From an uncultured Alphaproteobacteria bacterium (lineage in GTDB: Bacteria > Pseudomonadota > Alphaproteobacteria > Rs-D84): DNA of 64,000 nt. How positions within the stretch are numbered: the stretch's first letter is position 1; the number at the start of each line of letters is the position of its first letter. Positions 1-64,000 of this stretch are shown here, piece by piece. Below the pieces are notes generated by a model. It made no database searches. It was not told the DNA's origin and was given only the letters and a program-made list of their open reading frames with translations. The DNA lies in contig CALXML010000001.1 in the NCBI GenBank assembly GCA_944389465.1, positions 79,427 to 143,426 on the forward strand, written 5' to 3'. Position numbers and translations under genes: made by a program.

Positions 1-118
1 ATAAAAAACGCGCTGTGTGCATTGTTTGTTGGGATTCCTAGGGATTCAAACCTGACGAAAAATGTAAAAAAATGTTATACAATGTATTTTGTAACCATAA
101 GGAAAAAAGGAGACCTTT

Positions 119-661
119 ATGAAAAACTTAATCAAAAAAATGTTAACATTGTCATCCATTTTGGGTGTAATAGTATTGTTGTCTGGATGTACAGGATGTG
201 GCCAGAAAAAAATGAAACCACAACCGCAACCGGCGACGCAATCAACAGAAACTGTTGTATTTTATCAAACTTATGAAGAAGCAGATGTAAGTCATGTTCA
301 TGCAAAAATGTATACCCACAGCAGCCGTGGTGGCGAATCCAGAATGGGGTATATCAAATTCTTTGAAACAGATGCTGGATTGAAAATGGAAGTGGATTTG
401 AAAGATTTGCGTCCGGGCAAGGTTTATACGATTCGTATCCACCAGTGCGGCAGCTGCAATAACGACAGTATGTGCTGTGACAAAACGCCAATGTCTGTGA
501 ATTTACCAACATTAAGTGTACAGACAGCGGGCCGACTGAAAGAATCTTTCATTATTCGTGGTTTGACTGCGGAACAATTGAATAATGCCAAGATTTATTT
601 GGAACGTGATGGCGGGTATAAAGCCGCGTGGGGAACGTTGGAAAAAGGTATGATGTTATAA
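119..661 (+). CDS. Lipoprotein with a Cu/Zn superoxide dismutase (SodC)-like core that lacks the usual copper-binding histidines
   Basis: Signal peptide with lipobox LSGC. The central segment YTIRIHQCGSCNND aligns with the SodC motif HGFHIHQNGSC, but only one His remains. AAGGAG RBS 7 nt upstream of the ATG. Terminator follows. Confidence 0.55.
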   Translation: MKNLIKKMLTLSSILGVIVLLSGCTGCGQKKMKPQPQPATQSTETVVFYQTYEEADVSHVHAKMYTHSSRGGESRMGYIKFFETDAGLKMEVDLKDLRPGKVYTIRIHQCGSCNNDSMCCDKTPMSVNLPTLSVQTAGRLKESFIIRGLTAEQLNNAKIYLERDGGYKAAWGTLEKGMML

Positions 662-691
662 GTTGTCCGGTGTATGAATGTGTGTTTATAA

Positions 692-719
692 CCCCGAATA
701 ATTTTCGGGGTTATTTTTG
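692..719 (+). terminator. Intrinsic terminator after the SodC-like gene
   Basis: Hairpin ccccgaa/ttcgggg followed by a T-run (ttattttt). Confidence 0.7.
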
Positions 720-768
720 TTGTTATAATTTCTTTAAGATTTTTTTCTTATGTGCTATAATTCCATGT

Positions 769-2330
769 ATGGAGATGAGATGGGCTTTTCTTTTGAACAC
801 AATCGCATCTGTTGCCGTTACTTTTAATGCCGTGGCACAGGACTTTGATTATGTCACCAATGGCAATATTGGCAGTGAATGGAATATAGAAACAAATACC
901 ATTGTTTCGGATACTGTCAGTATTGATGTTGACACTGTTAATATTCTAAATTCTGTAATACTGGTAAATAATGGCACGATAAGTGGGAACTTTAATATAT
1001 GTGATGGGTGCGATGTTTATATACGCAATTCAGGTGATATAGTTGGGGATATTTGCCTGATACAGCGTGGTTGATACATGTTATTACGTCCAGTGATGAT
1101 TTGGTGCCGGTTGGTATAAATGGTAATTATGATGTGCTGTTGTACAATGCAGACAGATTATCGTTGAGTGGAATACAGGGGATTGCCACTGGGGCAAATA
1201 AATTAACAATACGTGATTCCAGTATTTTGATTGATACTGTGGCATCTGATGTGTTAATGCCGTATACGGAATTAAGTGGCAATATAACGTTATATATTGA
1301 TGATTCGTTAAGTTTTTCACACAGTGCGGTGCTGTCTAATATTTATGATGATGGAACGGTCAGAATTAATATTGATAAAAATCCTTTATACAGGGTTTCC
1401 GCGTACATAAGGGATAATTCATTATTTGTTGATGTTGAGCGCGAAACAGATTATGACAAAGTGTTTGACGATGAATTGGGCGACTTTTTGGATACTGTAA
1501 AAGATTCGGATGAACAGGATGATTTATTGCAGGCACTGGAAAAGGCCGACAGTGCATCCGAAGTAAATAAAATTATTTCACAATCTGGACGGCTGCATCC
1601 AATCAGATTAATGGATTCTGTGCGGATGTTTAACAGGTTTGAATTACAAAATAATTTAAATGTACGTGTGTTGGATGGTGTATCATTAAGGCCAACGTTT
1701 ATGTTTTCTGATGGTGTGTATATTGGTGGAATATCTGTTGGTGGGGTGAAAAATATTTCAGATAATTTTAACGTCGGGTTGAATTTGTATACTGCATATG
1801 CAGATTTTGAAAATGATTTTGATAAATATAAATTCGCGCTGTACGGCGGAAATGTGCATGCAGCGTATTTTTATGATTGTCTGATTGCGCGTATTATTGG
1901 TGGGGTTACGTTCGCGTCCTTTGATGATATAATCGTTTTTGATGGAAAAACAAATATATCAAATCCGCATGGTATTACGGCGTATGGAATTGCAGATATA
2001 GGATTTGAATTATATGATAAAAATAATTTTTCAATTGCGCCATTTGTGCGGGCAGGGTTTGATTATGCGTCTGTGTTGAATTTTGACGATTCGGATTTTA
2101 TTTCAGGTATTGGTACGGATATTGTATTTAACAATGTGGGATATGATATTAAATATGATTACGGCCTGCGTTTATTTGCGGATGTAAATGGCGCGGTGGA
2201 TGCACTGATTCAGATGAATATGATTTCTGTGGACGATTATGTGGGCGGCACGTTGGCGGCGGGAATTATTTATGATGAAAATTTTGGCGTTGGATGCAAA
2301 TTTGAATTGGGTGTCAGCATCAATTTTTAA
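769..2330 (+). pseudogene. Autotransporter-like outer membrane protein gene, interrupted by a frameshift at a G4 tract (1045-1048). Either phase-variable or a pseudogene.
   Basis: ORF 628..1074 (frame 1) carries the signal peptide MEMRWAFLLNTIASVAVTFNAVAQ from ATG 769. ORF 1053..2330 (frame 0) continues the passenger domain and ends in a beta-barrel-like C-terminal region with alternating aromatics and a terminal ...ELGVSINF. One extra G in gttggggat joins the two frames (..DIVGGYLPDTAW..). Confidence 0.5.
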
Positions 2331-3637
2331 TTTTTATCAGTTAATAATTCCCCGCGTAATGATGCCTTGTTCGCAGCGGTAATTTTTATTTCTGCCATTT
2401 GTGGGGCGTCTTTGCCATTTGTATCAACAATACATTGTTGCATATATGGTGTGCGATATACGGCGTGTTTGCCGGTTTTATCGGGGCCCTCGTACAGACA
2501 GGTTAAATTTTTGCCGATACATGATTCGTTAAATTCGCGTTGGATTTCATTTAATAATGCATCCAATTTATACAGGCGTTGCGATTTTATTTTTTCAGGA
2601 ATTTGATTGGGCATTAATGCTGCCGCAGTATGTGGGCGCGGTGAATATTTGAATGAATATGAATTAATGTATCTGATGCGTTTTGCAATATCCATTGTTT
2701 GTTCAAAATCCGAATCGGTTTCATCCGGAAAACCGACAATAAAATCACTGGATATTTGAATATCTGGTCTGGCACGCTTTAATTTGTCAACTATATCTAT
2801 ATATAGATTCAAGGTATATGAACGGTTCATTCTTGTCAATACATTGGGCGAACCGCTTTGTATAGGCATATTCAAAAACGGTAATAGTTTAGGTTCTGTT
2901 CTGAACATATCTATTAAATCGTCGGTCATTTCTGTTGGGTAACTGGATGTAAAGCGAATACGTTTTATGGCATCCTGTGTCGCGGTGGCGCGAATTAAAT
3001 CGGACAGACGATATATATGACCATCGGGGGACGTGTATTTATAACCGTTGACGTTTTGCCCCAGAAAACATATTTCAACTGCGCCAGTGTTGGCGGCATG
3101 TATAACGTCGCGCATAACGTCATCAAATGGACGGGATATTTCGCGGCCACGTGTGTATGGTACTATGCAATATGTACAACAATGGTTACAGCCCTCTTGG
3201 ATTGGGATGTATGCCAGTGTGGGGGATGTGGTTATTTGCGGCATTTCGTCAAATTTTTCCAGTCCGCCCAAATCAATGTTTAATAAACGTGTATCTGGAT
3301 TTTCCAGAATTTCAGGCAGTTTATGATAACTTTGTGGGCCCAAAACAAAATTTAAATCAGGTACGCGACGGAACGCGTCTGCGCCGGCCTCGCGGGCGAC
3401 ACATCCGACAATCCCCATCAGGGCGTCGGGCTTTTTTTCTGTGCGAATGCGACCCAATGCACTGAATACTTTGTCGGTCGCCTTGGCCCGTACGGCACAG
3501 GTGTTTAATATGATTATGTCAGCGTCAGGTATATTGTCGGTTTGTGTCATTCCGCGGGACTGTAACAGTGCGGCGATACGCTGGCCGTCGTATACGTTCA
3601 TTTGGCAACCAAAAGTGTGTATATAAAACTGCTTCAT
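2327..3637 (-). CDS. miaB: tRNA-i6A37 methylthiotransferase MiaB (radical SAM)
   Basis: 436 aa. N-terminal FGCQMN...NTCAVR cysteines, radical-SAM CxxxCxxC (CNHCCTYC), TRAM-like C-terminus. Confidence 0.85.
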   Translation of the reverse strand: MKQFYIHTFGCQMNVYDGQRIAALLQSRGMTQTDNIPDADIIILNTCAVRAKATDKVFSALGRIRTEKKPDALMGIVGCVAREAGADAFRRVPDLNFVLGPQSYHKLPEILENPDTRLLNIDLGGLEKFDEMPQITTSPTLAYIPIQEGCNHCCTYCIVPYTRGREISRPFDDVMRDVIHAANTGAVEICFLGQNVNGYKYTSPDGHIYRLSDLIRATATQDAIKRIRFTSSYPTEMTDDLIDMFRTEPKLLPFLNMPIQSGSPNVLTRMNRSYTLNLYIDIVDKLKRARPDIQISSDFIVGFPDETDSDFEQTMDIAKRIRYINSYSFKYSPRPHTAAALMPNQIPEKIKSQRLYKLDALLNEIQREFNESCIGKNLTCLYEGPDKTGKHAVYRTPYMQQCIVDTNGKDAPQMAEIKITAANKASLRGELLTDKN

Positions 3638-3643
3638 TTGATT

Positions 3644-3817
3644 TTATTTGTTTTTTTGTTTGTTTTCACGTATGCGTTTTTCATATGTTTTTTGTACTTT
3701 TTGCACCTGTTGATATGCACGTGAATATCTGTTCATAGGGGTTGGGTCTGGAACTTCTGTGACGCCATATTTTACGCCTGTGATTTTATCATCTTCTATG
3801 ATTGTGATTATTTTCAT
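3644..3817 (-). CDS. Small hypothetical protein (57 aa) between gatB and miaB
   Basis: Hand-translated: MKIITIIEDDKITGVKYGVTEVPDPTPMNRYSRAYQQVQKVQKTYEKRIRENKQKNK. RBS aagggga 6 nt upstream. The start lies 16 nt after the gatB stop and the stop lies 7 nt before the miaB start. It is below the ORF-track length cutoff. Confidence 0.3.
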   Translation of the reverse strand: MKIITIIEDDKITGVKYGVTEVPDPTPMNRYSRAYQQVQKVQKTYEKRIRENKQKNK

Positions 3818-3832
3818 ATTTGTCCCCTTGGG

Positions 3833-5356
3833 TTATGCCAATTTGTTACGTAATATTTCGTTTACAACGGATGGGTTGGCCTTGCCACCGGTTGCACGCA
3901 TTACTGCGCCAACAAAGAATCCCAACAGTCCTGTTTTGCCGGATTTATATTGTTCAACCTGTGGTGCATTTTGTGCGATAATTTCATCAACAACTGATTC
4001 TATGGCGGTGGTATCCGTAATTTGTTGCATACCGAATTTTTCGGCAATTGCGCGCGGGGTGCCCGTTTCGCCATCCAGCATTTTGATAAATATTTCTTTG
4101 GCCTGTTTACCGTTGATTTCATTTGCAGCAATCATATCAACCAATTCGGCCAAATCAGACGGTGTGATAATCCGCGCTGTGCCGCATCCAGATGTATCCA
4201 CAGCGTTTTTTACATCCCAATTTTCAGGGTGCGCAAACAGTTCAGATATCATCCAATTGGCAACTGATTTCGCGCGTTTGGGGTTGTTGCCAACCGCCGT
4301 ATCAAACCATTTTGATATGTCTGTTGTTTCGGTCAGACGTGCCGCATCATATTCAGACAGCCCGAAATCATGCACATAGCGCGCACGTGTCGCCGCCGGC
4401 AATTCCGGCATAGTGGCACGTATACGTTCAATCATATCGTCGGAAATTTCCAATGGTAATAAATCTGGGTCTGGAAAATAGCGGTAATCCAATGCATCTT
4501 CTTTGCTGCGCATGACGGATGTTGTGCCGTCGGATTGGGAATAGCGCATTGTATCCTGTGATACTGTGCCACCGTTTTCGTATATTTCTATTTGACGGCG
4601 GGCTTCGTATTCAATTGCGGATTTTATAAATTTAAAAGATACCATATTTTTTGTTTCTGTGCGTGTGCGAAATTCTTTGCTGCCAACGGGGCGCACAGAT
4701 ACATTAACGTCCGCACGCATAGAGCCTTCTTCCATGTTGGCCTTGGACACGCCCAGTGCACGTGCAATTTCGCGAATTTCGCGCAGGTAACGTTCGGCCT
4801 CGTCAGGGGAAGATATGTATGAATTGTTTTCAGGATTTTTTGTATCCAAAAATGTTACTATTTCCAACAGGGCAACGCCTGTGCGGTTATAGTCTGCAAA
4901 AGACTTGGTTGGATGCACATCGTGTTTTAATTTTCCGGCATCCTGTTCCAAATGGGCACGTTCAATCAAAATCTTTTTCGGATTACCATCGTCGCCCATA
5001 ATTTCCACCCAGCCACGGCCAACAACTGGTGGTTCTTCGGCCGGTTGGGAAATCTGATATCCTTGGGGCAGGTCAGGGTAAAAATACTGTTTACGGGCAA
5101 ATTTACTGTGACGGGATATTTCCGCATTCAGCCCCAGTCCCATTTTAATTGCCTGTTCAACGCAATATTCGTTTAATACCGGCAACATCCCCGGCATGGC
5201 GACATCAACCATTGAAACCTGTGTATTTGGGGCAATGGTCGGATTATAGTCAGCAGACGCGCCACTGAACAGTTTGCTGTTGGACAGAACTTCTATGTGT
5301 GTTTCCAGTCCGATAACCAGTTCCCAATCTGTTGTTTTGCCCTTTATCGTAAACAT
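3833..5356 (-). CDS. gatB: Asp-tRNA(Asn)/Glu-tRNA(Gln) amidotransferase subunit B
   Basis: 507 aa. GatB-family sequence throughout (MFTIKGKTTDWELVIGLETHIEV...). Confidence 0.95.
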   Translation of the reverse strand: MFTIKGKTTDWELVIGLETHIEVLSNSKLFSGASADYNPTIAPNTQVSMVDVAMPGMLPVLNEYCVEQAIKMGLGLNAEISRHSKFARKQYFYPDLPQGYQISQPAEEPPVVGRGWVEIMGDDGNPKKILIERAHLEQDAGKLKHDVHPTKSFADYNRTGVALLEIVTFLDTKNPENNSYISSPDEAERYLREIREIARALGVSKANMEEGSMRADVNVSVRPVGSKEFRTRTETKNMVSFKFIKSAIEYEARRQIEIYENGGTVSQDTMRYSQSDGTTSVMRSKEDALDYRYFPDPDLLPLEISDDMIERIRATMPELPAATRARYVHDFGLSEYDAARLTETTDISKWFDTAVGNNPKRAKSVANWMISELFAHPENWDVKNAVDTSGCGTARIITPSDLAELVDMIAANEINGKQAKEIFIKMLDGETGTPRAIAEKFGMQQITDTTAIESVVDEIIAQNAPQVEQYKSGKTGLLGFFVGAVMRATGGKANPSVVNEILRNKLA

Positions 5357-5409
5357 TTTTATTTTTCCTTGCTTTTTGTCTTTTGATACTTTATTATTCG
5401 TTTCACGTT

Positions 5410-5485
5410 GGCTAGATAGCTCAGTTGGTAGAGCAAGGGACTGAAAATCCCTGTGTCAGTGGTTCGATTCCACTTCTAGCCACCA
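5410..5485 (+). tRNA. tRNA-Phe (anticodon GAA)
   Basis: The 76 nt sequence ggctagatagctcagttggtagagcaagggactgaaaatccctgtgtcagtggttcgattccacttctagccacca folds as a cloverleaf. The 7 bp acceptor stem is ggctaga/tctagcc. The anticodon loop is ctGAAaa. A CCA end is encoded. It is antisense to the flanking gatA and gatB genes. Confidence 0.9.
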
Positions 5486-5489
5486 TTTT

Positions 5490-6965
5490 TTATTTCCCCA
5501 TTATTTTTGTTGGACGATTGTCAACGGCGGCGAATTGCTCTATGTGTCGCGCCAATTGCAATACGCGCATATCATCAAATCTGCGTCCGACAACCTGAAT
5601 GCCCAATGGTAATCCGTTTGCGGCCAACCCCGCTGGGACACTGCATGCGGGAATGCCCGCCAGATTCATCGCAACAGTGAATAAATCCAATGCATAGTAT
5701 TCCAATGGTGATAAATCTGAATCCAATGGCATTGCAGTGCCGGCACTGGATGGGCACAGTATTAAATCACACTGTTCAAATGCCGCGTTAAAACTGTCTG
5801 CAATCATACGGCGTACGCGGGCAGCCTGCATAAAGTATACTTCATACGATTCGCTGGACAGTACCGCCGTGCCAACAATCATACGGCGTTGAACTTCGGT
5901 TCCAAATCCTGCAGCACGTGTTTTCTTATACGTATCTATTAAATCAGTGCCTTTCACGCGCAGACCATAACGCATACCGTCATAACGTGCCAAGTTGGAT
6001 GAAGCCTCGGCCGGTGCGATGATATAATATGCAGCCAATGCGTCCAAAATGTTTGGTATGGATACATCAATTATTTCTGCGCCAATTGATTTCAGGTCTG
6101 CGATACGTGCGTCAAACAGGCGTTTCATATCAGGTGATATTTCAACATTTGCAAATTCCTTGATTACGCCGACGCGTAATTTTTTACCGTCGCCCAAAAT
6201 TGGGGACAGCGGTGTATGTGCATGAAATCCGGCATCTGCACTGGTTGAATCCTTGATATCATGGCCGGCCATTGCACTTAATAATAAGGCCGCGTCATCA
6301 ACCGTTCTGGCAATTGGTCCGGGGGTATCCAGACTGGATGCAAATGCAACGCATCCCCAACGGCTGCACAGGCCATATGTTGGCTTCATACCAACCAATC
6401 CCGTAATTGCAGATGGAAAACGAATAGAACCACCCGTGTCTGTACCCGTGCCGCCCATGGCCAGACCAGATGCAACCGCACTGGTTGTGCCACCGGATGA
6501 ACCGCCGGCTGTTAATTTGCGTTCCATTTGCCATGGGTTTATTGGGGCACCAAAGTAACTGGTTTTGCTGAAAGTACCCATTGCAAATTCGTCCAGATTT
6601 GCCTTGCCCAATAAAACTGTGCCGGCATCAATAAATTTTTGTGAAACAGTGGATTCATATTGTGGTACAAAATTTTCCAGCATATGTGATGCCGCTGTTG
6701 TACGGATGTTTCGCGTTGCAAATAAATCCTTCATCGCGATTGGAATACCGTCCAATGGCAGGGACGTGCCCGCGGCATACCGTGCGTCGGCCGCCGCCGC
6801 GTCTGATAATGCGCGTTCGGGGGTTATTGTGATATAGCAATTTAAATCCGCACCATATTTTTCAATACGTTCCAAATGGGCGCGTGTCAGTTCTGTTGCA
6901 CTGATTTCGCGCGATTTTAATTTTTCCAATGCTGTGCTTATTGTAAAATCAATCATTGTGTACAT
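5490..6965 (-). CDS. gatA: Glutamyl-tRNA(Gln) amidotransferase subunit A (amidase family)
   Basis: 491 aa. Amidase signature region GGSSGGTTSAVASG and overall GatA-like sequence. Confidence 0.95.
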   Translation of the reverse strand: MYTMIDFTISTALEKLKSREISATELTRAHLERIEKYGADLNCYITITPERALSDAAAADARYAAGTSLPLDGIPIAMKDLFATRNIRTTAASHMLENFVPQYESTVSQKFIDAGTVLLGKANLDEFAMGTFSKTSYFGAPINPWQMERKLTAGGSSGGTTSAVASGLAMGGTGTDTGGSIRFPSAITGLVGMKPTYGLCSRWGCVAFASSLDTPGPIARTVDDAALLLSAMAGHDIKDSTSADAGFHAHTPLSPILGDGKKLRVGVIKEFANVEISPDMKRLFDARIADLKSIGAEIIDVSIPNILDALAAYYIIAPAEASSNLARYDGMRYGLRVKGTDLIDTYKKTRAAGFGTEVQRRMIVGTAVLSSESYEVYFMQAARVRRMIADSFNAAFEQCDLILCPSSAGTAMPLDSDLSPLEYYALDLFTVAMNLAGIPACSVPAGLAANGLPLGIQVVGRRFDDMRVLQLARHIEQFAAVDNRPTKIMGK

Positions 6966-6982
6966 CCAAAATTTTTTAATGT

Positions 6983-7276
6983 TTATTCGTCCATAACTTT
7001 TGGTACTGCGAAATAACCACGTGATACACCGGCGGTGTCGGGGTCATTGGCCAAAACCGCATCGCGTATATTTCCGTCGGTTACCACATCCGCACGGCGG
7101 GGTAATTTGTGTTCCGCAGGATTTAACATTGGGGTAACACCGGTGGTATCTATTTGTTGTAATTTATCCAACCAATCAATTACCGAATCAATATTCATTT
7201 GTTCCAGTTTTTCATCAGAAATATCAATTCGTATTAAGTCGGCAAATTTTTTTAATTGCTGCTTGCTAAATGCCAT
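6983..7276 (-). CDS. gatC: Glutamyl-tRNA(Gln) amidotransferase subunit C
   Basis: About 97 aa from MAFSKQQLKKFADLIRIDISDEKLEQM... The longer ORF-track start looks like a spurious extension. It sits immediately upstream of gatA. Confidence 0.85.
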   Translation of the reverse strand: MAFSKQQLKKFADLIRIDISDEKLEQMNIDSVIDWLDKLQQIDTTGVTPMLNPAEHKLPRRADVVTDGNIRDAVLANDPDTAGVSRGYFAVPKVMDE

Positions 7277-7325
7277 ATCGTATCCTATTCTGTTTATATA
7301 AAAATTTAACAAGGGAAATTATACA

Positions 7326-7778
7326 ATGATTTTGCCGAATTTCAACGATTTTCCGCGCGTTGGGCGTATAATTGGAATTGATTGGGGTGCGCGTCGCACG
7401 GGGGTGGCGGTATCAGACGCGTCGCGCGAATTTGTGTTCCCGCGTCCCGTAATTTTGGCACGTCGGGGTGGGGCGTCCATTGCACGACAAATTGCAGATG
7501 TGGCGATTGCTGAACAGGTGGTTGGAATTGTGTTTGGATTGCCGTGTCATTTGGATGGGTGTGAGTCTGAAACCGCGATGTCTGTCCGTGCGTGTGCCAC
7601 GGAATTGTGCACATACACCGATTTACCGATTGCTTTTATTGACGAAACATTAACCAGTCATGCGGCCCAAGATGAAATGGGACGTGTACGTGTTTCTGAT
7701 ATAAAACGTGAATTAGATTCTGAATCTGCGCGTGTTATTTTGGAAAATGCAATTGCGGTAATTCGGCGATTGAAATAA
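7326..7778 (+). CDS. ruvX: Holliday junction resolvase-like protein YqgF/RuvX
   Basis: 150 aa. The N-terminal IIGIDWGARRTGVAVSD matches the RuvX/YqgF motif. Confidence 0.8.
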   Translation: MILPNFNDFPRVGRIIGIDWGARRTGVAVSDASREFVFPRPVILARRGGASIARQIADVAIAEQVVGIVFGLPCHLDGCESETAMSVRACATELCTYTDLPIAFIDETLTSHAAQDEMGRVRVSDIKRELDSESARVILENAIAVIRRLK

Positions 7779-7792
7779 ATAAAAAAACGCAG

Positions 7793-7820
7793 AAACGGTG
7801 CATCCAGCACCGTTTTTTAT
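7793..7820. terminator. Bidirectional intrinsic terminator between ruvX and the convergent transporter gene
   Basis: Stem acggtgc/gcaccgt flanked by an A-run upstream and a T-run downstream. Confidence 0.7.
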
Positions 7821-7838
7821 ATGCGTTTGATTGTTGGT

Positions 7839-8885
7839 TTATTCGTCACTTTTGTCTGGAATTTTTCCGTCCGCAGACAGCAGTACTGCAATCCAGCGTG
7901 TGGAATCAAATTGTGCGGTAATGATAAATATTGCAACCAATAATGGAACACTGAAGAACATTCCTGCAACACCCCAAATCATTCCCCAGAATACCAAGTT
8001 TATTAATATTGCCAATGTTGACAGGTTTAATGTTTTTCCTGTTAATTTTGGTTCCAATATGTTGCCAAATATAATTTGTAATGCGATTAATCCAGCCGCG
8101 GTTAATAAGGGTTGCTGTAATGATGGGGCGGTTACCAATGAATACAATATCGGCAGTGCGCATGCAATAATCGCGCCAATTGTCGGAATGTAACTGGTGA
8201 TGAATACGATAAATGCCCAGATGCCAGCAAATTCCACGCCAATCATTTGCAGCCAGAAATATGACAATACGCCTGTAATGCCAGATAATAATGTTTTCAT
8301 AAACAGGTATTTCTTCATATTGTCGTCAATGCTGTCCACGATATAGCGGGCTTTTTTATATTCTTTTTTATTTGGAATCAATGCTGAAAATTTTTTATTA
8401 AATGTACTTTGTTCAACAAACATAAATATCATATATATTAAAATCATACCAGTTGAAGTAACCAGTCCTGCCACTGATGCGCCGATTCCTGCCGCGATGT
8501 TTGCAATGTTTGGTATCATACTGGCATCAAAGTGCAGGCCAACGGATTGGGACAGATAATTTCCAAATTGCACAAATTTATGTTGTAATTCCGGCAGGGC
8601 AATCAACAATTCACGGAACATGGGTTGAATTTGTGTCGCAAAGAAATACATTAATCCGCACATTGCCAAAACCGCCAATATGTTTGATGTCCAATCAAAT
8701 GTGCGGGCAACAATTGGACGCGTTGCGCGTGCATTATCGGAATTAAATGGAAACAGTTTTCGCACGTATGTCGCGGTGGCATTAATCAAATACCATAAAA
8801 ACGTTGCAACCAACAGGGGAATTAAAATTGAACGTCCCAACCACAGAAATAAAATTAATGCAACGAATAAAATTATGCCGTTCAT
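7839..8885 (-). CDS. Polytopic inner membrane protein, possibly AI-2E/UPF0118 transporter family
   Basis: 348 aa with about 8 hydrophobic segments. The size and topology resemble PerM/YhhT. No diagnostic motif was verified. Confidence 0.45.
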   Translation of the reverse strand: MNGIILFVALILFLWLGRSILIPLLVATFLWYLINATATYVRKLFPFNSDNARATRPIVARTFDWTSNILAVLAMCGLMYFFATQIQPMFRELLIALPELQHKFVQFGNYLSQSVGLHFDASMIPNIANIAAGIGASVAGLVTSTGMILIYMIFMFVEQSTFNKKFSALIPNKKEYKKARYIVDSIDDNMKKYLFMKTLLSGITGVLSYFWLQMIGVEFAGIWAFIVFITSYIPTIGAIIACALPILYSLVTAPSLQQPLLTAAGLIALQIIFGNILEPKLTGKTLNLSTLAILINLVFWGMIWGVAGMFFSVPLLVAIFIITAQFDSTRWIAVLLSADGKIPDKSDE

Positions 8886-8929
8886 AAAAACCTCCTGTGC
8901 TTTGATTTAATGCATATACAGCGTTTTTT

Positions 8930-9826
8930 CTATATTGATGTTGGTGCAATATCACTGATGTTAACAGCGATATTTCCAATGTTGGCAATTGTGTTACTGT
9001 ACCATATTGACAATGTGATAATAATGGCGATGTTTATCACAATTGCAAAGTATGCAAATATACCGTTTTTCTGTTGGTTGAATTTTGCGCGGCCCGCCAT
9101 ACGAAACCACAGTGCGGATATAATTGCCAATATTAAGGTTAAAGTTACTGATTTAAATCCATAAAAGAATCCTGAATATATTGTTATTATGCAAAACAGT
9201 AATGTGGTGTATGCAGGGCTGGAAACAATCCAGTTGGTAAATTTAGAATACCATTTTGTACGTATTACAACGGATGAATCTGATTTTTTATCATCTGCGA
9301 TTAAGTATCCGCCCGTCCACAGCAAACCAAACCCAAATGGCATAGAGCATATTATTTTCCAAGGACTGATTCCCATTTCGCGACAACGTATATATTTTAC
9401 GTATAAATTTGTTACAAACAGCCCGCACAGGTACATATAGAACAGGCCAGCCATTATGATAATTCCTGTGAACAGGGTGCTTTTTAATGTGCTGAAAATT
9501 ATCAATTTGGTTGTTATTTCATTTTGGTATGTTGCGATAAAATATGCGGAAATAATGAATGCTGTTGCAGCAGTTATCATTTGAACATTATTTAACGCCA
9601 CAAATCCGCGCTGGGTCATATTTTTATTTGGCAGTTTATATAACGTCAATATTGCTGCACAAATCATGGCAATTAATACGGCCAATGTCATCGGCAGGCC
9701 ATAATTACTGTTAAATGTGGCCAAAATCACCGTGAACAGCATTGTCAGTATTAATGAAATTAATGCAAACTTTAATGGTTGCCACAACAGCCAGTTTAAT
9801 ATTGATTGTGATGTTTTACGTGCCAT
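8930..9826 (-). CDS. Hypothetical polytopic membrane protein
   Basis: 298 aa, multiple TM segments, long ORF, coding-like composition. Confidence 0.45.
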   Translation of the reverse strand: MARKTSQSILNWLLWQPLKFALISLILTMLFTVILATFNSNYGLPMTLAVLIAMICAAILTLYKLPNKNMTQRGFVALNNVQMITAATAFIISAYFIATYQNEITTKLIIFSTLKSTLFTGIIIMAGLFYMYLCGLFVTNLYVKYIRCREMGISPWKIICSMPFGFGLLWTGGYLIADDKKSDSSVVIRTKWYSKFTNWIVSSPAYTTLLFCIITIYSGFFYGFKSVTLTLILAIISALWFRMAGRAKFNQQKNGIFAYFAIVINIAIIITLSIWYSNTIANIGNIAVNISDIAPTSI

Positions 9827-9856
9827 ATTTTCCCCCTGTATGAAAATTTATAGTGT

Positions 9857-10546
9857 TTATTTTATCACAATTTTGCCATGTGACAAAGTTGTTATATCTG
9901 TTGGTTGTACCAGTTCAGTAAAATTTTTTTGATGACTGATGAATAAAAATGTTGTGTTGGGCATTTCATGTATGGTGTCAACAATTTGTTGTTGAACAGA
10001 TGCATCCGCACCGGAATCTGGTTCATCCAGAATGGCCAGTTTTGGTTTGGTTAAAATCAAACGCAGTAACATTAAACGTTTGCGTTCACCACCAGAAAAG
10101 CCGACATTAATGCTGCGGTTCAGCCAATCTTTTGGAATGTCCAATTTTGTACGGGCGTTTTCCAAATTTTCCAGAAATTCGCCCATTGATAAATCGTGGC
10201 CTGTTTCAAATGATTTATGTGCAGCCATGGAATGTTTCAGAAAACTTAACACCGTTAATCCAGATATTTCAGGAACATTTTGTGCACCCAGAAATATTCC
10301 CAACAGTGCACGCGTTGTTGTGTTTTCGTTTGTAATATCGCGACCGTCAAATATGATTTTTCCGCAATCAATTGTGTATTCTGGATTGCCAGAAATTGTT
10401 TGTACCAATGTGGATTTGCCAGAACCATTATGGCCTGATAATAAATGGCGTGCATTTTGGTGAACGGTCATATTTATGTCTGTCAGTAATTGTTTGCCGT
10501 TCATTGATACTGATAAGTTTTGTATTTCCAACATTTTGTTTTCCAT
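9857..10546 (-). CDS. sufC: Fe-S cluster assembly ATPase SufC
   Basis: Walker A GHNGSGKST, ABC signature FSGGERKR, Walker B ILDEPDSG. Adjacent to sufB. Confidence 0.9.
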   Translation of the reverse strand: MENKMLEIQNLSVSMNGKQLLTDINMTVHQNARHLLSGHNGSGKSTLVQTISGNPEYTIDCGKIIFDGRDITNENTTTRALLGIFLGAQNVPEISGLTVLSFLKHSMAAHKSFETGHDLSMGEFLENLENARTKLDIPKDWLNRSINVGFSGGERKRLMLLRLILTKPKLAILDEPDSGADASVQQQIVDTIHEMPNTTFLFISHQKNFTELVQPTDITTLSHGKIVIK

Positions 10547-11886
10547 TATTTATCTGTTGACAATGCCATTTGAATAAGTTGTTTGGATTCAACCAAAAAT
10601 TCCATTGGCAGGCGTGATATAATTGGCGCGGCTGCGGCCCCTATTATTAATGCGATGGCGGTGTCTTTGGCAATGCCGGCCTGCATTAAAAATTGCAATT
10701 GGTTGGCGTCAATTGCGCCGGTGGTGGCCTCGTGACTTTGCAGGTTATCGCCATTATTGTGTACGATTGTCGGCAGGGTGTTTGCAATTGCACGGTTGCC
10801 TATTATTTTTGTGTCGCATTTTGAAGCATTTTTGCAGTTATGACCAGAAAAACTGACCAGACTGCGAAATGTTTGGCGTGATGTATCCAGTGCAACGCCA
10901 TATGATACGATGTTTGATATTGTGTTATCGCCAATGTGTATCATTTTTGTGCCGGTGTCGGCCTGTTGACCACCGCGGGTTATTGCCAATGAATAAAAGT
11001 CAGATGCCGCGCCGTTACCCACCAATATGGTTGATGGATATTTCCATGTCATTGATGAACCTATCTCTACCTGAGTCCAATCAAGGCGGGCGTTTTTATA
11101 ACATTTTCCACGTTTTGTTACAAAATTTAGTATTCCACCACTGTATTCGCGCTGTTTATTATCAGAATAATCGCCAGCATACCAATTTTGTACAGTGGCG
11201 TATTTTACAGTTGCGTTGTCGTGTACAATAATTTCAACAACCCCACTGTGTAATTGGTGATTTGGGCGGCGGGGGGCACTGCATCCTTCCATATAACTTA
11301 ATTCTGCGCCAGTGTCTGCAATAATTAATGTGCGTTCAAATTGGCCGATTTTGGCGGTTTCTATTCTGAAATAACTGGCCAAATCAATGGGGCATTTGGT
11401 GTTTGGCGGAACATAGACGAATGTGCCGTCTGAAAATGTTGCAGCGTTCAGGGCCGCATAGAAATTATCCGTGGCCGGTACAACCGTTCCCAAATATTTT
11501 TTTACTAAATCAGGGTATTTAACAACCGCATCAGAAAATGGCAGGAATATGATTCCGCGCTTGTTTAATTCATCTGTGTATGATGTGTGTACAGAACGGC
11601 TGTCAATAACGGTGTCGGTTGCCATTCCCAATAATGCGCGTTGTTCATTTTCTGGCAGACCCATTTTTTGATAGGTTTCCCGCAGGTCAGAATTATCAAC
11701 AGGTTTTGATTCGTTGTAATAATTTAAATCATCATAATTTATGGGGGCATAATCTATTTCTGCCCAATGGGGTTCAGTCATTTTGCACCACGCATTAAAT
11801 GCGTCAATACGCCATTGTAACAGCCAATCTGGTTCGTGTCGTTTGGCAGAAATATCCCTGATAAGATTTTCTGATAATTTAGGCAT
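10546..11886 (-). CDS. sufB: Fe-S cluster assembly protein SufB
   Basis: 446 aa. Contains the SufB-type core with the conserved Cys in ...ADTGAELSYMEGCSAP... No sufD or sufS follows within the window. Confidence 0.85.
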   Translation of the reverse strand: MPKLSENLIRDISAKRHEPDWLLQWRIDAFNAWCKMTEPHWAEIDYAPINYDDLNYYNESKPVDNSDLRETYQKMGLPENEQRALLGMATDTVIDSRSVHTSYTDELNKRGIIFLPFSDAVVKYPDLVKKYLGTVVPATDNFYAALNAATFSDGTFVYVPPNTKCPIDLASYFRIETAKIGQFERTLIIADTGAELSYMEGCSAPRRPNHQLHSGVVEIIVHDNATVKYATVQNWYAGDYSDNKQREYSGGILNFVTKRGKCYKNARLDWTQVEIGSSMTWKYPSTILVGNGAASDFYSLAITRGGQQADTGTKMIHIGDNTISNIVSYGVALDTSRQTFRSLVSFSGHNCKNASKCDTKIIGNRAIANTLPTIVHNNGDNLQSHEATTGAIDANQLQFLMQAGIAKDTAIALIIGAAAAPIISRLPMEFLVESKQLIQMALSTDK

Positions 11887-11896
11887 ATAATATTAT

Positions 11897-12442
11897 TTAT
11901 TCGCTTGTTTGGGCGGCCAATTGTTTTGCCTGTGCAAAGAATGTTAATGATTGCCCCAGCAGACCGTCTGTAAATGTCGCAGCCAGTATGCCATCTGGGT
12001 CGGTCGTCGTCAAATGATTTAAAAATGCGTCTGCACGGTTCATATAGTTATCAATACTGCGGGCAACTTCGGCATCTAGTTTAATGCAGCGGCGTAATTT
12101 TTCTAATGCAAATGGATTTTTTGCATATTCGTCCATTATTCCGCCCAATGCGCGCCACAGGGGGTGTTCATTCGTATTTCGTGGCATAACATCAATTGCC
12201 GCCATAACAGGTATCAGGTTTTGTAATAAATCTTGGTATATCATTTCGGCGTTTTCAGCAACTGCGTTTGTGGCGGATTTATTTTTTAATGTTGATTGGA
12301 TTTTTACAATCAGATTATATTGATGTGTCAATGTTTTCCCCAATTCACGTGTGCGTGAATTTGACAAATACATAAAATACAATATAACAAGTTGAACCAA
12401 TAAAATAACCGCAATTCCGATAATTATAAAAGTGTTTTGCAT
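11897..12442 (-). CDS. Hypothetical membrane-anchored protein
   Basis: 181 aa. Single N-terminal TM segment (IIIGIAVILLVQLVILYFMYL) followed by a helical soluble domain. Confidence 0.4.
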   Translation of the reverse strand: MQNTFIIIGIAVILLVQLVILYFMYLSNSRTRELGKTLTHQYNLIVKIQSTLKNKSATNAVAENAEMIYQDLLQNLIPVMAAIDVMPRNTNEHPLWRALGGIMDEYAKNPFALEKLRRCIKLDAEVARSIDNYMNRADAFLNHLTTTDPDGILAATFTDGLLGQSLTFFAQAKQLAAQTSE

Positions 12443-12643
12443 ATGTTGTTCCTGTCTGATTTTTTAATACTGTACTGTTTTGGATTTCAGTATAGCATTT
12501 TTTACCGATTCGTGCGATTTTATCTTTGAAAGCCGTAAAATTTTGTTGTGTTGGGTGGTGTTATTTGGCCTTGCACAGATTCGGTCAAGTTGATATAATA
12601 ATATGTAATAAATATAATAACACATTCAGGAAAGGAAGTTTTT

Positions 12644-13555
12644 ATGTTCCGTAAGTTTTTGATTGTTGCAATGTTTGCCACCGCGGCGGGGTATTGCTTT
12701 GCTGCTGAAAATCTGCCACAGGTTGTCACGTCAGAGGTGTATTATTCCACTGAACCGGTTGTCACCGAACAGCAAGAGATTGTTCAAACAGATGTATCCA
12801 TGCAGGAACAAATCCCTGTTTGGCCGATTGCGGGGTCTGATGCGGATGTTCAGGTTGCATGTGATGATGGGGCGTGCACTGGGGATAAAAACAAAGACAA
12901 TATTCGCATAGTGTCAAAAATAGGTGCGGATTTGGTTGTTGAAAATAATTTTAATTTGGGTGGTGCGTCTGATGGTGATTTTAATGGCTGGTCTGGTGGG
13001 GCAAATATGCTGCATGGAATGCAGGTGCCGGCCGGTTTTGATGACCCATGCAAAAGCGGGGCGGAAATGCCGTTGCTGACCCGCGAAATGCTAGAGGATG
13101 ATGGTGGTTCTGTTTTGGCCGTGTCGCGCAGCAGTCGTCAGGATTGCAATGAATATCGTGATGGATATACCGCATTTATGGCAAAATTTGGTATGAGCGA
13201 GGAAGAAATCGCCGCCGCCAATGAAGAGGCTGCATCACTGGATGCTGAAATTGCAGTTGATGTATCCGCAGATGCCGAAGCACCAGTTACATTAACTGAC
13301 CAAGTGCGTTCATGGGTTGTTGCCAATGGTCAGACTTTGCGTGAGGTATTACAGGATTGGTGCAATAAAGAGGGCTGGGATTTAGTATGGGCAACATCGC
13401 GCGAATATCCAATAGAGGCCAGTGCCGTATTCAAGGGACGCTTTGTTGATGTGGCATCTGCATTGGTGCGTAATTTTGCGCGCGCAACACCAATTCCATA
13501 TGCCAAGTTTTATAAAGGAAACCGTGTGTTGGTAATTTCTACAACAGAAGAGTAA
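12644..13555 (+). CDS. Secreted protein with a TcpQ/PilL-like C-terminal domain, putative secretin partner (pilotin-like)
   Basis: Signal peptide MFRKFLIVAMFATAAGYCFA. The C-terminal ...LREVLQDWCNKEGWDLVWATS...PIPYAKFYKGNRVLVISTTEE resembles the TcpQ-type domain found in PilL/TcpQ proteins that partner type IVb secretins. AGGAAAGGAAG RBS. The secretin gene follows immediately. Confidence 0.5.
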   Translation: MFRKFLIVAMFATAAGYCFAAENLPQVVTSEVYYSTEPVVTEQQEIVQTDVSMQEQIPVWPIAGSDADVQVACDDGACTGDKNKDNIRIVSKIGADLVVENNFNLGGASDGDFNGWSGGANMLHGMQVPAGFDDPCKSGAEMPLLTREMLEDDGGSVLAVSRSSRQDCNEYRDGYTAFMAKFGMSEEEIAAANEEAASLDAEIAVDVSADAEAPVTLTDQVRSWVVANGQTLREVLQDWCNKEGWDLVWATSREYPIEASAVFKGRFVDVASALVRNFARATPIPYAKFYKGNRVLVISTTEE

Positions 13556-13585
13556 GTCACCATTCGGACCGAGGAGAGTATAAAT

Positions 13586-15214
13586 ATGACCAAACCGATA
13601 AAATTTTTATTTATGTGTGGTATTTTGGGGGCGATGGTTGCCGGATGTGCCACCAAGGAATCGGCCAAGGTTGCTGCATCTGTGGACCAAGATTTTATTA
13701 ATGCGTATGATGCATTTGAAATGTCTAAAAATCCACCGGCCAAGGTTGCCAGTGGCGATACTGTCACTATGTCCGAAGGGGTGTGGTTGGGTGCTTCGTC
13801 CACGTTGTTGGAACATCGCAATAATTTGCCATCACAATATGAAACTGATACGGGTATTACTATTTTATTAAATGAACCTGTAACGCTGCAATCTTTGTCC
13901 AATAACATTACATCTATTACGGGAATACCGGTTAAAATTGATAATCAGGTTAATTCTGAAAAATTAAAAAAGACAATTAATATTGCATATACCGGCAGTT
14001 TGTCTGGGTTATTGTCCCAAATTGCAACGGATTTAGATTTGTTGTGGTATTATGATAAATCTGCGGTTGTGTTTTATGAAACAGAAACAAAGACATTCAC
14101 TTTATATGCGTTGGGAACGGATGTTTCATATCAAACGGCCGTTGAAACAGATGATGGTAACACCGTGTCTTTGGAATCCACATTAAAAGAATGGGATGAA
14201 ATTGAAAATGCGCTGGAAACAATTATTGGTGATGTGGATAATGCCAGTTTTACTGTTTCACGCAGTTTGGGTACAATAACTGTTACTGCGCCACCATCAG
14301 TATTGGCCCGTGTATCTGATTATATTGATAAACAAAATAAACGTCTGTCACAATTGGTAACCATTGATGTCAAGGTTTTACAGGTATCAATATCCAATGA
14401 TTCTGCATTTGGGTTGAATTTGGCAGCGGCGATTAATTCGGCATCTGGATTGAATATTGTGGCCAATCCGAAAAATAATTTGGCCAGTACCGAGGCCAGT
14501 TCTATGAACATTGCGGTGTTGTCTAATGCCGTGTCGGCAATGACCGGTGCCACCCATCAAGAGGGCAGCAGCACCGTAGAGGGCGCATATACACAGGACC
14601 AGATTCAAAATGGTTCTTTGTCTGGGTTGGCCGGAACGGATGCCTTGATTCAGGCTTTGGCCAAGCAGGGCAAGGTATCGTTGGTTACAAACGTTGGTGT
14701 TACAACGCGTAATAACCGTGTCGCGCCAGTAAACAACACGCGTACAACCGGATATATTAAACGTTTTGAATCGCGTAACTTTACAACTGTTGAATCCAGC
14801 ACGGTTGACCAAGATGATTTGGAAACAGGATTTTCAATGCAGTTGTTACCGAATGTATTGGAAAATGGTAAAATATTGTTGCTGTTCAGAATGACTGTGC
14901 GTGAATTACTGCGTATGTCCACACAGACAATTGGCGAGGTTACATTACAATTGCCAGAGGTTGAAGAACGCAGTTTCATGCAAGAGGTTATTATGGAATC
15001 TGGCCAAATGTTGGTGGTTTCCGGTTTTGAAAAACAGGAAAGCAACGATACACGTTATGGTTTGGGTGACCCTGACTTTATGGCGTTGTCTGGGTCGCGT
15101 GAAACATCGGCCACCCGTGATGTGTTGGTTGTTATTCTGACACCACAGGTTTTGGTCAGCCCAATGGATGCGGAACGCACAATTCAGCAGCATTGGGGCG
15201 CGCCATTGAATTAA
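13586..15214 (+). CDS. Lipoprotein secretin (type IVb-pilus PilN/BfpB/TcpC-like)
   Basis: Lipobox VAGCAT. The C-terminal half carries the secretin domain (VTIDVKVLQVS...GLN...LLPNVLENGKILLLFRMTVRELL...QMLVVSGFEKQESNDTRYGLGDPDFMALSGSRETSATRDVLVVILTPQVL). GAGGAG RBS. Confidence 0.75.
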   Translation: MTKPIKFLFMCGILGAMVAGCATKESAKVAASVDQDFINAYDAFEMSKNPPAKVASGDTVTMSEGVWLGASSTLLEHRNNLPSQYETDTGITILLNEPVTLQSLSNNITSITGIPVKIDNQVNSEKLKKTINIAYTGSLSGLLSQIATDLDLLWYYDKSAVVFYETETKTFTLYALGTDVSYQTAVETDDGNTVSLESTLKEWDEIENALETIIGDVDNASFTVSRSLGTITVTAPPSVLARVSDYIDKQNKRLSQLVTIDVKVLQVSISNDSAFGLNLAAAINSASGLNIVANPKNNLASTEASSMNIAVLSNAVSAMTGATHQEGSSTVEGAYTQDQIQNGSLSGLAGTDALIQALAKQGKVSLVTNVGVTTRNNRVAPVNNTRTTGYIKRFESRNFTTVESSTVDQDDLETGFSMQLLPNVLENGKILLLFRMTVRELLRMSTQTIGEVTLQLPEVEERSFMQEVIMESGQMLVVSGFEKQESNDTRYGLGDPDFMALSGSRETSATRDVLVVILTPQVLVSPMDAERTIQQHWGAPLN

Positions 15215-15230
15215 AAAATCTGATTAATAA

Positions 15231-15261
15231 TGGACACCATCGTTTGATGGTGTCTTTTTTA
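15231..15261 (+). terminator. Intrinsic terminator after the secretin gene
   Basis: gacaccatc/gatggtgtc hairpin followed by tttttt. Confidence 0.75.
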
Positions 15262-15468
15262 CTTGTGTAAAAATTGCAAAATTTTTATAATACATTTGCG
15301 AGTCTGGTTGAAAAATATGCCGAATAAAAACGGACGTTTTTTTAACGACTTTTTTATGTCAAAAAACTAATATTTTTCCGTGTTTTTATGTTATGAAATA
15401 TGCCGAAATAAAACGTCCGTTTGTTTTTTTGTTATTCAAACCAGTGGAAAGGGAAGTTCACAACAGGG

Positions 15469-15853
15469 TATGTGGCGTTTTGTTGTTTTGATTTTTGTAT
15501 GCTGCGTATTTTGCGCCACTGGTGCGCGTGCTGATATTGCCAGTGCTGGTTATGTTAATGATATTGTCAGTGCGTTGGATGTGCAATCTGATTGGGCACA
15601 AACAGACAGCAATGCTCGCGATTTTATTCGTAATAAGCCGGAAATCCCATCGCCCGATGCGGTGGAATATATTGATAACAAGGTTTTGGAAATATCGGAT
15701 TCTGTGACTGATAATCAATATCCGTCTGCGCGGGCTGTTAATAATGCGCTGTCAACCAAGGCCGATGTTAACGATGTTCGTTTTAATACCGTGCCAACCA
15801 GTCAACCCGTTGGAATGCCACCCGCAGGTCAGGTATTTATATGGTTTAATTAA
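15469..15853 (+). CDS. Small secreted paralogue of the large fibre proteins (carries the YPSA(K/R)AV motif)
   Basis: ATG at 15469 gives the signal peptide MWRFVVLIFVCCVFCATGARA followed by DIASAGYVNDIV... This matches the xIASKGYVD N-terminal box of the 57-62 kb genes. It also contains NQYPSARAVNNAL. The longer ORF-track start at 15380 would run through the upstream GCCGAA box. Confidence 0.6.
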
Positions 15854-15855
15854 AT

Positions 15856-16833
15856 ATGCCCGCGATATATATTGGTGATATTCAAATTCCTGTTCAAATG
15901 GCGCAAAATACAACGCCGTCACTGAAAGTTATGGATGCGTTCGGTGTGGTTTATTATGCTGATGCGATGTTGGGGGCGTGTCCCAATGCCGTAAAGGTTT
16001 CAGACGGCGCAGATGTATACAGCATTGGTGCAAAAACATTGGTGTATCAGGCGGATGCAATTAATTCCTGTGAAATGGTTAATTTGCCCGCGGGATGTTA
16101 TTTCGCAGAAATTCGCGGTGGTCGTGGCGGGGACGGCGGGAATAATGCGGGCAGTGGTATGGATGCCATCGTTCAATCATACAGTTTTACAATTACGCAG
16201 CCCACGGATGTGTATGTTTTTCGTGGGGCGGACGGTAATGCCGGCGCGGTAAATATTGATGGCAACATTGCAACCGGTGGTGGGGGCGGGGCGTCTGGGA
16301 TGCCCAGTATGTTGGTGGTTGGTGAAAATGTAATTATTTCAGATGGGGGCGCGGGTGGTCGCGGCGGTCTGGCATCTGATAACAGTGGCGCAACGTATGA
16401 ATGTGGTTCTGGGGGTGGTGGAAATGGTGGCGAAAATGCAAATGGGTTAAATGCGGTTGCACACTATACATGGAATTATAATTTTTTAATGTGTGGTGCG
16501 GGTGGTGGTGGTGCACCAAATGGCGCATCTGGGGTCAGTGCTGATGCATTAAGCGGTGGTTATGGTGGTGATGCATCTGATGCGGGCAGTCCGGATTCTG
16601 GGGGCAGGGGCGGTGATGCGTGGCGTCTGGTTTCAACAACAACCGGCGGGGCGGGTGGCGCCAGTGTTTCAATGTCTTGCGCGGGACAAACCTTGACATC
16701 GTATGGTGGTGGGGGCGGTGGTGCGGTTCAGGCTAAATTTACGTTGCCGGTAAATATGGATGGTGGAAATGGCGGCAGTGGCACAACCGGCAACAGCGAA
16801 ACCAGTTTCGTGCGGATTTTCAGATTCGGATAG
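15856..16833 (+). CDS. Glycine-rich repeat protein (GGxGG tracts), no signal peptide; possibly tail-fibre-like
   Basis: 325 aa. Starts 2 nt after the previous stop, which suggests translational coupling. Long GG(A/R/D)GG runs. Confidence 0.5.
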   Translation: MPAIYIGDIQIPVQMAQNTTPSLKVMDAFGVVYYADAMLGACPNAVKVSDGADVYSIGAKTLVYQADAINSCEMVNLPAGCYFAEIRGGRGGDGGNNAGSGMDAIVQSYSFTITQPTDVYVFRGADGNAGAVNIDGNIATGGGGGASGMPSMLVVGENVIISDGGAGGRGGLASDNSGATYECGSGGGGNGGENANGLNAVAHYTWNYNFLMCGAGGGGAPNGASGVSADALSGGYGGDASDAGSPDSGGRGGDAWRLVSTTTGGAGGASVSMSCAGQTLTSYGGGGGGAVQAKFTLPVNMDGGNGGSGTTGNSETSFVRIFRFG

Positions 16834-16848
16834 TTACGATTTTTTGCC

Positions 16849-16877
16849 TTGCAGAATTTATAAAAAGTCCATATAAT
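16849..16877 (+). promoter_or_regulatory. Candidate sigma70-type promoter (TTGCAG-17-TATAAT) upstream of the 17036 cysteine-rich gene
   Basis: ttgcag at 16849-16854, a 17 nt spacer, and tataat at 16872-16877. Confidence 0.45.
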
Positions 16878-16975
16878 ACTGGGCGTGCAGGGCAGAAAAA
16901 CGTGCCTAATTAAAAGGGTGGATTTTTTTCAAAGCGTTTTTATGTCTTGAAATCCACGTTTTCTGCCACATTTGG

Positions 16976-16983
16976 CCCCCCCC
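16976..16983. repeat. Poly-C tract (C8) in the leader/promoter region of the 17036 gene, immediately 5' of the GCCGAAATAAA box
   Basis: ggcccccccc read directly from the sequence. Confidence 0.9.
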
Positions 16984-17035
16984 ATTTTTGCCGAAATAAA
17001 CCGACCACTTTTTTTTCTCTTTTACAATTCTGACA

Positions 17036-18913
17036 TTGTTTGTGTCGTCTGCATTTGCGGCCGGATATTCGTGCCCTGCATATAAAAAATATACATCTTG
17101 TAATGCCGGATATTATTTGAATGGAACAGGGGCGGGAAATTCTTGTTCGTCGTGTACGGGTGTGTCGTTTACCAATTATGGTACTGATACCACAACAGAT
17201 TACAGTGGATGCACCGCCACATCACAAACGGTTAGTGGCAGTATCAGTGGTGGTGGTTCGTATACGCAATACCAAACGCGTACCGGTTCGCGTACAGGTA
17301 CACGCAGTAAAAGCCAGACCTGTTATCGTACTGGTGGGGCGGGTGGAACCAGTGGTTCATCTGCTTGTACAGGTATGGGGAATTGCGGGGCGTGGTCATA
17401 TGGCAGTTGGTCGTATGGGGCGTGCAATTACACTGCGTGGGCAAACAGTGGTGCGCGAAAAATAACCTGTCCGGCGGGAACCTATTGGAATGGTTCTGGG
17501 TGTGCGTCCTGTGGCACGGGGTATTATTGTGCGGGCTTTAACAGCGTTGACGAATCGTCATTATTAAATGGTTATGGGCGTAAATCTTGTACAAATGCGC
17601 CGGCAAACGCCAATTACACCGGCAGTGCAACAACAAATTCATGTGCGTGGTCATGCAAGGCGGGCTATTACGGTTCATCCGTCGCGGGCAGTACATCTTG
17701 TGCGGATTGCGGCAGTGGTAATTATTGTACTGGTGGAACACATCGTGCAACATGTGCGTCAACTGTACTGGCCAGTGCGCCAATCCCCACTAACATTATA
17801 TCTGTGTCCAGTGGCAGTTGGTTGGATTTTAATCATGCAACCAGTACATCTGATTGTGTATGTGAATGGTATTTTAGTGATGATGTCAGAACGCAATATA
17901 TGAATCAACGCTTATGCAGTGAAGGGCCGGGGGGAAATAATTATACGCATTATAATTGGTGCAGAACAGGATATTATGCAACTGAACCACTGAATTTTAA
18001 CAATTGGTATAACAACTGTGCGGCGTGCACGAATGGACCGGCTAATTCCACGTACACCAGTTACAGCACCCCATCACAGATGTATGCAGTGGAAAGTAAT
18101 TGCCCGTGGCAATGTAATGCCGGTTTTTACAAAAATGGTAACAGTTGTGTTGCGTGTCCAAGTGCATATCCGTATTCAGATGCGGGTGCAACATCGGTAA
18201 CCCAGTGTTACAGTGGCACAAAAAAACGTGCATGGAACGGCAGTCAAATACCATGTGCAAAGCCATCGGGGTGTGCCACGGTGCAATGTAATGCATGTTC
18301 AAAATCAACGTGTGATTATGTTGCATATGCAAACAGTGCGGGCACTGGTGATGGCGAGGTTAAATCAGGCTGTACCACTAATAATGCGTCGTGTAATCAA
18401 ACGGTTGCGTCGGTTACTGCGGCGTCCGGATATTATGTTAATGGCGTATCCTGTCCGGCGTGCAGTGGGGTGGGGGACGGTTCGTATACTTTGTCTGAAA
18501 ATGGCAATACCGGTGGCAATGCCCAATGTTACAAGATTTGTTCGCGTGCATGTACGCAACAGGCGTGTCCTGCAAATGCCACGTGTACGCATGGCACAAC
18601 CAGTACGTCGGGGGTTCAATATTATGGGGGCGCATGCAATGCGGCCGCGTCAACATGCACCATGTCTTTTGAATGTAATAATGGGTATAACTTAACGTCT
18701 GGCAATATTTGTGCCCAGTTATGCACCGCCGGTGCAACACATTTGAAAACGGGTACTGGGGTCAGTATACCATTATATTCCGCACCGCAATCGGTGCCCG
18801 CAATAAATGTCGGGTATAATGGCGATGTGTGTTATGGCACATTGGCAACCGGCGCGGCCAGTGGGGCATTTAATGTAAAGTACGGCGGTTCAACATATCA
18901 CGCAGTTCAATAA
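17036..18913 (+). CDS. Large cysteine-rich secreted repeat protein (family member; GYYC/CxxC-rich)
   Basis: 625 aa with more than 60 Cys and recurring CxAGYYxxG/CTGG motifs. The ORF-track start is a TTG. The N-terminal LTLFVSSAFAA would be a short signal-like segment if an upstream CTG start is used. The start is uncertain. Confidence 0.6.
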   Translation: MFVSSAFAAGYSCPAYKKYTSCNAGYYLNGTGAGNSCSSCTGVSFTNYGTDTTTDYSGCTATSQTVSGSISGGGSYTQYQTRTGSRTGTRSKSQTCYRTGGAGGTSGSSACTGMGNCGAWSYGSWSYGACNYTAWANSGARKITCPAGTYWNGSGCASCGTGYYCAGFNSVDESSLLNGYGRKSCTNAPANANYTGSATTNSCAWSCKAGYYGSSVAGSTSCADCGSGNYCTGGTHRATCASTVLASAPIPTNIISVSSGSWLDFNHATSTSDCVCEWYFSDDVRTQYMNQRLCSEGPGGNNYTHYNWCRTGYYATEPLNFNNWYNNCAACTNGPANSTYTSYSTPSQMYAVESNCPWQCNAGFYKNGNSCVACPSAYPYSDAGATSVTQCYSGTKKRAWNGSQIPCAKPSGCATVQCNACSKSTCDYVAYANSAGTGDGEVKSGCTTNNASCNQTVASVTAASGYYVNGVSCPACSGVGDGSYTLSENGNTGGNAQCYKICSRACTQQACPANATCTHGTTSTSGVQYYGGACNAAASTCTMSFECNNGYNLTSGNICAQLCTAGATHLKTGTGVSIPLYSAPQSVPAINVGYNGDVCYGTLATGAASGAFNVKYGGSTYHAVQ

Positions 18914-19223
18914 ATTAAAAAACTTGTTTTTATTATCGTCTTAAAATATACTGATTTATGAATCCAAAGGGATTTGGGTTCGGGACCTGAAAAATCCTGT
19001 ATTTAGGCGATGCGGAAACGTATCGTAATCCGACTGAAAAAAACGTCGGCGCGTGTGTTGCGCCGTGTGTTTATATCACCCGATTTAAAAGGTCGGGGAT
19101 TCGCGATTATACAACAGTGGGAAACCATAAAAGTCGCGGGGTCATTCCTAAATATGATTTTTCAATCCCCGACCGCCAATTCCGTGGCGGTTTTTGTTTA
19201 ACAAAAGCAAAAGGGAATTGAAA

Positions 19224-19774
19224 ATGAAAAATCGTGTGTTTATTTGGGGCGTGGCTTTTGCGTGCGCCTGTGTTGGCAATGTTGTTGGGCGAACATGCAC
19301 CAGTTCTGTAAATATACAATGTCCGGTTACAGCGGGTGCAGCAAGTTGTTGCCGTATGTTGAATGAAACCTGTGCAGAGGCGGGCTGTGGCGGTACATCT
19401 GGTGGGGGGATGTGGAAGATTGCGACCCGTGTCCTGCGGCTGAATTGACATGGACGGTAAATCGCTTGTATGGCTTTCAGTACAGAATTTCTGGGTATAT
19501 GCAGGATGCAATAACATGCCGTTGTACACCACAATATATCACGCAATGCATAGCAGGCCGATACGGATTAAGCGTGATAACCACGAACAATATACCAACG
19601 GCTGATGAGGTGGATTGTAAATTTTGTCCGTCTGCTGGTGGGCGGATAAATCCGGCAACATCTGTGGCGGGGAAAAATAATCTTATAACGTCTTGTTATA
19701 TACCGGCCAATGCAACGGGCAGTGATGATACGGGCACGTTTACGGTCAGTAATGATTGTTATTATACAGAATAA
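19224..19774 (+). pseudogene. Cysteine-rich family member with the conserved CYY tail, interrupted by a frameshift in a G6 tract (19404-19409). Either phase-variable or a pseudogene.
   Basis: ATG 19224 with aaaggg RBS encodes the signal peptide MKNRVFIWGVAFACACVG... and the frame closes at 19448. ORF 19412..19774 in another frame ends ...CYIPANATGSDDTGTFTVSNDCYYTE. Adding one G to ggtgggggga gives a continuous ...SGGGDVEDCDPCP... protein. Confidence 0.55.
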
Positions 19775-19778
19775 AAAA

Positions 19779-19803
19779 ATCGCCCAATTGGGCGGTTTTT
19801 TAT
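19779..19803. terminator. Bidirectional intrinsic terminator (between the cysteine-rich gene and convergent rpsT)
   Basis: cgcccaattgggcg palindrome flanked by A-run and T-run. Confidence 0.8.
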
Positions 19804-19826
19804 TTCAGAATCCTGTGGCGAATAAT

Positions 19827-20087
19827 TTACGCCATTTTTGCAACGCGTTTGGTCAGACGTGAAACCCGACGTGCGGCACGCTTTTTGGGCATAACCTTGC
19901 CCACGGATTTCATAATACGACTTTCTGCGTTACGAGCAGCGATTGTTGCCGCGGCCTTATCGCCAGATTCAACAGCAACCAATACCTTTTTCGTCGCTGT
20001 TTTAACAGCACTGCGACGTGAATTATTAACGGCGTTTTTCTTTGCCGTTACCAGAATTCTTTTTTTAGATGACTTGTGATTTGCCAC
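19827..20087 (-). CDS. rpsT: 30S ribosomal protein S20
   Basis: 86 aa, basic. MANHKSSKKRILVTAKKNAVNNSRRSAVKTA... is a typical S20 sequence. Confidence 0.9.
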   Translation of the reverse strand: MANHKSSKKRILVTAKKNAVNNSRRSAVKTATKKVLVAVESGDKAAATIAARNAESRIMKSVGKVMPKKRAARRVSRLTKRVAKMA

Positions 20088-20160
20088 TTTATTTTCCTTT
20101 TATTTAGTCACGTTTTCTGATATTTTATAGAAAACAAACATAAAATCAAGGAAAAATAAA

Positions 20161-20769
20161 ATGATAACTGATGGTTTTTCTGTTATTGCCATTGTCGCAA
20201 TAATTATTTCTTATCTGTTGGGTTCAATTCCAATGGGATTAATTTTAACAAAACTGATGGGCAAGGGTGACCTGCGTCAGGTGGGCAGTGGTAATATTGG
20301 CGCAACAAATGTTATGCGCGTCGGTGGTTTGCGTGCTGCCGCATTAACATGGGTTTTAGATATGGCCAAGGCAATCGCCGCTGTTTTAATTGGTATTGCC
20401 GTTGGCGGAACTGCGTTTGGTGCGTGGTGTGGATTTGCCGCAATTGTGGGGCATTGTTATCCAGTGTGGCTGCGTTTCCGCGGGGGCAAGGGGATTTCTT
20501 CGCTGTTTGGGGTGTTGTTATCTGTGTCACCGTTGGCGTTTATTACGTGCGGGGTTGAATGGTTAATTGTTGCGTTGACATCTGGGTATTCTTCGCTGGG
20601 GGCGGTGGTTGCGTTTTGCCTGATGCCGGTGTTGGGATTTGTTATTGATGTTCAGGTGGGGTGGCCATTTTTGGCAATTGCGTTATTATGTTTGTGGCGG
20701 CATCGTTCAAACATAGGACGGTTAATCCATGGCACTGAATCCAAGATAGAATGGAAGTGGAAAAAATAA
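20161..20769 (+). CDS. plsY: Glycerol-3-phosphate acyltransferase PlsY
   Basis: 202 aa membrane protein. LGSIPMGLI...GSGNIGATNVMRVGG matches the PlsY family. Confidence 0.85.
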   Translation: MITDGFSVIAIVAIIISYLLGSIPMGLILTKLMGKGDLRQVGSGNIGATNVMRVGGLRAAALTWVLDMAKAIAAVLIGIAVGGTAFGAWCGFAAIVGHCYPVWLRFRGGKGISSLFGVLLSVSPLAFITCGVEWLIVALTSGYSSLGAVVAFCLMPVLGFVIDVQVGWPFLAIALLCLWRHRSNIGRLIHGTESKIEWKWKK

Positions 20770-20775
20770 AAATAA

Positions 20776-20801
20776 AACGTCGCTTTGTGCGACGTTTTAT
20801 T
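20776..20801 (+). terminator. Intrinsic terminator after plsY
   Basis: aacgtcgc/gcgacgtt hairpin followed by tttt. Confidence 0.65.
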
Positions 20802-20878
20802 GTGTCTGATGCGTATTTATTCTTTATTTTTTATGCTGTTTATGGTATAATGGTGGCAAATAAAACAGGGAAAGAGAG

Positions 20879-21799
20879 ATGAAAAATTTTATTGCCATCG
20901 CGACAATTTGTTTGATTTCTGTGCCGGCATTGGCGTTAACGCCGGCCGGTCAATCCAGACGTTCCATGGCGTCACAAATGGTTATGGCCGCGCCACGGGC
21001 AACAAATCAAGATGTGGCAAATGCTGATGTGTCCGCTGATGAAGCGGCACGCGCAACCGCGTCAACAAATCAAATTACCGCCATGGCAAATGCAAATGGG
21101 GTTACAACTGCGGGGATGTCCAGTATTCGTGTGCCGGTGCCTGATAATTTTGGCGATAATAATTCCGGTGGTGATGATGGCGATGACAATGATGATGACG
21201 CCCAATGGGAAAAACAAAAGCAGGCCTGTTTAAGCAACAATATTGGTATGAGTAATACTTTTGTTTGGGCATCGCGTTACAGCAATACTAATAATTACGC
21301 CACAATGGTAGAGGATGTAAGCAACCCTGAAAACAATGTATGTTTCGTTTTAGTAGAGGTAAAGTCTGCGGATTCTAAAATCAATGTTTCTGATGTGCCG
21401 ACAAAATATTTCCAAATGGGGCAAAATATTACCTGTGGCAGTTGGGCGGACGAAGAAACATTGCGTCAAAGAATTTTGGATGCCAAGAAAACTGGTCGTA
21501 CATGGGCAACTGTGGGCGGCGCGGTTGGTGGGGCTGGTATTGGTGTTGGTTTAATGGAATTGTTTGGTAACCGTCTGATTGGTGGTGCGGTTATGGGACA
21601 AAAGCAATATGACACAGGCAGTGATGAACAAATACTGGCACAATTACGTGCGTTAAGAAATCAACATCCTGCTGAATTTGACGAATTTATTGACGCGTTA
21701 AAGATTGTGGAAAAAGAATGTGAAAATTGGACTGGGGATAATAAACCAGAAGAATGTGATGCATTTAATTATGAATATCTGAAAAATGCGGCTAATTAA
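20879..21799 (+). CDS. Hypothetical secreted protein with an acidic tract and a glycine-zipper segment
   Basis: Signal peptide MKNFIAIATICLISVPALA. Contains GGDDGDDNDDD and a VGGAVGGAGIGVGL segment. RBS gggaaagagag. Confidence 0.5.
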   Translation: MKNFIAIATICLISVPALALTPAGQSRRSMASQMVMAAPRATNQDVANADVSADEAARATASTNQITAMANANGVTTAGMSSIRVPVPDNFGDNNSGGDDGDDNDDDAQWEKQKQACLSNNIGMSNTFVWASRYSNTNNYATMVEDVSNPENNVCFVLVEVKSADSKINVSDVPTKYFQMGQNITCGSWADEETLRQRILDAKKTGRTWATVGGAVGGAGIGVGLMELFGNRLIGGAVMGQKQYDTGSDEQILAQLRALRNQHPAEFDEFIDALKIVEKECENWTGDNKPEECDAFNYEYLKNAAN

Positions 21800-21824
21800 T
21801 TCTGTACAAATTTGGTCAATTTAT

Positions 21825-21853
21825 ATCCCACGATGAAATCGTGGGATTTTTTA
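21825..21853 (+). terminator. Intrinsic terminator
   Basis: tcccacgat/atcgtggga hairpin followed by tttttt. Confidence 0.75.
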
Positions 21854-21900
21854 TAAAATAATGCTTTTAATATATGTGCTTATTTTCTTATAGTGAAATT

Positions 21901-22929
21901 ATGAATGATAAAGATTTGTTTAATAAACTGTTGATACTGCGTACGCCAAAAATAGGGCCGGTAAAGTATAATGATTTAATACAAACCTTTGGTGGAATTG
22001 ACGGGGCAATTGATGCGATGCGACCGGATGGGACTTTACGTGATTCGGTGCTGCGTGAAATGGAACGCGCCCAAAAATTAAATATACATTATATATCTGA
22101 TGATATGGATGAATATCCGGTGATGTTGCGGAAAATAAAAAATCATCCGCCTGTTATATCTGTGCGGGGAAATGTGGACACGTTGCGACAACGCAGTGTT
22201 GGAATTGTTGGTACGCGTCATGCAACAGCAACAGGGCTGCGATTCGTTGCAGATATGGGGTGTGCCTTTGCTGCGCACGGGGTGGCGGTTGTTTCCGGTA
22301 TGGCAATGGGGACAGATACGGCCGCGCATGTGGGTGCATTGCGTGCGGATGGTAATGCGCAAACAATTGCTGTTTTGGCCGGTGGTGTTGATAATGTATG
22401 GCCACTGGAAAACGAATCGTTGTATTGGGAAATTGTTGCGCGTGGTGCGGTTGTCAGTGAAATGCCGGTTGGCTTTTCGCCCAAGGCGCAAAATTTCGTG
22501 CAACGAAATCATTTAATTGCAGGTATCGCAGAACAATTAATTCTGGGCGAAGCAGATATGAAATCTGGCAGTATGACAACTGCGCGATTCGCAATAGGGG
22601 CGAATCGCCCATTATGGGCAATTCCGTCGCATCCCGCAGATTTACGGGCCGCCGGTCCAAATTCGTTAATAAAATCGGGCGCGGCAAAATTATGCAGTGG
22701 TGTTGCAGACTTTTTTACAGATGAAAAAAATTCATCTGATAATAAAAAAAATGAAAAAATTTCTGATTCGGAAAATCCTGTTTTGGATGCATTGGGAACA
22801 ATTCCTGTGTCTGAATCTGTATTGTCAGAAATTGTCAAAAAAACAATTTCGGAAATAAAATCAATTCTGGTTGTTATGGAATTGCAGGGATTGGTGCGTA
22901 AAGTTGACGGTGGATATGTTCGTGTGTGA
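21901..22929 (+). CDS. dprA: DNA processing protein DprA (Smf)
   Basis: Rossmann-like core GIVGTRHAT...VVSGMAMGTDTAAH...GGVDNVWP is typical of DprA. The start is taken at MNDKDLF. The ORF-track start at 21874 abuts the upstream terminator. Confidence 0.8.
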   Translation: MNDKDLFNKLLILRTPKIGPVKYNDLIQTFGGIDGAIDAMRPDGTLRDSVLREMERAQKLNIHYISDDMDEYPVMLRKIKNHPPVISVRGNVDTLRQRSVGIVGTRHATATGLRFVADMGCAFAAHGVAVVSGMAMGTDTAAHVGALRADGNAQTIAVLAGGVDNVWPLENESLYWEIVARGAVVSEMPVGFSPKAQNFVQRNHLIAGIAEQLILGEADMKSGSMTTARFAIGANRPLWAIPSHPADLRAAGPNSLIKSGAAKLCSGVADFFTDEKNSSDNKKNEKISDSENPVLDALGTIPVSESVLSEIVKKTISEIKSILVVMELQGLVRKVDGGYVRV

Positions 22930-23301
22930 AAAAAATCTTGTCTATACATTGTATATACAAAGCGCGGAAAACTGGCAAAAAAACGAATCGTTGTCAAAAA
23001 ATAAATGTTCAAAAATTGTTTAACAATTGGTTGCAAAACGGGATTAATCATTTAACTTAAGTGACGTATCCAAAAACGATTGAGAGTAAATCCCAATCAA
23101 AAAACAAAACGGTGGGTAACAACAGTTATTCATCACCACAAAGCGAGAGAGTTAAAAGTAGGGCAAATACATAAACACTAAATTTTTATGTCGCGAATTT
23201 AAATATATATCGCAGTAAAATTTAGCGTTTATGTGCAGGTGATTTTTATACTCTGACGCATATGGACACTCTTTTGAGAAGGGAAGGAAAGGAGAAAAAA
23301 T

Positions 23302-24594
23302 ATGATGCAGGCAGCGGCGAAAAAAGTAATGACAAACTTGGATGAAATCAAGGGGGCCATCGCCGCGAAAATGGATTCTGCTGCATTTACTTCTTGGATT
23401 GCGCCGTTACAGTTTGATGTTTGTGATGATGTATTGGTGTTGACTGCGCAAAATCAATTTTCTGCTGATATTATTGGTTCTGTACATAAAAATGTTTTAA
23501 CATCCGTTGCCGCGCAATTTGGTTTGGCGGTAAAAATTGCAGTACGTGGCGCAAATGTTTCAGCCACGCAAATTGCAAATGATAATAACGTTCAATCCTT
23601 TGCACCGGCGGCGTCTGTTGCAACCACACACAATGCGTCCGCCACCGCGTTTGATACGTTCGTATGTTGTGATGAAAATGCGTTTGTGTTATCAGCATGT
23701 AAAAAATTAGCGGCGGGCACGGTATCTTTTTCCCCGCTGTTTATTTATGGGCCGGCCGGTTGCGGCAAATCATTATTGGCGGATTGCATTGAAAGTGCAT
23801 CTGCGGGTCGCACAATTAAAATGTCTGGTGGGCAATTTGTTTCTGAATTTACACGCAGTTTGCACGACAGAACCGTTTTCGCATTCAAAGATTTTTGCCG
23901 TAATTGCGAAACTTTTATTCTGGATGATGTTCAGGCATTGGCCGGAAAACGTGCAACATGTGAAGAATTTGCCCAATTGGTTATGGATTTGCGCGCGGCG
24001 GGCAAAAACATTGTTTTGACTGCAAATGTCGCGCCCAGCAATTTGAATGGTTTTGACCGTCGTATTCAATCGTTGTTGGCGTCTGGTTTGGTTGCAGATG
24101 TTGCCGCGCCAAATCAAAATGTAAAACGCGTTATGTTGATGCGTGCGGGTGTGGCGGCGGATGTCGCAGATGCAATCGCGGCACGTATTGCGGGTGATGG
24201 GCATTTGGTCGGTGGCGTTGCAATGAAAATCAAAACATATGCTGAATTGATGGGAACAAATGTTACAATGGATGTTGCCCAGCATTTGTTGGCTGATACA
24301 TTGCAGAAATCAAAAACACCAATTGCAATGGTAAAGGTAATGTGTGAAAAATTGGGCGTTTCATATGATGCAGTATGTGGCAAGGGGCGCAGCCGCGCGG
24401 TTGTGTTGGCACGTCAAATGATGATGGCAACGTTGAAAATCGCAACAAATATGTCACTGACGGAAATTGGTCGTGTATGTGGTGACCGTGACCATGCAAC
24501 AGTTGTATATGCGATTTCACAAATTGAAAAATTAAAAACTTCTGATTTGGTTTTGGCCGCACAAATTAATCAATTGGTTGCCGAATGCAAATAA
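23302..24594 (+). CDS. dnaA: Chromosomal replication initiator DnaA (divergent Walker A)
   Basis: 430 aa. AAA+ domain with LFIYGPAGCGKSLL and Walker B FILDDVQ. The C-terminal DnaA DNA-binding signature region (RSRAVVLARQMMMA...LTEIGRVCGDRDHATVVYAISQIE) is present. GGAAAGGAG RBS. Confidence 0.7.
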   Translation: MMQAAAKKVMTNLDEIKGAIAAKMDSAAFTSWIAPLQFDVCDDVLVLTAQNQFSADIIGSVHKNVLTSVAAQFGLAVKIAVRGANVSATQIANDNNVQSFAPAASVATTHNASATAFDTFVCCDENAFVLSACKKLAAGTVSFSPLFIYGPAGCGKSLLADCIESASAGRTIKMSGGQFVSEFTRSLHDRTVFAFKDFCRNCETFILDDVQALAGKRATCEEFAQLVMDLRAAGKNIVLTANVAPSNLNGFDRRIQSLLASGLVADVAAPNQNVKRVMLMRAGVAADVADAIAARIAGDGHLVGGVAMKIKTYAELMGTNVTMDVAQHLLADTLQKSKTPIAMVKVMCEKLGVSYDAVCGKGRSRAVVLARQMMMATLKIATNMSLTEIGRVCGDRDHATVVYAISQIEKLKTSDLVLAAQINQLVAECK

Positions 24595-24748
24595 TTAAAT
24601 ATCAATGCCGCAAATGCGGCACTTGTTTTTGTATTGGTAATTTCATTGTTGGAATTACGCAGAAAATATGATAAAATGTACACAATGAATGTAATGTGAC
24701 AATGCCAAAATAACCCAACCTTTATTTTCGGCATGAATGGGGGGACAT

Positions 24749-26212
24749 ATGAAAAAAATATTATTATTCATAGTGGCGTTTTGCGGTGTTACAGTGTTAT
24801 CGCATAATGCGGATGCAAAATGTACTTTGTTAAGTTGTGGTGATACAAGTTTTTTTGACCCTAATGGCTGGATTACCGCAGATGTTGGTCATAATCAGTG
24901 TTGGTTTTGCGGGCCTGGGCCAAATTCTTGCAGTGATGGCGACGTTGTCCCGTATCTTGATGGTGTTGGGGATGTAATTGGGTTGTCCCAATGTGCAACT
25001 GGTTTTACAAATAGATTTGAAAATTATGAGCCCGGATATTTTTGTAGTAATTCAGAATTGCAATCAGGCGGTGGCCTTAGTGGCATTAGTTTAGATAATG
25101 CAAAGAAAACATATCGTATTGATGGTGATGCGACTTCTTCGTTTAGTTTGGGTGATTTGGATGCCTTTATTGGTCGGGCATCTTGCATATATATAAAATG
25201 TAATGATGGTTATATGCCGAATGCTGATAAATCTGCTTGTATAAAGGATAATCGTGAATCGCGTTGTACATCAACTGGTGGAACGTGGAATGGCAGTGCA
25301 TGTACTTGTGCCACATCAAAAAATCTTAAGTTGACATCTGATGGGGCGGCGTGTGAATGTGTAAGTTCTGATTATGAATTTGATTCCGCGACCAAGCAAT
25401 GTAATAAAAAGAAATCTGTCATAGACGAAGAGAATCGTCGTCGCCAGCAAGAGGAACAAAACCGCCTGAATCAACAACGCAAGGCCGCGTGTGAACAATC
25501 TGGTGGCACGTGGGCAAACAATCAATGCTCTTGCGACGGGACCAAGAATTTACGTGTGGAAAACAATGTTTGCGTATGTTTAGACGATGAAAACTATGTA
25601 CGCAATGGAGACAGATGTGATTTAACATCTGCGGCCGCATTGCAACAAAAATGCACATCACCGGACAGTCTGGCATCAGGTGCATATTGGGATGATGTTA
25701 ATAAACAATGTCGCTGTACAAATCAACAATATACTTGGAACGGCAGTGTATGTGCAATGAACCCAGCAATACAAAAGTGTTTATTGATTACTGGGGCAAA
25801 TTGGAATTATACAACTGGCCAGTGTTATTGTATGGAAGTTGGAAAAACATTTAATCCCGAGGGTACGGCCTGTGTGGATGCTACATCCGGTGGTTCAACA
25901 GTACCAAGCCCATCACCAGATGATGGCCAAGCCGCATCGCGGGCAAAGATAGAGCAAGCAGTTGCCAAGATGGAAGAAATAGCATCTGGCATGAAACTGA
26001 CGGTGTGGCGTAATGACGAGGGCAAGTTTAACACATCGCGTCTGTTATCAGATTCTATTGCAGGTGTTGTATTGGGAACGGCAGGAGGATTAATAACCAG
26101 TAACGTAGTAAAAAAGAATAACATAGAAGACGGATTTGAAGATATACAATGCACCATAGGAGGCCAAGTAGTTGCCGGATGGGGTGATGAGTTCCGCGTC
26201 GGTATCCAATAA
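24749..26212 (+). CDS. Cysteine-rich repeat secreted protein with a coiled-coil insert and a C-terminal hydrophobic anchor (family member, different tail)
   Basis: Signal peptide MKKILLFIVAFCGVTVLSHNADA. Repeated TWNGSxCxC modules. EENRRRQQEEQNRLNQQRK coiled coil. C-terminal IAGVVLGTAGGLITSNVV hydrophobic segment. The G6 run serves as the SD sequence. Confidence 0.6.
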   Translation: MKKILLFIVAFCGVTVLSHNADAKCTLLSCGDTSFFDPNGWITADVGHNQCWFCGPGPNSCSDGDVVPYLDGVGDVIGLSQCATGFTNRFENYEPGYFCSNSELQSGGGLSGISLDNAKKTYRIDGDATSSFSLGDLDAFIGRASCIYIKCNDGYMPNADKSACIKDNRESRCTSTGGTWNGSACTCATSKNLKLTSDGAACECVSSDYEFDSATKQCNKKKSVIDEENRRRQQEEQNRLNQQRKAACEQSGGTWANNQCSCDGTKNLRVENNVCVCLDDENYVRNGDRCDLTSAAALQQKCTSPDSLASGAYWDDVNKQCRCTNQQYTWNGSVCAMNPAIQKCLLITGANWNYTTGQCYCMEVGKTFNPEGTACVDATSGGSTVPSPSPDDGQAASRAKIEQAVAKMEEIASGMKLTVWRNDEGKFNTSRLLSDSIAGVVLGTAGGLITSNVVKKNNIEDGFEDIQCTIGGQVVAGWGDEFRVGIQ

Positions 26213-26235
26213 GAAAGTAAGATGGGGAAAACGTA

Positions 26236-26269
26236 AACACCGGACATAAAGTCCGGTGTTGGTTTTTTG
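26236..26269. terminator. Bidirectional intrinsic terminator
   Basis: acaccggac/gtccggtgt hairpin followed by tggtttttt. Confidence 0.75.
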
Positions 26270-26283
26270 TAATTGTAATACGC

Positions 26284-26775
26284 TTATTTTTGTTGTTCCT
26301 TGACAGCGCGTAAAATTCTGTCACGGATTAACATTTGACGTGTTAAATCCTTGCGCGAGGCATGATTTAAACGTGCAACAAAATCAACAACGTCGCTGCG
26401 GCACATAATTTCATTTGTTGGGAACAACATTGCAACGGGTTCAAATGTATCCTTGTCCAGATATTCAATGATTGTACTGGCCAATTTTTCGCCCATAATT
26501 GGTTTTAATGTATCAAATGCAGAAATCATATTTTGGGCTGCTGGGTTTGGAAATTGGTCACATTCCATCCAACCCGTGGTATTTTGAACGGGTTTGCCGT
26601 TCAGTGTTATCACAGGCAGTGGTGTGGAACGGCACATTTCAAAAGATTGCAGGTTGGCTATAATGCCGGATATTTTTACAACGTATGTGTTCTTTTTCTT
26701 TTTGGTTTTGTGTTCTGGTTGGGTGGCTGGGGCTGGTTGTTCAGCCGGTATCAATGCACCTTGGGTTTTTGACAT
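26284..26775 (-). CDS. Hypothetical protein (163 aa), Lys-rich N-terminus
   Basis: Long ORF upstream of parE on the same strand. No family recognised. Confidence 0.45.
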   Translation of the reverse strand: MSKTQGALIPAEQPAPATQPEHKTKKKKNTYVVKISGIIANLQSFEMCRSTPLPVITLNGKPVQNTTGWMECDQFPNPAAQNMISAFDTLKPIMGEKLASTIIEYLDKDTFEPVAMLFPTNEIMCRSDVVDFVARLNHASRKDLTRQMLIRDRILRAVKEQQK

Positions 26776-26881
26776 AATTTATCCTTATTGTTTGTTTCGG
26801 TTAAAATATAATACAAAAAATTAAATTGTCAATATTATATTTGGTGGTTCGGTCCAGTATAAAATATTTATGTTGGGTTTA

Positions 26882-28861
26882 CTATACGAATAAATCCTTT
26901 ACAAATTGGGCGTGTTCAGTGATGAATTTAAAACGAAATTCAGGCTTTTTACCCATTAATTCGGAAACAATTGTGCGTGTTTTTTCGGTATCTTCGGCAC
27001 CGTCATCTGTGCGTGGGGGCAAATCCACACGTATCAGTCGGCGCGTTTTGGGGGACATGGTGGTTTCCTTTAATTGATTAGGCATCATTTCACCCAGTCC
27101 CTTGAACCGTGATATTTCAACTTTTTTATTTTTGTATTTTGTGTTTTTTAATTGTTCCAATTGTTCATCAGTATCAACATAAACCGATTCGGTGCCACAT
27201 GTTAATTTATACAGTGGTGGACAGGATAAATACAGGTGGCCGCCATAAATCAGTTGTGGCATAACCTGATAAAAAAACGCCATCAACAGGGATGCAATGT
27301 GACTGCCGTCAACGTCGGCATCGGTCATAACGATTATTTTTTCATAACGTAATTTATTTTCATCCCAATCGCGGGCGGTGCCGGCACCAATAATGTCAAT
27401 TAATTCATTTAATTCCTTGTTCGCGCTGAATCGTTCGTCGGAATTAGATATAACATTTAATACCTTGCCACGCAGGGGCATAATAGCCTGAGTTGTGCGG
27501 TCGCGTGCCTGTTTGGCGGTGCCACCGGCGGATTCGCCCTCTACTATAAACAATTCTGTGCCGGCGATACCATGTTTGGAACAGTCCGCCAATTTTGCCG
27601 GCATACGAATGCGTTTGGTTGGGGTTTTGCGGGCAATTTCCTTGACCTGTTTGGTTTTTATGCGGGCGTTCGCCAAATTTACAACGAAATCCAAGACTGC
27701 ATTTGCGGTCTTTGGGTCGGATGCCAAAAATATTTCCCATGGGTCACGCAATGCATTTTCTGTAAAGCGTGCAATTTCTGGGTTGGATAATTTTTCCTTG
27801 GTCTGGCCCAAGAATTGTGGTGTTTTATAAAATACTGATACGATTGCCGCAACAGAATCAAATACGTCATCGCTGATAATGGATGCGGCGGATTTATTAT
27901 TTACCTTGTCCCCGTATGCCTTTAGGCCGCGGGTTATTGCGGATTTGAATCCTGTTTCGTGGGTGCCGCCATCAATTGTTGCGATTGTGTTACAATATGA
28001 TGCAAAAAATCCATCGTCTGATGCCGCACCATTTTCATCTGTTAAAAATGTTAATGCCCATTCAACGCGACCGGAATCATCAGGAAAATCAACCGTGCCA
28101 CTGAATATTTTGGGTAAAATGCGTGGTTTGTCGCGTGTTTTTTCATCCAGAAAATCGGCCACACCATTTGGATAGTAAAATTCAGTTTGTGCGGGGATGT
28201 TCATATCATCGGTTAATAATTCCGGATTGCAAATCCAATCAACACGCACCCCGCGTGACAAAAATGATTTGGCCCGCGCCATACGATAAATTTTTACAGG
28301 TTTAAACACGGCGTTTGCGCCAAAAATTTCATCGTCAATTGTAAATCTGATTTTTGTGCCGTGGTTTTTGGTTGGTGCACCACGGGTCATTTTACTGGTT
28401 GGTTTGCCACGTGAAAAAGTTTGGCACCATTCGTACCCGTCGCGTGAAATAGTCACAATCATTTCAGATGACAGGGCGTTTACAACTGAACTGCCCACAC
28501 CATGCAGACCACCACTGGTTTTATACACATTGTTATTAAATTTTCCGCCCGAATGCAGGGTGGTTAAAATAACCTCTAGTGCGGATTTTCCGGGGAACTT
28601 GGGATGTTCGTCAACCGGAATACCACGACCATCGTCGGTTATTTCAATTGTTTTTGCGTCTATTAAATTAACTGTGATTTTTTTGGCAAAGCCGGCGACA
28701 GCCTCGTCAATAGAATTATCCATAATTTCAATAGGCAGGTGATGCCATGCCTTTTCATCTGTGCCACCAATGTACATACCGGGACGCAGGCGAACGGGTT
28801 CCAGACCCTCTAGTACCTGAATGTCAGACGCATCATAAGAATGTGTATTTTGTTCAACCAT
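26882..28861 (-). CDS. parE: DNA topoisomerase IV subunit B (ParE; a GyrB paralogue is less likely given the length)
   Basis: 659 aa. GHKL ATPase N-terminus (LEGLEPVRLRPGMYIGGTD), Toprim region with EGESAGG and PLRGK(V)LNV. The size fits ParE rather than GyrB. Confidence 0.8.
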   Translation of the reverse strand: MVEQNTHSYDASDIQVLEGLEPVRLRPGMYIGGTDEKAWHHLPIEIMDNSIDEAVAGFAKKITVNLIDAKTIEITDDGRGIPVDEHPKFPGKSALEVILTTLHSGGKFNNNVYKTSGGLHGVGSSVVNALSSEMIVTISRDGYEWCQTFSRGKPTSKMTRGAPTKNHGTKIRFTIDDEIFGANAVFKPVKIYRMARAKSFLSRGVRVDWICNPELLTDDMNIPAQTEFYYPNGVADFLDEKTRDKPRILPKIFSGTVDFPDDSGRVEWALTFLTDENGAASDDGFFASYCNTIATIDGGTHETGFKSAITRGLKAYGDKVNNKSAASIISDDVFDSVAAIVSVFYKTPQFLGQTKEKLSNPEIARFTENALRDPWEIFLASDPKTANAVLDFVVNLANARIKTKQVKEIARKTPTKRIRMPAKLADCSKHGIAGTELFIVEGESAGGTAKQARDRTTQAIMPLRGKVLNVISNSDERFSANKELNELIDIIGAGTARDWDENKLRYEKIIVMTDADVDGSHIASLLMAFFYQVMPQLIYGGHLYLSCPPLYKLTCGTESVYVDTDEQLEQLKNTKYKNKKVEISRFKGLGEMMPNQLKETTMSPKTRRLIRVDLPPRTDDGAEDTEKTRTIVSELMGKKPEFRFKFITEHAQFVKDLFV

Positions 28862-29020
28862 AGCACAATATTATTAGTACATTTTGGCCAGTCTTGCAAG
28901 TGAAACTATTTATTTTATATGTGTTTCAGGCGGTTTTGTCAGGATTTTATTTTTATAACCTTGATTTTTATATTATTATATCTATATATTTGTGGACATA
29001 AGAATTATGGAATAACGAAA

Positions 29021-30154
29021 ATGAATAAAAATCCGTATGAAGTTTTGGGTGTTGCACGCGATGCGTCTGATGATGAAATTAAAAAGGCGTATCATAAACT
29101 GGTTATGAAATATCATCCTGACAGAAATGCTGGGGACAAGGCTGCAGAAGAAAAGTTCAAGGAAGTTAATAATGCGTTTGATATTTTAAAAGACCCGCAA
29201 AAACGCGCGGCGTATGACCGGTTTGGTGACGCGGCGTTTGCAGGTGGTAATGCGTCGGGTGCAAATCCTTTTGGGGCGGGCGGCAATCCATTTGGTAATG
29301 GTGCGTTTCACTTTAATATGGGTGGCGGCGCAGGTATGGAAGATATACTGCGCGAGGCCATGCGTGGATTCGGATTTGATATGGGTGGGGGTAACGCCCG
29401 TGGCAATGCGCAACGCCGTGGCCGCGATTTGTTGGACGAGGTTTCAATAGATTTACGTGATGCTTACTTTGGCACAACGCATACGGTAAAATTTACAACA
29501 AATGTTGAATGTGATAAATGCCATGGTTTCGGCACGGCTGATGGTAAAGAGGCCCCCGTATGCCCACGTTGTGGCGGGTCGGGATATGTGCGTTCCGCAC
29601 GTGGATTTTTTGCAATGGAAACACCATGTCCAGACTGTAATGGATTGGGACATAAAATTGATAAAAAGTGCACCCAATGCGATGGTGCGGGGGTGTTACG
29701 CAAAACACGCACGTTGGATGTTAAAATTCCCGCCGGTATAGAAGATGGGGCGCGTCTGCGTTTGACTGGCCAAGGCGAGGCTGGTCAAAACGGTGCACCG
29801 GCGGGGGACTTTTATTTGGATGTACATATTCGTCCGGACAAAAGATTCGTTCGCAATGGTTCTGATTTAATAACGCGTGTTGATATACCATTTACAACGT
29901 TGGCGTTGGGCGGTGATATAGAGGTTGACACTATTGATGACAAAAAATTATCAGTCAAAGTGCCGGCCGGTACGCAAATTGGTGAAAAATTGCGGGTGCG
30001 TGGACATGGAATGCCATCTGGACGGCGCAGTGGCAGTTTTGGCGATTTGTACATTGAAATAAATATGCCTGTGCCAACAAAATTGACCGAAAAGCAAAAG
30101 AAAATTTTGTCTGAATTTGCAGAAACAAAAAGTGCCAAAAAGGGATGGTTTTAA
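29021..30154 (+). CDS. dnaJ: Chaperone DnaJ
   Basis: J-domain with HPD (KYHPDRN). G/F-rich linker. Four CxxCxGxG zinc-finger repeats (CDKCHGFG, CPRCGGSG, CPDCNGLG, CTQCDGAG). Start taken at MNKNPYEVLGV. Confidence 0.9.
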   Translation: MNKNPYEVLGVARDASDDEIKKAYHKLVMKYHPDRNAGDKAAEEKFKEVNNAFDILKDPQKRAAYDRFGDAAFAGGNASGANPFGAGGNPFGNGAFHFNMGGGAGMEDILREAMRGFGFDMGGGNARGNAQRRGRDLLDEVSIDLRDAYFGTTHTVKFTTNVECDKCHGFGTADGKEAPVCPRCGGSGYVRSARGFFAMETPCPDCNGLGHKIDKKCTQCDGAGVLRKTRTLDVKIPAGIEDGARLRLTGQGEAGQNGAPAGDFYLDVHIRPDKRFVRNGSDLITRVDIPFTTLALGGDIEVDTIDDKKLSVKVPAGTQIGEKLRVRGHGMPSGRRSGSFGDLYIEINMPVPTKLTEKQKKILSEFAETKSAKKGWF

Positions 30155-30177
30155 TAAAAAATAATTAATGTGAAAAA

Positions 30178-30217
30178 CGCGCTGTGTGCATGATTTCCTG
30201 CATACAGCGCATTTTTG
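30178..30217 (+). terminator. Intrinsic terminator after dnaJ
   Basis: gcgctgt...acagcgc hairpin followed by ttttt. The 5' arm, aaaaacgcgctgtgtgcat, is repeated verbatim at window positions 3-22. Confidence 0.65.
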
Positions 30218-30218
30218 T

Positions 30219-30506
30219 TTAGTTGCTGTAATAGCAATTTGACGTATATGTATATGTGCCGGTTGAATCAGAACCAGTGGTGCCGGACCGAATATAGCAT
30301 GACGTAATTGATGTCGCGCCTGATGCAGATGTGCCGCCATCGGGGCACAGTGTGCATGCGTTGCCATTTTTATAATATCCTGCATTACATGAAAATGAAT
30401 TTGCATTATAGCATGTGCTGTTTGCAACGGGGCATTTCAGACAACTGCATTCTGATTCGCTGCCGAACGCTGTATTTCGGGTTTCGACACCCCGAATTGG
30501 GAACAC
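30219..30506 (-). pseudogene. Truncated cysteine-rich family member: a C-terminal cassette only (95 aa, no signal peptide)
   Basis: Ends ...CPDGGTSASGATSITSCYIRSGTTGSDSTGTYTYTSNCYYSN, the family tail. GTG start with no leader sequence. Only about 55 nt separate it from the next terminator. Confidence 0.45.
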
Positions 30507-30557
30507 CCCAATTCAATTAATTATTTAACCTAAATTTTTATGCTAAATCAAGATAAT

Positions 30558-30592
30558 AAAAAATCCCGCGGTGGCGGGATTTTATTTTTTGT
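30558..30592 (-). terminator. Intrinsic terminator after pgsA (minus strand)
   Basis: atcccgc/gcgggat hairpin with T-runs on both strands. Confidence 0.7.
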
Positions 30593-30600
30593 AACAGTTA

Positions 30601-31200
30601 TTATTTCTTTATCTGTTTTAATTTTTGAACAAATGTAAACGTGTATTGGGTGGCTGACCACAATGATGCCAGTAATGCCAACCATGTGCCACAAATACCA
30701 ATGTATGACAATATGTTCATTGTTTGCATAATTGGTTCGCTGATTGTTTCTGTGATTAATGTTGTTAATGCAAACAGCAACAGAAACGCAGTGATTGTAA
30801 TCATTTGCAGGGTGGTTTTAATTTTGCCCATTGAAAAGCGTGCCTTTGGTACAGGCATTTCTATTTTTTGTGTGCCCAAAAATTCACGCAGGCCACTGAT
30901 ATACAATTCGCGGGCAATCATTAATATTACTGGTACAACAATAAACCATGTTGGCATCATGGCGGACAACATAATTAACGTATTCACAACCAATAATTTG
31001 TCACCAATATGGTCCATGACCCCGCCCAGTTTTGTGCAAACGTTATATTTGCGTGCCAAAAAACCGTCAAACCAATCGGACACCGCCGCCAAAACAAATA
31101 ATATAAATGTTGTCCAATACAGGCCAAACATCATTGTTGGGATAATCGCAAATGCGGCCGCAATGCGAAAGGCTGATAAAAAGTTTACAAAGAATTTCAT
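30601..31200 (-). CDS. pgsA: CDP-diacylglycerol--glycerol-3-phosphate 3-phosphatidyltransferase
   Basis: CDP-alcohol phosphatidyltransferase motif DWFDGFLAR...G...DHIGDK. 199 aa membrane protein. Confidence 0.75.
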   Translation of the reverse strand: MKFFVNFLSAFRIAAAFAIIPTMMFGLYWTTFILFVLAAVSDWFDGFLARKYNVCTKLGGVMDHIGDKLLVVNTLIMLSAMMPTWFIVVPVILMIARELYISGLREFLGTQKIEMPVPKARFSMGKIKTTLQMITITAFLLLFALTTLITETISEPIMQTMNILSYIGICGTWLALLASLWSATQYTFTFVQKLKQIKK

Positions 31201-31239
31201 AATGGTTTCTCCTTTTAATTTTATATATCAATGGTTGTA

Positions 31240-32664
31240 TTATATCACTTCTGTATGAAAATGGGCATATATTTTTTCAGCGGCTGATTTTCCCAGATTT
31301 GGAACGTGCATTAATGCGTCCAGACTGGCATCTGTTATTGCACGCACAGAACCAAAATGGTTCAGCAGGGCGCGTTTGCGTGTTGGGCCAATGCCATCAA
31401 TTTCATCCAGCACAGATGATGTCATTTGTTTTGCACGTACCGTGCGGTGAAAGGTTATTACAAAACGGTGCGCTTCGTCACGTACGGCGCGCAGCAATAA
31501 AAATAATCTGGAATCTTTTGGTATGTCGCGGCAAACAGTGCCGTCCGGTAAAATAAAATGTTCGTCACCGTTGCGCACTGTGCCCTTGGTCACACCAAAT
31601 ACGGGAATGTTGGGGGCTGTTTTATGTGCAATGTTCCATTGTGCAGGTCCACCATCAACGATTATTAAATCCAATTTTGGACCACGTTGTGTGGCGCGTT
31701 CAACAAATTCATTCATCATTGCAATGTCATTGCCGGCGGCTGCGTTGTTACGTAATTTAAAGTGTCTGTATCCTGATTTTATAAAACCGTCATGGCCAAA
31801 TGTTATCATTGCGCCAACGGGGCTTTTGCCAAACAGGTGTGAATTATCAAATACGCCAACGCATTCCAATTTTAATCCCAATAAATTTTCCAAATCTGTG
31901 ACAGATGCGTTCCAATCAAAATTTGCGCTGTATGCACGATTCCGCCGTATACCGCGTGTTGATGTTTGCGTTAAAGCAGTAATTTTGTCGCGCACCGCGG
32001 CCGCAGATTCAAAATCCATTGCATCAGAATATTTTTTCATCTGTTTGGTTAAATCAGCGATTATCGGTTCACTGTCGCCGGTTAAAATTCTGCGCGCCAA
32101 TGCAACATTTTCAGCGTAATCTGTTTGCGGCAATGTGCATGGTGCGCTGCAACGACCAATTTGATACAACAGGCAGGGGCGCGTTCTGTTGTGCATAAAA
32201 GTATCTGTACAGGTGCGTAATTTACAAACCTTTTGAATTGTTTTGATGGTTTCGTTTAATGCGGTAACTGATGGGTACGGGCCGTATACGTCACGACGTT
32301 GGGATATTTTGCCACGGAATTTTAACAGGCGTGGATATTCTGATTGGGTCAATGCAATCATTGGGTACATTTTCCCGTCAGTCAGCATTATGTTATATTT
32401 AGGCTTTAACGTTTTTATTAAATGTTGTTCCAGAATTAATGCGTCTGATTCAGTTGGTACAATTTCCCAATCAACGCGGGCAACCAATGTGCGCATAACC
32501 TGTTTGTGTGGTTCCAGTTTTGATATGTCCAAATATTGCTTTAGTCTGTTGGACAAATTTTTTGCTTTGCCAACGTATAACAGGTTGCCATCGGCGTCAT
32601 ACATTTTATAGACACCGGGGGCACTGGGACTGTTTTCAATCAAATCAGAAAATTGAATATTCAT
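31240..32664 (-). CDS. uvrC: Excinuclease ABC subunit C
   Basis: N-terminal GIY-YIG (PGVYKMYDADGNLLYVGKAKNLSNRLKQY). C-terminal HhH (HFGSVRAITDASLDALMHVPNLG). Start at MNIQFSD with aaaagg RBS. Somewhat short for UvrC. Confidence 0.8.
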   Translation of the reverse strand: MNIQFSDLIENSPSAPGVYKMYDADGNLLYVGKAKNLSNRLKQYLDISKLEPHKQVMRTLVARVDWEIVPTESDALILEQHLIKTLKPKYNIMLTDGKMYPMIALTQSEYPRLLKFRGKISQRRDVYGPYPSVTALNETIKTIQKVCKLRTCTDTFMHNRTRPCLLYQIGRCSAPCTLPQTDYAENVALARRILTGDSEPIIADLTKQMKKYSDAMDFESAAAVRDKITALTQTSTRGIRRNRAYSANFDWNASVTDLENLLGLKLECVGVFDNSHLFGKSPVGAMITFGHDGFIKSGYRHFKLRNNAAAGNDIAMMNEFVERATQRGPKLDLIIVDGGPAQWNIAHKTAPNIPVFGVTKGTVRNGDEHFILPDGTVCRDIPKDSRLFLLLRAVRDEAHRFVITFHRTVRAKQMTSSVLDEIDGIGPTRKRALLNHFGSVRAITDASLDALMHVPNLGKSAAEKIYAHFHTEVI

Positions 32665-32714
32665 ACCTTTTATGATAGAATATAAAAAAATAAATAGCAA
32701 ATAGAGGTTATAAA

Positions 32715-33179
32715 ATGAAATGTGAATCTGGACGTTCTATGGTTGAAATGATGGGTGTATTGGCAATTATGGGTGTGATTACAGTTGCCGCAATTGCCGC
32801 AATTTCCAGTGCAATGAATATGCAAAAACATAACGAAGTTAATGATGAAGTTTTGCAAATGGTGACACAAGTACGCCAGACATTTACTGAATACGATGAT
32901 TATTCAAACATAAATAATGCAACAATATTTGGTGCAATTGGAATGTCTAATAAAAATCCGTATGGTGGAACATATGAAATATCTGTTAATCCATCAAATA
33001 CGCGTCAGTTTATAATATCTATTACAGGATTATCAAAATCTGATTGTGAATATTTTATAACCAAGGGTTGGGATGGTTCTGTTGGGTATGAAATGTCGGG
33101 GCGTACGGAAAGTGGCGCAACGGGAAACTGTAATAATGCAAATGGCGAAAATGTCGTAAGTATTACTTATGGTGAATAA
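32715..33179 (+). CDS. Type IV pilin/pseudopilin-like protein (class III signal peptide)
   Basis: MKCESG|RSMVEMMGVLAIMGVITVAAIAAI: Gly at -1 and Glu at +5 fit prepilin peptidase substrates, followed by a hydrophobic helix. Two C-terminal Cys (SDCEYF...GNCNN) could form a D-region disulfide. RBS agagg. Confidence 0.55.
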   Translation: MKCESGRSMVEMMGVLAIMGVITVAAIAAISSAMNMQKHNEVNDEVLQMVTQVRQTFTEYDDYSNINNATIFGAIGMSNKNPYGGTYEISVNPSNTRQFIISITGLSKSDCEYFITKGWDGSVGYEMSGRTESGATGNCNNANGENVVSITYGE

Positions 33180-33194
33180 GCGGGTGGTGGCATA

Positions 33195-34166
33195 ATGGCG
33201 GAAATGGTTGAAATTTCCAAAGTAGAAGATGGTACGCGATTATTGCGCTGGTTTTTGCGTAAATTTCCATCTATGCCACAACGTGAATTTTATAAACTGT
33301 GTCGGGGCGGGCAAATTCGTGTTAATTCATCGCGTGCACGTGGGCAAGAAATTCTGCGTGCGGGCGACGTTGTGCGTGTGCCGCCAACTTTGGCCAGTTA
33401 TGCGACCAGCAATGTAAAAAAAACGGAAAGTGGTGAACATTTTTCTTTGGTTGATTTAGAATCTTTGCGCCAGTGTATAATTCATAATGATGCGGATATT
33501 GTTGTGTTTAACAAGCCTGCTGGTTTGGCTGTTCAGGGTGGGACAGGTATTCGCAAATCTATTGATAAAATGGCGGCGGCGTTATTTCCATATGATAAAA
33601 TATCGCTGGTTCATCGTTTGGACAGGGAAACCAGTGGAATATTGGTTGTGGCAAAAAATCAGCATGCTGCACAAATATTGTCTGATGAATTTCAAAATAA
33701 AATTGCACACAAAGAATATTTGGCATTATTAAATGGTGATGTGCGTCCGCCACGTGGGGTAATTGATAATTATATGGTAAAGGGTCAGGTTTTTGACAGT
33801 GCCGCGCGTTTGAATGGTGGAACAGGGCAACGTCCACAACGTGCCATTACGGAATACGAGGTTTTATCAACCGCGGGCGGACATTTGTCATGGGTATTGT
33901 TTTCGCCAAAAACCGGTCGCACACATCAATTACGCGTGCACAGTGCGTTATGTTTAAATGCCCCGATTGTTGGCGATATGTTATACGGGGTGAATAAAAA
34001 ACTGGACAGCACATTGCAATCAGTATTTGCAACAAATAACTTGTTTTTGTTGGCATATAAGTTAACATTTCGTCATCCAACAACTGGCAAAACGATTACT
34101 TTGCGGGCCACGATTCCTGAATTTATGCAGCCCGTAATAAAGTTTTTGGAATTTAAGTTGCCGTAA
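33195..34166 (+). CDS. RluA-family 23S rRNA pseudouridine synthase (RluC/RluD-like, with S4 domain)
   Basis: Catalytic motif HRLDRETSGILVVAKN. N-terminal S4-like region. Confidence 0.8.
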   Translation: MAEMVEISKVEDGTRLLRWFLRKFPSMPQREFYKLCRGGQIRVNSSRARGQEILRAGDVVRVPPTLASYATSNVKKTESGEHFSLVDLESLRQCIIHNDADIVVFNKPAGLAVQGGTGIRKSIDKMAAALFPYDKISLVHRLDRETSGILVVAKNQHAAQILSDEFQNKIAHKEYLALLNGDVRPPRGVIDNYMVKGQVFDSAARLNGGTGQRPQRAITEYEVLSTAGGHLSWVLFSPKTGRTHQLRVHSALCLNAPIVGDMLYGVNKKLDSTLQSVFATNNLFLLAYKLTFRHPTTGKTITLRATIPEFMQPVIKFLEFKLP

Positions 34167-34181
34167 AATAGCAGACTGACA

Positions 34182-36281
34182 ATGGTAAAAAAAAAGAAAA
34201 AGCAGAGCACTTTTTTAAAAATTATGCGCGTATTGGTCTTGTTTGTATTGGGGCTGGTGGTTGCTGTTGTGATTGCGTTGTCACAAATTAATTTGGAAAC
34301 GCTGCGTGGTTCTGTGCTGTCCGTGTTACAGGATGCGACCGGTTTGCCGGTGGAAATTGATGGGACTGTGTCGTGGAAATTATCGTTGCGGCCACAAATT
34401 GAATTGAATCAGGTGCGTGTGCCAAATGCAGATTGGGCCAATCATGATGATGCATTCAGTGCTGAAAAAATAGACGTGACGCTGGATTTATTTTCTTTGT
34501 TTCAAGACAGGCCAACAATTCAAAGTATAAAAATTTATGATGCCAGTATTTGTATAGAACAAAATTCTGATGGCGAATTTTCAATCGCGCCGGTTATAAA
34601 ATCAAAAGAAAAAAAGTCTGATAGCGTGCAAGCGGTCAGTTCCGGACCAACGGATTTCCCGTTTGTTGATATGGGACTGGGTGGATTGGAAATACAAAAT
34701 TTATCAGTGGATTTTCTGGGGGCAATGTATTCTTTGTCTGGATTTCAAATCAGATATATGCCGCATGATGATACGCGTGAATACAGCGGGTGGATAAAAA
34801 ATGGGAAAAATGTATTTCCTTTTATATTGGCTTTTTCAAAATATAATGCAGAACGCAAGGTTTATCCAATGCGGATTGCATTTGCAACAGGTGGGGATGC
34901 ATTGATTGCCAATGTCGCATTAGAGGGCACAAGCAAGGCACCAATAGATTTTGTTATCAAGGGCGATATTCCGGACATTGCGGAATTGGGCAGGATTTTT
35001 AATTTGAATTTGGAACCAATGCCAACAATGAAAGTTAATATTTCTGGGGGGTATGATTGGCAAAAATTAACGCTGCGTAATTCGTCGCTGACCGTGCGGG
35101 GGAATACGTTGGCTTTTTCAGGGGTTATTGATTGGTCTGGGGATTTGCCACAAATAAATGCGACATTTGAATCCAGTTCTGTAAATTTATTAGAATTGTT
35201 TCCTGATTTGTATGATGGTGTTTGGATTCGGCCAAACAGGGAATTAAATGTTTTTCATGATATTCCATTATATGGAACAGAATTTCTAAAGTTTAATGCT
35301 GATTTGCATGTGATGCTGGATAACTTTATCGTTTATCGTGATTTTAATTTGCGTGATATGAATGTCACCATCAAATTAGTAAATGGCCGTGCAGATGTTG
35401 ATGCAAAAACAGTTATTGCAGATGGTGATGTTCACGCAGTTGGCAATGTAAACATTGATTCTGATGGTCGTATGTATGCCCGTGTTGCAGGAATGGGACG
35501 TAATATGGTAATTGGTAATTTATTAAATCAATTACATATAAACGATTTTATTTCTGAATTGCCTGTTAATTTTGATATGTATATAGAGGCCACCGGCAGT
35601 AATTTATCTGAATGGATGCAGACAATCACAGGGCCAGTACAAATTTATTCTGCGGCATCTGGGTATGCGCATTCTGCGTTGGTGTCAAATATGTATGGAA
35701 CAGATTTTCTGACGACATTGCGGCACAGTATTCAGGATTTATTCAGTTCTGAAAAAAAATACAATCAAATGAAAATATCGTGCTTGGCAATTAATGTCAA
35801 ACTGCGCGAAGGATTAATTGAAACGCAAAATGGCGTTGCAATTGAAACAAATGCAATAAATGTTCGCTTGGCCGGCAGTTTGGATTTAGGACAGGAAACG
35901 ATTCAGTTGTCTTTGACAACAGTGCCTGTGCGTGGGTTAAAATTATCGCTGACGGGAAATGTTGTTAATTCAATTGAAATTACCGGCAATTTGGCAGAAC
36001 CAACAATTCAAATCAGTGGTGCGGCTGTTGCGGGCAAGGTTGCATCCGCAACCGGAATTGGTTTGTTGTTGGCACCGTTTACCGGTGGAATAGGACTGGT
36101 CGCGGGGGCGGGCGTTGGCCTGTTGGCGGGGGATTTGTTGGAAAATTGGTTGGCGGATGATAATCCGTGTGAAACAGCGATGAAACGCGGTGCGCCAAAT
36201 CGCCGTGATGATGCGGAATGGATGAAAACGCCAGTGGCTGATTTGGTCAGCAATATGTTCAACAATAATTCTGTAAATTAA
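34182..36281 (+). CDS. AsmA-family outer-membrane assembly protein
   Basis: 699 aa. N-terminal TM anchor after a poly-Lys stretch, then a long beta-rich periplasmic domain. Size and architecture are typical of AsmA. Confidence 0.5.
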   Translation: MVKKKKKQSTFLKIMRVLVLFVLGLVVAVVIALSQINLETLRGSVLSVLQDATGLPVEIDGTVSWKLSLRPQIELNQVRVPNADWANHDDAFSAEKIDVTLDLFSLFQDRPTIQSIKIYDASICIEQNSDGEFSIAPVIKSKEKKSDSVQAVSSGPTDFPFVDMGLGGLEIQNLSVDFLGAMYSLSGFQIRYMPHDDTREYSGWIKNGKNVFPFILAFSKYNAERKVYPMRIAFATGGDALIANVALEGTSKAPIDFVIKGDIPDIAELGRIFNLNLEPMPTMKVNISGGYDWQKLTLRNSSLTVRGNTLAFSGVIDWSGDLPQINATFESSSVNLLELFPDLYDGVWIRPNRELNVFHDIPLYGTEFLKFNADLHVMLDNFIVYRDFNLRDMNVTIKLVNGRADVDAKTVIADGDVHAVGNVNIDSDGRMYARVAGMGRNMVIGNLLNQLHINDFISELPVNFDMYIEATGSNLSEWMQTITGPVQIYSAASGYAHSALVSNMYGTDFLTTLRHSIQDLFSSEKKYNQMKISCLAINVKLREGLIETQNGVAIETNAINVRLAGSLDLGQETIQLSLTTVPVRGLKLSLTGNVVNSIEITGNLAEPTIQISGAAVAGKVASATGIGLLLAPFTGGIGLVAGAGVGLLAGDLLENWLADDNPCETAMKRGAPNRRDDAEWMKTPVADLVSNMFNNNSVN

Positions 36282-36314
36282 TCTTTTAATTATTTCAAAT
36301 GGGGGAAATCAGAT

Positions 36315-37073
36315 ATGTTCAGTTGGTTGGGTTTGGTGCAAATTTTAATAATAATTGTTATGTTGCTGGTATTTTACAAAAGTTTTATACAAAATACTGC
36401 ATCTGAACGATTGGTGCGTGGTTTGTTGGGGTTGGCACTGTTGTGGGGATTAAGTTTTGTTTTGTCATGGGCCGGTTTGGATTTATTAGGGGCGTTTTTA
36501 CATTGGACTGCGTTGTTTTTATCCATCAGTTTGGTAGTTGTCTTTCAGCCAGAATTACGTAAGTTTATGGCGTTGATGGGAAATATTGATGAATGGAAGC
36601 GCATTTTTAAAAATGGCACTGCAAAGTCACATGATACAAAATCTTTGGATGCAATTGTTTCATCGGTTGAATATATGTCTGCCAAACATACTGGGGCGTT
36701 AATAGTTTTTACCAGTACGTTGGACGAAAGTGCAATTGATAAAACAGGGGTGGTGGTGAATGCAGATATTTCCAGCGAATTATTATTAACCATATTTTTT
36801 AATAAAACGCCATTGCATGATGGTGCGGTTATTATTGAAAAAAATCGTATTGCATATGCGGGGGCAATATTGCCACTGTCAAAAAATAATCTGAATTGGA
36901 AATATGGCACGCGCCATCGTGCTGCGTTGGGAATGTCAGAAGTTTCCGGTGCAACTGTTTTGGTTGTATCAGAAGAAAGCGGGGATATTTCCATCGCTGA
37001 AAAAGGTAAATTTACAAAATTTGATGATATGAAAAAATTACGTGCCAAATTAGAAAAAGTTATGTTCAAGTAA
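36315..37073 (+). CDS. cdaA: Diadenylate cyclase CdaA (c-di-AMP synthase)
   Basis: Three N-terminal TM helices plus a DAC domain (PLHDGAVII...GTRHRAALGMSE...VVSEESGDIS). Confidence 0.75.
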   Translation: MFSWLGLVQILIIIVMLLVFYKSFIQNTASERLVRGLLGLALLWGLSFVLSWAGLDLLGAFLHWTALFLSISLVVVFQPELRKFMALMGNIDEWKRIFKNGTAKSHDTKSLDAIVSSVEYMSAKHTGALIVFTSTLDESAIDKTGVVVNADISSELLLTIFFNKTPLHDGAVIIEKNRIAYAGAILPLSKNNLNWKYGTRHRAALGMSEVSGATVLVVSEESGDISIAEKGKFTKFDDMKKLRAKLEKVMFK

Positions 37074-37236
37074 AATAAACAAACAGTTGCCAACAGGCAA
37101 CTGTTCGTTTGTGTACATAATTTTTATTTTGTCCATAATGATATGCTTTTGAATAACCCTTGCACCGAATCGGCATTTTTTGATAAAGTTATTTAGAAAG
37201 AGTGTAGGACGAAAATAGATTTAACAGGAGCACATT

Positions 37237-38355
37237 ATGGAATTTTCAGTATTTCGTCAGGTTTTAATTCGTGCGCTGGGGCATATGCAATCAATTGTTG
37301 AAAAACGTGCAACTTTGCCGATATTGATGAATGTTAAGATAGAGGTTGCAGATGATTTGGTTTTGTCCGCAACGAATGTTGATTTGGAATTGGTTGAACA
37401 TGTGGCGGCGGATATCACATTGGGTGGCCGTACAACTGTGCCGGTTCAAATGTTGTATGATATTGTTCGTAAATTGCCTGATGATGCGGAAATATCGTTC
37501 AAGCAGTCTGGGGACCAATTGGTTGTGTCCAGTGGGCGCGCAGTATTTCATTTGCCAACATTGCCGGCTGAAAACTTTCCGGCGATGGCGGGCAGTAATT
37601 TAACAACAAAATTCCAAATGACAACTGGTGATTTGGCGCATTTAATTAATCAAACTAAATTTGCCATTCCAACAGATGATGTGCGTTATCATTTGGGGGG
37701 AATTTATTTCCATATTTCTGATGATGCCAAAGAAAAAATGTTAACTGCGGTTGCCACCGATGCCCAGCGTATGGCATTGTGTGCAATGCCGGCCCCTGCG
37801 GGCAGCGGCGAAATGCCGGCTGTGATTTTGCCACGCCGCGTTATTGGCGAATTGTCCAAGTTATTAGAGGATGCAACCGTTGACGATGTAACCGTTGAAT
37901 TATCTGATACCAAGGCACGCTTTACCGTTGGGCCTGCAACATTGACCAGCAAATTGGTTGATGCGCAGTATCCAAATTATCGCGTTGTTATTCCAAAGGG
38001 CAATGACAAGATTGCTGTTTTGGACAGAAAACAATTCTTGAATGCTGTTGATTTGGTATCTGTTGCCAGTGTTGATAAAACAAAATCAGTACAATTGACA
38101 TTTTCAATGAATAAGTTGGTTGTTAACGCGTCCAGTCCGGATGCCGGAACCGCAACCCAAGAATTGGATATTGAATACAATGGCGACAGTTCGTTTACAG
38201 TTGTGTTTAATGTAAAATTCCTGATGGATGTTGCAGGACAGGTAGAGGGCGAAAAATTCCAAATGGAAATGCAGGACCCATTGTCCCCAACCATTATTAA
38301 ATCAACTGATAAAAATACAGATGCATTGTTCGTATTAATGCCAATGCGTATGTAA
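37237..38355 (+). CDS. dnaN: DNA polymerase III beta subunit (sliding clamp)
   Basis: 372 aa. DnaN-like sequence throughout, with a three-domain architecture. Confidence 0.9.
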   Translation: MEFSVFRQVLIRALGHMQSIVEKRATLPILMNVKIEVADDLVLSATNVDLELVEHVAADITLGGRTTVPVQMLYDIVRKLPDDAEISFKQSGDQLVVSSGRAVFHLPTLPAENFPAMAGSNLTTKFQMTTGDLAHLINQTKFAIPTDDVRYHLGGIYFHISDDAKEKMLTAVATDAQRMALCAMPAPAGSGEMPAVILPRRVIGELSKLLEDATVDDVTVELSDTKARFTVGPATLTSKLVDAQYPNYRVVIPKGNDKIAVLDRKQFLNAVDLVSVASVDKTKSVQLTFSMNKLVVNASSPDAGTATQELDIEYNGDSSFTVVFNVKFLMDVAGQVEGEKFQMEMQDPLSPTIIKSTDKNTDALFVLMPMRM

Positions 38356-38388
38356 AATATCATTGTATGTTACAATTAGAATAACTAA

Positions 38389-38413
38389 AAATGCCCCGTG
38401 TGGGGCATTTTTA
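38389..38413. terminator. Bidirectional intrinsic terminator (dnaN / convergent cysteine-rich gene)
   Basis: atgccccgtgtggggcat hairpin flanked by A-run and T-run. Confidence 0.8.
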
Positions 38414-39082
38414 TTCTGTATAATAACAGTTTGACGTTATTGAATATGAACCGGTCGTGTCAGAATACGAACCAGTTGGTATATAACATTCGGTTATTTT
38501 GGATGCACCACGTGGGGTTGTGCCGGGGGTATATGTATGCGGCCCCTTGTTATAATCCGGACACCATGTCAGACCGCGTTCTGTACTGCCCGCTGTAAAC
38601 GTTCCGCCGGCGCAATAATAACCACTGCGGCATTGTGCGCATTCATTATTGTTGGTTATATAATATCCCGCATTGCACATTATGCTGCTGGGAACACAGG
38701 TATTAAGTTGTGTTTTATAAAATCCATTTTTACAATAAAAAGTATCGTTATAATATATATCGCATTCGGCATTTGCCGGACATGGTGTGCATTGTCCCGT
38801 TGATGTTGTATTGGTTGGTATGCCATATGTTCCAGTGTTGCAAACTAAACCGGCTGTTCTGTTACATTGGCACCAATTACCAGCTTGGGTTACATAAAGC
38901 ATATTATAACCGGTACATACCGAAGTTGTTGGGTTACACTTTATTTCTAGTTGTTGAAATGATTCTTCTTTGCCACTGCAAGTTTCGTATAATTCGTCTG
39001 TACAAAGTTGCAACGCCCCAAAAGCCGATATTTCTGAAAAAACAAACACACATAATGCCGTGCCAATTAATCGTATATTCAT
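38411..39082 (-). CDS. Cysteine-rich secreted protein with the conserved CYY tail (family member)
   Basis: Signal peptide MNIRLIGTALCVFVFSEISAFGA. Ends ...ECYIPTGSYSDTTGSYSITSNCYYTE. RBS aaaaaggga. Confidence 0.7.
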   Translation of the reverse strand: MNIRLIGTALCVFVFSEISAFGALQLCTDELYETCSGKEESFQQLEIKCNPTTSVCTGYNMLYVTQAGNWCQCNRTAGLVCNTGTYGIPTNTTSTGQCTPCPANAECDIYYNDTFYCKNGFYKTQLNTCVPSSIMCNAGYYITNNNECAQCRSGYYCAGGTFTAGSTERGLTWCPDYNKGPHTYTPGTTPRGASKITECYIPTGSYSDTTGSYSITSNCYYTE

Positions 39083-39094
39083 TGTATTTCCCTT

Positions 39095-39230
39095 TTTGTT
39101 GTCTAAAACAAATGACCGATTTTTTTCGGCAAAATTGGGAATCAGAAAAATGCAAAAATCTGGGATTTTTATTAAAATAAAAACACCGATGTTAATCGGT
39201 GGTTTGTTTTCGGCATACTTTCATACGTAA
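39095..39230 (-). promoter_or_regulatory. Conserved 5' leader cassette of the cysteine-rich gene
   Basis: Read on the minus strand: atgccgaaaacaaaccaccgattaacatcggtg, then tttttatttt (hairpin plus T-run), then ttttgccgaaaaaaatcgg, then the RBS and ATG. About 85% identical to 50215-50335. Confidence 0.5.
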
Positions 39231-39349
39231 TTATTATATATTGTTTTAATTATACGGGGCAAGTGGAAAAATTCTGTGTTTTCTGATTTAAATTTGATTT
39301 TTCATTTTTTTATGCTAATATTGCGCCGCAAAATAAAGGATATACGATA

Positions 39350-39895
39350 ATGACAGCATTGGAAGAAATTGCCCCCGGCAAAGAACCACCAAAAAAAATG
39401 AACGCGATTATAGAGGTTCCTGAAAACGGGCATGTAAAATATGAAATAAGTAAAGAAACAGGCCTGTTGCGCGTGGACAGAATTTTACATACACCAATGG
39501 CTTATCCGGCAAACTATGGATATTTCCCGGGGACATTGGGTGACGATGGCGACCCATTGGATTGTGTTGTTGTTTGTAATGCGCCACTGCGCCCCGGTGT
39601 TTTAATAGAGGTTCGCCCAATTGGCGCATTATTGATGGAGGACCAAGCCGGTGGTGACGAAAAAATTATTTGCGTACCACGTGACAATATTGACCCTTTT
39701 TATACTAAAACAGAATATATTGAACAATTGCCAGCAATTTTGCGTTCAAAGATTGAATACTTTTTCCAGCATTACAAGGATTTACAACCAAATTCTTGGT
39801 CGCGTGTTACGGGGTGGGCCGACCGTGCAACTGCTGATAAATTGATTTTGGACAGTATTGACAGATATTGGGCGCACAAGCGTGCAGCACAATAA
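39350..39895 (+). CDS. ppa: Inorganic pyrophosphatase
   Basis: 181 aa. Family I PPase motifs (IEVP...YE...DGDPLD). Confidence 0.9.
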   Translation: MTALEEIAPGKEPPKKMNAIIEVPENGHVKYEISKETGLLRVDRILHTPMAYPANYGYFPGTLGDDGDPLDCVVVCNAPLRPGVLIEVRPIGALLMEDQAGGDEKIICVPRDNIDPFYTKTEYIEQLPAILRSKIEYFFQHYKDLQPNSWSRVTGWADRATADKLILDSIDRYWAHKRAAQ

Positions 39896-39956
39896 ATGCT
39901 TGCTTTGACCGGCGCGAAATTTATAATAAGAACAGAAAAAACCAAGGGGTATTATT

Positions 39957-40526
39957 ATGGCATCATATATTGCAAATGATATGCGTGTGGGATGGGTTAT
40001 TTCCTATAACGGCAAACGTTATTCTGTTATGTCTATTACCAAGGTTAAACCGGGCAAGGGCGGTGCATTTGTTCAGGCGGACCTGCGCGATATTGATTCA
40101 GGAAACAAGGATAACAATCGTTGGCGTGCCGAAGATAAAGTTGAAAAATTAATGGTGGAAGATATTGAATGCCAATATCTGTATTCTGATGGTACGGACG
40201 CATACTTTATGAATTTGACCAGTTATGAACAGTTCACTGTATCTGTTGAATCATTGGGTGAACAAATGAAATTTTTAGCACCTGAAATGTTGGTCAAGGT
40301 TAATTTTGTAGAGGGCCAGCCCGTATCCGTTTCACTGCCCAAAACAGTTGTTGCAACCGTTGAAGAAACAGAACCCGCATTAAAGGGCCAAACTGTTTCC
40401 AGCAGCGGTGGCAAACCTGCAATTTTGGACAATGGTGTACGTGTTCAAGTTCCGCTGTTCATTGAACAGGGTGAAAAAATCGTGGTAAATACTGAAACCT
40501 TGGAATACGTTGAACGCGCAAAATAA
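39957..40526 (+). CDS. efp: Elongation factor P
   Basis: 189 aa. EF-P family (KPGKGGAF loop region). Confidence 0.9.
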   Translation: MASYIANDMRVGWVISYNGKRYSVMSITKVKPGKGGAFVQADLRDIDSGNKDNNRWRAEDKVEKLMVEDIECQYLYSDGTDAYFMNLTSYEQFTVSVESLGEQMKFLAPEMLVKVNFVEGQPVSVSLPKTVVATVEETEPALKGQTVSSSGGKPAILDNGVRVQVPLFIEQGEKIVVNTETLEYVERAK

Positions 40527-40550
40527 ATTATAATGGCACATCTGCAAAGA

Positions 40551-40850
40551 TTGGCGGGTGTTCATGTAGCGTTTGTACACTTCACACCCGCCAATTTTTG
40601 CATCTATACCATTCTAATTTATTTTATTAATGCTATGTTTTAGCAACTTATGTAACGCTTGTACACTACGCAAATTTTTTGCCGTCATCTATATTATTCT
40701 AATTCATTTTACATAACTGTGCGTATCTGTACCATTCTAATTTATTTTATAAAAGGTACATTTATAAATAATGGCGATTGCTCATGTAACGCTTGTACAC
40801 TACGCAATCGCCATTGTTTACATCTATATCATTCTAATTTATTTTTGTCG
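40551..40850. repeat. Intergenic tandem repeat array with two alternating units. Unit A is roughly catgtaRcgYttgtacac, present in 3 copies. Unit B is catctataYcattctaatttatttt, present in 4 copies. Two A copies are embedded in hairpins with covarying stems.
   Basis: Direct reading: A copies near 40564, 40649 and 40783; B copies near 40601, 40685, 40725 and 40821. Hairpin stems ggcgggtg/cacccgcc and ggcgattg/caatcgcc enclose similar loops. Confidence 0.7.
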
Positions 40851-41135
40851 GCGGAATTTTTCGCAGATTTTTTCTCCCGTCATTTTGGCGGGCGTTTTTT
40901 AATCTTGCATAGTATTTGTGTGTGCGGTAACATACTTTTGCCGGCGGGTGTTCCGCGGGCGGGGTGTGGAAACCCTTCTTTTGCGTCGCATTTTGGCGAT
41001 GATAAGTTAATCCCTGATTTTTGGTCAGGGGGGTCGTGAATATATTGAATAAGCGACACAATTCAAAAGATTGTTTCCAACCTCCTGACCACCAAAATTT
41101 TGGTGGTTTTTGTTTAACAAAAACAAAACAGGGGT

Positions 41136-41735
41136 TTGAAAATGAAAAAAATATTTGTGCCGGCGTTATTGCTGGGGGTGATTGTGCCCAATGCGGTGTA
41201 TGGTGCTGTAAAACCACCAGTTTCAGGTGAAGAAAATGCCTATGTTGGCAAAGAGATGGGGTGGGCCACGTGTCAGTTATGTATGGATAGTGCACTGTCG
41301 TTGCGCGATTGGATATTATCCATGGGCTTTGCGGACGAGTCGTGTTTAGGATTGTCATCTAACCCAGATTACATAGCATACAAAGGCACATTGAGTGAAC
41401 ATGTTACTTATGATGCACAACAATTAGGAATGCCACAAGCAGGCGAGATTGTGAACAGTTATATGGATTCCGTGGCTGCAGAGGTGTGTAATGGCGTTCC
41501 GCCGGCAGGTTCGTGTATGTATTACGGTATGTGTATGTGCGCGGCGAATTATTATCCATATGCTGGTGATGATTGGTACGGTGCGTTAGAGTGTGTGGCG
41601 TGTCCCAGTGGCGGAAAATCCAATGAAAATTCACAGTTTGGTATTACAGATTGCTATATTCCGGCCGGAACAACGGGTTCTGATGAAACAGGAAAATTTA
41701 CGTATTCGTCGGACTGTTATTATACAACGAATTAA
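41136..41735 (+). CDS. Cysteine-rich secreted protein with the conserved CYY tail (family member)
   Basis: Signal peptide MKKIFVPALLLGVIVPNAVYGA. Ends ...DCYIPAGTTGSDETGKFTYSSDCYYTTN. The leader is conserved with that of 19224. Confidence 0.7.
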   Translation: MKMKKIFVPALLLGVIVPNAVYGAVKPPVSGEENAYVGKEMGWATCQLCMDSALSLRDWILSMGFADESCLGLSSNPDYIAYKGTLSEHVTYDAQQLGMPQAGEIVNSYMDSVAAEVCNGVPPAGSCMYYGMCMCAANYYPYAGDDWYGALECVACPSGGKSNENSQFGITDCYIPAGTTGSDETGKFTYSSDCYYTTN

Positions 41736-41738
41736 GCA

Positions 41739-41764
41739 AAATCCCCCAGTCGGGGGATTTTATA
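41739..41764. terminator. Bidirectional intrinsic terminator
   Basis: atcccccagtcgggggat hairpin followed by T-run. Confidence 0.8.
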
Positions 41765-42704
41765 TTTTATTATCTGAACCCATGATGTTTTTTATTTCAT
41801 CAACGCAATTATCATAGATATTTTTACGGCCCAATCCCAGATAGTCGCGTGGGTTAAAGTTTTCTGGTTTTGTTGCCAATGTTTCACGAACGCCCGCGGT
41901 GAATGCCAGTCTGGAATCACTGTCCACGTTTATTTTGCAGATATTTTTTTGTGTTGCGCGGCGCAGTTGTTCGGGTGCAATTCCGCGTGCGTTTGTCATT
42001 TTGCCACCGTATTCGTTTATTGTTTGGACAAAGTGTTGCGGAATACTGGACGCGCCATGCAAAACCAGCGGAAAATCCGGCAATTGTTTTGCGATTGCGT
42101 CCAGAATATCAAAGCGCAATTCTTCGTCGTCTGATTTACGTTTGTATGCGCCATGACTGGTGCCGATTGCAATGGCCAATGAATCAATGCCGGTTGCATT
42201 TACAAAATTTACAACATCGTCGGGGTTGGTGTAACTGGATGTGGTGCTGTGTGTGGTTTCGTCCTCTATACCGGCCAAGATGCCCAATTCAGCCTCTGTG
42301 GAAACATCGTATTTGTGTGCGTATTCTGCAACGGTGCGGGCCAAATTTACATTTGCATCAAATGGTAATTTAGAACCGTCAATCATTACGGATGAAAAAC
42401 CAATTTCAATTGCGTGCACGCATGCCTCAAAGGATGAACCGTGGTCCAGATGCAGCGTTACGGCATCGCGGTCGTGCAGATTTAATCCCCAAATCATTCC
42501 GCGCAGTAAATCATCACCCATATATTTAAGGGCTGATTCCGATACTGCTAAAATGACGGGACTGTGCGTGTCGCGGGCGGCGGCGATAATTGCAGACAGT
42601 GTTTCCATATTATAAAAATTAAATGCTGGCACGGCATAATGGCGTGCAATTGCGTCCGCAAATATTTTTTTTGTGTTTACCAAACCGAAATCTTTGTAAT
42701 CCAT
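41760..42704 (-). CDS. fba: Class II fructose/tagatose-bisphosphate aldolase
   Basis: 314 aa. Class II aldolase motifs (HLDHG, ...GTSHGAYK...). Confidence 0.8.
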   Translation of the reverse strand: MDYKDFGLVNTKKIFADAIARHYAVPAFNFYNMETLSAIIAAARDTHSPVILAVSESALKYMGDDLLRGMIWGLNLHDRDAVTLHLDHGSSFEACVHAIEIGFSSVMIDGSKLPFDANVNLARTVAEYAHKYDVSTEAELGILAGIEDETTHSTTSSYTNPDDVVNFVNATGIDSLAIAIGTSHGAYKRKSDDEELRFDILDAIAKQLPDFPLVLHGASSIPQHFVQTINEYGGKMTNARGIAPEQLRRATQKNICKINVDSDSRLAFTAGVRETLATKPENFNPRDYLGLGRKNIYDNCVDEIKNIMGSDNKI

Positions 42705-43119
42705 ATTATGTGTCCTTTTATTTTTTTTATCACGTCAATTATATCACAATAGGGTGGGGTGTGTCTGATAAATTTATAGGAATATTTGTTGTATGCAATA
42801 TGCTTGACAATACATGTATTTTGTCATATATTTATAAAAGAACAAATAACCGATACAGAATGTATCAGGCGGTATAATAAAATGATTTTGAATAAAAATC
42901 TTTGTTATATTGATTTTGGGGATATTCCCGATTGGCCACCATGTGACGGATGTCACGTGGGGGGGATAATGGGGAATGAATTTTCACCAGAATCAAATGC
43001 CGCAGATGATGATTTTGTGTCATATAAGGGATAAAAGTCCGGAAATTTTTCCGGACTTTTTGTGTTTTATTGGTGAAGAAACGAATAAACACATAACGCC
43101 AAACCAAAGGGGGCAAAAA

Positions 43120-43578
43120 ATGCGCTTTAAAAAAATAGTGCCATATAAAATAAAAAGAATCCTGCCGATGTTGGGCATTGCCGGTGCATCGTTATTTATG
43201 GGCGGGTGCGAGAAAGATGAACCGTTGCGTGATGTGGAACTGCATTTTAATTGCGATAATTTGTCCGCCATAACAAGTGAAGACCATGGGGATTATTCTG
43301 TCAGTGAATTGGCAAAGGCGTATGCAAATGAACCAACCGTTGGTACAATATATATAGTGCCAGATGGTGATTGGGGAACGTATGAATCCAGTAATATAAA
43401 TGATTTGCGTAAATTGTCATTAGAGCCCTTGTTTGACTATTCGCCAAAATTTAGGGGCAAAGGCGATTTTAATTTTTCCCCCGGTGCGGCATCCAAAGTG
43501 CCCCAAGACAGTTTATGGTTTGTCAGCAAGGGATTTACAATTAATAAATATCGCCCAGCAAATGACTATCAGCGTTAA
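43120..43578 (+). CDS. Lipoprotein, first of two tandem paralogues
   Basis: MRFKKIVPYKIKRILPMLGIAGASLFMGGCEKDEP (lipobox). The C-terminal KFRGKGDFNFSPGAASKVPQDSLWF is shared with the neighbouring gene. RBS aaaggggg. Confidence 0.6.
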   Translation: MRFKKIVPYKIKRILPMLGIAGASLFMGGCEKDEPLRDVELHFNCDNLSAITSEDHGDYSVSELAKAYANEPTVGTIYIVPDGDWGTYESSNINDLRKLSLEPLFDYSPKFRGKGDFNFSPGAASKVPQDSLWFVSKGFTINKYRPANDYQR

Positions 43579-43613
43579 TACCAATAAAATCCTATAAACC
43601 CAAGGAGTCCAAA

Positions 43614-44045
43614 ATGAAATTCGCAAAAACAATACCATACAAGATAAAAAGAATCCTGCCGATGTTGGGCATTGCCGGTGCATCATTGTTTATGGGTGGG
43701 TGCGAGAAAGATGAACCCATTACCCCGACCCGAGATGTGGAATTAATGTTTGTAAAAGAGGATTTTAATATATTTGAATCTGGGGTGATAAGGGACTTGG
43801 CCGAACAACCGGATATACGAACTGTTTATTTGGTCCCTGATGGCTCTTGGGTTGCATATGGACATCTTAACATTTATGATTTAGTTAATGATTATCTGCG
43901 TCCAGCAATAAATATATCCCCCAAAGTTCGTGGCAAGGGTGATTTTAATTTTTGGCCGGGTGCAGCATCATTGGTGCCCCAAGACAGTTTATGGATAACC
44001 CAACAGGGGTGGACAATAAATTCACATTTACAAAATCAACGTTAA
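43614..44045 (+). CDS. Lipoprotein, second tandem paralogue
   Basis: MKFAKTIPYKIKRILPMLGIAGASLFMGGCEKDEP. The signal region is nearly identical to 43120's at the nucleotide level. RBS aaggag. Confidence 0.6.
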   Translation: MKFAKTIPYKIKRILPMLGIAGASLFMGGCEKDEPITPTRDVELMFVKEDFNIFESGVIRDLAEQPDIRTVYLVPDGSWVAYGHLNIYDLVNDYLRPAINISPKVRGKGDFNFWPGAASLVPQDSLWITQQGWTINSHLQNQR

Positions 44046-44072
44046 AAAATCCGGCAATGCCGGATTTTTTTA
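44046..44072 (+). terminator. Intrinsic terminator
   Basis: ccggcaatgccgg hairpin followed by ttttttt. Confidence 0.8.
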
Positions 44073-44192
44073 TGCTGAAAATAAACCTTGGTTTGGATTT
44101 GTTGTTTTTATTAATTGACAGTTTGGCGGGAAACGTGCAAAAATTTAATAATAAATATGCCGAATCTAACCCAACATTTATATACGGCGGGG

Positions 44193-45425
44193 ATGAAAAT
44201 GAGAAAGATTTTTCTGTTAATACCGTTATTATTCATATGTACAATTACAACGCATTCATATGCTATTGACCCGACATTATGTAATAGTTATACCACTAAA
44301 GAAGAATGTCCTGCAGGTTGTTTTTACAAAGATGGCAGATGCACTGCATGTGATGTTGGTACATATAGTGACCAAAGCGGGCAAACAGGGTGTAAAAAAT
44401 GTTATCATCCAACCAAGGGCATTTGGGATTGGGCGGACGAATCTGTTGGTCATGAATCAAACGAGTGTCCATGGATTGCAACATGCGCATATAACGAATA
44501 CTGGGATATATCTGGAATTATTGACGGCAGTAATTTTGGTTGTACACAATGTGGCACCAATTATAATTCCAAACTGACAGAAAGTAGTACGTATGAAATA
44601 TCTGGTCAGGGTATAGTGGCTGTTGATGGATTGAAATATTTGCAAGATGCGGTTTGTGATGGAAAAGTGTATAAACTGACATTGGTAAAAAATTTAACTA
44701 ATTTTTTAGAAAAGGATAAATATGCATATGTAAAATATAATGAGGGTTTTTCTGACAGTGAAAATGGTGATTTTCTGTTTGATGGTACTGCACCAAACGT
44801 TACGCCGACGTTTAAGTGGTGGCAGAAATTTGAAGGATATTTTACTGAAAAGTCTGGTGGTTCTATACGATTTAATTCAGATGGTGGAACGGCGCGGACG
44901 CAAACCACACCGACAACATTTACGGGTGATACGACTTTGTACGGTCATTGGGATGAAACGCCTGTGGAATATAAAGTTGAATATTATACTGATTCCAGTA
45001 TGACAACCAAGTTTAGTACAACACAAACCTGTGAAATGGGAATGGAATGTCCTGTCAAAACAGATAAACCGTCGCAATCTGGAAAATTATTTGACCATTG
45101 GGTTTGCGGGGCCGGATGCAGCGGTACTGTTACAGATAATATTCCAGAACCCACAGAAAGTTATTATGACACTGGCCAGCCAATAAAATTATATGCCGCA
45201 TATGCCGATTGTCCAGACGGATATTATTGTTCTGGGGGAAAGCAAAATCCGTGTCCGGCCGGTACAACCAGTGCCGGTGGCGCGTCATCAGACAAGGATT
45301 GTTATATGGTAACAGGAACGAATGGTACGAAATTTTGCGACACCAGTAATGGCAATGAAAAAAGATGCTTTTATTTGCCGTTGGCTACTACATCGGGTGG
45401 AAATATAACTTTTAATCCACAATAA
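44193..45425 (+). CDS. Cysteine-rich secreted protein (family member, variant tail)
   Basis: ATG 44193 after ggcgggg gives the signal peptide MKMRKIFLLIPLLFICTITTHSYA. Cys-rich with CPAGTTSAGGASSDKDCYMVTG... The tail diverges after the CY box. Confidence 0.6.
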   Translation: MKMRKIFLLIPLLFICTITTHSYAIDPTLCNSYTTKEECPAGCFYKDGRCTACDVGTYSDQSGQTGCKKCYHPTKGIWDWADESVGHESNECPWIATCAYNEYWDISGIIDGSNFGCTQCGTNYNSKLTESSTYEISGQGIVAVDGLKYLQDAVCDGKVYKLTLVKNLTNFLEKDKYAYVKYNEGFSDSENGDFLFDGTAPNVTPTFKWWQKFEGYFTEKSGGSIRFNSDGGTARTQTTPTTFTGDTTLYGHWDETPVEYKVEYYTDSSMTTKFSTTQTCEMGMECPVKTDKPSQSGKLFDHWVCGAGCSGTVTDNIPEPTESYYDTGQPIKLYAAYADCPDGYYCSGGKQNPCPAGTTSAGGASSDKDCYMVTGTNGTKFCDTSNGNEKRCFYLPLATTSGGNITFNPQ

Positions 45426-45427
45426 AA

Positions 45428-45453
45428 ATATCCCGCCGTGTGCGGGATTTTTG
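45428..45453 (+). terminator. Intrinsic terminator
   Basis: atcccgccgtgtgcgggat hairpin followed by ttttt. Confidence 0.8.
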
Positions 45454-45575
45454 TTGGCAAATAAAAATAATTTTTTGTAACAAAAACTTGACAACTGTGA
45501 GTTTTGTGCAACAATTAAAGTACGAATCGGGGAGCAGGTCAGGGAACAACAGAGTTAAAGTTAAGGATACGAGAT

Positions 45576-45965
45576 ATGAAAAAAGTTCTGGTTTCTGTAA
45601 TCGCACTGACATCTTTGGCCGGATGTGGCGCATATTATGATTATTACAAGGGCAATGTAAGATATACCCAAGATGGTCAAGACTGCATTTATTACGCCGG
45701 TGAACATGGTCGCAATTATTCACACTATGTGGGCGGTTTGGATACAGGCAAAAAGATTGTTTATCGCAATACCCGTTGCGAAGATTTGTATGCGATTGAT
45801 AACTTTGGCCAAGAACCACGTCATGACCGTCAGATAATTGTTCCTGCTGCACAGGTTATGCCATGTGATACATGTGGCGCACAGGTGGAAAAAGTTTCCT
45901 GTAATTCTTGTGCCAAGGCACAGCCAGTTCTGAAACGCAGATATATTATCGTTCCTGCTATGTAA
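45576..45965 (+). CDS. Hypothetical lipoprotein (Cys-rich, 129 aa)
   Basis: Signal peptide with lipobox LAGCGAY. RBS aaggatacgag. Confidence 0.55.
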   Translation: MKKVLVSVIALTSLAGCGAYYDYYKGNVRYTQDGQDCIYYAGEHGRNYSHYVGGLDTGKKIVYRNTRCEDLYAIDNFGQEPRHDRQIIVPAAQVMPCDTCGAQVEKVSCNSCAKAQPVLKRRYIIVPAM

Positions 45966-45989
45966 TCTGAAATTGATGCATAGAAAAAA

Positions 45990-46023
45990 TTCAACGGTGC
46001 AAAATTTGCACCGTTGTTTTTTG
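45990..46023 (+). terminator. Intrinsic terminator
   Basis: caacggtgcaaaatttgcaccgttg hairpin followed by tttttt. Confidence 0.8.
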
Positions 46024-46094
46024 TTTTGTGTTTATGTTGCTTGAATGCCGGTATTTTTTATGATAAAATTATATAAAAAGAAAAGGGGATTTAT

Positions 46095-46475
46095 ATGAAA
46101 AAACTGTTAAAGAAATTCGGTTTTGCTGGGGTTGCTGTACTGGCTGGGGCGACGGCGGCGATGGCTGCTGCTGCACCTGCGGCTGGGGGACTGAATGCGA
46201 ATGGTATTTGTGGCATAATTGGTCAAATGTATGATGTGTTTAAAATTTTGCGTACGTTGGCGTTTGTTGGTGCTGCATTTATTATTGCCGGTTGGGCGTG
46301 GGGTTATATTTCCAGCGGCAAGGGCGTTGATATGGAAGATTTGCGCAAAAAAGGCACTGGTATGTTGGTCGGGTTTGTGCTGTTGTTCGGTATCGGCGTT
46401 GTGTTACAGGTGTTCTTGTTCACAAACAATGGATTGTCGTTGATTGGGTGTCCGGAACTGATTACACATTGGTAA
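46095..46475 (+). CDS. VirB2/TrbC-family type IV secretion pilin-like protein
   Basis: 126 aa. Long signal peptide, then two hydrophobic helices. The layout and the NGICGIIG...AGWAWGYISSGK segment resemble VirB2 (NNICTFILG...ISWMFGR). RBS aaaagggga. Confidence 0.55.
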   Translation: MKKLLKKFGFAGVAVLAGATAAMAAAAPAAGGLNANGICGIIGQMYDVFKILRTLAFVGAAFIIAGWAWGYISSGKGVDMEDLRKKGTGMLVGFVLLFGIGVVLQVFLFTNNGLSLIGCPELITHW

Positions 46476-46481
46476 TAAAAA

Positions 46482-46508
46482 AAACGGCCGTTTGGCCGTT
46501 TTTATTTT
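46482..46508. terminator. Bidirectional intrinsic terminator
   Basis: acggcc gttt ggccgt hairpin followed by tttttatttttt. Confidence 0.75.
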
Positions 46509-46519
46509 TTATTTGTTTA

Positions 46520-47509
46520 TTATCGCAATGTTTGGAATGCGTATTGCTTTACAAACTGTTGTTGTAATTTTTTAAATTCACTGGCTATCTGTGCAATTGG
46601 GCGGCGCGATATGTCGTGTTCGGGCGCGATGCCTGTTTGCTGAATCATTCTGATGCGGGCGTTGACCAATTCTGCATATAATATATCTGTAAAGCGTGCA
46701 AATTTTATTTTGGAATTTTCATCCAATTGTTTGATTGCCCTGTACATTGCGTTTTTGCGGTATGTTAATGAACGTGCGCCCATATGGTCGTATATTTTAC
46801 CAGATATGTCGTAATTTTCTTTGATTGAATTTATGTCTGATGAATAAAAGAATGCGCGATGTAACAAGTTATTAAATTGACGCATATCGGCATGGTTTCT
46901 GTTGGCAATGCCGTTTACTATTTTATTGGCGCGTGCCAATTCGTTGCGCTGGTAAATTCTGGAATATTTATATGCGGTGGTATACAAATCGGTAAATGAT
47001 GCGTGGGGAATTAAAAAGTACAATTGGGCAAATAATGTTGCGGGCCATGGACTGATAATTTTCCAACAGGCATAACGACTTAATTTTGCATCAGGGCCAT
47101 TCTTTTTGGCGATTGTGCCCGATGGATTTTTAATTGCATAGTTGTTTGTAATTTGTATACAGTGGCTGTCACAAAATTGGGCGAAACTGATTTGTTCGGA
47201 TTGTGGTGTTTTTTTATTGTTGGTCAGTTTTTTAAATTCTGGGAAAGAAATATTTTCTTGGACAGTGGCATAAATGCTTTGGTGGTTGCCGACATATGCG
47301 CCATTAAATATATTGTACAAATCAGAAAATAACCAATATTCAGAATTGTTTATATTTTGTGTGTCGCCAAATAATGGCAGAAATGCATTTTCGCCCACGC
47401 TGTGTGTGGATTGTTTTAATTTGTTGAACATAAGTTCATGGAAATTTGATGCCATTGCTTTATACCAATGTTTGCGGTTGTGGTTGTGGGGTGGTTTGGG
47501 CGTCGGCAC
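46520..47509 (-). CDS. Hypothetical protein (about 310-329 aa), possibly phage- or plasmid-associated; start uncertain
   Basis: Long ORF with coding-like composition. No family confidently recognised. An alternative start at MASNFHELMF is possible. Confidence 0.4.
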   Translation of the reverse strand: MPTPKPPHNHNRKHWYKAMASNFHELMFNKLKQSTHSVGENAFLPLFGDTQNINNSEYWLFSDLYNIFNGAYVGNHQSIYATVQENISFPEFKKLTNNKKTPQSEQISFAQFCDSHCIQITNNYAIKNPSGTIAKKNGPDAKLSRYACWKIISPWPATLFAQLYFLIPHASFTDLYTTAYKYSRIYQRNELARANKIVNGIANRNHADMRQFNNLLHRAFFYSSDINSIKENYDISGKIYDHMGARSLTYRKNAMYRAIKQLDENSKIKFARFTDILYAELVNARIRMIQQTGIAPEHDISRRPIAQIASEFKKLQQQFVKQYAFQTLR

Positions 47510-47720
47510 TGACCAATGAATACAGTACAGACGATATTAATAATTGATATGGCACATGCTGTTGTTCGGCCAGTTTTTTTATACTTTCCAATATTTGGTG
47601 TGGAATACGCATATTTATTACACTGTCAGATTTATTGAATGCACGATATGCGGCATATTCTTTCAGCAGTGCTTCTATGTTCATAATGAATAATTGTTGC
47701 ATTACGTTTGGCATACACAA
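47460..47720 (-). CDS. Ribbon-helix-helix (CopG/BrnA-like) antitoxin-like protein; start uncertain
   Basis: The C-terminal MRIPHQILESIKKLAEQQHVPYQLLISSVL resembles BrnA/CopG antitoxins. No toxin partner was detected. Confidence 0.4.
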   Translation of the reverse strand: MCMPNVMQQLFIMNIEALLKEYAAYRAFNKSDSVINMRIPHQILESIKKLAEQQHVPYQLLISSVLYSLVSADAQTTPQPQPQTLV

Positions 47721-47770
47721 TCTCCTATACTGGCGACAATACTGCCGTACTTACAAGTGACTATATCATC

Positions 47771-47790
47771 GTATTGACAATTGTCAATAC
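47771..47790. promoter_or_regulatory. Perfect 20 bp palindrome gtattgacaattgtcaatac, a candidate operator upstream of the RHH gene
   Basis: Read directly. It lies about 50 bp upstream of the RHH ORF start. Confidence 0.4.
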
Positions 47791-48054
47791 ATTTGTAAAT
47801 GCGGTAATCAATACGGTTGTAATTACCGATGTAATGGCGGCTGTGATGACGATTGTGTTGGTTGGTTTTTTGTGGGTGGGGATGTGTTTGATTGCGGAAT
47901 TGTTGGGGGTTAAATATTGGATTGCATATATGGGGGTGGTGATGTATTCGTGTATTTAGTGGGAATTTTTGGTGTGGATTCTTGCTTTTTTATTATTAAA
48001 CATATAAAATATTTTTTGTTATATATTGATTATATTTGGAAAGGATTTTTTATT

Positions 48055-49374
48055 ATGTTTAAAAAGATTTTATCTGTGCTGGTTATGTGCGCGGCCGTTA
48101 TTGTGCCGGCGCGCGCCGAATTAAAGGTTGATATTATTGCGGGGGCCACCGAGCCAATTTCAATTGCTGTGCAGAAACTGGAAACGGTGGGAAACGTGTC
48201 GGCAACAGATGCGCAAATGATACGTGATGTTGTGGATGCTGATTTAAAATCTACGGGATTGTTTCGCATAGTTTCACGTGATGCGTTGCCTGAATTTGTT
48301 GAAATGGGTAAAATGCCTGATTTTAAGTTATGGTCCGCGGTCAAGGCACAGGTTTTGGTTCAGGCAAAATTATCTGCTGAATCGGGTGGGCGATACAATT
48401 TGGAATTTTATGTTTGGGATGTAAATGGGCGTGAACAGATAGAGGCACAAAGTCTGGTTTCGTCCAAAAAATCTGTGCGGCGATTGGCGCATATTATGGC
48501 TGATGCGATTTATGAACGTTTGACGGGCGAAGTGGGATATTTTGATACCCAAATTGTGTTTATCGCGGAAACTGGACCTGTGAAAGAACGGGTAAAGCGT
48601 ATGGCCATTATGGACCAAGATGGGTATGGCCTGCGTTATTTGTCAGACGAGGATACTTTTGTTATGTCACCACATTTTTCGCCAAATATGCAGACTATTG
48701 TGTTTCTGTCGTTCCGTGATGATGACCCGATGGTTTGGACGCTGGATTTGGAAACAGGGGAACAGCGACGCTTGGGTCAGTTTGGTGGAATGAATTTTGC
48801 ACCGCGTTTTTCACCTGATGGGACAAAGATTGCTTTGTCATTGGTAAAAAATGGTATTACGCACATATATGAATATGATATTGCAACAAAAAAACTGCGT
48901 CAGTTAACGTTTGGTTATTCGCTGAATACCAGTCCGTCTTATTCACCGGATGGCAAAAAGATGGCTTTTAATTCTGACCGCAGTGGTAACCAGCAAATAT
49001 ATATTCTGGATTTAGAATCAGGCGAAGTTGAACGTATAACATATGGGGCAGGGCGGTATGCAACACCGGCATGGTCGCCGGATGGGCAATTTATCGCGTT
49101 TACAAAAATGGCTGATGATACGTTCTATATCGGGATTATGGACCCGCGGGGACGGAATGAAAAAATTCTGGCTGGTGGTTGGTATATGGAGGCCCCATCA
49201 TGGGCCCCCGGTTCGCGCCGTGTTGTGTATTACGAAACTGAAAAATCGCTGGATGGTATGGAACGGATGAGTCATATTCGCAGTGTTGATATAACAGGGC
49301 AAAATGTTTATGACATTGAATTACCTGATGGCGTGTATGGGGTTGAACCAACATGGTCGCCAAAATTGCCATAA
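48055..49374 (+). CDS. tolB: Tol-Pal system beta-propeller protein TolB
   Basis: Signal peptide MFKKILSVLVMCAAVIVPARA. N-terminal TolB domain plus a WD-like propeller with repeated SP(D/S)G motifs. No tolQRA lies upstream in this window. Confidence 0.9.
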   Translation: MFKKILSVLVMCAAVIVPARAELKVDIIAGATEPISIAVQKLETVGNVSATDAQMIRDVVDADLKSTGLFRIVSRDALPEFVEMGKMPDFKLWSAVKAQVLVQAKLSAESGGRYNLEFYVWDVNGREQIEAQSLVSSKKSVRRLAHIMADAIYERLTGEVGYFDTQIVFIAETGPVKERVKRMAIMDQDGYGLRYLSDEDTFVMSPHFSPNMQTIVFLSFRDDDPMVWTLDLETGEQRRLGQFGGMNFAPRFSPDGTKIALSLVKNGITHIYEYDIATKKLRQLTFGYSLNTSPSYSPDGKKMAFNSDRSGNQQIYILDLESGEVERITYGAGRYATPAWSPDGQFIAFTKMADDTFYIGIMDPRGRNEKILAGGWYMEAPSWAPGSRRVVYYETEKSLDGMERMSHIRSVDITGQNVYDIELPDGVYGVEPTWSPKLP

Positions 49375-49781
49375 GATTTTTGTTTGGTTTATTCGGTGTT
49401 TGTTTTGCATGGGGCGGGGCATTTGCCACGCCCGCAATTGTTGATTATGTAATAGATGGCGATACGTTTGGGGCGCGGGTATTGTTGCCCGATGATATAC
49501 AGGTTAATGTTCGCGTGCGTATTGCAAATATTGATACGCCGGAATTACATGGACAATGTGATGCTGAAATTAAAATGGCTAATCGCGCACGGGACAGGTT
49601 GGTTGAACTGATTCCTGTTGGGGTGATGGTGGATTTGCGTGATATAACAGATGATAAATATCTGGGGCGGATTGATGCGCTGGTTACATTGCCGGATGGA
49701 CGTGATGTGTCGCAAATTTTGTTAAATGAAAAATTGAGCCGGCCATATGATGGCGGCCGGCGTGGTTCGTGGTGTGAATAA
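49353..49781 (+). CDS. Secreted thermonuclease (staphylococcal nuclease-like, SNase family)
   Basis: Signal peptide, then DGDTFGARV...RVRIANIDTPEL, which are SNase motifs. Overlaps the tolB 3' end by 22 nt. Confidence 0.7.
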   Translation: MVAKIAIRFLFGLFGVCFAWGGAFATPAIVDYVIDGDTFGARVLLPDDIQVNVRVRIANIDTPELHGQCDAEIKMANRARDRLVELIPVGVMVDLRDITDDKYLGRIDALVTLPDGRDVSQILLNEKLSRPYDGGRRGSWCE

Positions 49782-50288
49782 TTATTCTGAATAATAGCAG
49801 TTATTCGTATATGTGCATGTACCGGATGTGTCAGAACAACTGCTGCCACTGGGCAGATAGCATGATGTTATGCTGGTGCTGCCGGTGGGGGATGTGCCGC
49901 CCCCCGGACATTCTGTGCATTGACCTGCAAGAAAGGATGTTGGGGTGCCATAATATCCGGCCGCGCATTTATATGAATATCTGCGTGAACAGGTACATGT
50001 GATTGTGCCGGTCATACCAGTTGGACAATTTGATAGTATGGATGCGGTCCCTGTGGTTATAACACCATTTCTGGTGGTGGTGGTATTTTTGCAGTTACGG
50101 CAAGAGTCGCCCTCGCACGATGAATCAACTGTCCAGTTTGCACCGACAGGCATTTGTGGACACATATAGCATATAATATCCGCATTTGCCGTTGGAATAA
50201 ATATTGTCAGAAAACCACCGATTTTTTTCGGCAAAAAAGGGGAGTAAAAAAATGCAAAAATCTGGGATTTTTTCAAAATTAAAAACAC
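49782..50288 (-). CDS. Cysteine-rich family member with the conserved CYY tail; N-terminus unclear (no obvious signal peptide)
   Basis: Ends ...CPGGGTSPTGSTSITSCYLPSGSSCSDTSGTCTYTNNCYYSE. The ORF-track GTG start lies inside the conserved leader cassette. The first internal ATGs give MCPQMPVG... without a signal peptide. It may be a 5'-degenerate copy. Confidence 0.45.
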   Translation of the reverse strand: MFLILKKSQIFAFFYSPFLPKKIGGFLTIFIPTANADIICYMCPQMPVGANWTVDSSCEGDSCRNCKNTTTTRNGVITTGTASILSNCPTGMTGTITCTCSRRYSYKCAAGYYGTPTSFLAGQCTECPGGGTSPTGSTSITSCYLPSGSSCSDTSGTCTYTNNCYYSE

Positions 50289-50335
50289 CGATTATAATCG
50301 GTGGTTTATTTTCGGCATTTATTTATAATATATGT
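50215..50335 (-). promoter_or_regulatory. Second copy of the conserved leader cassette (GCCGAAA box, hairpin, T-run)
   Basis: About 85% identical to 39095-39230, including the caccgatNNNNatcggtg hairpin. Confidence 0.5.
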
Positions 50336-50392
50336 TACATAAAAAGGCGCGTAACGTCAAACAAAATATCCCGCAAATGCGGGATGTTTTGT

Positions 50393-51100
50393 TTATGCAC
50401 TGTGGCGGTTTATGGCGTCACCAATTTCTTCCAGTGATGCATTGCACGGCAACATTGGTTCAAACCATAAATTTGCAGTACCGCTGTGCATTTTTCCATG
50501 CTTTGGCCAAAATTTACCCGTATCAGTACCAACCGGTAAAATTGGTAATTTTAATTCGTGGGCCAAAAACAGCAATCCGCGCTTTAACTTTACTGGATGG
50601 TTTGGTTTTGTGCGTGTGCCTTCTGGGAATATAATCAGGTTTTGCCCATTCATAATTTTTTTTGCAACTGCGTGGGTTAACTTTTTCATATTTGTTGCCC
50701 CACGTGCGCGATTTACAGGCTGCAGGCCCATACGCCAAAATGCCCAACCGTAAACAGGAATCCACAGTAATTCACGCTTAATAATAAAAAAGAAATTTGG
50801 TATGTGAACGGTTAATATGGCAACCTCTAGGATAGACATATGTTTGGCCGCAATAATGGATTTGCCGTCAAAGCGTATATTTTCATTGCGTGCGACTGGG
50901 ACACCGTTTTCTTCCATTGGGGGATAGTGTATTTCGTATTTTATGCCTGCAATCCAATGGGCCAATCCCAATACACCCATGGCGCATACGCGAATTAAAA
51001 ATCGTATCAGTTTTTTTGATATTAAACCGATAACCAATATTGGTGCCCATAAAACAAAGTATGTGTACAGTGCAATTTTAAAAGTAATGGTTCGTAACAT
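50393..51100 (-). CDS. plsC: 1-acyl-sn-glycerol-3-phosphate acyltransferase family protein
   Basis: FPEGTR motif (LIIFPEGTRTK) and an N-terminal membrane anchor. Confidence 0.7.
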   Translation of the reverse strand: MLRTITFKIALYTYFVLWAPILVIGLISKKLIRFLIRVCAMGVLGLAHWIAGIKYEIHYPPMEENGVPVARNENIRFDGKSIIAAKHMSILEVAILTVHIPNFFFIIKRELLWIPVYGWAFWRMGLQPVNRARGATNMKKLTHAVAKKIMNGQNLIIFPEGTRTKPNHPVKLKRGLLFLAHELKLPILPVGTDTGKFWPKHGKMHSGTANLWFEPMLPCNASLEEIGDAINRHSA

Positions 51101-51122
51101 ATCTGCTTTCCCTTTTTTATGT

Positions 51123-51632
51123 TTAACCTTCTTTTACCCCAAATAATGTGGCGATGTATTTTATATATTCTATGGCCCATCTTTCAAGTCTTTTTGTAAC
51201 GGGCATATCAGACAGCGGTACAGGGCAGGCGACTATTTCTGAATATGGTAATTCATGTTCTATCAGGTATTTGGCGCGATTCATATGGTCTTCGGTTGTG
51301 ATGATTACAATTCTGTCCAGACCCGTTCTTTCTGCGATTTCCTTTATCGCCAATGCGTTTTGGTATGTTGATTTTGATTCTGATTCAATTGTAACGCGGC
51401 GTGCCATATCGTATGAACCAGTTGCGCCCGCACCGATAATATACAAATCTGTGTTTGGATGTTTTTTTAATTGGCGCATTGCAAACGGAATACGGCGCAT
51501 ATCGCCAGTTAATACAAATATAGTATCGTCCGGCAAAATAGTTGCACATCTGCGCGGCGCCATTGATTTAAATATCATTCCACCAATGACAAACAATGTT
51601 ATAACCAATAAAGATGGGGTCAATAACTTCAT
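51123..51632 (-). CDS. DUF218 (YdcF/ElyC/SanA-like) family protein
   Basis: Motifs ...STYQNALAIKEI...ITTEDHMNRA... Start at MKLLTPSLL (ATG 51632). This shares one nucleotide with the upstream ftsX stop codon (ttaATG on the minus strand). Confidence 0.65.
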   Translation of the reverse strand: MKLLTPSLLVITLFVIGGMIFKSMAPRRCATILPDDTIFVLTGDMRRIPFAMRQLKKHPNTDLYIIGAGATGSYDMARRVTIESESKSTYQNALAIKEIAERTGLDRIVIITTEDHMNRAKYLIEHELPYSEIVACPVPLSDMPVTKRLERWAIEYIKYIATLFGVKEG

Positions 51633-52474
51633 TAACTGTTTTTTAAAATACTGATTGTTGTGCGACGTGTAATCCAAATTGCAAAGATTATTATTGCAAT
51701 TGGCAATAATAACAGTGCAATCCAACCCCATCCAGAAATTCCCAACATTGCCATTAATCCAACGCGCGCACTGTGTGCCGCCCCCAGTATTAACAACAGT
51801 ACCGGTGCGGCAACAATAAATCCTGCACCGCCAGCCATAATGCAAATTTTACCAATTATTATTTGCATTTGATGTGCGACATATGTGTCTGTTGCACCAA
51901 TTTGATTTAATATTTCCAGTTCACGCCGGTGTAATAATGCAGTGTTTCGGGCAATGTATGAAATACACAGGCCGATTGCACCCAACGTTAACAACAGCAC
52001 AAAAGACGATATTAAGATCATTTTCCAACCGGCGGATGTTGAACTTTTTAATGCCTGTGCATGTGTTAAAAATCGTGCATTGTCACCAATTTGTTGTTTT
52101 ACAGATTCTAAATCATCAGATGTATTAAACTGTAATTCATACATTGTTGGTAAATAATTTTCCAATGCAGTCCCACCGCCAGACATCCATGGTCGCAACA
52201 AATCGTGCATTTGTTCCGTTGTGATTTCGGTTATGGATTCTATTTTTTCAGTGTTGCTGTCCAGTATTTTTTTGACGGCATCTGCGTTTTTATTATCCAT
52301 TACCTGTACAGTGGCGGTTAAATCCCATTGGGCATTCCAACGAATAACCCCCGTGCCGATTGCCAAAACAATACCAAATGCCAAAACCGCCAAGAAAGTT
52401 AACAGCGACATAATGCCCGTCATAAATATTGACTGGTCACGAACCAATGAAAATACAATCGGTTTTTTAATCAT
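51632..52474 (-). CDS. ftsX: Cell division permease-like protein FtsX
   Basis: 280 aa. TM1, a large periplasmic loop, then 3 TM segments. Immediately downstream of ftsE. Confidence 0.75.
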   Translation of the reverse strand: MIKKPIVFSLVRDQSIFMTGIMSLLTFLAVLAFGIVLAIGTGVIRWNAQWDLTATVQVMDNKNADAVKKILDSNTEKIESITEITTEQMHDLLRPWMSGGGTALENYLPTMYELQFNTSDDLESVKQQIGDNARFLTHAQALKSSTSAGWKMILISSFVLLLTLGAIGLCISYIARNTALLHRRELEILNQIGATDTYVAHQMQIIIGKICIMAGGAGFIVAAPVLLLILGAAHSARVGLMAMLGISGWGWIALLLLPIAIIIFAIWITRRTTISILKNS

Positions 52475-53269
52475 TTATACATTTCCAATATCATCAAATT
52501 GTTTTGACAGTTCAGAAAAATAGTTTTGTGGTTTTGGACCCTTCCATACCTTTTTAACGGTATCGGTGGTGGTGGGTTTATTAGTATTTGTTCCAATGAA
52601 ATTTACACGATGGTTTTCAACACGAATAACTGGGAATTTATAAGTTTCCATTAATTTGGTACTGTGCGTGGCCAAAATAATTGTTGTTCCAAAAGTTTTA
52701 TTCATTTGAACAAATAATTCCATTAAACGCGATGCGTTTTCGTCGTCCAAATTACCGGTGGGTTCGTCGGCCAGTAAAATTGCAGGTTGGATAATAATGG
52801 CACGCGCAACAGATACGCGCTGTTGTTGGCCACCTGATAAAGTTTTAGGATTGGCATCCGCATATTTGGCCAAACCAACCCATTCCAAAACCTTGATAAC
52901 CAGTTTTTTTATTTTTGATTCAGGCAGTCCGCGCACACGCAGTGGTAATGCAACATTATCAAATACCGACATATGTGATAACAGTGAATATTCCTGAAAT
53001 ACAATTGCCATTTTATGACGCAGGCGTGCGATTTCATCGCGTGTCATATCGTTTGTTACGCGGCCAAATAATTTTATTTGTCCGCGACATGGCTTGTGCA
53101 ACTGATATATTAATCGCAACAGTGTTGTTTTGCCCGCGCCCGATGCACCAGACAGGAAATAAAACGCGCCGGCACTGATGTTAAAAGATACGTCGGATAA
53201 AACCTCGCGCGCATTATCATCATATCGTGCGCCAACATTTGCAAAAGATATAGATGTGTTATCTTCCAT
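52475..53269 (-). CDS. ftsE: Cell division ATP-binding protein FtsE (with C-terminal extension)
   Basis: Walker A GASGAGKTT, signature LSGGQQQR, Walker B LLADEPTGNLD. Confidence 0.8.
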   Translation of the reverse strand: MEDNTSISFANVGARYDDNAREVLSDVSFNISAGAFYFLSGASGAGKTTLLRLIYQLHKPCRGQIKLFGRVTNDMTRDEIARLRHKMAIVFQEYSLLSHMSVFDNVALPLRVRGLPESKIKKLVIKVLEWVGLAKYADANPKTLSGGQQQRVSVARAIIIQPAILLADEPTGNLDDENASRLMELFVQMNKTFGTTIILATHSTKLMETYKFPVIRVENHRVNFIGTNTNKPTTTDTVKKVWKGPKPQNYFSELSKQFDDIGNV

Positions 53270-53319
53270 AGTGAAAATAATATTAAAAAAACATTATATG
53301 GTCAAGTGTACATAAAAAT

Positions 53320-53348
53320 AAAAATGCGCCGTTGGCGCATTTTTTTAT
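53320..53348. terminator. Bidirectional intrinsic terminator (ftsE upstream / pal downstream)
   Basis: atgcgccgttggcgcat hairpin with flanking A- and T-runs. Confidence 0.75.
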
Positions 53349-53749
53349 TCGGCTTCAACAGTTTTGGTTGTTGAATTACGGTTCAGGGCCCAAACCTCTT
53401 CACCGGTGCCGGCGTATTGTGGGCGTTCCTTGCCATACGAAATGGTTTTAACCCGTTCCGGTTCAATTCCATCAGCAATCAAGACGTGTGCCGCGTTACT
53501 CGCACGCAATGCGCCCAATGCCAAATTGTATTCTGTTGAACCGCGTTCGTCACAATGTCCCTCTAGTACGACGTTAACGTTTGGATTCTTTTTCATATAT
53601 AAAGATTGTTGTTCCAAACTTTCGCGTGATTCATCTGATATTTCAGCAGAATCAAATGCAAAAAATACCTTGTCATCATTTATATCGCTGGGCACGCCAC
53701 TGCAGGCGGCTAATGCAAGAATGGCAAAGCCTGAAAGAATTTTTTTCAT
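53345..53749 (-). CDS. pal: Peptidoglycan-associated lipoprotein Pal (OmpA-like)
   Basis: Lipobox LAACSG. OmpA_C motif (NVVLEGHCDERGSTEYNLALGALRA). Confidence 0.9.
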   Translation of the reverse strand: MKKILSGFAILALAACSGVPSDINDDKVFFAFDSAEISDESRESLEQQSLYMKKNPNVNVVLEGHCDERGSTEYNLALGALRASNAAHVLIADGIEPERVKTISYGKERPQYAGTGEEVWALNRNSTTKTVEAE

Positions 53750-53880
53750 ATCATTTCCCCATTTTCCTTACATATTAAAACGTAGCAAATTTTATAAAAA
53801 GTTGTCAATATATGATTTTCTACTTTTTTTGAATTGGGTGTTTGTGATATAATAAACGCGATATAAAAAGGAAGGAAAAT

Positions 53881-54600
53881 ATGAAAAGATTAGTTTCTTT
53901 GGCTGTTTTGCTGGGGTTGGCGATGCCGGCCGTGGCTGCACCCAGTTATTTAACCCGTGACAATAATGGTGGGTATGTTGTCACATATGATTATACGGAC
54001 AAGGCAAAGACCGGTTGGTATGTTGGTGCGCGTGCTGAATTGGGATTCTGGAACTGGGAAAACAAATACAGTGCAGATGATGATTTAACCGGTTTGGACA
54101 ATAATTACAACAGTGATAAGTATTCTTTTGAACCTGTCTTTGGTGGCAGCATATTTGGTGGTACACGTTTTGCTTATTTCTGGCGTGCAGAGCTGGAGGC
54201 TGGATATCTGGGCTATTTCAAGGATAAAGATGCCGCCGCAGAATTTACCATGCAAATTCCGTATGTAATGTTGAATGGATATTACGATTTTACAAATGGT
54301 TTATATTTGGGTGCGGGTGTTGGTGTCGCGATGCCAATAACAACCATTGATATGATTTGGGCGGATGGCAGTGACCGCACAGAATACGGCGTTGCGCCAA
54401 TGGCTGGTGTAATGTTGGGGTATTCATATGAACTGGATGATAATCTGGTTTTGGATTTGCGCTATCGCTTGGCAGGGATGACCGGTGTTGACCAAAAAAT
54501 AGATATGTTTGACACTGATGGGGCACCACACTGGTTCCAAAATGATATAGATTTTATACTGGATAATTCTGTATCAATTGGTATCAGATATGAATTTTAA
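53881..54600 (+). CDS. Outer membrane beta-barrel protein (Omp25/OmpA-like barrel family)
   Basis: Signal peptide MKRLVSLAVLLGLAMPAVA. Alternating amphipathic strands. C-terminal ...GIRYEF with terminal Phe. RBS aaaaaggaagg. Confidence 0.7.
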   Translation: MKRLVSLAVLLGLAMPAVAAPSYLTRDNNGGYVVTYDYTDKAKTGWYVGARAELGFWNWENKYSADDDLTGLDNNYNSDKYSFEPVFGGSIFGGTRFAYFWRAELEAGYLGYFKDKDAAAEFTMQIPYVMLNGYYDFTNGLYLGAGVGVAMPITTIDMIWADGSDRTEYGVAPMAGVMLGYSYELDDNLVLDLRYRLAGMTGVDQKIDMFDTDGAPHWFQNDIDFILDNSVSIGIRYEF

Positions 54601-54662
54601 CATAAAATGCTATTGACCCGATTCGCATAAATATGATATTATTGTTTAGGTAGAGAGAATTG

Positions 54663-57218
54663 ATGAAAAAAGAACTGAAAATTTCAAGGTTGGCAATAAT
54701 TTGCGTCTTGTGTACGGCGGTGTCTGGTGCGTATGGTGCATCGTCGGTTCGGTCGTTGGGTGGCAGTGGCACATATTCCAGTGCGTCTGATGCGGCGGCT
54801 GCGAACAGTGGTTCTGCCGGTTCAACTGCTGCTGTTCGTGGCGGGTCTGTGCGTGTAACGCCGTCGTCTGGTGTTTCTGGGACCGGTACAACAATAAATG
54901 CCGGAACAACAACCAGTGGCCGTGTTGCGACAACGCCGCGTTTATCAATTGGTCATTATTTGGGTGGTGGTACGTCTGTCAGTGGTGGCAGTTCGTTGCG
55001 TCCGCAAACACCGTCAACCGGTGGTGGCAGTATGAATCCGGGGGAATCCGGTGGTGCCAGTGGCTGGCAGGATGCTGTTGACGAATTGTGGGATGAAATT
55101 GATGGGTTGTATGCGGCCGATACTGATATCAGTGACCAATTACAAAACAAGCAAGATGTGCTGACTGCGTCTGATGGTTTGATAACCATTGAAAATGGTG
55201 AAATTTTCATTGAAACAGATAATTTGGCTGGCGCAATAGAAGATAAACTGGGGACATCACGCCAAATTGAATTGGGTGTTGATGGCGGTTATGTTGTGTG
55301 GCGTTATGCCGGTGATGCAGATTGGCAGAATTTGGTCGCACTGGATGATTTACGTGGTCCACAGGGCGAGGCCGGCGAATCCGTCACAGTAGAAGATGTT
55401 ATCAATGGCATAGAAGATGACCTGCAGGCGGCGGTTAATACCGCGGTATCTGCGGCGGTTGCGGCCGAAATTGAAAAGGCTGATTTGGTAACAAATACGG
55501 AGTTAGAAAAGTTTGCGACGGATGTAGTGGAACGTGGCTTACAGGCCAAGGCAAACGCCGCCGATGTTTACACCAAGGCCGAGGTTTATAATAAAACCGA
55601 GGTTGACAGCAAGGTTGCAGACATTGTTGCCGGCGATATGGACGAGGCATTGGCAAACAAAGCAGACAAGACGTATGTTGATACTGAATTATCAAAGAAA
55701 GCGGATAAAACAGAATTAGCAAATTATGCAACAACCGCCAGTGTGTCTGCATTGGGAACAGAAATTGATGATGTAGCCCAAGCGGCCGGTGGCGCGGCGG
55801 CAACTGCAACCGCGGCGGCATCTGATGCGGCGCGGGCGTTAAGTGGTCTGGATGCCAAGGAAAATGTTTCTAATAAACAGCAAACTGTAACAAACAGTGC
55901 GACGGATTATCCGTCCGGTGCGGCGGTAACCGCGGCGTTGGCGGACAAGGCCGATAAAACGGAATTGGCGGGTTATGCCACGACTGATGATTTAGATGCC
56001 AAGGCTGACAAGGCAACAACATTGGCCGGATATGGTATTACCGATGCATATACCACAACACAGATTGATGAAAAGTTAGAAGCCGTAACCGTTGGTGGTA
56101 TGGAGGGTATGGAACAAGTTCTGGCCGGCAAGCAAGATGTTGCCAATATGGCGCAAACTGTTACCGATGATGACACAAAATATCCATCTTCTGCGGCGGT
56201 ATATGGTGAATTGGAAACCAAGGCCAATGCATCTGATTTAAAAACCACAAATGAAACGGTAAATCAGATTGAACAAAACGTTACAAATGTAACGGAAACT
56301 GTTAATGAATTGGATGAAACAATTAATAATGCCGAAACAGGTTTGGTTAAACAGGTTAATGAAATAAACCAAAATGTTACCAATGTGACGCAAAGTGTTA
56401 CAAATATCACAGAACAGGTAACTGAAATTACAAATCCTGAAACCGGTTTGAAATCACAAATAGACGCGGTGGCCACAACGGCTGAATCTGCTGCACAGAC
56501 GGCGCAAACCGCACAACAGACGGCGCAAACCGCACAACAAACGGCGGAACAGGCCCAACAAACAGCCACCGGCGCACAAAGCGCGGTGGAAGCATTGGGG
56601 GCAACTGTTGGTAATGCAGAATCTGGTCTGGTCAAGGATGTTGCCGATGCAGCGGCCGCGGCCAATGATGCCAAGACAACCGCCGGTGCAGCACAGGAAA
56701 CTGCAAATACCGCACAGGAAACAGCCAATGCAGCAAAAAGTGCGGCTGATGCGGCAACTGCGGGATTGGCAAATAAACAGGATAAATTGGAATACACACC
56801 TGAAAATCAGGCATTGAAAACACAGGATATTGAAACCAATGCGGGTTCAACAACAATGTATCCATCGGCCAAGGCTGTTGTGGATTATGTTGCGAATGCT
56901 GTGGCCGAGGGCGTGGACATTAACACCGATAAAATCCAAAACGGTGCGGTTACCATGGAAAAATTGGGTGAAGATGTCAAGGCGGAATTAGATGCCAAGG
57001 CCGATGCAGATTCATTGGGTAAGTTGGCGCAAAGGGACGAAATTACGAATGCCGAGGTTGCGGCCAATGCCGCGATTGAAAAGTCTAAATTGGCGTCTGA
57101 TGTTCAGGCGGCATTGGACAAGGCTGAAAAAGCGGTCAGCACTGATGGTGCGGCTGGGAATAGTGTGCTGGGTACTGATGGTGACGGAAATCCAGTATGG
57201 TACGAAATAGCAATGTAG
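54663..57218 (+). CDS. Large secreted fibre protein 1 (851 aa; Ser/Gly-rich N-terminus, coiled-coil and phage-tail-fibre-like repeats)
   Basis: Signal peptide MKKELKISRLAIICVLCTAVSGAYGA. Repeats include KADKTELAGYATT, LAGYGITDAYT, NAESGLVKDV, KYPSAKAVVDYV and DKIQNGAVTMEKLGED. RBS gagag. Confidence 0.65.
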   Translation: MKKELKISRLAIICVLCTAVSGAYGASSVRSLGGSGTYSSASDAAAANSGSAGSTAAVRGGSVRVTPSSGVSGTGTTINAGTTTSGRVATTPRLSIGHYLGGGTSVSGGSSLRPQTPSTGGGSMNPGESGGASGWQDAVDELWDEIDGLYAADTDISDQLQNKQDVLTASDGLITIENGEIFIETDNLAGAIEDKLGTSRQIELGVDGGYVVWRYAGDADWQNLVALDDLRGPQGEAGESVTVEDVINGIEDDLQAAVNTAVSAAVAAEIEKADLVTNTELEKFATDVVERGLQAKANAADVYTKAEVYNKTEVDSKVADIVAGDMDEALANKADKTYVDTELSKKADKTELANYATTASVSALGTEIDDVAQAAGGAAATATAAASDAARALSGLDAKENVSNKQQTVTNSATDYPSGAAVTAALADKADKTELAGYATTDDLDAKADKATTLAGYGITDAYTTTQIDEKLEAVTVGGMEGMEQVLAGKQDVANMAQTVTDDDTKYPSSAAVYGELETKANASDLKTTNETVNQIEQNVTNVTETVNELDETINNAETGLVKQVNEINQNVTNVTQSVTNITEQVTEITNPETGLKSQIDAVATTAESAAQTAQTAQQTAQTAQQTAEQAQQTATGAQSAVEALGATVGNAESGLVKDVADAAAAANDAKTTAGAAQETANTAQETANAAKSAADAATAGLANKQDKLEYTPENQALKTQDIETNAGSTTMYPSAKAVVDYVANAVAEGVDINTDKIQNGAVTMEKLGEDVKAELDAKADADSLGKLAQRDEITNAEVAANAAIEKSKLASDVQAALDKAEKAVSTDGAAGNSVLGTDGDGNPVWYEIAM

Positions 57219-57229
57219 GGGGAATTTAA

Positions 57230-58951
57230 ATGAAAAAATCAAATATTGCATTTTCTGGATTTATGGCGGCGATTTTAATTAGTGCCGGCGCGGCAAATGC
57301 TGCAACAACCCAGATTGCCAGCAAAACATATGTGGATAACAAGGAAACATCAATCCTGCAAACGGTTGGTGACACATATGAAACCAAGGCGAATGTCCAA
57401 ATAATTCAACAAAATGTGAACAAATTGGGCGATACTATTAATAATGAAGAATCCGGTCTGAAGGCACAAATAGAAGACGCGGCCGCCGCGGCGCAAACCG
57501 CACAACAGACGGCGGAATCGGCCCAGCAAACGGCCACCGGTGCACAAAGTGCGGCCACGGCATTGGGGGTAACTGTTGGTAACGCTGAATCTGGATTGGT
57601 CAAGGATGTTAATGATTTGGAGGCAACAGTTGGTGGGTTGCAAACAACGGTCAGTGGTTTGGATAAAGAACTGGATTCCAAATTAGACAGCGCAACCGCC
57701 GCAACAACATATGAAAAAGTGTCTAATAAATCACAGGATTTGGCAACCGATGCGGGCAGTACAGATAAATATCCATCGGCCAAGGCAGTTGTGGACTGGG
57801 TCAGCAATACTGTGACCGAGGGCATAGAAATTAATACTGATAAAATCCAAAATGGCGCAATCACGACTGAAAAAATTGGGGATGATGCGGTAACGGCGGA
57901 TAAAATTGCACCTGATGCGGTTGGAAATGAACAAATTGCTGATGGCGCGGTATCATCTGATAAATTGGATGAAACGTTGGCCGGACAAATTGCCGATATT
58001 TCTGGCAAGCAGGACATTGCAATGGGTGTCGGTCACGAAAATCATATCGTGACAACTGATGCGTCCGGTAATATTACATCCGCCGCGACAATCGGCCAGG
58101 ACAAGGTTACTGGATTGACCGATGCCTTGGCGGGCAAGGCCGATGCATCCGCGTTGGAAGAAATTGAACAAAATGTGGAACAGGTTCAAAATCAATATAC
58201 AACAATTAATGAAACAGTAACGAAATTGGGCGATACAATTACCAACGAAGAAAGTGGTTTAAGCACCCAGATTACAAATATTACACAACAAATTGGTAAT
58301 GCAGAATCCGGTTTGGTCAAGGATGTCGCCGACGCGGCGGCCGCGGCTGAAACTGCGCAACAAACGGCCACCGGCGCACAAAATGCGGTTGATGCATTGG
58401 AAACGGTTGTTGATGGCAAGGCAAACGCATCCACAACACTGGCGGGATATGGCATAACCGATGCGTATACCAAGACCGAAACAGATGGTCTGTTGGATGC
58501 CAAGGCCGATGAAAGTGCTTTGGCTGGGTATGCAACAACGGGTGCGTTGACGTCTGGATTGGCAGGCAAAGAAGATACATCTAATAAGACCAAAATAATC
58601 AATGATGGCAATAAATCGTCTGAAACACTGTTCCCGACAATTGGCGCAATCACCACGTGGACAGATCAACAGATTCAACAGTTATCGACCGAGGGTATTC
58701 CTGTTAATCCAGATAACATTGGTTCAAATGCAATTACAACCGATAAAATTGCCAATGGTGCTGTTACAACAGAAAAATTGGCGGACGATTCCGTGACAGA
58801 AGACAAGCTGAGCAATGATGTTGTTGCATCTATTGATGCAAAGTTACCGGCGCCGGATGCGGATTGTGTTGCGGATTCAAATCTGTGCGTATTGACAGTA
58901 ACGCCCAGTGGTGATTTGGCGTGGGTTGCGGTAACACAGCCGGCAGAATAA
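57230..58951 (+). CDS. Secreted fibre protein 2 (573 aa), paralogue
   Basis: Signal peptide ending ...ANAATTQIASKTYVD. Shares ESGL/NAESGLVKDV, KYPSAKAVVDWV, DKIQNGAITTEKIGDD and LAGYGITDAYTKTE with protein 1. The C-terminal CVADSNLCVLTVTPSGDLAWVAVTQPAE is shared with protein 3. RBS aggggg. Confidence 0.65.
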   Translation: MKKSNIAFSGFMAAILISAGAANAATTQIASKTYVDNKETSILQTVGDTYETKANVQIIQQNVNKLGDTINNEESGLKAQIEDAAAAAQTAQQTAESAQQTATGAQSAATALGVTVGNAESGLVKDVNDLEATVGGLQTTVSGLDKELDSKLDSATAATTYEKVSNKSQDLATDAGSTDKYPSAKAVVDWVSNTVTEGIEINTDKIQNGAITTEKIGDDAVTADKIAPDAVGNEQIADGAVSSDKLDETLAGQIADISGKQDIAMGVGHENHIVTTDASGNITSAATIGQDKVTGLTDALAGKADASALEEIEQNVEQVQNQYTTINETVTKLGDTITNEESGLSTQITNITQQIGNAESGLVKDVADAAAAAETAQQTATGAQNAVDALETVVDGKANASTTLAGYGITDAYTKTETDGLLDAKADESALAGYATTGALTSGLAGKEDTSNKTKIINDGNKSSETLFPTIGAITTWTDQQIQQLSTEGIPVNPDNIGSNAITTDKIANGAVTTEKLADDSVTEDKLSNDVVASIDAKLPAPDADCVADSNLCVLTVTPSGDLAWVAVTQPAE

Positions 58952-59003
58952 AAAACGGATTTTGAAACTGAAAATAAAACAAACTAAAAGAAAGGAAAGG
59001 AAA

Positions 59004-60404
59004 ATGAAAAAATTAACAGCAGGTATATTTGCAACATTGTTGGCAGTTGTATCCACAGGTGCCGCAAATGCAGAAATCGCATCCAAGGGATACGTTGACC
59101 AACAGGTTGACACTGTGGAGGCAACAGTCGCGAACAAGGCTGATTCCGCAACTGTTACTGCGTTGGACACGCGTGTTGAAACGGCCGAGGGCGAAATTGA
59201 CGCGTTACAAACAACAACTGGTCAACATACAACCCAGATTGGCACAATTAATACAACATTGGCGGGTAAAGTTGATGATGCAGATATCGCAGATATGCAG
59301 GTAAAAGCAAATTTAACAACATCCACAGGATGGAATACAGATAAAACATCTGAAACCAAATATCCATCCAATGCCGCGGTTGATGCAGCAATTACCGCCG
59401 CAACAACAGGTATTGCCACTGATACAGAAGTTTCTGCATTAGGGAAACGTGTTGAAACATTGGAAACAGCGTCCGCAACACACGCAACAAAAACTGAATT
59501 AACAGACGGGTTGGCAGCCAAGGCAAATACCGCTGATTTGGGTGATTTGGCAACATTGGATGCCGTTGGCAGTGCACAAATTACAGATGGCGCTGTTGCG
59601 ACCGCTGATATTGCAGATAAAGCAGTAACCGAAGCAAAATTGTCTGATACAGTTAATGCATCTTTGGACAAGGCTGATACCGCATTACAACAGACTGATT
59701 TGGCAGCATATCAAACCAAGGAAGCGGCCGATGAGGCATATGCTGTAAAATCAACTGAACAAACCGCAAGTACAGCCAGCACAAATGCACAAACAGCATT
59801 AACAAACATTGGTACTTTGACAAATTTAACAACAACTGCCAAGGCTAATACCGTTGTGGCAATCAATGAAGTAGCCAGTGAAGCAGCCGCCGCCGCCAGT
59901 GCCGCATCCACAGCAGATGGCAAGGCCGTTGCAGCACAGAGTGCAGCAGAAGCCGCACAGGCGGATGTTGATGCGTTGGAAACAACTGTTTCAGGACAGG
60001 GCACACGTTTGACAACGGCCGAGGGTGAAATTGATTCCATCCAGTCAGAAATGGAAAATATGGCAACATCTGAAACTGTTTCTGGTTTGCAATCAACAGT
60101 AACAAATCTGCAAAGCACAAAGCAGGATAAAACAGATAATACATTGACCACAACCAGCAAGACTGTTGTCGGTGCTATTAATGAAGTAAAGACACAGGCC
60201 GACAAGGGCGTTTCTGATGCGGCAACTGCAAAATCAGCAGCAGACGCAGCCCAAGATGCCGCCGATGCAGCGCAGAAAACTGCCAATGCAGCAATTCCAG
60301 CACCAACAGATGCTTGTGCGGATTCCACAAACAAGTGCGTGTTGGTATCGTCCGGTGCGGGTAACTATTCTTGGGAAGTTATTGCCCGTGGCGATGCCGA
60401 ATAA
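59004..60404 (+). CDS. Secreted fibre protein 3 (466 aa), paralogue
   Basis: MKKLTAGIFATLLAVVSTGAANAEIASKGYVDQQV. The C-terminal CADSTNKCVLVSSGAGNYSWEVIARGDAE is shared with protein 2. RBS aaaggaaaggaaa. Confidence 0.65.
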   Translation: MKKLTAGIFATLLAVVSTGAANAEIASKGYVDQQVDTVEATVANKADSATVTALDTRVETAEGEIDALQTTTGQHTTQIGTINTTLAGKVDDADIADMQVKANLTTSTGWNTDKTSETKYPSNAAVDAAITAATTGIATDTEVSALGKRVETLETASATHATKTELTDGLAAKANTADLGDLATLDAVGSAQITDGAVATADIADKAVTEAKLSDTVNASLDKADTALQQTDLAAYQTKEAADEAYAVKSTEQTASTASTNAQTALTNIGTLTNLTTTAKANTVVAINEVASEAAAAASAASTADGKAVAAQSAAEAAQADVDALETTVSGQGTRLTTAEGEIDSIQSEMENMATSETVSGLQSTVTNLQSTKQDKTDNTLTTTSKTVVGAINEVKTQADKGVSDAATAKSAADAAQDAADAAQKTANAAIPAPTDACADSTNKCVLVSSGAGNYSWEVIARGDAE

Positions 60405-60515
60405 TAACGGCGTAACAATATGTGTGCGGTGTTAAATGTGCACCGCACATATAAAAACAGGTAAATGCGGAACAAAGTGATACTGAAAAATAATATTTGT
60501 AGGTAGATAACAGCA

Positions 60516-62093
60516 ATGATGAAGTCAAAAGGTCTTTTCGCAGTTTCATTTATGGCCATAATGGCGGTCAGCGTGGCGAATGCAGAAATTGCATCGCAGG
60601 GATACGTTGACGAGCAGGTCGCAACCAAGCAGGATGCGGGTGATTACGCAACCAATACTGCATTGGGGACGGTACGCACAACTGCAACAAATGCAGCCAG
60701 TGCCGCAGCAACCGCGCAATCTGCTGCTGATGCCGCAAAAAAGGCCGCTGATGCCGCACAGGATACAGCGGATGATGCCGCCGCCGCCGCGGCCACGGCA
60801 CAATCAACCGCCGCAGGCAAATTGTCCAGCATTTCTGGGTCAACCGGTGGCACGGGGAATGTGGTGACCAGTGTTTCGGCATCGGGTTCAACTGTTTCCG
60901 CGACCAAGGGTATAACTGCAGAAGAAACCAAAAATAAAGTTACATCTGTTCGTGCCGCAGCCAGTGCAACTGATACGGCATATCCATCTGAAAAGGCGGT
61001 GGCCACCGCTTTGGCGGCCAAGGCCAATACGTCTGCACTGTCCGGATATGCAACAACAACTGCATTGGGTGCAGTAGAGGACAAGGCCGAAGCCGCGCAA
61101 TCTGCGGCCAGTGCGGCCCAGACGGCTGCCGATGATGCCGCTGATGCCGCCAGTGCAGCGCAAAGCACCGCCAATGCCAAGGTGTCAACCGCCCAAGGAA
61201 CTGGGGCGGCAAACAAGGCCGTGATTACAAATGCGTCTGGGAATATTACAACTGGTACGATTGCAACGGGAATGATTACGGATGGCGCGGTGACAACAGC
61301 CAAGATAGGTACAGGTGCGGTTGGAAATGGTAATTTGGCTAATAATGCCGTGACCAGTGCAAAAATAGCAGATGGCACAATTGTAAATGCTGATATTTCC
61401 GATGATGCCGCCATAGATGCCGCCAAAATTGATGGGTTGGCGACGGTTGCGACATCGGGTTCTTATAATGATTTGGCGAACAAGCCGACAATTCCGACGG
61501 TAAATAATGCAACGTTGACCATTCAGAAAAATGGCGCAACCGTTGACACGTTTACTGCCAATGCGTCTGCAAATAAAACGATTAATATTACTGTGCCGAC
61601 AACAACCAGCCAGTTGACCAATAACAGTGGGTTTATTACATCGGCTGATTTGCCGGATGAATATGTGCTGACGGCCGCGACGGCGTCTGCATTGGGTGGT
61701 GTGAAATCCGGTGGTGATATTACTGTTGGTACGGATGGTGTGGTAACGGTTAACAGCGCAACCAAGGCTGACAGTGCGACAACGGCAACAACAGCGACAA
61801 ACGCAACCAATGCAACGAATGCCACAAATGCAGACCATGCCGATACAGCGGACAGTGCAACCACTGCGGCATCCGCGACCAAGGCAACACAGGATGCGTC
61901 CGGCAATGTGATTACAACCACATATGCGACCAAGGCACAAATAACCGCTTTGAACAGCGCTTCTACGGGAACGGGTGCGGTTGTGACGGCCGTGTCGCAA
62001 ACAGGTGGTAAAGTATCTGTAACCAAGGGAAATGTTCAGATTCCTGTTGGTGGTGAAAATGCAACGTCGTATGCGACAATTTGGATAGAATAA
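60516..62093 (+). CDS. Secreted fibre protein 4 (525 aa), paralogue
   Basis: MMKSKGLFAVSFMAIMAVSVANAEIASQGYVDEQV. Ala/Thr-rich with ITDGAVTTAKIGTGAV..NAVTSAKIADG repeats. The downstream terminator ends the cluster. Confidence 0.65.
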   Translation: MMKSKGLFAVSFMAIMAVSVANAEIASQGYVDEQVATKQDAGDYATNTALGTVRTTATNAASAAATAQSAADAAKKAADAAQDTADDAAAAAATAQSTAAGKLSSISGSTGGTGNVVTSVSASGSTVSATKGITAEETKNKVTSVRAAASATDTAYPSEKAVATALAAKANTSALSGYATTTALGAVEDKAEAAQSAASAAQTAADDAADAASAAQSTANAKVSTAQGTGAANKAVITNASGNITTGTIATGMITDGAVTTAKIGTGAVGNGNLANNAVTSAKIADGTIVNADISDDAAIDAAKIDGLATVATSGSYNDLANKPTIPTVNNATLTIQKNGATVDTFTANASANKTINITVPTTTSQLTNNSGFITSADLPDEYVLTAATASALGGVKSGGDITVGTDGVVTVNSATKADSATTATTATNATNATNATNADHADTADSATTAASATKATQDASGNVITTTYATKAQITALNSASTGTGAVVTAVSQTGGKVSVTKGNVQIPVGGENATSYATIWIE

Positions 62094-62095
62094 AA

Positions 62096-62123
62096 AATCC
62101 CCGCCATCCGGCGGGATTTTTTA
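62096..62123 (+). terminator. Intrinsic terminator after the fibre gene cluster
   Basis: ccccgcc atcc ggcggg hairpin followed by tttttt. Confidence 0.8.
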
Positions 62124-62165
62124 TTAGAGAACAGAGAGCAGAGTAGAGAACAGAGTATAAATGTT

Positions 62166-62197
62166 GTCCGCGTCTGAATAGACGCGGTGTTTTTTAT
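62166..62197 (+). terminator. Second hairpin/T-run about 45 nt downstream, following a purine-rich repeat
   Basis: ccgcgtct gaata agacgcgg followed by tgtttttt. Confidence 0.5.
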
Positions 62198-62203
62198 TTA
62201 CTG

Positions 62204-62778
62204 GATTGCTTCGCTGTGCTCGCAATGACAAGAGGAGGGGATAATTATTTACTTAAACCAGAACATATCTTGTTCGGACAAATCAAGCCAATTTGGATTT
62301 ATTGATTCTATTAGTTTGATTTTTTGTGTGCGTGAACCAGATTTTAATTTCTTTTCACGCTCCAAGGCGTCATTTACGTATTTGAAATTTTCGTAATATG
62401 CTAACTTGTTGCAATTATACTTTGCGGTAAATGAATTTTTATATGTTTTGTTTTTGTGTTCGTATACACGGCGACGTATATCGTTCGTAACACCTGTATA
62501 TAATGTGCCGTTTTTACGGTTGAACATTATATAGACGTAAAATTCATAATTTTTCATATTGAAATTATACATTATAAATGTGATAAAAGTGAATGTTTTT
62601 GTCATCGCAATTTACTGGATTGCTTCGCTGCGCTCGCAATGACAAGAGGGGGGGCTGTATACTGGTGTCATCGCGAGGGAGTGCAACGACCGTGGCGATC
62701 CATGGACAATATGTCGCGCATATGCGCGGGTATTATTTACTGGATTGCTTCGCTGCGCTCGCAATGACAAGAGGGGGC
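62204..62778. repeat. Three copies of a 45 bp direct repeat (tttactggattgcttcgctgYgctcgcaatgacaagaggRgggg) flanking a small GIY-YIG gene
   Basis: Copies at 62204-62245, 62611-62655 and 62736-62778. The cgcgcatatgcgcg palindrome lies between copies 2 and 3. Confidence 0.8.
62249..62557 (-). CDS. Small GIY-YIG nuclease superfamily protein
   Basis: MKNYEFYVYIMFNRKNGTLYTGVTNDIRRRVYEHK carries the GIY...YIG...R..EH motif. About 102 aa. The longer ORF-track start is an N-terminal extension. Confidence 0.7.
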   Translation of the reverse strand: MKNYEFYVYIMFNRKNGTLYTGVTNDIRRRVYEHKNKTYKNSFTAKYNCNKLAYYENFKYVNDALEREKKLKSGSRTQKIKLIESINPNWLDLSEQDMFWFK

Positions 62779-62789
62779 CTATTTTAACC

Positions 62790-62818
62790 TTGATTTATTA
62801 TCAATGGTAATTTAGAAT
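62790..62818 (+). promoter_or_regulatory. Candidate sigma70-type promoter TTGATT-17-TAGAAT
   Basis: ttgatt at 62790-62795, a 17 nt spacer, and tagaat at 62813-62818. Confidence 0.45.
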
Positions 62819-62825
62819 TTTTATG

Positions 62826-63040
62826 TGGTTTGGCGGTGCCGAACTACATAGAACATCAGTGTTAGTAGACGGGTTTAGTCACCTGAATATAACGCAATAA
62901 CTAACCTTTGTGTTCCCGACATACTAGTTGTCGGGAAGTCGTTCGCTATACAACAGCCCATTGGGTAAAGGCGACGGATTCATCGTTATATTTGAATGAC
63001 TAACTTCCCGACACCTGAACACTGGTCAGGTGTTTTTTTT
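62826..63040 (+). ncRNA. Candidate structured small RNA or cis-regulatory leader of about 215 nt ending in an intrinsic terminator, upstream of the PAP2 gene
   Basis: No ORF. Perfect hairpin ttcccgaca/tgtcgggaa (62922-62946). The cccgaca segment recurs at 63005-63013, next to the terminator cacctgaacactggtcaggtg followed by tttttttt (63011-63040). Confidence 0.4.
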
Positions 63041-63055
63041 ATCAAGGGATTAGTA

Positions 63056-63616
63056 ATGTCACGATTTTTGTTTGTGGGAATGGTCTGTGTCGCTGTGTCG
63101 TGTGGGGCGGTGTCCGATGCGCGCGCTGGGGATGTTATTGCCAAAATGGGGGATTTTATTTCTTTTAAAATTTTGCCTGTGTATTCTTTTGGGGCAACTG
63201 TATATAATTCTGATTGGAACAAGTGGTATGATTATGATTGGAATGGATTAAAACAATTAATAGTAGTTAATTTGATAAAATCAACGGTTGTTGACGGCAT
63301 AAAGGAAAATGTTTTTGAAATGCGTCCCAATGGCAGTGGGGGCGACAGTTTCCCGTCCGGTCATACTGCGAATGCGTTTGCACAGGCGGCCTTTATTCAT
63401 CGGCGTTATGGTATAAAGCAGGCGATTGTGCCGTATGTGTTGGCAACCTTTGTTGGGTTTTCGCGGGTAGAGGCGCGTATGCATTATACACACGATGTGT
63501 TGGCGGGGGCCGCAATTGGTTTTTTATCTGCGTGGATTTTTGCTGATGAAAAAAAGCAAGTTGTTGTCAGCGCAGATACAGACAGTGTGGGGTTACGGTT
63601 TAATTTCGTTTTTTAA
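63056..63616 (+). CDS. PAP2-superfamily lipid phosphatase (secreted or periplasmic)
   Basis: Signal peptide MSRFLFVGMVCVAVSCGAVS. PAP2 motifs PSGHT and SRVEARMHYTHD. RBS aaggga. Confidence 0.7.
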   Translation: MSRFLFVGMVCVAVSCGAVSDARAGDVIAKMGDFISFKILPVYSFGATVYNSDWNKWYDYDWNGLKQLIVVNLIKSTVVDGIKENVFEMRPNGSGGDSFPSGHTANAFAQAAFIHRRYGIKQAIVPYVLATFVGFSRVEARMHYTHDVLAGAAIGFLSAWIFADEKKQVVVSADTDSVGLRFNFVF

Positions 63617-63623
63617 TATCGCA

Positions 63624-63992
63624 TTAAAACAGCGATATTAATCCGATGCCAAAAAATGCCGCAATAATTGCGCCAATGGTCAATGGCCAGAAATATTTTT
63701 TCACGATTGCGTTGGCGCGTTCTTGGAAAAAATACAGCAATGTTGCAATTATTGCAAAGCGGCCCGTGCGGAATATTGCAGAAACTGCGACAAATATCCA
63801 CAGTGGATAACCAATAAAGCCCAACCAGATTGCCAACAGTTTATATGGTATTGGGGTGACCGCGGTCAATACTATGATTAATATTCCATATTTGGAAAAC
63901 ATTGGCTTAATTGCCGTTTCAATTAATTCCGGATTTGTAAATGTATTTATTATCCATTGTCCCAACGAATCCCACAGCCATGCACCAATCAT
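63624..63992 (-). CDS. DedA/YqaA-like inner membrane protein; the 5' end may lie beyond the window edge
   Basis: 122 aa with 3-4 hydrophobic segments. The ORF is still open 8 nt from the window end. Confidence 0.4.
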   Translation of the reverse strand: MIGAWLWDSLGQWIINTFTNPELIETAIKPMFSKYGILIIVLTAVTPIPYKLLAIWLGFIGYPLWIFVAVSAIFRTGRFAIIATLLYFFQERANAIVKKYFWPLTIGAIIAAFFGIGLISLF

Positions 63993-64000
63993 ATATGCCA

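Follow-up and report, generated by a model that had tools for sequence, protein, structure and literature searches.

The gene at 769..2330 on the + strand of the 64,000-nucleotide stretch of DNA analysed here (the window) is very probably a recent, lineage-specific null pseudogene of a type Va autotransporter, which arose through deletion of the four bases TATG and belongs to a single clone that occurs in several samples. As the earlier note had described, two ORFs of the window (628..1074 and 1053..2330) lie in different frames on this strand, and the tetranucleotide GGGG occupies 1045-1048, within gttggggat. The upstream frame (frame 1, with its true start at ATG 769) ends at the TGA at 1072-1074. 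The downstream frame, which is -1 relative to the start, is open from 1038 to 2330, the last TGA in that frame ending at 1037. These frames, which confirm that the gene is truly frameshifted, overlap by 34 nt (1038..1071), and a net change of +1 anywhere in this interval fuses both of them. The earlier observation that one added G joins the two ORFs is therefore correct, but it is equally true of any single base inserted between 1038 and 1071. The features of the locus are collected in Table 1.

Table 1. Features of the frameshifted autotransporter locus, in window coordinates
Feature	Position	Strand	Basis or remark
Intrinsic-terminator-like hairpin and T run, at the end of the upstream 180-aa gene (119..661)	688..714	+	11-pair stem with 5 GC pairs; T tail
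Promoter-like site: TTAAGA, 16 nt spacer, TG-TATAAT	734..761	+	10/12 matches; consensus match only
True start codon and predicted signal peptide MEMRWAFLLNTIASVAVTFNAVAQ	769..840	+	Conserved start; model helix at P0001 residues 51-65; presumed cleavage site
N-terminal fragment as encoded in the window	769..1074	+	95 authentic codons, 6 out-of-frame codons (CLIQRG), TGA 1072-1074
G4 tract: GGG Gly codon and first base of GAT	1045..1048	+	Invariant in intact and broken alleles; not the lesion
Deletion junction: TATG (equally ATGT) gone between the two positions	1053..1054	+	DNA and protein comparison
Rest of the beta-strand passenger, -1 frame	1056..1451	+	Strands at P0001 residues 73-273 (model)
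Alpha-helical linker	1452..1649	+	P0001 model helices 277-280, 283-295, 300-307, 311-320, 327-342
C-terminal 12-strand beta-barrel (autotransporter beta-domain), ending ..GVSINF, and stop codon	1677..2330	+	AlphaFold, Foldseek, PF03797 in relatives

The frame break and the neighbouring G tract

A protein search with the one-G-repaired product of the earlier note as the query retrieved P0001, a 99% identical and intact protein that reads ..SGDIVGDIYVPDTAWLIH.. at the site. The DNA encoding it (L001) differs from the window by 19 substitutions and a single gap, which consists of TATG after position 1053, and it has the same G4. Seven intact contigs (L001, L028, L029, L032, L033, L034 and the source of P0001) read GTTGGGGATATTTATGTGCC, and six broken contigs read GTTGGGGATATTTGCC. 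At the site itself the intact alleles L001, L028, L029, L032, L033 and L034 have GTTGGGGATATTTATGTGCCTGAT, while L013/L030, L014, L015, L016 and L031 have GTTGGGGATATTTGCCTGAT, the same as the window. The string GTTGGGGAT is exactly common to every allele read, intact or broken. With respect to the window the intact allele, GATATT[TATG]TGCC, has four extra bases between 1053 and 1054, and its codons GAT ATT TAT GTG CCT GAT (D I Y V P D) become GATATTTGCCTGAT in the window.

The G4 tract is thus uniform in all alleles, and the lesion is not a G missing from it, as the earlier note had supposed, but a loss of four bases at 1053/1054. Compared with the real ..DIVGDIYVPDTAW.., the repaired protein ..DIVGGYLPDTAW.. 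that followed from that supposition lacks one residue and has three other positions changed. The deletion lies 5 bases 3' of the G4 run, outside any repeat and with 1 nt of flanking microhomology, and TATG is single-copy at the site in the intact alleles. Its effect is a change of frame after codon 95 of the 521, within the passenger, where residue 94 is the D of DIYVPD. A G run of at least four occurs in ~10% of random 34-nt stretches of the window, and any homopolymer of at least four in 53%. The G4 in this permissive interval is no more than chance would supply, and carries little weight alone.

These observations bear directly on the proposal of phase variation, in which reversible slipped-strand mispairing at G4 would turn the gene OFF by the loss of one G. 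It is true that one base added in 1038..1071 restores the frame, and that a second surface-protein gene in the window (19404) has a true one-G loss in a poly-G run. However, G4 is the same in the 7 intact and 6 broken contigs, the real difference is a 4-base non-repeated segment, and with a repair to G5 the protein would lack a residue that every homologue has at the site. No simple-sequence repeat was found at the frameshift site, where TATG is single-copy and the neighbouring G run is 4 long, and no variation in tract length was found among strains in 13 contigs from at least 10 samples. Four G are well below the tract lengths that give useful switching rates by homopolymer slippage. With the repeat substrate missing and the tract constant across intact and broken contigs, phase variation at this site appears extremely improbable.

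A different way of retaining a single product would be programmed -1 ribosomal frameshifting, or transcriptional slippage, within 1038..1071. The 34-nt overlap of the frames would accommodate such recoding, the shifted ..GYLPD.. happens to resemble the native ..IYVPD.., and zero substitutions have accumulated since the deletion. But the segment ATA GTT GGG GAT ATT TGC CTG ATA CAG CGT GGT TGA holds no X XXY YYZ slippery heptamer, none being present in the zero frame within 1038..1071. Every other family member is encoded in one frame, with no evolutionary signature of recoding, and the young age of the allele accounts for the absence of decay. Transcriptional slippage would need longer runs than G4 and T3. 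Recoding is accordingly judged very improbable, and a plain frame-disrupting deletion of TATG is the reading that we retain below.

Carriers, intact alleles and the age of the deletion

The segment 601-2400 of the window recurs at 100% identity, frameshift included, in L013/L030, L014, L015, L016 and L031. The six broken contigs come from five metagenome assemblies (ONAT22-1 SAMEA6814565, SAMEA6814564, BRZ_KK, BRZ_KG and Logan ERR4096486), the first four of which were reached via the adjacent miaB protein; the contig from ONAT22-1 SAMEA6814565 is 83.5 kb long. In those four assemblies gene callers rendered the locus as a fragment of 425 or 419 aa together with one of 148 or 101 aa. The N-terminal fragment of the window, whose 95 authentic codons comprise the signal peptide and 71 passenger residues, matches P0160 exactly, the fragment of 101 aa that was predicted in other assemblies.

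An error of assembly or sequencing, with an intact gene in the real genome, might be suspected since the window comes from a metagenome-derived assembly and two surface-protein frameshifts lie within 20 kb of each other in it. Yet the identical deletion is present in five separate assemblies from different samples, which were made by different assemblers judging by the contig names ('NODE_..cov', 'scaffold_'), and a non-repetitive 4-base loss is not an error of the homopolymer type. Moreover, intact alleles were recovered from other samples of ONAT22-1, one of the two studies (L028 from SAMEA6814631 and L032 from SAMEA6814514), so the pipeline does not create the deletion. An artefact is therefore scarcely credible, and the systematic homopolymer error that the earlier note had offered as its second reading is contradicted by the recurrence of the same 4-base deletion at 100% identity in five assemblies. 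Because this non-repetitive loss is reproduced in all five of them, the broken haplotype represents a real deletion. The carrier samples could share a host population, given their prefixes (ONAT22-1 and BRZ, along with the Logan run), in which case the spread of the clone could be local.

The intact state is the ancestral one. The intact protein, ..GDIYVPDTAW.., aligns to distant orthologues without gaps, and the orthologues P0002 and P0003 (38-40% identity) are gapless through ..DIYVPD.. / ..NFSVPD.. / ..TFYIPN... The converse polarity, with the intact form derived by insertion of TATG, was rejected because the distant orthologues match the intact form without gaps. In all seven species-representative genomes (GTDB) that carry the gene, the frame runs without interruption for 514-539 codons. 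An exhaustive profile search found 377 family representatives, and of the 150 listed, 148 consist of one polypeptide of 489-568 aa. Neither of the two refuting conditions named in the earlier note applies exactly. It had held that a uniform G4 together with split orthologues would point to a fixed pseudogene: the uniform G4 was found, in contigs rather than reads, but the orthologues proved to be intact, as did the majority of strains within the species, so the pseudogene is confined to a lineage and not fixed species-wide.

Within the species, the seven intact alleles whose DNA was read are 98.3-99.9% identical to the window. Among the 15 listed of the 22 members of the 90%-identity cluster there are 11 distinct intact sequences (521 or 568 aa), from at least 22 contigs, and the four broken pieces in the same listing (425, 419, 148 and 101 aa) represent one haplotype. 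Multiple independent OFF alleles were not found: a single OFF haplotype stands beside ON protein sequences of at least 11 different kinds, which is consistent with one mutation rather than repeated switching. The nearest intact allele, L032, differs from the window gene by one substitution (1489 T>G) and TATG. The comparison of the window with L001 (14 synonymous and 3 non-synonymous changes) gives a dN/dS of 0.058. On account of this ratio and the near-identity of L032, strong purifying selection acted on the gene until one clone underwent the deletion very recently.

The 17-19 substitutions that separate the window from L001, L028 and L029 all lie downstream of the deletion, with 0 in the 285 nt upstream of it, where ~3 are expected; L033 and L034 have 3 upstream differences from the window gene. 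This skew between 769..1053 and 1054..2330 could reflect a recombination boundary or a stronger constraint on the N-terminus, and is too weak to interpret.

The encoded autotransporter and its genomic neighbourhood

The assignment of 769..2330 to a small (521 aa) classical type Va autotransporter is supported by relatives and by predicted structure, and not by domain matches of the window product itself. The one-G-repaired product had no Pfam or NCBIfam match when scanned, while PF03797 (autotransporter beta-domain) was detected in 25 of 60 family members with a best E-value of 1.8e-8. Against PDB sequences, a profile of 111 sequences gave weak matches to EstA (E = 0.014) and EspP (E = 0.59), which are convincing only together with the fold search. 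A profile from a 3-sequence alignment was discarded, as its only match was a spurious designed-repeat protein. The AlphaFold model based on the 111-sequence alignment has a mean pLDDT of 88.9 and a pTM of 0.75. In this model P0001 has a helix at 51-65, beta strands of the passenger at 73-273, helices at 277-342 and twelve long strands at 352-566, the pLDDT of these barrel strands being mostly >90. All of the top 15 Foldseek matches in the PDB belong to type Va autotransporters, either as beta-domains or at full length, namely EstA, AaaA, Hbp, EspP, BrkA and NalP (E = 1.6e-8 to 1.6e-6; target-normalised TM-score 0.56-0.67 for the beta-domain-only structures). AIDA-I follows at rank 19, and the listed solved structures within the top 19 have E-values of 1.6e-8 to 3e-6.

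The predicted barrel has the 12 strands of the type Va class, with PF03797 recognised in relatives though not in the window's own sequence. Its terminal F, which the earlier note had pointed out, supplies the C-terminal aromatic residue, the signal for insertion into the outer membrane, and is invariant or nearly so in the 111- and 60-sequence alignments. In type Va autotransporters the pore-spanning helix sits directly before the barrel, and in the model the helix at 327-342 directly precedes barrel strand 1 and may occupy the pore. The segment MEMRWAFLLNTIASVAVTFNAVAQ, which is hydrophobic, contains an A-x-A motif and forms the first helix of the model, is, as judged by its sequence, a putative signal peptide, and export would presumably proceed through the Sec pathway. 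The architecture proposed in the earlier note, of a signal peptide, a passenger and a barrel ending in F, is in this way upheld by PF03797 in relatives, the model and the fold matches, with the signal peptide as a prediction.

The start of the gene can be placed at ATG 769, to which the shared beginning of all the orthologues, M-[ED]-x-R-W, corresponds. GTG 628, from which some gene callers derive products of 568 or 148 aa, was considered and rejected as a start because the terminator of the upstream gene lies at 688-714. The promoter-like site likewise falls inside the extension, and the 47 residues upstream of the true Met are disordered in the AlphaFold model (pLDDT <50).

The gene order 180-aa gene, autotransporter, miaB and gatB is complete in five of the seven species-representative genomes; in a sixth, whose contig ends early, the 180-aa gene and part of miaB are present. 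In the scan of genome contigs the matching species all had identities of <=39%. Between species (L006-L012) the autotransporter is 29-40% identical, versus 53-85% for the 180-aa protein, 73-86% for miaB and 85-94% for gatB. The autotransporter therefore looks like a surface protein that diverges fast between species while being constrained within the species, as judged from its low dN/dS.

A lipoprotein-like signal (..LLSGCTGC..) is present in the upstream 180-aa protein, which has no recorded Pfam family. Its gene adjoins that of the autotransporter in every related locus checked with upstream sequence, except L011, and in four of those contigs it is preceded by an OMP_b-brl (PF13505) gene. 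The three genes may constitute a conserved outer-membrane gene cluster.

The related loci are titled 'uncultured Alphaproteobacteria bacterium', with Candidatus Enterousia sp. as the title of the most distant. Candidatus Enterousia has been placed in the order Rs-D84 and is described as gut bacteria with reduced genomes, mostly <1 Mbp (PMC12306168). The autotransporter family seems to be limited to relatives of Rs-D84 / Candidatus Enterousia among the gut Alphaproteobacteria, in which it holds the same gene neighbourhood. These proteins constitute a previously unrecognised family of compact autotransporters of ~520 aa, with 377 clusters at 50% identity, that lie mostly below Pfam thresholds.

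Consequences of the deletion, the second lesion and known systems

In the history that we propose, TATG was lost between 1053 and 1054 on a haplotype that still exists intact, probably through an ordinary error of replication or repair. Translation from ATG 769 now gives a 101-residue peptide in which the signal peptide and the 71 passenger residues are followed by 6 junk residues but by no barrel. The other 425 codons specify what is left of the passenger together with the linker and the barrel, but no signal peptide, and their product, even if translated, would find the outer membrane out of reach. By the topology rules of type Va autotransporters, the sole basis of this step, neither piece should be displayed on the surface, because the N-terminal one has no barrel and the C-terminal one no signal peptide. 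The allele would therefore be null. The clone that carries it occurs in several samples.

The second lesion of the window lies in a gene for a small Cys-rich secreted protein (ATG 19225; window 19194..19774), which is frameshifted at 19404-19409. There the window and L018 (scaffold_207, the same scaffold as L013) read GGTGGGGGGAT, with G6. The intact 183-aa relatives L021 and L023 have GGTGGGGGGGAT, with G7, and other intact relatives have the GGT/GGG-interrupted versions GGTGGTGGTGAT, GGTGGTGGGGAT and GGTGGGGGTGAT. From this comparison the lesion at 19404 is a true loss of one G, in a poly-G run that consists of glycine codons. The earlier note had treated it and the autotransporter lesion as of one type, and had taken the two hits as support for each other. 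As the former is a change from G7 to G6 and the latter a 4-base deletion outside repeats, the lesions differ in type and the argument from mutual support fails for the 1045 site. Slippage or phase variation is a reasonable question at 19404, but not at 1045.

The products of 19225..19774 and 41136..41735 are both small Cys-rich proteins with signal peptides, and they have a near-identical C-terminal motif, CYIPA(N/G)(A/T)TGSD(D/E)TG(T/K)F(T)..S(N/S)DCYYT; by this likeness they look like members of a paralogous secreted or surface family. The larger Cys-rich ORFs 17036..18913 (625 aa) and 44115..45425 (436 aa) may be related to this pair. No Pfam family is on record for the products of these Cys-rich regions. 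The 625-aa ORF is rich in Cys, Gly and Thr and corresponds to one 623-aa gene in L019; in the public gene calls for L018, L020, L021 and L022 its counterpart appears as many short ORFs, which may reflect either real frameshifts in those strains or the effect of the unusual composition on gene callers.

The co-occurrence of the two lesions raises the question of adaptive loss, in which the lineage would have been selected to shed surface antigens or phage receptors, the lesions at 1053/1054 and 19404 being beneficial and aiding the spread of the clone. Two predicted surface or secreted proteins are indeed inactivated on the same contig (L013/L018, scaffold_207), the broken clone is found in several samples, and the marked divergence of the autotransporter between species relative to its neighbours (53-94% identical) is as expected under outside pressure. 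Nevertheless, two events are too few to separate selection from drift, purifying selection within the species is strong, and the gene is intact in most strains; we accordingly regard adaptive loss as unlikely. The specific scenario in which one clone lost both the autotransporter, by the 4-base deletion, and the Cys-rich 183-aa protein of 19225..19774, by the change from G7 to G6, and yet spread across several hosts through adaptive shedding appears quite improbable. If true, an uncultured symbiont with a reduced genome would be shedding surface antigens or phage receptors adaptively, and the divergence of the autotransporter would mark it as a target.

Under the reading that we prefer, a recent null allele created by deletion of TATG, 769..2330 should be labelled as one frameshifted type Va autotransporter pseudogene with its lesion at 1053/1054, and neither as two hypothetical proteins nor as a phase-variable locus. 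More generally, a short homopolymer beside a frame break is no evidence that the break lies there: in the present case, comparison with an almost identical intact allele shifted the lesion by 5-8 bases and showed it to be of another type.

The intact gene is predicted to have the same layout as the solved classical autotransporters EstA (3KVN), AaaA (9OQA), Hbp (3AEH), EspP (2QOM), BrkA (3QQ2), NalP (1UYN) and AIDA-I (4MEE), with a signal peptide, a beta-strand passenger, a helical linker and a C-terminal barrel of 12 strands that ends in an aromatic residue. Unlike these, the window protein has only 521 aa, ~200 of them in the passenger, which makes it much smaller; it is only 8-17% identical to them and falls below Pfam and NCBIfam thresholds in its own sequence, and the window copy is a pseudogene. 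With the phase-variable outer-membrane protein genes of Neisseria, Haemophilus, Campylobacter and Helicobacter it has in common that a surface gene exists in ON and OFF forms among strains. However, in contrast to those homopolymer or tetranucleotide-repeat loci, the lesion in the window is devoid of a simple-sequence repeat and the G4 is constant. A further parallel is provided by the strain-specific surface-protein pseudogenes of host-associated bacteria with reduced genomes, in which, likewise, one small indel nulls a conserved gene under purifying selection. Nothing notable distinguishes the window case from those pseudogenes, and it looks like a sporadic event, since no general accumulation of pseudogenes is reported for the Rs-D84 group (PMC12306168).

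What the first reader, a model, noticed from the sequence alone, without database searches (positions are those of the whole stretch)
17036..50288. Multigene family of cysteine-rich secreted proteins sharing a conserved C-terminal tail
At least eight genes (17036-18913, 19224-19774, 24749-26212, 30219-30506, 38411-39082, 41136-41735, 44193-45425, 49782-50288) encode Sec-signal proteins of 95 to 625 aa. They are packed with Cys in GYYxxG / CxxC / CPxGG arrangements. Six of them end in a nearly fixed tail of about 45 aa: C..CPxGGxS..G.TSITxCY[IL]PxGxxGSDxTGx[FY]TxSx[ND]CYY[TS][EN]-stop. The passenger portions differ from one another. A hypervariable body on a fixed C-terminal module fits the pattern of a sorting, anchoring or secretion signal. 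Known examples of that pattern are T9SS CTDs, GlyGly-CTERM and PEP-CTERM, or variable surface antigen families such as Giardia VSPs. I do not recognise this tail as a described motif. The genes are dispersed among housekeeping genes and each has its own terminator.
Basis: seen in the sequence. Interest (0 to 1): 0.85.

Follow-up and report, generated by a model that had tools for sequence, protein, structure and literature searches.

The report
Variable secreted proteins sharing a C-terminal domain
A small-genome gut alphaproteobacterium carries a large, undescribed family of exported cysteine-rich proteins that share a folded C-terminal domain of a type usually seen in eukaryotes, and these genes differ between closely related strains by a DNA inversion, a single-base slip and deletions.

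Summary
The conserved tail is real, but it occurs in five window genes, not six. A sixth gene has a diverged copy and two have none.

The tail is not a low-complexity artefact and does not match any known sorting signal. It is the end of a folded module of about 60 aa. The first half is a TNFR / ephrin-receptor-like cysteine-rich half-repeat; relatives with one more repeat pass Pfam Ephrin_rec_like. The last 25 aa or so (CY[IL]PxG..SD.TG..Y...CYYxx-stop) form a cap found almost only at the C-terminus, with no Pfam or NCBIfam model.

The module also makes up the whole mature part of many 60-70 aa secreted proteins. Elsewhere it follows unrelated bodies, including a saposin/amoebapore-like domain in 41136-41735.

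The family has about 1,500 clusters at 50% identity. It is almost confined to Enterousia-like gut Alphaproteobacteria and is present in many copies per genome.

These genes are the most strain-variable in the window. An 84-bp segment at the 5' end of 17036-18913 lies in the opposite orientation in another strain. A G6/G7 tract splits 19224-19774. Other family genes carry deletions or divergent segments.

Best reading: the tail is a shared folded binding or docking domain on a variable set of exported proteins. What it binds is unknown.

The parts
49785..49967 (-). C-terminal module (cysteine-rich half-repeat plus cap) of gene 49782-50288. This copy has an extra Cys pair (SSC..GTC).
   Evidence: Local hmmsearch with the A3 profile: residues 108-168, profile positions 1-61, E=2e-21.
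41538..41732 (+). C-terminal module of gene 41136-41735.
   Evidence: Profile positions 1-60, E=1e-23.
41136..41735 (+). Full gene: signal peptide, saposin/amoebapore-like helical body (about residues 31-130), then the module. The 5' end is deleted in two other strains and the whole gene is absent in a third.
38414..38632 (-). C-terminal module of gene 38411-39082. It has an insertion before the cap and a cap one residue shorter.
   Evidence: Profile positions 1-61, E=4e-16. The gene is 94-97% identical between strains whose DnaN, Ppa and EF-P are 100% identical.
30222..30389 (-). C-terminal module of ORF 30219-30506. There is no signal peptide, so this is probably a fragment or silent copy. 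The ORF is absent in strain L125.
   Evidence: Profile positions 1-61, E=2e-24. Upstream sequence. In L125 the window stretch 30195-30455 is replaced by 45 bp.
19547..19771 (+). C-terminal module of the split gene 19224-19774.
   Evidence: Profile positions 1-61, E=1e-21.
19404..19409 (+). G6 homopolymer tract that puts the signal-peptide part and the tail part of 19224-19774 in different frames.
   Evidence: Sequence. The intact 183-aa homologue P0094 reads ...GGTSGGGDVEDC.... G6 in window, L122 and L126; G7 in L123 and L128.
45210..45332 (+). Diverged copy of the module in gene 44193-45425, followed by a different end (CFYLPLATTSGGNITFNPQ).
   Evidence: Profile positions 1-46, E=9e-4; alignment A1. 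The N-terminal part gives a sub-threshold Ephrin_rec_like match of 19.0 bits against a cutoff of 23.1.
17036..18913 (+). Largest cysteine-rich gene (625 codons open, 51 Cys). It has internal half-repeats of the same type but no cap. In this strain it lacks a usable start and the positively charged start of its signal peptide.
   Evidence: BLASTP to the 30219 module: 57% over 40 aa, E=4e-11. Upstream in-frame reading is TTG CCG AAA TAA.
16920..17003 (.). 84-bp segment at the 5' end of gene 17036-18913, seen in both orientations in related strains. In the inverted orientation (L124) it supplies GGGGGG, then ATG, then MWQKTWISRHKNALKKIHHFFFSFTILTLFVSSAFA, in frame with the gene.
   Evidence: BLASTN: window 17012-16912 aligns in reverse to L124 6449-6548 at 95%. 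Alignment A5, translations. Window-like orientation in 8 contigs, inverted in 1.
50212..50327 (-). About 116 nt of conserved 5' leader and start region of gene 49782-50288, with inverted-repeat arms at 50196-50231 and 50288-50323. A copy lies at 39110-39225 in front of 38411-39082.
   Evidence: the repeat finder D1 (84% identity) and I3. Three independent assemblies end at 50324-50325.
39110..39225 (-). Second copy of the conserved 5' leader, upstream of gene 38411-39082.
   Evidence: the repeat finder D1; 88% identity over 103 nt.
24749..26212 (+). It has no tail and no significant similarity to the others. Its first 150 aa or so cannot be aligned between strains.
   Evidence: Identity between strains is 60-92%.

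Best explanation
The tail is the end of an independently folding C-terminal domain of about 60 aa, most likely held together by disulfide bonds. The domain has two parts. The first is a TNFR / ephrin-receptor-like cysteine-rich half-repeat (C..GYY...C..CP.GG.S...IT.C). The second is a lineage-specific cap of about 25 aa (Y[IL]PxG..SD.TG..Y...CYYxx-COOH).

The domain defines a large, uncharacterised family of Sec-exported proteins in Enterousia-like gut Alphaproteobacteria (order Rs-D84). These bacteria have genomes under about 1 Mb and are thought to depend on partner organisms.

The domain occurs alone as small secreted proteins. It also occurs at the C-terminus of unrelated bodies: stacks of the same cysteine-rich half-repeat, novel cysteine-rich sequences, and saposin/amoebapore-like domains.

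Inferred mechanism: the proteins cross the inner membrane by Sec and fold in the periplasm. The conserved domain then acts as a common binding or docking handle. It would either hold the protein on the bacterium's own surface or export machinery, or bind a conserved target on a partner or host cell. The body supplies the variable activity.

The genes look like phase-variable loci, and each strain carries a different set of intact copies. In this window 17036-18913 (segment orientation), 19224-19774 (G6 frameshift) and 30219-30506 (no signal peptide) appear to be off.

Shown here: the domain architecture, the family's size, distribution and C-terminal position, the fold class, the saposin-like body, and the differences between strains. 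Inferred: the disulfides, export beyond the periplasm, the docking function, and whether the switching is reversible.
For: Domain rather than tag:
- AF2 gives pLDDT 89-93 across the module.
- Relatives P0019, P0020, P0022 and P0024 pass the Pfam Ephrin_rec_like cutoff (28.8-36.4 bits against 23.1). Those matches end exactly at the 'IT.C' of the tail.
- Cap positions 9 and 16 co-vary. In 186 distinct tails, G pairs with an aromatic 56 times and an aromatic pairs with G 54 times. G/G never occurs, and Cys appears only as a C/C pair.
- The module stands alone as the mature part of 75-99 aa precursors seen on up to 52 contigs.

Family size and position:
- 1,539 cluster representatives at E<=1e-3 and 292 at E<=1e-10.
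- 108 of 120 genomic copies end 0-2 residues after CYY.
- The cap half is C-terminal in 158 cases and internal in 11, whereas profile positions 1-36 recur as internal repeats.
- A crude test finds signal-peptide-like N-termini in 223 of 271 family members.

Lineage:
- Genome hits are almost all Alphaproteobacteria, 'Rickettsiales' or Candidatus Enterousia gut MAGs, with up to 9 or more copies per MAG.
- The biology of this lineage is described in PMC12306168.

Unrelated bodies:
- The body of 41136-41735 is a confident helical bundle that best fits amoebapore A and caenopore-5 over their full lengths.
- P0110 passes Pfam SapB_2.
- Among 133 tail-bearing representatives the only recurrent Pfam family is Ephrin_rec_like, in 21 of them.

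Variability:
- Housekeeping proteins are 99-100% identical between strains. The family genes are 60-98% identical.
- The strains also differ by the inverted segment, the G6/G7 tract and gene-level deletions.
Against: - Nothing here shows where the proteins end up (periplasm, surface or medium), that disulfides form, or what the domain binds. These bacteria reportedly lack a respiratory chain, so how periplasmic disulfides would be made is an open question.
- The cap could be just a structural end-piece of the repeat stack.
- The inverted orientation was seen in only 1 of 9 contigs, and from a different sample. It may be a fixed strain difference rather than a reversible switch. No recombinase gene was identified in the window.
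- The TcpQ-secretin pair next to the 15380-18913 cluster is not linked to family genes in the other genomic loci examined (L005-L119).
Confidence: 0.55

Rival explanations
1. The tail is a C-terminal secretion, sorting or anchoring signal. A dedicated machine would recognise the cap ending in CYYxx-COOH. It would then move the protein across the outer membrane or attach it there, possibly removing the cap.
For: The cap is almost strictly at the C-terminus (158 against 11), and the distance to the stop codon is tightly constrained (84 of 120 copies have exactly 2 residues after CYY). The cap is far better conserved than the bodies and is attached to unrelated folds. The proteins need some route beyond the periplasm, and a TcpQ-secretin pair lies beside one cluster.
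Against: - There is no hydrophobic helix or basic cluster, and no NCBIfam sorting-signal or T9SS-CTD model matches.
- The cap is part of a confidently folded domain with co-varying contact positions.
- The module alone forms whole mature proteins.
- Zero, one or two residues after CYY are all tolerated.
- No processing enzyme or conserved neighbouring gene was found. The secretin is not linked to family genes at other loci.
Confidence: 0.17
2. The module is itself the active part. It would be a small secreted ligand, decoy or toxin-like domain that binds a host or protist molecule, for example mimicking eukaryotic TNFR/Eph-type cysteine-rich domains. The longer proteins would be N-terminal elaborations of it.
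For: Stand-alone forms are abundant and widespread (P0003 on 33 contigs, P0009 on 52). Ephrin_rec_like is regarded as a eukaryotic domain with only rare bacterial cases attributed to horizontal transfer (PMC6993872). A second eukaryote-type extracellular fold, saposin/amoebapore, is fused to it. The organisms are host-associated with reduced genomes.
Against: There is no evidence of any host target, and similarity to true TNFR or Eph domains is remote. In families with a conserved end and variable remainder, the conserved end is more often the anchor than the effector; this is general knowledge and was not tested here.
Confidence: 0.18
3. The cap is only the structural end-piece of a cysteine-rich repeat stack and has no separate function. 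The family consists of structural envelope or periplasmic proteins, and the strain differences reflect relaxed selection and gene decay in a shrinking genome.
For: Profile positions 1-36 recur as internal repeats in many members. Three of the eight window genes look non-functional. Deletions remove whole genes in related strains.
Against: - Cap residues that are probably solvent-exposed (the PSGTTGSD.TG motif) stay conserved across species whose bodies cannot be aligned.
- The cap also follows a non-repeat saposin-like body.
- The 625-codon frame of 17036-18913 stays open in the 'off' strains.
- Coding density in this lineage is reported as normal, with no build-up of pseudogenes (PMC12306168).
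Confidence: 0.08
4. The tail similarity is a compositional artefact of Cys/Gly/Thr/Ser-rich sequence.
For: The proteins are 5.5-11% cysteine and rich in G, S and T.
Against: The pattern gives 3 window hits against 0 in 100 shuffles. Profile E-values reach 1e-24. Hundreds of database relatives share the same register and end point.
Confidence: 0.01

Closest known systems
Ephrin_rec_like (Pfam PF07699, formerly GCC2_GCC3) and TNFR-type cysteine-rich domains
   Same: The spacing C..G[YT]Y...C..CP.G...C is shared. Relatives with two half-repeats pass the Pfam cutoff. The best structural neighbours are the cysteine-rich domains of 4-1BB, OX40, EDAR, HVEM, EphA2/B2 and CaSR/T1R. Both are extracellular and cysteine-rich, and both act as protein-binding stalks (general knowledge).
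   Different: This family is bacterial and lineage-specific, whereas PF07699 is regarded as eukaryotic (PMC6993872). The family is defined by an extra 25-aa cap found only at the C-terminus, which no model covers. The window tails do not reach the Pfam cutoff on their own. Structural scores are not significant.
Giardia variant-specific surface proteins (VSPs)
   Same: Both are multigene families of CXXC/GYY-rich exported proteins with variable bodies and a conserved C-terminus, and both vary between strains. Weak sub-threshold Pfam VSP matches occur in relatives.
   Different: VSPs end in a transmembrane helix plus a CRGKA cytoplasmic tail. Here the end is a soluble folded domain. No member reaches the VSP cutoff (best 23.4 bits against 31.4). 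The ways expression differs between strains here are changes in the DNA (inversion, homopolymer length, deletion).
Campylobacter fetus Sap S-layer protein family (from general knowledge, not examined here)
   Same: Paralogous surface proteins share one conserved terminal domain, which anchors them to the cell's own envelope, and have variable remainders. Expression is switched by DNA inversion.
   Different: In Sap the conserved end is N-terminal, the proteins are large S-layer subunits exported by a type I system without Sec signals, and one promoter moves between cassettes. Here the conserved domain is C-terminal, cysteine-rich and Sec-dependent, and each gene has its own 5' region.
C-terminal sorting domains (PEP-CTERM, GlyGly-CTERM, LPXTG, T9SS CTD)
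   Same: A conserved C-terminal element sits on many otherwise unrelated exported proteins within one lineage.
   Different: The defining features are absent: motif plus transmembrane helix plus basic tail, or an 80-100 aa beta-sandwich. No NCBIfam match and no cognate enzyme was seen. The module can be the whole mature protein.
Saposin-like pore-forming proteins (amoebapore A, caenopore-5); applies to the body of 41136-41735 only
Intragenic invertons and contingency loci of gut bacteria (PMC10028968, PMC11868660)
   Same: A short invertible segment overlaps the 5' end of a coding sequence for a surface-type protein. Homopolymer tracts set the reading frame.
   Different: Only one contig shows the alternative orientation. 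The flanking inverted repeats are short and imperfect (AAAAGGGT / ACCACTTTT). No recombinase was identified, and reversibility within one population has not been shown.

Membership tests
Ephrin_rec_like (PF07699) / TNFR-like cysteine-rich domain | Pfam HMM score at or above the gathering cutoff (23.1 bits) | tested here: inconclusive
   Window proteins: no tail reaches the cutoff. The best score is 19.0 bits, on the N-terminal part of 44193-45425. Family relatives P0019, P0020, P0022 and P0024 score 28.8-36.4 bits, and those matches end at the tail's 'IT.C'. Of 133 tail-bearing representatives, 21 match at E<=1e-3. Membership therefore holds by chained homology only.
Ephrin_rec_like (PF07699) / TNFR-like cysteine-rich domain | Fold: small disulfide-stabilised beta-hairpin module like the TNFR and Eph cysteine-rich domains | tested here: inconclusive
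Ephrin_rec_like (PF07699) / TNFR-like cysteine-rich domain | Disulfide connectivity typical of the domain | not testable with these tools
This needs mass spectrometry or a solved structure.
PEP-CTERM, GlyGly-CTERM, LPXTG and related sortase/exosortase signals | Short motif followed by a hydrophobic transmembrane helix and a basic cluster at the extreme C-terminus | tested here: not met
   The tails end ...TG.[FY]TY..[ND]CYY[ST][EN]-stop and are hydrophilic, with no helix and no Arg/Lys cluster.
PEP-CTERM, GlyGly-CTERM, LPXTG and related sortase/exosortase signals | Match to the curated NCBIfam/TIGRFAM sorting-signal models | tested here: not met
   NCBIfam scan of the window proteins at E<=1 returned 0 families.
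PEP-CTERM, GlyGly-CTERM, LPXTG and related sortase/exosortase signals | Cognate sortase, exosortase or rhombosortase encoded in the genome | not tested
   Only the 64-kb window and short related loci were available. No such gene is evident among the window ORFs.
T9SS C-terminal domain | Beta-sandwich CTD of about 80-100 aa matching TIGR04183 or TIGR04131 | tested here: not met
   No NCBIfam match. The model is a cysteine-rich hairpin domain of about 55 aa.
T9SS C-terminal domain | Host encodes a T9SS (Bacteroidota lineage) | not tested
   The carriers are labelled as Alphaproteobacteria MAGs. Absence of T9SS genes was not checked genome-wide.
Giardia VSP (PF03302) | Pfam score at or above 31.4 bits, plus a C-terminal transmembrane helix and CRGKA | tested here: not met
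   The best relative scores 23.4 bits and the window proteins give no hit. There is no transmembrane helix or CRGKA.
Saposin-like proteins (body of 41136-41735) | Compact 4-5 helix bundle with conserved Cys pairs; match to SapB models or structures | tested here: inconclusive
Invertible-DNA phase switch (inverton) | Both orientations of the segment found in natural populations | tested here: met
   Window-like orientation in 8 contigs and inverted in L124, with flanks 97-98% identical. The two orientations come from different samples, not from one population.
Invertible-DNA phase switch (inverton) | Inversion changes expression or the coding sequence | tested here: met
   The inverted form places GGGGGG, ATG and a complete signal peptide in frame. 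The window form has an in-frame TAA and lacks the positively charged start of the signal peptide. This is a prediction from sequence only.
Invertible-DNA phase switch (inverton) | Flanking inverted repeats and a site-specific recombinase | tested here: inconclusive
   The repeats at the junctions are short and imperfect (AAAAGGGT / ACCACTTTT). No recombinase was recognised among the window ORFs that were inspected or scanned with Pfam. The rest of the genome was not available.

The most novel reading that the evidence does not exclude
The CYYxx-terminated cap domain is a new kind of C-terminal handle. It would dock a phase-variable set of eukaryote-like exported proteins, including TNFR-like stalks and amoebapore-like membrane-active domains, onto the surface of ultra-small, partner-dependent gut Alphaproteobacteria, or onto a conserved receptor of their host or protist partner. 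That would make this family the main interface of an uncultured symbiont or parasite lineage with its partner.
Probability: 0.25. Interest if true: 0.8.

Novelty: new variant of a known kind. Interest (0 to 1): 0.58.

Why it matters
Enterousia-like bacteria of the order Rs-D84 are widespread in human and animal guts. They have genomes under about 1 Mb and lack standard transporters, and nobody knows what they live on or attach to (PMC12306168).

Such small genomes nevertheless carry many copies of one exported protein family. The family is built from domain types otherwise typical of eukaryotic cell surfaces, its genes are the fastest-changing in the region, and at least one appears to be switchable. 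That makes it the obvious candidate for how these organisms interact with a partner.

The family also gives three concrete handles for experiments:
- a 60-aa domain that can be expressed and used as a probe;
- an amoebapore-like member whose membrane activity can be assayed;
- defined DNA switches whose state can be read in existing metagenomes.

It also greatly expands the known bacterial occurrence of Ephrin_rec_like-type domains and supplies a C-terminal cap that deserves its own family model.

Tried and rejected
- The search for related loci with the tail alignment failed because no stretch was conserved enough. It was replaced by a degenerate DNA pattern scan.
The pattern detects only about half of the tails (3 of the 5 in the window).
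- Scanning JGI metagenome contigs for the right-hand junction of the invertible segment gave 6 unrelated chance matches from marine and other samples. Orientation frequencies therefore could not be measured that way.
- The afdb50 fold library was not available.
- A sequence search of the PDB with the tail profile returned only chance-level NifU matches, E 0.3-0.5.
- Rfam found nothing in the conserved 5' leaders, only one tRNA in the window.
- Linkage of family genes to the TcpQ-secretin pair, the pilin-like gene or the Ala-rich family was tested in the other genomic loci (L005-L119). None was found, apart from 3 pilin-like hits.
- Gene conversion between tails was considered and rejected, because synonymous sites are randomised.
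- A lipoprotein reading was considered and rejected by inspection. The predicted cleavage sites are AxA followed by A/D then C, with no hydrophobic residue three positions before the Cys.
- PF26010 (DUF8003), listed in precomputed annotations, is only a weak hit on three relatives and is not in the local Pfam copy.
- A few carrier contigs are labelled Bacteroides fragilis, Muribaculaceae, Bacillota or Saccharimonadia. Two of these (L052, L069) are chance matches in short ORFs. The others were taken to be probable binning or labelling errors, without checking.

Full report
**1. What is in the sequence**

- 19412-19774(+)
- 30219-30506(-)
- 38411-39082(-)
- 41136-41735(+)
- 49782-50288(-)

In a MAFFT alignment 15 columns are invariant. 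Pairwise BLASTP E-values between tails are 1e-13 to 1e-25. A 72-nt degenerate DNA pattern for the cap hits three times in the window and never in 100 shuffles.

The tails are only 50-72% identical as DNA. In codons that encode the same amino acid, third positions agree in just 36-63% of cases. The similarity is therefore maintained on the protein. It is not a DNA repeat, not recent gene conversion and not low complexity.

Several details in the finding need correction:
- 44193-45425 has only a diverged copy with a different end.
- 17036-18913 and 24749-26212 have no tail.
- 19224-19774 is two ORFs in different frames, split at a G6 run at 19404-19409.
- 30219-30506 has no signal peptide.
- 17036-18913 lacks a usable start in this strain.

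**2. What the tail is**

Neither Pfam nor NCBIfam gives a significant hit on the window tails.

A profile search of 5.8 billion clustered proteins returned 27 relatives. Most are 75-131 aa proteins consisting of a signal peptide followed by nothing but this module. They come from Candidatus Enterousia, 'Rickettsiales' and Alphaproteobacteria MAGs.

Relatives that carry one more half-repeat pass the Pfam Ephrin_rec_like (PF07699) cutoff, and the match ends exactly at the 'IT.C' of the tail. The last 25 or so (Y[IL]PxG..SD.TG..Y...CYYxx) are family-specific.

Two cap positions behave like contacting residues. Across 186 distinct tails, when one position is Gly the other is aromatic (56 and 54 cases), G/G never occurs, and Cys appears only as a pair. 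The window gene 49782-50288 carries such a pair.

**3. The family**

An exhaustive HMMER search of 1.84 billion cluster representatives found 1,539 at E<=1e-3 and 292 at E<=1e-10. Most are 80-290 aa with the whole module at the extreme C-terminus.

A local domain analysis separates the two halves of the module:
- Profile positions 1-36 recur as internal tandem repeats, and also match giant repeat proteins that are probably eukaryotic.
- The cap half is C-terminal in 158 copies and 'internal' in 11. Most of those 11 lie within 10-37 residues of the end.

Almost all are gut MAGs labelled Alphaproteobacteria, Rickettsiales or Candidatus Enterousia, with up to nine or more copies per MAG. In 108 of 120 copies only 0-2 residues follow CYY.

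The published description of this lineage (order Rs-D84) reports genomes mostly under 1 Mb, no TCA cycle or respiratory chain, no standard transporters, and many hypothetical membrane proteins (PMC12306168).

The window is 100% identical to ENA ERZ28614354 scaffold_207 over 10161-41355.

**4. The bodies**

Among 133 tail-bearing representatives the only recurrent Pfam family is Ephrin_rec_like, in 21. Two match Saposin B, and there are no enzymes or classical adhesin domains.

I modelled 41136-41735 using 14 orthologues at 50-92% identity. Residues 31-130 form a confident helical bundle with pLDDT 83-96.

- two nematode saposin-like proteins

A different family member, P0110, passes Pfam SapB_2.

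So the same C-terminal module follows at least two unrelated kinds of body. That favours a shared-handle role over a mere end-piece of a repeat stack.

**5. Strain variation and switches**

I fetched the same locus from other metagenomes. Housekeeping proteins (DnaN, Ppa, EF-P, PlsY, GyrB, DnaJ) are 99-100% identical between strains. The cysteine-rich genes diverge much more:
- 38411-39082: 94-97%
- 17036-18913: 81-98%
- 24749-26212: 60-92%, with an N-terminus that cannot be aligned

Whole genes also come and go:
- 41136-41735 has lost its 5' end in two strains and is absent in a third.
- 30219-30506 is absent in one strain.
- 19224-19774 is intact with G7 in L123 and L128, and is split with G6 in the window and L126.

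The most striking difference is an 84-bp segment at 16920-17003, at the 5' end of 17036-18913, which is inverted in L124.
- In the window orientation the gene's own start reads TTG CCG AAA TAA. That stop leaves only the hydrophobic half of a signal peptide.
- In the inverted orientation a GGGGGG run plus ATG gives MWQKTWISRHKNALKKIHHFFFSFTILTLFVSSAFA / AGYSC in frame.
- L123 reaches an in-frame start in a third way. It has a 1.56-kb deletion between two direct copies of the start motif, plus T7 instead of T8.
- Eight contigs have the window orientation and one the inverted orientation.

The motif ATGCCGAA(A/T).AAAC is the start codon plus the first residues of the family's signal peptides (MPK..., MPN.NGR...). 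It occurs in pairs about 85 nt apart, with core sequences that are inverted relative to each other. Such pairs lie in front of 15380, 17036, 44193 and 49782. Similar pairs occur in other species at loci L041, L078 and L081.

Intragenic invertons and homopolymer contingency loci have precedents in gut bacteria (PMC10028968, PMC11868660).

I did not find a recombinase gene in the window. I also could not show both states within one population.

**6. Interpretation**

The tail is a folded domain, not a linear sorting tag. It lacks every defining feature of the PEP-CTERM, GlyGly-CTERM, LPXTG and T9SS-CTD signals, and VSP membership fails.

Four observations point to a function of its own that is common to all members:
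- It is strictly at the C-terminus.
- It is conserved across species whose bodies cannot be aligned.
- It is attached to unrelated bodies.
- It also occurs alone.

I think that function is most likely binding or docking. The target could be the bacterium's own surface or export apparatus, or a conserved molecule on a partner cell. The variable bodies would provide the diversity, and DNA-level switches and deletions would change which copies are intact.

I put 0.55 on this overall picture. The structural and family-level statements are well supported. The docking role, the export route, the disulfides and the reversibility of the switches are all inferred.

The rival readings are a new secretion or anchoring signal (0.17), the module itself being the active ligand or decoy (0.18), a purely structural cap in a decaying family (0.08), and a compositional artefact (0.01).

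**7. Novelty and score**

The fold class is known, and phase variation of surface proteins is ordinary. Three things appear to be undescribed:
- a family of about 1,500 clusters of Ephrin_rec_like-type proteins in bacteria, for a domain regarded as eukaryotic (PMC6993872);
- the family's C-terminal cap, which no model covers;
- its fusion to saposin-like domains.

All of this sits in a lineage whose biology is otherwise unknown. I rate it a new variant of a known kind, with interest 0.58.

Noticed in passing
window 16920-17003 (flanks 16912-16919 and 17004-17012): An 84-bp segment at the 5' end of gene 17036-18913 is inverted in another strain (L124). The inverted form supplies a ribosome-binding-like GGGGGG, an ATG and the first part of the signal peptide. 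The window form has an in-frame TAA at 16997-16999.
   Followed up: yes
window 19404-19409: The G6 tract frameshifts gene 19224-19774. Other strains have G7 and an intact 183-aa protein (P0094).
   Followed up: yes
window 15313-15427, 16898-17016, 44068-44184, 50196-50323, 39110-39225; also L041, L078, L081: Copies of the start motif ATGCCGAA(A/T).AAAC occur in pairs about 85 nt apart, with core sequences inverted relative to each other, in front of several exported-protein genes. These may be further invertible segments. In L123 a 1.56-kb deletion joins the motif copies at 15401 and 16989.
   Followed up: partly
window 19143-19212 and 41059-41128: Genes 19224-19774 and 41136-41735 share a conserved 70-nt upstream element: a hairpin followed by GGTTTTTGTTTAACAAAA. 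There is no Rfam match.
   Followed up: partly
window 40520-40860: Three or four copies of a hairpin-containing repeat of about 95-120 nt lie between efp and 41136-41735. The deletions seen in other strains begin within or beside this repeat array.
   Followed up: partly
window 54660-57218, 57230-58951, 58962-60404, 60516-62093 and 15380-15853: A second surface-type family: signal peptide, then a conserved 'IAS.GYVD' motif, then long Ala-rich coiled-coil-like repeats. Two of the long proteins (57230-58951 and 58962-60404) end with a conserved pair of cysteines. The ATGCCGAA motif also precedes the gene at 60516.
   Followed up: no
window 12644-13555, 13586-15214, 32715-33179: TcpQ-like protein and a lipoprotein-type secretin (Pfam E 5e-18 and 6e-14), and a separate pilin-like gene with a weak N-methylation motif. 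This is possible export machinery. It is not linked to family genes in the other loci examined (L005-L119).
   Followed up: partly
window 24771-25296: The first 150 codons or so of the exported cysteine-rich gene 24749-26212 cannot be aligned between strains that are 98-99% identical on both sides.
   Followed up: partly
window 42976-43578 and 43614-44045: Tandem paralogues share near-identical signal-peptide regions (...MGGCEKDEP, probably lipoproteins) and C-terminal motifs. No Pfam hits.
   Followed up: no
window 15856-16833: A 325-aa glycine-rich protein (GGxGG repeats) with no signal peptide and no Pfam hit, starting 3 nt after the end of 15380-15853. It is partly or wholly deleted in strains L124 and L123.
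   Followed up: no
window 46520-47509 and 47460-47720: A CopG-antitoxin-like small gene overlaps a 329-aa ORF that has no Pfam match. This may be a toxin-antitoxin or mobile remnant.
   Followed up: no

Follow-up and report, generated by a model that had tools for sequence, protein, structure and literature searches.

The mpl elements of Mycoplasma penetrans carry promoters, not a translation start, and the vsa system of M. pulmonis relies on a single expression site to serve many silent genes. We know of no well-studied invertible switch as short as ~84 bp. In the cwpV switch (RecV) of C. difficile, the promoter is located outside the invertible region, a terminator built on the left inverted repeat forms in the OFF orientation only, ~5% of cells are ON, and the reference genome is OFF (PMC2784873). 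'Partial intergenic' invertons exist as a category (PhaVa; Milman et al.). Among structured RNAs, sRNA-Xcc1 (Rfam RF02221) is an experimentally detected 88-nt sRNA from an integron cassette of Xanthomonas campestris and is annotated as trans-acting.

The stretch of DNA analysed here (64,000 nucleotides, hereafter the window) comes from the Rs-D84 / Candidatus Enterousia lineage of gut Alphaproteobacteria with reduced genomes, whose members are uncultured, common in animal and human guts, and have genomes of ~1 Mb. An initial annotation had described one leader cassette, consisting of a GCCGAAA box, a GC hairpin and a T-run, upstream of many secreted-protein genes. We think it reasonably likely that this "cassette" is in fact two unrelated control elements that precede the genes of a single hypervariable family. 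The proteins encoded behind both elements are secreted and cysteine-rich, and end in a conserved C-terminus (...CYIPxG..SD.TG.FT...CYYTE).

Every sequence quoted in the initial annotation was found where it had been placed. However, the GCCGAAA box, which defines the class I sites (15317/15400, 16902/16988, 39216/39132 and 50318/50234), is absent from the flagged site at 19150-19223 (site A) and from the related site at 41070-41135 (site B), which together make up class II. Sequence models (nhmmer) and a covariance model separated the two families without cross-matches: nhmmer identified 11 full boxed modules along with diverged ones, none of them at site A or site B, and the class II covariance model, R1, identified 72 copies in 532 kb of related loci, just two of which (sites A and B) are in the window and 70 elsewhere. 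The box, searched as TGCCGAAAWAAA with at most one mismatch, occurs nine times in the window against 3.3 expected, a number reached by 3 of 100 shuffles, and by count it is only modestly enriched. Eight of the nine matches are located in intergenic leaders, no more than ~170 nt upstream of signal-peptide genes, and boxes among the nine are paired 83-84 nt apart at three loci.

A single box-defined regulon under attenuation or antitermination, as first proposed, would accommodate the fact that hairpins with T-runs do occupy leaders 3' of promoters, as well as the similarity between the terminator hairpins of both classes (ACCACC...GGTGG followed by T5). Nevertheless, we regard it as very improbable, given the boxless class II sites and the clean split between the models, and given two features of the boxed modules: several of their genes lack a start codon, and the sole competitor of their terminator (X') lies 3' of it and, being transcribed after the terminator, cannot serve as an antiterminator. 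Pfam searches of 40 window proteins revealed neither the antiterminator nor the ECF sigma factor candidate that the initial annotation had suggested looking for, and no recombinase gene was found in the window. At gathering thresholds, Rfam returned tRNA-Phe only for the whole window.

The placement of hairpins and T-runs inside 5' leaders was borne out, as they sit 3' of sigma-70-like promoters and are not terminators of preceding genes. Terminator-like sites are common in this DNA (22 in 10 kb, where 12 would be expected), a point in favour of reading the hairpins as plain terminators of upstream genes and the inverted repeats as products of chance. That explanation is hardly credible, since the hairpins are found 258 and 560 nt past the upstream stop codons and 3' of a promoter, the class II structures are conserved and covary over 72 copies, and module C at 39095-39230 has, as had been remarked, no upstream gene to terminate, its neighbour ppa being divergent. 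The remark that stems vary in sequence while pairing is kept also holds, through covariation in class II and through inverted repeats particular to each module in class I.

Table 1. Positions of the class I and class II features in the window.
Feature	Positions	Strand	Evidence or remark
Class II, leader A: predicted sigma-70-like promoter TTGTTT-17-TATACT	18924..18952	+	read from sequence
Leader A: segment S1 CACCCGAT, anti-Shine-Dalgarno-like	19077..19084	+	partner is S2 or the real Shine-Dalgarno
Leader A: three-way junction core, related to RF02221	19091..19174	+	covariance models, covariation
Leader A: core helix P1 GGTCGGGGA / TCCCCGACC		+	
Leader A: core helix P2	19102-19138	+	
Leader A: core helix P3	19140-19160	+	
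Leader A: terminator hairpin GACCGCC...GGCGGTT and T-run (T5)	19171..19196	+	scan, covariation
Leader A: Shine-Dalgarno GGGAA and ATG (19224) of cysteine-rich gene	19213..19226	+	
Class II, leader B: predicted promoter TTGCAT-17-TAACAT	40905..40933	+	
Leader B: full core	41008..41147	+	R1 145 bits
Leader B: S1	41011-41018	+	
Leader B: S2	41023-41033	+	
Leader B: P2 and P3		+	
Leader B: S3	41081-41090	+	
Leader B: terminator	41088-41111	+	
Leader B: Shine-Dalgarno	41129-41134	+	
Leader B: ATG	41142	+	
Class I, module before gene 15470: promoter TTGTGT-17-TATAAT	15263..15291	+	
Module before 15470: box 1 ATGCCGAAT and left inverted repeat AAACGGACGTTTT	15317..15340	+	perfect 13-nt repeat, centres 82 nt apart
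Module before 15470: box 2 ATGCCGAAA and right inverted repeat AAAACGTCCGTTT	15400..15422	+	
Class I, module before gene 17036-18913: promoter TTGCAG-17-TATAAT	16849..16877	+	
Module before 17036-18913: degenerate box 1 GTGCCTAAT and weak left inverted repeat	16902..16929	+	nhmmer E 8e-5
Module before 17036-18913: ribosome-binding site GGGGGGGG, ATG, 21 codons (MWQKTWISRHKNALKKIHPFN)	16916..16983	-	in frame with 17036-18913 if flipped
Module before 17036-18913: box 2 TTG CCG AAA TAA, then right inverted repeat and T8	16988..17016	+	
Class I, module C: promoter TTGCCC-17-TATAAT	39233..39262	-	
Module C: box 1, left inverted repeat ACCACCGAT, hairpin and T-run (OFF-state terminator)	39174..39216	-	-9.8 kcal/mol
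Module C: mini-ORF MQKSGIFIKIKTPMLIGGLFSAYFHT on opposite strand, preceded by GGGAA	39150..39230	+	
Module C: box 2 and degenerate right inverted repeat (ATCGGTca)	39113..39132	-	
Class I, module D: promoter TTGACG-17-TAACAT	50332..50360	-	
Module D: box 1, left inverted repeat AAACCACCGATT, hairpin and T-run	50281..50318	-	-12.9 kcal/mol
Module D: opposite-strand ribosome-binding site GGGGAG, ATG, MQKSGIFSKLKTPIIIGG	50239..50304	+	
Module D: box 2 and right inverted repeat AATCGGTGGTTT	50212..50234	-	
ON-like arrangement: box-loop-reverse box palindrome, then GGGGGG, ATG 24749	24702..24734	+	487-aa secreted protein
Weak ON-like arrangement: box, CCCAAC, degenerate reverse box, then GGGGA, ATG 44196	44157..44188	+	

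The class II leader is a structured element of 200-260 nt, with a conserved promoter and additional leader domains upstream of the core. At the position that matches the predicted leader A promoter, 25 aligned related leaders have a TTGnnn-17-TATAAT promoter. R1 scores site A at 94 bits. About 65 of the 72 copies are located 300-650 nt upstream of a family gene on the same strand; of the 72 ORFs that follow, 44 finish with the CYY motif and nearly all have an N-terminal signal peptide. No conserved upstream ORF was found in the core, and Tandem Repeats Finder reported no repeats in 40400-41200, though blastn showed internal ones there.

Covariation was counted on an alignment fitted to the structure, in which helices P1-P3 are paired in 95.8% of cells, with compensatory double changes in 16/21 pairs (250 cells), P1 alone is 98% paired (double changes in 7/10 pairs), the terminator helix 82% (6/8 pairs, 72 copies), and helix H1, formed by the pairing of S1, 89% (4/7 pairs). 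None of 500 shuffles matched the result for P1-P3, and slid alignments gave 30-55%. Moreover, G.U outnumbers A.C in class II helices by 122:17, which places the structure in the RNA of the gene strand.

A terminator scan detected the hairpin and T-run that had been reported at the flagged site. This hairpin (19171-19192; eight pairs, five of them GC, with a 6-nt loop, followed by TTTGTTT) and its counterpart in leader B (ACCACCAAAA/TTTTGGTGGT, then T5) both have the features of intrinsic terminators. The 5' arm of the leader A terminator overlaps the 3' strand of P1 (CCTCCTGACC), which shares GACC with the terminator stem and belongs to a mutually exclusive helix that forms before the terminator. 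Because this strand mimics an anti-Shine-Dalgarno sequence and overlaps the terminator stem, the arrangement points to attenuator logic. The alternative helices of the leader covary too, and the two folds are close in energy (median difference 2.35 kcal/mol). In addition, the Shine-Dalgarno region GGGAATTGAAAA is complementary to TTTTCAATCCCC at 19159-19170 (repeat I3, 12 nt, 92% complementary). The attenuator part of the initial reading fits the flagged site and 41070-41135, where the 5' arm of the terminator overlaps a covarying alternative helix and the Shine-Dalgarno has conserved complementary partners.

We propose that regulation could operate through four related segments of the core, of which S1 and S3 mimic the anti-Shine-Dalgarno sequence (CTCCTGA), S2 mimics a Shine-Dalgarno, and S4 is the real Shine-Dalgarno, with hairpins P2 and P3 enclosed by S2 and S3. 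Pairing of S2 with S3 would build the three-way junction, use up the bases that begin the terminator stem and let the polymerase read through; pairing of S2 with S1 would leave S3 free, allow the full terminator to form, and make it possible for S3 to mask the Shine-Dalgarno as well. The balance may be tipped by a putative factor, be it a protein, a small molecule, an sRNA, or a 30S subunit sitting on decoy S2. In computed minimum-energy folds, neither state leaves the Shine-Dalgarno free, its partner being S1 or S3, which is a point against this scheme. We also considered the S2/S3 inverted repeat as an inverton, which is ruled out by the nested covarying hairpins, the 7:1 ratio of G.U to A.C, and the single orientation in 72 copies.

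As judged by covariance-model scores and architecture, the class II junction probably belongs, as a distant relative, to the orphan Rfam family sRNA-Xcc1. Window positions 19091-19182 score 49.6 bits against RF02221 (E 2e-8 to 4.5e-8 in local searches), below the gathering score of 53, and align to model positions 1-87 with its three-way junction (P1-P2-P3) and GC-rich closing helix, while a relative in contig L058 (2188-2279) scores 56.4 bits, over the gathering score. RF02221 did not match site B or the majority subtype, and the latter reaches no Rfam threshold. The match to an experimentally detected sRNA, coupled with the presence of a promoter and a terminator of its own, would also suit a free-standing gene for a trans-acting sRNA that ends at the flagged terminator, with the downstream gene expressed separately. 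We find this rather unlikely. The element is associated one-to-one with family genes, in the same position and orientation throughout, S3 and S1 covary with the Shine-Dalgarno of each gene, and the A-rich gap of ~30 nt between terminator and Shine-Dalgarno has no promoter-like hexamers, so transcription of the gene has to come from read-through. Cis-leader and trans-sRNA roles could nonetheless coexist.

The class I module has a different anatomy. Over ~105 nt, it comprises a promoter, box 1, a left inverted repeat, a segment of ~70 nt, box 2, a right inverted repeat and the gene body. Boxes 1 and 2 are spaced 83-86 nt apart, each followed by one inverted-repeat arm, and the 11 full modules have no indels between boxes. 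The repeats are perfect over 6-14 nt, with centres 78-88 nt apart, and degenerate at 16902/16988; they change between modules and remain complementary within them (ACCACCGAT/ATCGGTGGT, ACCACCGTTTT/AAAACGGTGGT, AAACGGACGTTTT/AAAACGTCCGTTT, AAACGGTCC/GGACCGTTT). On its opposite strand, the segment carries a strong ribosome-binding site, an ATG and ~18 codons (MQKSGIF.K.K.P..IGG).

Gene 15470 and gene C (ATG at 39082) each have their own Shine-Dalgarno and ATG. Several other class I genes are without a start codon, with the missing ribosome-binding site, ATG and signal-peptide N-terminus located on the opposite strand between the repeats. Thus, gene body D (...FLTIFIPTANA|DIIC) directly follows the box 2 repeat without a Shine-Dalgarno, and the 625-codon ORF at 17036-18913, which is fragmented in public annotation, has no usable start. 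Box 2 contains an in-frame TAA in six modules (L015, L110, L186, L044 and window 16988 and 15400); in L015, L110, L186 and window 16988 it precedes gene bodies without a start of their own, and at 16988 box 2 shares the frame of the 625-codon ORF and has its stop at codon 4. The start-less D gene body is nevertheless under purifying selection (dN/dS 0.13 at dS ~1.1), and module D is ~87% identical where synonymous sites differ at 57%. A comparison of modules L139 and L186 shows a conserved 5' module joined to variable gene bodies.

Based on these features, we infer that the class I module is probably a mini-inverton. In the assembled orientation, the left repeat and the start of the segment would form a terminator ahead of a gene body without ribosome-binding site or start codon, a combination that would keep the gene OFF in two ways. 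With the segment between the repeats inverted, the terminator would be gone, box 1 would pair with the reversed box 2 as a 5' hairpin, and the ribosome-binding site, ATG and signal-peptide N-terminus would be joined to the gene in frame (ON). Flipping the segment in silico produced an in-frame fusion with a canonical signal peptide in 10/10 cases (8/8 scripted, 2 by hand). The predicted OFF fold contains a hairpin and U-run (-9 to -16 kcal/mol), and the predicted ON fold a 5' hairpin without U-run and a free Shine-Dalgarno. For the boxed modules, whose competitor X' comes too late, such a DNA inversion switch fits better than the antitermination first suggested. The weaker copies listed at 24700-24748 and 44150-44192 do carry the box, but in another arrangement, in which box, loop and reverse box are followed by a ribosome-binding site and ATG. 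Fixed ON-like leaders occur at 24702, at L003 2409(-) and at L202 291.

In contig L202, the left junction is flipped precisely as predicted and runs from box 1 through ACCGAT and the reversed box 2 to the ribosome-binding site and ATG. A fold-back makes up the right half, so this contig may be chimeric, and with a single contig showing a flipped junction, inversion is at most probable. This junction was the sole ON-type match to emerge from a protein search with D flipped in silico, from a pattern scan of metagenomes and from other assemblies, and a profile of the ON N-terminus found no long protein among 5.8 billion protein clusters. All 11 full modules face the same way, in re-assemblies too, and the D orthologues (~125 proteins) all have OFF-type N-termini. 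Recombinase genes are present in related contigs, with XerD-like genes in L044 and L036 and a gene for a 198-aa serine recombinase in L186, ~6 kb from a module. At 70-85 bp, the segment would be unusually short for an invertible one.

A single orientation across all assemblies would also be expected if the boxed modules no longer inverted and were ordinary leaders, in which translation of a short ORF from the box 1 ATG (ATG CCG AAA = MPK...) through the hairpin controls termination. The reverse-strand ribosome-binding site and ATG would then be the fossil of an old inversion, spread by gene duplication and conversion, and D-type genes would start non-canonically. Consistent with this, the frame of the box 1 ATG is open into the gene in L003, L060 and clusters P0004-P0008 (MPKTNHRLQSMVLFLKKSRISAFFYSPFLPNPIGGFL...), and the D-type -10 element ends 7-13 nt before that ATG, which would give an mRNA with little or no leader. 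The ORFs opened by the box 1 ATG vary in length from 3 to 46 codons. However, stops (the codon-4 TAA of box 2 or earlier ones) close the frame in window D, L015, L110, L186 and window 16988, and the gene bodies behind closed frames are intact and selected. Variation avoids the wobble positions of the forward frame, and a codon-position test (6, 7 and 2 substitutions in the three position classes) weakly favours reverse-strand coding. Moreover, the ribosome-binding site, ATG, open frame and phasing of the reverse strand are kept in 10/10 cases across dS ~1, which is unexpected of a fossil, and the L202 junction likewise tells against this reading. We therefore consider ordinary, non-inverting leaders unlikely, albeit a serious alternative to the mini-inverton.

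Other readings of the class I parts were rejected. As a sigma-28 -10 element (GCCGATAA), the box has, by eye, no TAAA -35 ~15 nt upstream; more generally, it lacks a proper -35 or -24 partner for sigma-28 or sigma-54, and the spacing between it and the sigma-70-like -10 is variable (7 to 25 nt). As a general rule, box 2 is not the true start ((A/T/G)TG CCG AA = MPK/MPN), given the TAA at codon 4 in six modules and an upstream sequence that is C-rich rather than Shine-Dalgarno-like; for window D, L036 and L050 this reading is attractive. Finally, a separate small membrane protein encoded by the reverse mini-ORF is at odds with an unconserved tail past IGG, a terminator inside the ORF, and the absence of a mini-ORF in L044 and at window 15317.

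Putting both classes together, we tentatively suggest that each boxed gene might have an ~84-bp mini-inverton that flips not the promoter but the ribosome-binding site, the start and ~18 signal-peptide codons, creating a terminator when OFF and a protective 5' hairpin when ON, and that boxless paralogues might be controlled by a leader that sets Shine-Dalgarno and anti-Shine-Dalgarno mimics against a terminator and may sense free ribosomes. If true, this would amount to gene-by-gene ON/OFF antigenic variation in a gut Alphaproteobacterium with a reduced genome, placing the largest variable gene family of Rs-D84 / Enterousia under two elaborate control devices. Inversion of class I modules would extend the range of invertons to a very short segment containing a translation start and part of a signal peptide, and would account for these genes being overlooked or given wrong starts by gene finders, as in the fragmented ORF at 17036-18913. 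The class II leader, in turn, offers the orphan sRNA-Xcc1 family a testable cis-regulatory role and 72 covariation-rich sequences.

The predicted class I switch parallels that of cwpV in a promoter outside the segment, an OFF-only terminator composed of the left repeat and adjacent invertible sequence, and OFF as the majority and reference state. In contrast to the 195-bp cwpV segment, which is bounded by 21-bp repeats and has neither ribosome-binding site nor coding sequence inside, the class I segment measures ~70-85 bp between repeats of 6-14 bp and would carry a ribosome-binding site, a start codon and ~18 codons. Inversion has been demonstrated for cwpV, whereas the class I flip is predicted from sequence. 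As in surface-antigen shufflons and invertible families, a large paralogous family of secreted proteins is combined with a short per-gene element between inverted repeats and with silent bodies devoid of a 5' end.

Class II and sRNA-Xcc1 have in common a GC-rich P1 (GGxCGGGG / CCCCGxCC), a P2 with AUACAA...GAAA, a P3 and a U-rich joiner, and sRNA-Xcc1 has likewise been reported directly before protein genes, namely symE and an ORF6N gene in APSE phage. Unlike sRNA-Xcc1, the class II core is embedded in a longer leader with a separate terminator hairpin, the decoy S1 and Shine-Dalgarno masking, and it stands ahead of all members of a secreted-protein family from another class, the Alphaproteobacteria. 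With terminator/antiterminator leaders, such as riboswitch platforms and protein-dependent attenuators, class II shares the overlap between helix and terminator, exclusive folds of nearly equal energy, and a partner for the Shine-Dalgarno. It departs from them in its four-way competition, with two anti-Shine-Dalgarno mimics and one Shine-Dalgarno mimic, and in its many copies per genome, one per paralogue, which are unusual for metabolite riboswitches.

All strings quoted in the initial annotation are present in the window, yet they represent two separate things rather than the single shared cassette it had proposed: a profile of the boxed region matches boxed modules only, and a covariance model of the flagged region matches only 19074-19229 and 41008-41147 in the window. 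We refer to the structured leaders with a terminator as class II and to the GCCGAAA-boxed modules as class I. The enrichment of the box is modest (nine copies of the 12-mer with at most one mismatch, 3.3 expected); its placement is non-random: 8 of 9 copies fall in the leaders of genes for secreted proteins, and at three loci a pair of boxes is spaced 83-84 nt apart. Neither element is described for the Rs-D84 lineage in the literature searched.

Positions and layout of the elements discussed (window coordinates; minus strand where marked)
Feature	Position	Layout or content
Class II, site A (flagged)	19150-19223	
Class II, site B	41070-41135	
Class II, 5' domains	18960-19076; 40940-41007	also in related loci
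Class II order, 5' part		S1 (CTCCTGA), S2 (GGTCAGGAGG), hairpin P2, hairpin P3, joiner TTnTCAA
Class II order, middle		S3 (CCTCCTGACC), terminator hairpin (ACCACCAAA...TTTGGTGG), T5
Class II order, 3' part		A-rich spacer, S4 = Shine-Dalgarno (CAGGAG), ATG AAA
Class I order		box 1 ((A/G)TGCCGAA), arm X; box 2 83-86 nt further, then X' = reverse complement of X
Class I modules, boxes	15317/15400; 16902/16988; 39216/39132 (-, module C); 50318/50234 (-, module D)	
Split gene behind site A	19224-19448; 19412-19774	G6 run at 19404-19409
Direct repeats before site B	40560-40850	
TcpQ-like/secretin locus	12644-16833	boxed small secreted protein, 15470-15853; glycine-rich protein, 15856-16833
Homopolymer runs on either side of box 2	16976-16983; 17009-17016	C8; T8
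Four large ORFs	54660-62093	852, 573, 480, 525 aa

When the flagged region is aligned with 41008-41147 and a copy on contig L015, its hairpin and T-run prove to form the 3' terminus of a larger conserved element, whose layout was established in 28 and later in 72 sequences. Two further conserved domains lie 5' of S1, preceded by a TTGnnn-17-TATAAT promoter placed after the terminator of the preceding gene; given this promoter and these domains, the hairpin belongs to a leader of ~200-260 nt rather than to the end of the upstream gene. The first domain consists of a hairpin that covaries and has a GUGUU loop, with GGGGUGUGGAAACC after it; in the second, GCGUCG...CGACG encloses a GC hairpin whose own U-run gives the leader another terminator-like site. 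Rfam has no match for either. Of 76 loci fetched by the C-terminal motif of the protein family, about 65 have the class II element 300-650 nt upstream, in the orientation of the gene, and a CYY motif ends 44 of the 72 ORFs downstream of class II, the remainder being mostly cut short or diverged. Downstream of the flagged leader, the gene is broken into two ORFs that overlap; one added G in the G6 run would fuse them into a family protein of ~183 aa. Slipped-strand phase switching, decay to a pseudogene or a mistake in the assembly could account for the break. Between efp and leader B, blastn shows several imperfect direct repeats within the 615-nt spacer (24-64 nt, 84-100% identity), which Tandem Repeats Finder did not report.

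S2 and S3 pair as helix P1, the closing stem of a three-way junction whose other two arms are P2 and P3. Across 71 distinct sequences, 95.8% of cells in P1-P3 are paired, a percentage inflated by a counting alignment fitted to the same structure; the variety of pair types is hard to obtain otherwise. Double-sided changes occur in 16 of 21 pairs (250 cells), and one P1 position is AU 35 times, UA 17 times and GC 15 times. None of 500 shuffles reaches the observed level, and slid registers give 30-55% pairing. The ratio of G.U to A.C in class II helices (122:17) indicates that they exist in RNA of the gene direction, not as DNA repeats. Covariation extends to S1:S2 (89% paired), to S3 and the Shine-Dalgarno sequence (SD; GGGAA with ATCCCC at site A, AGGAG with CCTCCT) and to the terminator stem (82% paired, double changes in 6 of 8 pairs). 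In class I, arm X differs per module and always matches its own X', and the proposal that stems vary while pairing is kept thus holds for both classes.

The sequence GACC supplies both the final bases of P1 and the initial bases of the terminator stem. The P1 and terminator folds are mutually exclusive, which is the attenuator logic suspected for the flagged site, and the computed median energy gap between the P1 fold and the fold combining S1:S2, the full terminator and S3:SD is 2.35 kcal/mol. The computed optimum of the P1 fold also has S1 paired with the SD, a misfit to a simple model of how translation would be released. With high confidence in the structure, we identify the flagged hairpin as the terminator of a covariation-backed structured leader related to sRNA-Xcc1. 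Rfam at curated thresholds reports only a tRNA in the whole window; when the thresholds are relaxed, RF02221 (sRNA-Xcc1) aligns along its entire length to 19091-19182 with 49.6 bits (E about 1e-8; cutoff 53), and L058, a relative that belongs to the same subtype as site A, scores 56.4 bits. Site B and the majority subtype have no RF02221 match, although our covariance model of the class II core, R1, unites all subtypes. sRNA-Xcc1 is an 88-nt RNA detected by Northern blots in Xanthomonas; in integron cassettes it precedes symE, and in APSE phages it precedes an ORF6N gene. Our analysis suggests that at least the window branch of this sRNA-Xcc1-like RNA acts in cis.

The genes behind the quoted sites encode cysteine-rich signal-peptide proteins that match no Pfam family, and most members share the C-terminal motif CP..G....IT.CYIP.G..GSD.TG.FT...CYYTE. 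The source organism is an uncultured alphaproteobacterium of the gut, and its DnaA is also found on metagenome scaffolds in ENA. Relatives of the cysteine-rich proteins occur only in MAGs labelled Alphaproteobacteria, Rickettsiales or Candidatus Enterousia; Rs-D84 itself is an order with genomes of about 0.75-1 Mb. Orthologues on L003, a syntenic contig of a related species, share ~70-80% protein identity. Elsewhere in the window, TcpQ-like and secretin genes are followed by a boxed small secreted protein and a 325-aa glycine-rich protein, which may constitute a pilus or secretion locus tied to the cysteine-rich family. Four large ORFs in a row, without Pfam match, have a GC content of 0.46-0.51 and an AT skew of ~+0.2 to +0.26, compared with ~0.40 and negative skew elsewhere.

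Class I modules C and D (39216-39113 and 50318-50215, both minus strand) are 87% identical over 102 nt, and their L003 orthologues keep the same 104 nt with no indels; the upstream promoter region is not conserved. Since synonymous sites in the flanking genes differ at 55-67%, the module must be under strong constraint. Genome loci and a metagenome scan yielded further copies (L015, L060, L110, L139, L186, L106, L091) and diverged ones (L044, L050, L036, L057, L019, L011). Within the window, 16914-17007 matches the class I profile (E 8e-5), and 15308-15421, whose E of 0.76 is not significant, is included for its two boxes and perfect 13-nt inverted repeat. A strong sigma-70-like promoter lies 7-25 nt upstream of the module, and X has, in most modules, a further pairing partner in a neighbouring third copy that precedes a T-run; this is the hairpin of the initial annotation. 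At L003 2402-2421 and L060 2497-2516, box 1 of module D is preceded, at a distance of exactly 84 nt, by a third box with a repeat arm (ATGCCGAATGCAATCGGTCG), which puts the boxes at an 84-nt period, ~8 helical turns; on the other strand this third box belongs to the leader of a divergent family gene (MKIRFLFLLG...), of the flipped (ON) type described below. L139 (3618-3721) and L186 (330-433) are 98.6% identical from the upstream sequence as far as box 2 of the module, and their 2.1-kb downstream flanks are 96% identical; the gene bodies in between (1183 and 938 nt) are unrelated. A gene cassette has been swapped there, starting exactly at box 2, and the module is therefore a conserved 5' cassette attached to variable genes.

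Gene bodies 3' of X' lack an SD and start in the middle of a signal peptide (e.g. ...IGG FLTIFIPTANA|DIIC). In six modules the box 2 frame reads LPK and then a TAA stop, and four of these six, including the one before the 625-codon ORF 17036-18913, precede bodies without their own start. Such a long open frame in 42% GC DNA cannot be explained by chance persistence, and the D gene body has a dN/dS of 0.13 at a dS of about 1.1; both observations speak for these genes being in use. This 625-codon ORF is cysteine-rich and has no usable start, public annotation giving five short ORFs in other frames instead; its module has C8 and T8 runs on either side of box 2. On the opposite strand, just inside box 2, GGGG or GGAG is followed after 6-8 nt by an ATG opening MQKSGIF.K.K.P..IGG. 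Simulated inversion between X and X' fused this start in frame with the gene body in all eight cases run by script and in two done by hand, each product having a canonical signal peptide (charged N-region, hydrophobic core, AxA cleavage site).

With moderate confidence, at roughly even chance, the module marked by the GCCGAAA boxes is most readily accounted for by a very short inversion switch that includes the start of translation. In the assembled (OFF) orientation, the left repeat and its adjacent copy would form a terminator, and the gene body has no SD or start; the predicted leader RNA ends in a hairpin and U-run (-9 to -16 kcal/mol). A flip between X and X' would join the opposite-strand ribosome-binding site and ATG in frame to the gene body. 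In this predicted ON RNA, box 1 and reversed box 2 form a 5' hairpin without a U-run and the SD is free, which would give the direct repeat of the box a purpose. The main rival is a non-inverting leader with the fossil of an old inversion. At 24702-24734 the window has just such an ON-like order in fixed form (box, loop, reverse box, ribosome-binding site, ATG, long ORF), as do L003 2409(-) and L202 291, and the OFF layout is present in all full modules, all re-assemblies of the window strain and ~125 orthologous D proteins.

Direct support for inversion is thin. A profile of the ON N-terminus retrieved only three small OFF-type ORFs from 5.8 billion clusters. One of them, P0041 on contig L202, reads MPKINHRFISAKMEDKKMQKSGIF..., that is, box 1, ACCGAT, reversed box 2, ribosome-binding site and ATG, and matches the predicted flipped left junction with the crossover within the repeat. 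On its other side, L202 repeats this promoter, box 1 and X in reverse complement. The assembler may have joined the ON and OFF paths into one contig, or the rearrangement may be genuine. Two Logan contigs terminate exactly at the module edge, which fits a repeat or a variable site. The lineage encodes XerD-like recombinases (L044, L036) and a small serine recombinase (L186), with none in the window and none tied to the modules. At L186 4519-8385, a C5 cytosine methyltransferase is grouped with two serine recombinases, one large (542 aa) and the other small and Hin-like (198 aa); the group lies 4-8 kb from a boxed module and may form a mobile element.

The proposed inversion switch shares its design, an outside promoter and a left-repeat terminator formed only in OFF, with the cwpV switch of C. 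difficile, in which the promoter lies outside the invertible region, about 5% of cells are ON and the reference genome is OFF (PMC2784873). From this precedent, a switch of this kind is known to occur in nature and can be expected to give an OFF-dominated assembly.

Follow-up and report, generated by a model that had tools for sequence, protein, structure and literature searches.

A gene for a cysteine-rich protein with a signal peptide is split by a one-nucleotide frameshift at a run of six G residues in the analysed window, a stretch of 64,000 nucleotides from an uncultured alphaproteobacterium of the Rs-D84 lineage. Comparison with other contigs of the same species shows that the frameshift is a real and heritable -1 allele, which probably arose by one slippage deletion in an incidental G7 run and persists as a stable, strain-specific null allele. 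The tract seems to be an incidental hot spot of mutation, not a switch that evolved as such.

The G6 run occupies positions 19404-19409 of the plus strand, in the context tct ggt GGGGGG atg tgg, as read directly from the sequence, and covers codons 61-62. It divides a 183-codon gene into a 74-codon 5' ORF (19224-19448, plus strand; ATG at 19224 and TGA at 19446-19448) and, in the -1 frame, a 3' part (19409-19774, plus strand). The 5' ORF begins with 62 native residues, which make up the signal peptide and a brief Cys-rich N-terminal stretch with TSGGG at its end; 12 out-of-frame residues (MWKIATRVLRLN) and the TGA codon follow. According to the ORF listing and its translation, the 3' part encodes residues D63 to E183 and ends with TAA at 19772-19774. 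The frame with the SNDCYYTE tail is open from 19367 to this TAA, and gene callers report the 3' part as a 120-aa ORF that starts with GTG at 19412 and lacks the signal peptide. Both the sequence and the ORFs therefore confirm the claim of the first-pass annotation that the gene starting at 19224 closes at 19448 and that its tail continues in another frame. The ribosome-binding site claimed for this gene corresponds to a Shine-Dalgarno-like AGGGA at 19212-19216 (plus strand), 7 nt before the ATG. Insertion of one G, which had been proposed to restore a single ORF, does so: the computed repair gives a 183-aa protein (..TSGGGDVEDCDPCP..DCYYTE) with 99% identity over the full length to P0001, an intact 183-aa protein from public metagenomes.

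The frameshifted gene is flanked on one side by a pilus secretin cluster with further Cys-rich genes, and on the other side by the convergent rpsT gene (19827-20087, minus strand). A hairpin with A and T runs on its flanks (CGCCCAATTGGGCG, 19781-19794) lies between the gene and rpsT and is probably a bidirectional terminator. The genes plsY, dprA, dnaA, and gyrB are found in the vicinity. The GyrB protein encoded in the window has 97% amino acid identity to that of Candidatus Enterousia intestinigallinarum, and the best 80 GyrB loci all belong to Enterousia, Rs-D84, or 'uncultured Alphaproteobacteria' gut MAGs. This assigns the window to a species of Ca. Enterousia, gut bacteria of the order Rs-D84 with reduced genomes. 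The genomes of Enterousia are about 0.75-1.0 Mb in size and lack the TCA cycle and respiration (PMC12306168).

The alleles at the tract were surveyed in 39 same-species contigs with approximately 96.5-100% nucleotide identity to the window, which were collected via exact protein look-ups, a route biased to intact or window-like products, and short ORFs resulting from other tract lengths may escape gene calling. The intact 183-codon gene is present in 32 of these contigs, and every in-frame allele encodes Gly-Gly-Gly-Asp at the site. Four codon arrangements were observed among the in-frame alleles: (i) GGT GGG GGG GAT, that is G7, in 12 contigs (L009, L010, L012, L014, and L101-L108), (ii) GGT GGG GGT GAT, that is G5-T-G, in 7 contigs, (iii) GGT GGT GGG GAT (GGTGGTGGGG) in 3 contigs, and (iv) GGT GGT GGT GAT (GGTGGTGGT) in 10 contigs. 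The same Gly tripeptide is thus encoded by T-interrupted codons in 20 of the 39 contigs. The frameshifted arrangement, GGT GGG GGG AT (G6), is found in 7 contigs and in the window.

Intact genes with G7 occur in sister strains with about 99% nucleotide identity. The closest intact allele, that of L010, is of the G7 type and differs from the window by one synonymous and one non-synonymous substitution in 549 nt. In DNA alignments the sole coding indel between the window and the intact alleles sits exactly at the G tract; thus, the break point is set by the intact orthologs and is not a coincidence. Since the nearest intact allele has G7, loss of one G by slippage is the most economical origin of the frameshift. 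The earlier statement that the tract is one unit off the ON length agrees with the G7 intact alleles found in the 12 contigs of close relatives. Loss of the T from a G5-T-G allele, considered from the alignment with L001 and L002, was dropped as an origin because the G7 alleles are closer to the window.

Outside the species, an ortholog was identified in Ca. E. intestinigallinarum (L021), the only one of the best 80 GyrB loci where it is detectable. This ortholog has GGC GGG GGT at the site, with G5 only, and the 15 listed members of its 64-member cluster are all full length. A scan of the GTDB species representatives yielded no orthologs. Pattern scans that spanned the tract and allowed a variable gap gave no match in the JGI metagenome contigs, and the source species is apparently missing from that collection.

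The pN/pS values among the intact alleles are mostly 0-0.3, with 0.40 for the highest pair; this indicates purifying selection, so that the gene normally has a function. For the intact protein, an AF2 model based on 78 family members reached a mean pLDDT of 77. The pLDDT is 53-68 in residues 1-65 and falls below 50 in the Gly linker (residues 59-63); from about residue 70 to residue 183 the means of 10-residue blocks are 77-94. The frameshift falls in this low-confidence Gly linker just before the confident domain, and the 3' part encodes the whole confidently folded domain together with the C-terminal CYYTE module of the family. According to the model, what remains in the 74-aa product is the signal peptide with a short Cys-rich stub, and the entire folded domain (approximately residues 66-183) is lost. 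We infer that the G6 allele has lost its function and that the intact protein is exported; the composition and the signal peptide are suggestive of an extracytoplasmic, disulfide-rich binding or surface role.

The family is defined by a C-terminal module of about 55 residues, C..CP.GG.S..G...IT.CYIP.G..GSD.TG.F.Y...CYYTE, and comprises 891 clusters at 50% identity (E <= 1e-3). Nearly all of these clusters represent proteins of 130-260 aa with the module at the very C-terminus. Searches of Pfam and NCBIfam with the protein and with its paralogs from the window revealed no significant family, and no PDB fold match was obtained for the AF2 model. Matches to PF07699 (Ephrin_rec_like) were found in 13 of the 78 relatives (E <= 0.01, the best being 9.8e-7), with none in P0001 or in the window paralogs, and some relatives have weak matches to TNFR-like and Giardia VSP families (one to VSP). 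The Cys spacing and the motif C..CP.GG.S..G....C are similar to those of PF07699 (GCC2_GCC3) repeats and of Giardia VSP-type proteins. In the window, further family members are encoded at 38411-39082 (minus strand), 41142-41735 (plus strand; a paralog), and 49782-50288 (minus strand), and a related Cys-rich protein of 625 aa is encoded at 17036-18913. A 97-codon stop-to-stop frame at 30222-30512 (minus strand) contains a perfect C-terminal module (..TSNCYYSN). Since a start codon, a ribosome-binding site, and a signal peptide are all missing, this frame probably is a gene remnant.

The reality of the frameshift was assessed using other assemblies. Six further metagenome contigs (L003-L008), all of them with G6 and 99.8-100% identical to the window, have a gene call for precisely this truncated product of 74 aa. 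The samples behind these contigs differ, and the assemblies come from two projects (BRZ_* and ONAT22-1) and from Logan; with L019, the number of independent short-read contigs with G6 is seven. Other samples of the same projects have G7 (BRZ_CI, BRZ_DP, SAMEA6814631, and SAMEA6814636). In the 15.5-kb alignment of the window with L010 the tract is the only coding indel, and the assembly is therefore not riddled with homopolymer errors. An artefact, with G7 as the true sequence and one G dropped during sequencing or assembly, would be suggested by the high frequency of homopolymer indels as an error class and by the many relatives with an intact gene. However, the recurrence of the same G6 allele in seven other contigs across samples, assemblers, and projects, the G7 alleles from those very projects, the co-segregation of G6 with linked SNPs, and the 15.5 kb free of further coding indels reduce its probability to almost nothing, and from these sequence comparisons an assembly or sequencing artefact is in practice excluded. 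Another explanation accepts the G6 run and assumes that -1 ribosomal frameshifting or transcriptional slippage on it still yields the full-length protein; indeed, slipping by -1 on GGG GGG would give back the native ..SGGGDVEDC.. segment without any change. Such a bypass is nevertheless very improbable. The zero-frame site is T GGG GGG and not a canonical X XXY YYZ heptamer, and G6 is below the tract lengths known for efficient transcriptional slippage. All other alleles and orthologs are single in-frame ORFs, so that the two-frame layout is not conserved in orthologs and the G6 arrangement is a recent mutation rather than a conserved recoding signal.

Once the frameshift is accepted as real, the remaining choice is between a stable knockout and an on/off switch. 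The A20V substitution is present in every G6 contig that covers the N-terminus, and the derived 19609G is present in every G6 contig that covers this position, including the otherwise diverged L019, and in no intact allele. These private SNPs shared by the G6 contigs argue for a single G6 origin. L019 was considered as a second, independent G6 event, and this was rejected because it carries 19609G, a private SNP of the window lineage. The G6 allele thus seems to have arisen once and to have lasted long enough for spread between samples and for divergence or recombination. The products of G4, G5, G8, G9, and G10 were sought, for the window background (V20) as well as for the ancestral one (A20), by exact look-ups in a collection of 15 billion proteins, and none was present on either background; in the same look-ups neither G6 on the A20 background nor the G7 revertant on the V20 background was found. 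Only G7 and G6 were observed as tract lengths in the consensus assemblies, which hide minority tract lengths within a sample, and the coverage of the G6 contigs is low (for example, 1.57 for L003). The combination of intact orthologs under purifying selection with an identical G6 haplotype in six other contigs from two projects is that of a null allele.

A genuine phase-variable gene, in which slipped-strand mispairing between G7 and G6 toggles a secreted or surface Cys-rich protein at high frequency, was weighed against the stable null allele. The repeat at 19404-19409 lies within the reading frame and a change by one unit shifts that frame; both lengths occur among close strains with about 99% nucleotide identity, G7 (ON) in 12 contigs and G6 (OFF) in the window and 7 contigs. 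The signal peptide of the product and the great diversity of its family (891 clusters) would fit this explanation, as would the resemblance of some relatives to ephrin-receptor-like or Giardia VSP-type Cys repeats and the strain-to-strain length variation of a nearby poly-C tract that precedes another family gene. In addition, Enterousia genomes are smaller than 1 Mb (PMC12306168), and loss of mismatch repair is conceivable. In PhasomeIt, the screening cut-off for Campylobacter poly-G/C tracts is at least 7, and variability between isolates is documented for tracts of at least 8 (PMC6321876); the G7 allele just reaches this cut-off, exactly at its value, and the G6 allele is below it. Tracts at the cut-off may, however, mutate at rates below 1e-5 and may be inefficient for switching (PMC6321876). 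About half of the same-species contigs lack the tract or have it interrupted (the 20 of 39 with interrupting T), the sister species has G5 only, and the tract hence is not conserved across strains or species. Only two lengths occur, the single-origin G6 is strictly linked to the private SNPs, and neither a revertant nor another length was retrieved by the exact look-ups, so that several lengths on the same background, the sign of repeated and reversible switching, were not seen in the consensus assemblies. G/C runs of at least 6 are not enriched in the window (11 versus 19.2 +/- 4.6 expected under a first-order Markov model). GGG accounts for 16-20% of Gly codons, which makes a G run in the Gly3 linker of a Gly-rich protein unremarkable. 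Taken together, these data make phase variation unlikely. From the proposal of a contingency locus, the one-nucleotide frameshift at a G tract and the G7 counterpart are retained, and the switching is not: the tract is not maintained, and there are two lengths of which the shorter has a single origin. The phase-variable claim may be further weakened by G6 and G7 being at or below the usual poly-G cut-off (PMC6321876) and by the number of G/C runs. A broader version, in which the G7/G6 tract and the neighbouring C8/C7/C6 tract form a small 'phasome' that stochastically varies a large repertoire of secreted ephrin-receptor-like Cys-rich proteins, possibly without mismatch repair, is likewise unlikely; if true, it would be the first SSR-driven phase variation in the Ca. 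Enterousia / Rs-D84 lineage.

For the preferred reading, a stable null allele, the following sequence of events can be proposed. Synonymous GGT to GGG changes in one clade would have converted the linker codons to a G7 run (GGT GGG GGG G-AT). In the window lineage one G would then have been lost, most likely by replication slippage. Translation of the resulting mRNA would stop after 62 native and 12 foreign residues, detaching the folded domain from the signal peptide, and the allele would in effect be null, with loss of function as the presumed outcome. This null allele appears to have arisen once and to have been stably transmitted, as the presence of G6 in several samples and two assembly projects indicates. 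Regaining a G would be chemically possible as a reversion.

The poly-G/C contingency genes of Campylobacter jejuni, Neisseria, and Haemophilus share several features with this locus: a G run within the first (5') third of the coding sequence of an exported protein, a frame toggled by a change of one unit, and naturally occurring in-frame (G7) and out-of-frame (G6) alleles. The known loci of these bacteria usually have conserved tracts of G8-G13 with many lengths and heterogeneity within a culture, whereas the locus described here has G7 and G6 only, interrupted codons in half of the strains, and an OFF allele that behaves like a single clonal mutation. Strain-specific frameshift pseudogenes at short homopolymers are common in host-associated bacteria with reduced genomes. 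The G6 allele resembles them in having a single one-nucleotide deletion, intact orthologs under purifying selection, and a stable and recent lesion with no further decay. It differs from ordinary pseudogenes in that a +1 G slip could reverse the lesion, and in that the affected gene belongs to a hyper-diverse secreted family where variation in presence and absence may itself be adaptive. As an event, the frameshift is of a known kind (a homopolymer frameshift allele); it affects an uncharacterised family and by itself represents no new mechanism.

The window lineage has thus lost one member of a large and fast-diversifying family of secreted Cys-rich proteins that sister strains retain under purifying selection. 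Such variation in presence and absence is a plausible axis of strain-level adaptation in an uncultured gut symbiont or parasite, and the G6 and G7 alleles form a clean natural ON/OFF pair for testing the role of the protein. In the annotation, the two ORFs would best be joined into one gene and marked as frameshifted.

Several observations concern the region upstream of the frameshifted gene. The block of 3.5 kb at 15380-18913 includes ORFs of 157, 325, and 625 aa, which are Gly- and Cys-rich and have no Pfam matches, and is missing in one lineage of the same species. In the contigs of this lineage (L109-L116) the gene of the frameshift family directly follows the secretin gene; thus, the region from the secretin gene to rpsT is a variable island. 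The 625-aa gene itself varies between strains. L009 and L014 have a 2-bp GT insertion in a G run corresponding to 18626-18630 of the window (atgggGTggcg versus atggg--ggcg), which frameshifts the C-terminus, and L101-L104 have an insertion or duplication near codons 36-40. Further frameshifts were suspected in L010 and L118 from fragmented gene calls; the alignment contains neither an indel nor a stop codon, and these were discarded as gene-caller artefacts. Public gene calls in L010, L118, L009, and L101-L102 cut the intact 625-aa gene into 4-5 short wrong-frame ORFs, because long alternative-frame ORFs in this G+C-rich gene mislead the callers.

The putative start of the 625-aa gene and the starts of several other family genes are preceded by a conserved motif, tttTTGCCGAAA(A/T)AAA, which reads TTG-CCG-AAA (M-P-K) in frame with the 625-aa ORF. 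At 16988-17035 of the window, after the motif, there is first an in-frame TAA (16997-16999) and next the apparent remainder of a signal peptide (..FFFSFTILTLFVSSAFA/AG); this TAA upstream of the 625-aa ORF is kept in all same-species loci. The same motif forms a 9-codon upstream ORF in 38411-39082 and may be the real start of 49782-50288 (MPKKIGGFLTIFIPTANA).

Among contigs of the same species, the intergenic poly-C tract at 16976-16983, located about 55 bp upstream of the 625-aa ORF and 2.4 kb upstream of the frameshifted gene, exists as C8 (the window and L101-L104), C7 (L010 and L105), or T+C6 (L011 and L013), and L009 has T7 in place of the adjacent T8 (17009-17016). Homopolymer length variation is thereby seen a second time beside a gene of the family. 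The variation of the poly-C length hints at a generally elevated homopolymer instability. The longest G runs of the window are G7 at 42959-42965 and at 62648-62654. The former lies 10 nt upstream of an ATG at 42976, at the position of a ribosome-binding site, and the latter is part of a direct repeat (..cgcaatgacaagaGGGGG..; unit of about 40 nt) whose other copy, at 62773, has G5. The segment 54660-62093, with four consecutive ORFs of 852, 573, 480, and 525 aa, has raised G+C content (0.46-0.51) and a strong positive AT skew.

The frameshifted gene has a structured 5' leader at 19091-19182 (plus strand), which probably is the more unusual feature of this locus, separate from the frameshift finding. 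The leader matches the sRNA-Xcc1 model (RF02221) with 49.6 bits in cmscan (E = 5e-8 for the local region and 7.9e-6 for the whole window). The match covers the model from end to end (positions 1-87), including the outer stem and the two inner hairpins, and its score is below the gathering score of 53, as is that of a second match at 62930-63020 (38.6 bits). The 'conserved leader' noted in the first-pass annotation is real by two measures, this match and the 95.7% identity to the leader of the ortholog in L021 (Ca. E. intestinigallinarum), the encoded proteins being only 43% identical. sRNA-Xcc1 is an sRNA of Xanthomonas integron cassettes, whereas the element described here is the 5' leader of a protein-coding gene and lies outside any integron cassette. 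A terminator-like hairpin (GACCGCCAATTCCGTGGCGGTT followed by TTTTTG; 19171-19192, plus strand) was detected by the terminator scan between the leader and the ribosome-binding site. The same arrangement of leader, terminator-like hairpin, and ribosome-binding site is found upstream of the paralog at 41142-41735 (leader at approximately 41010-41141) and of the PAP2 phosphatase gene at 63037 (leader at 62930-63020). The layout of these sRNA-Xcc1-like leaders suggests an attenuator or a riboswitch-like element acting in cis more than a free sRNA. The genes behind the three leaders all encode exported proteins: two Cys-rich family members and the PAP2 phosphatase.
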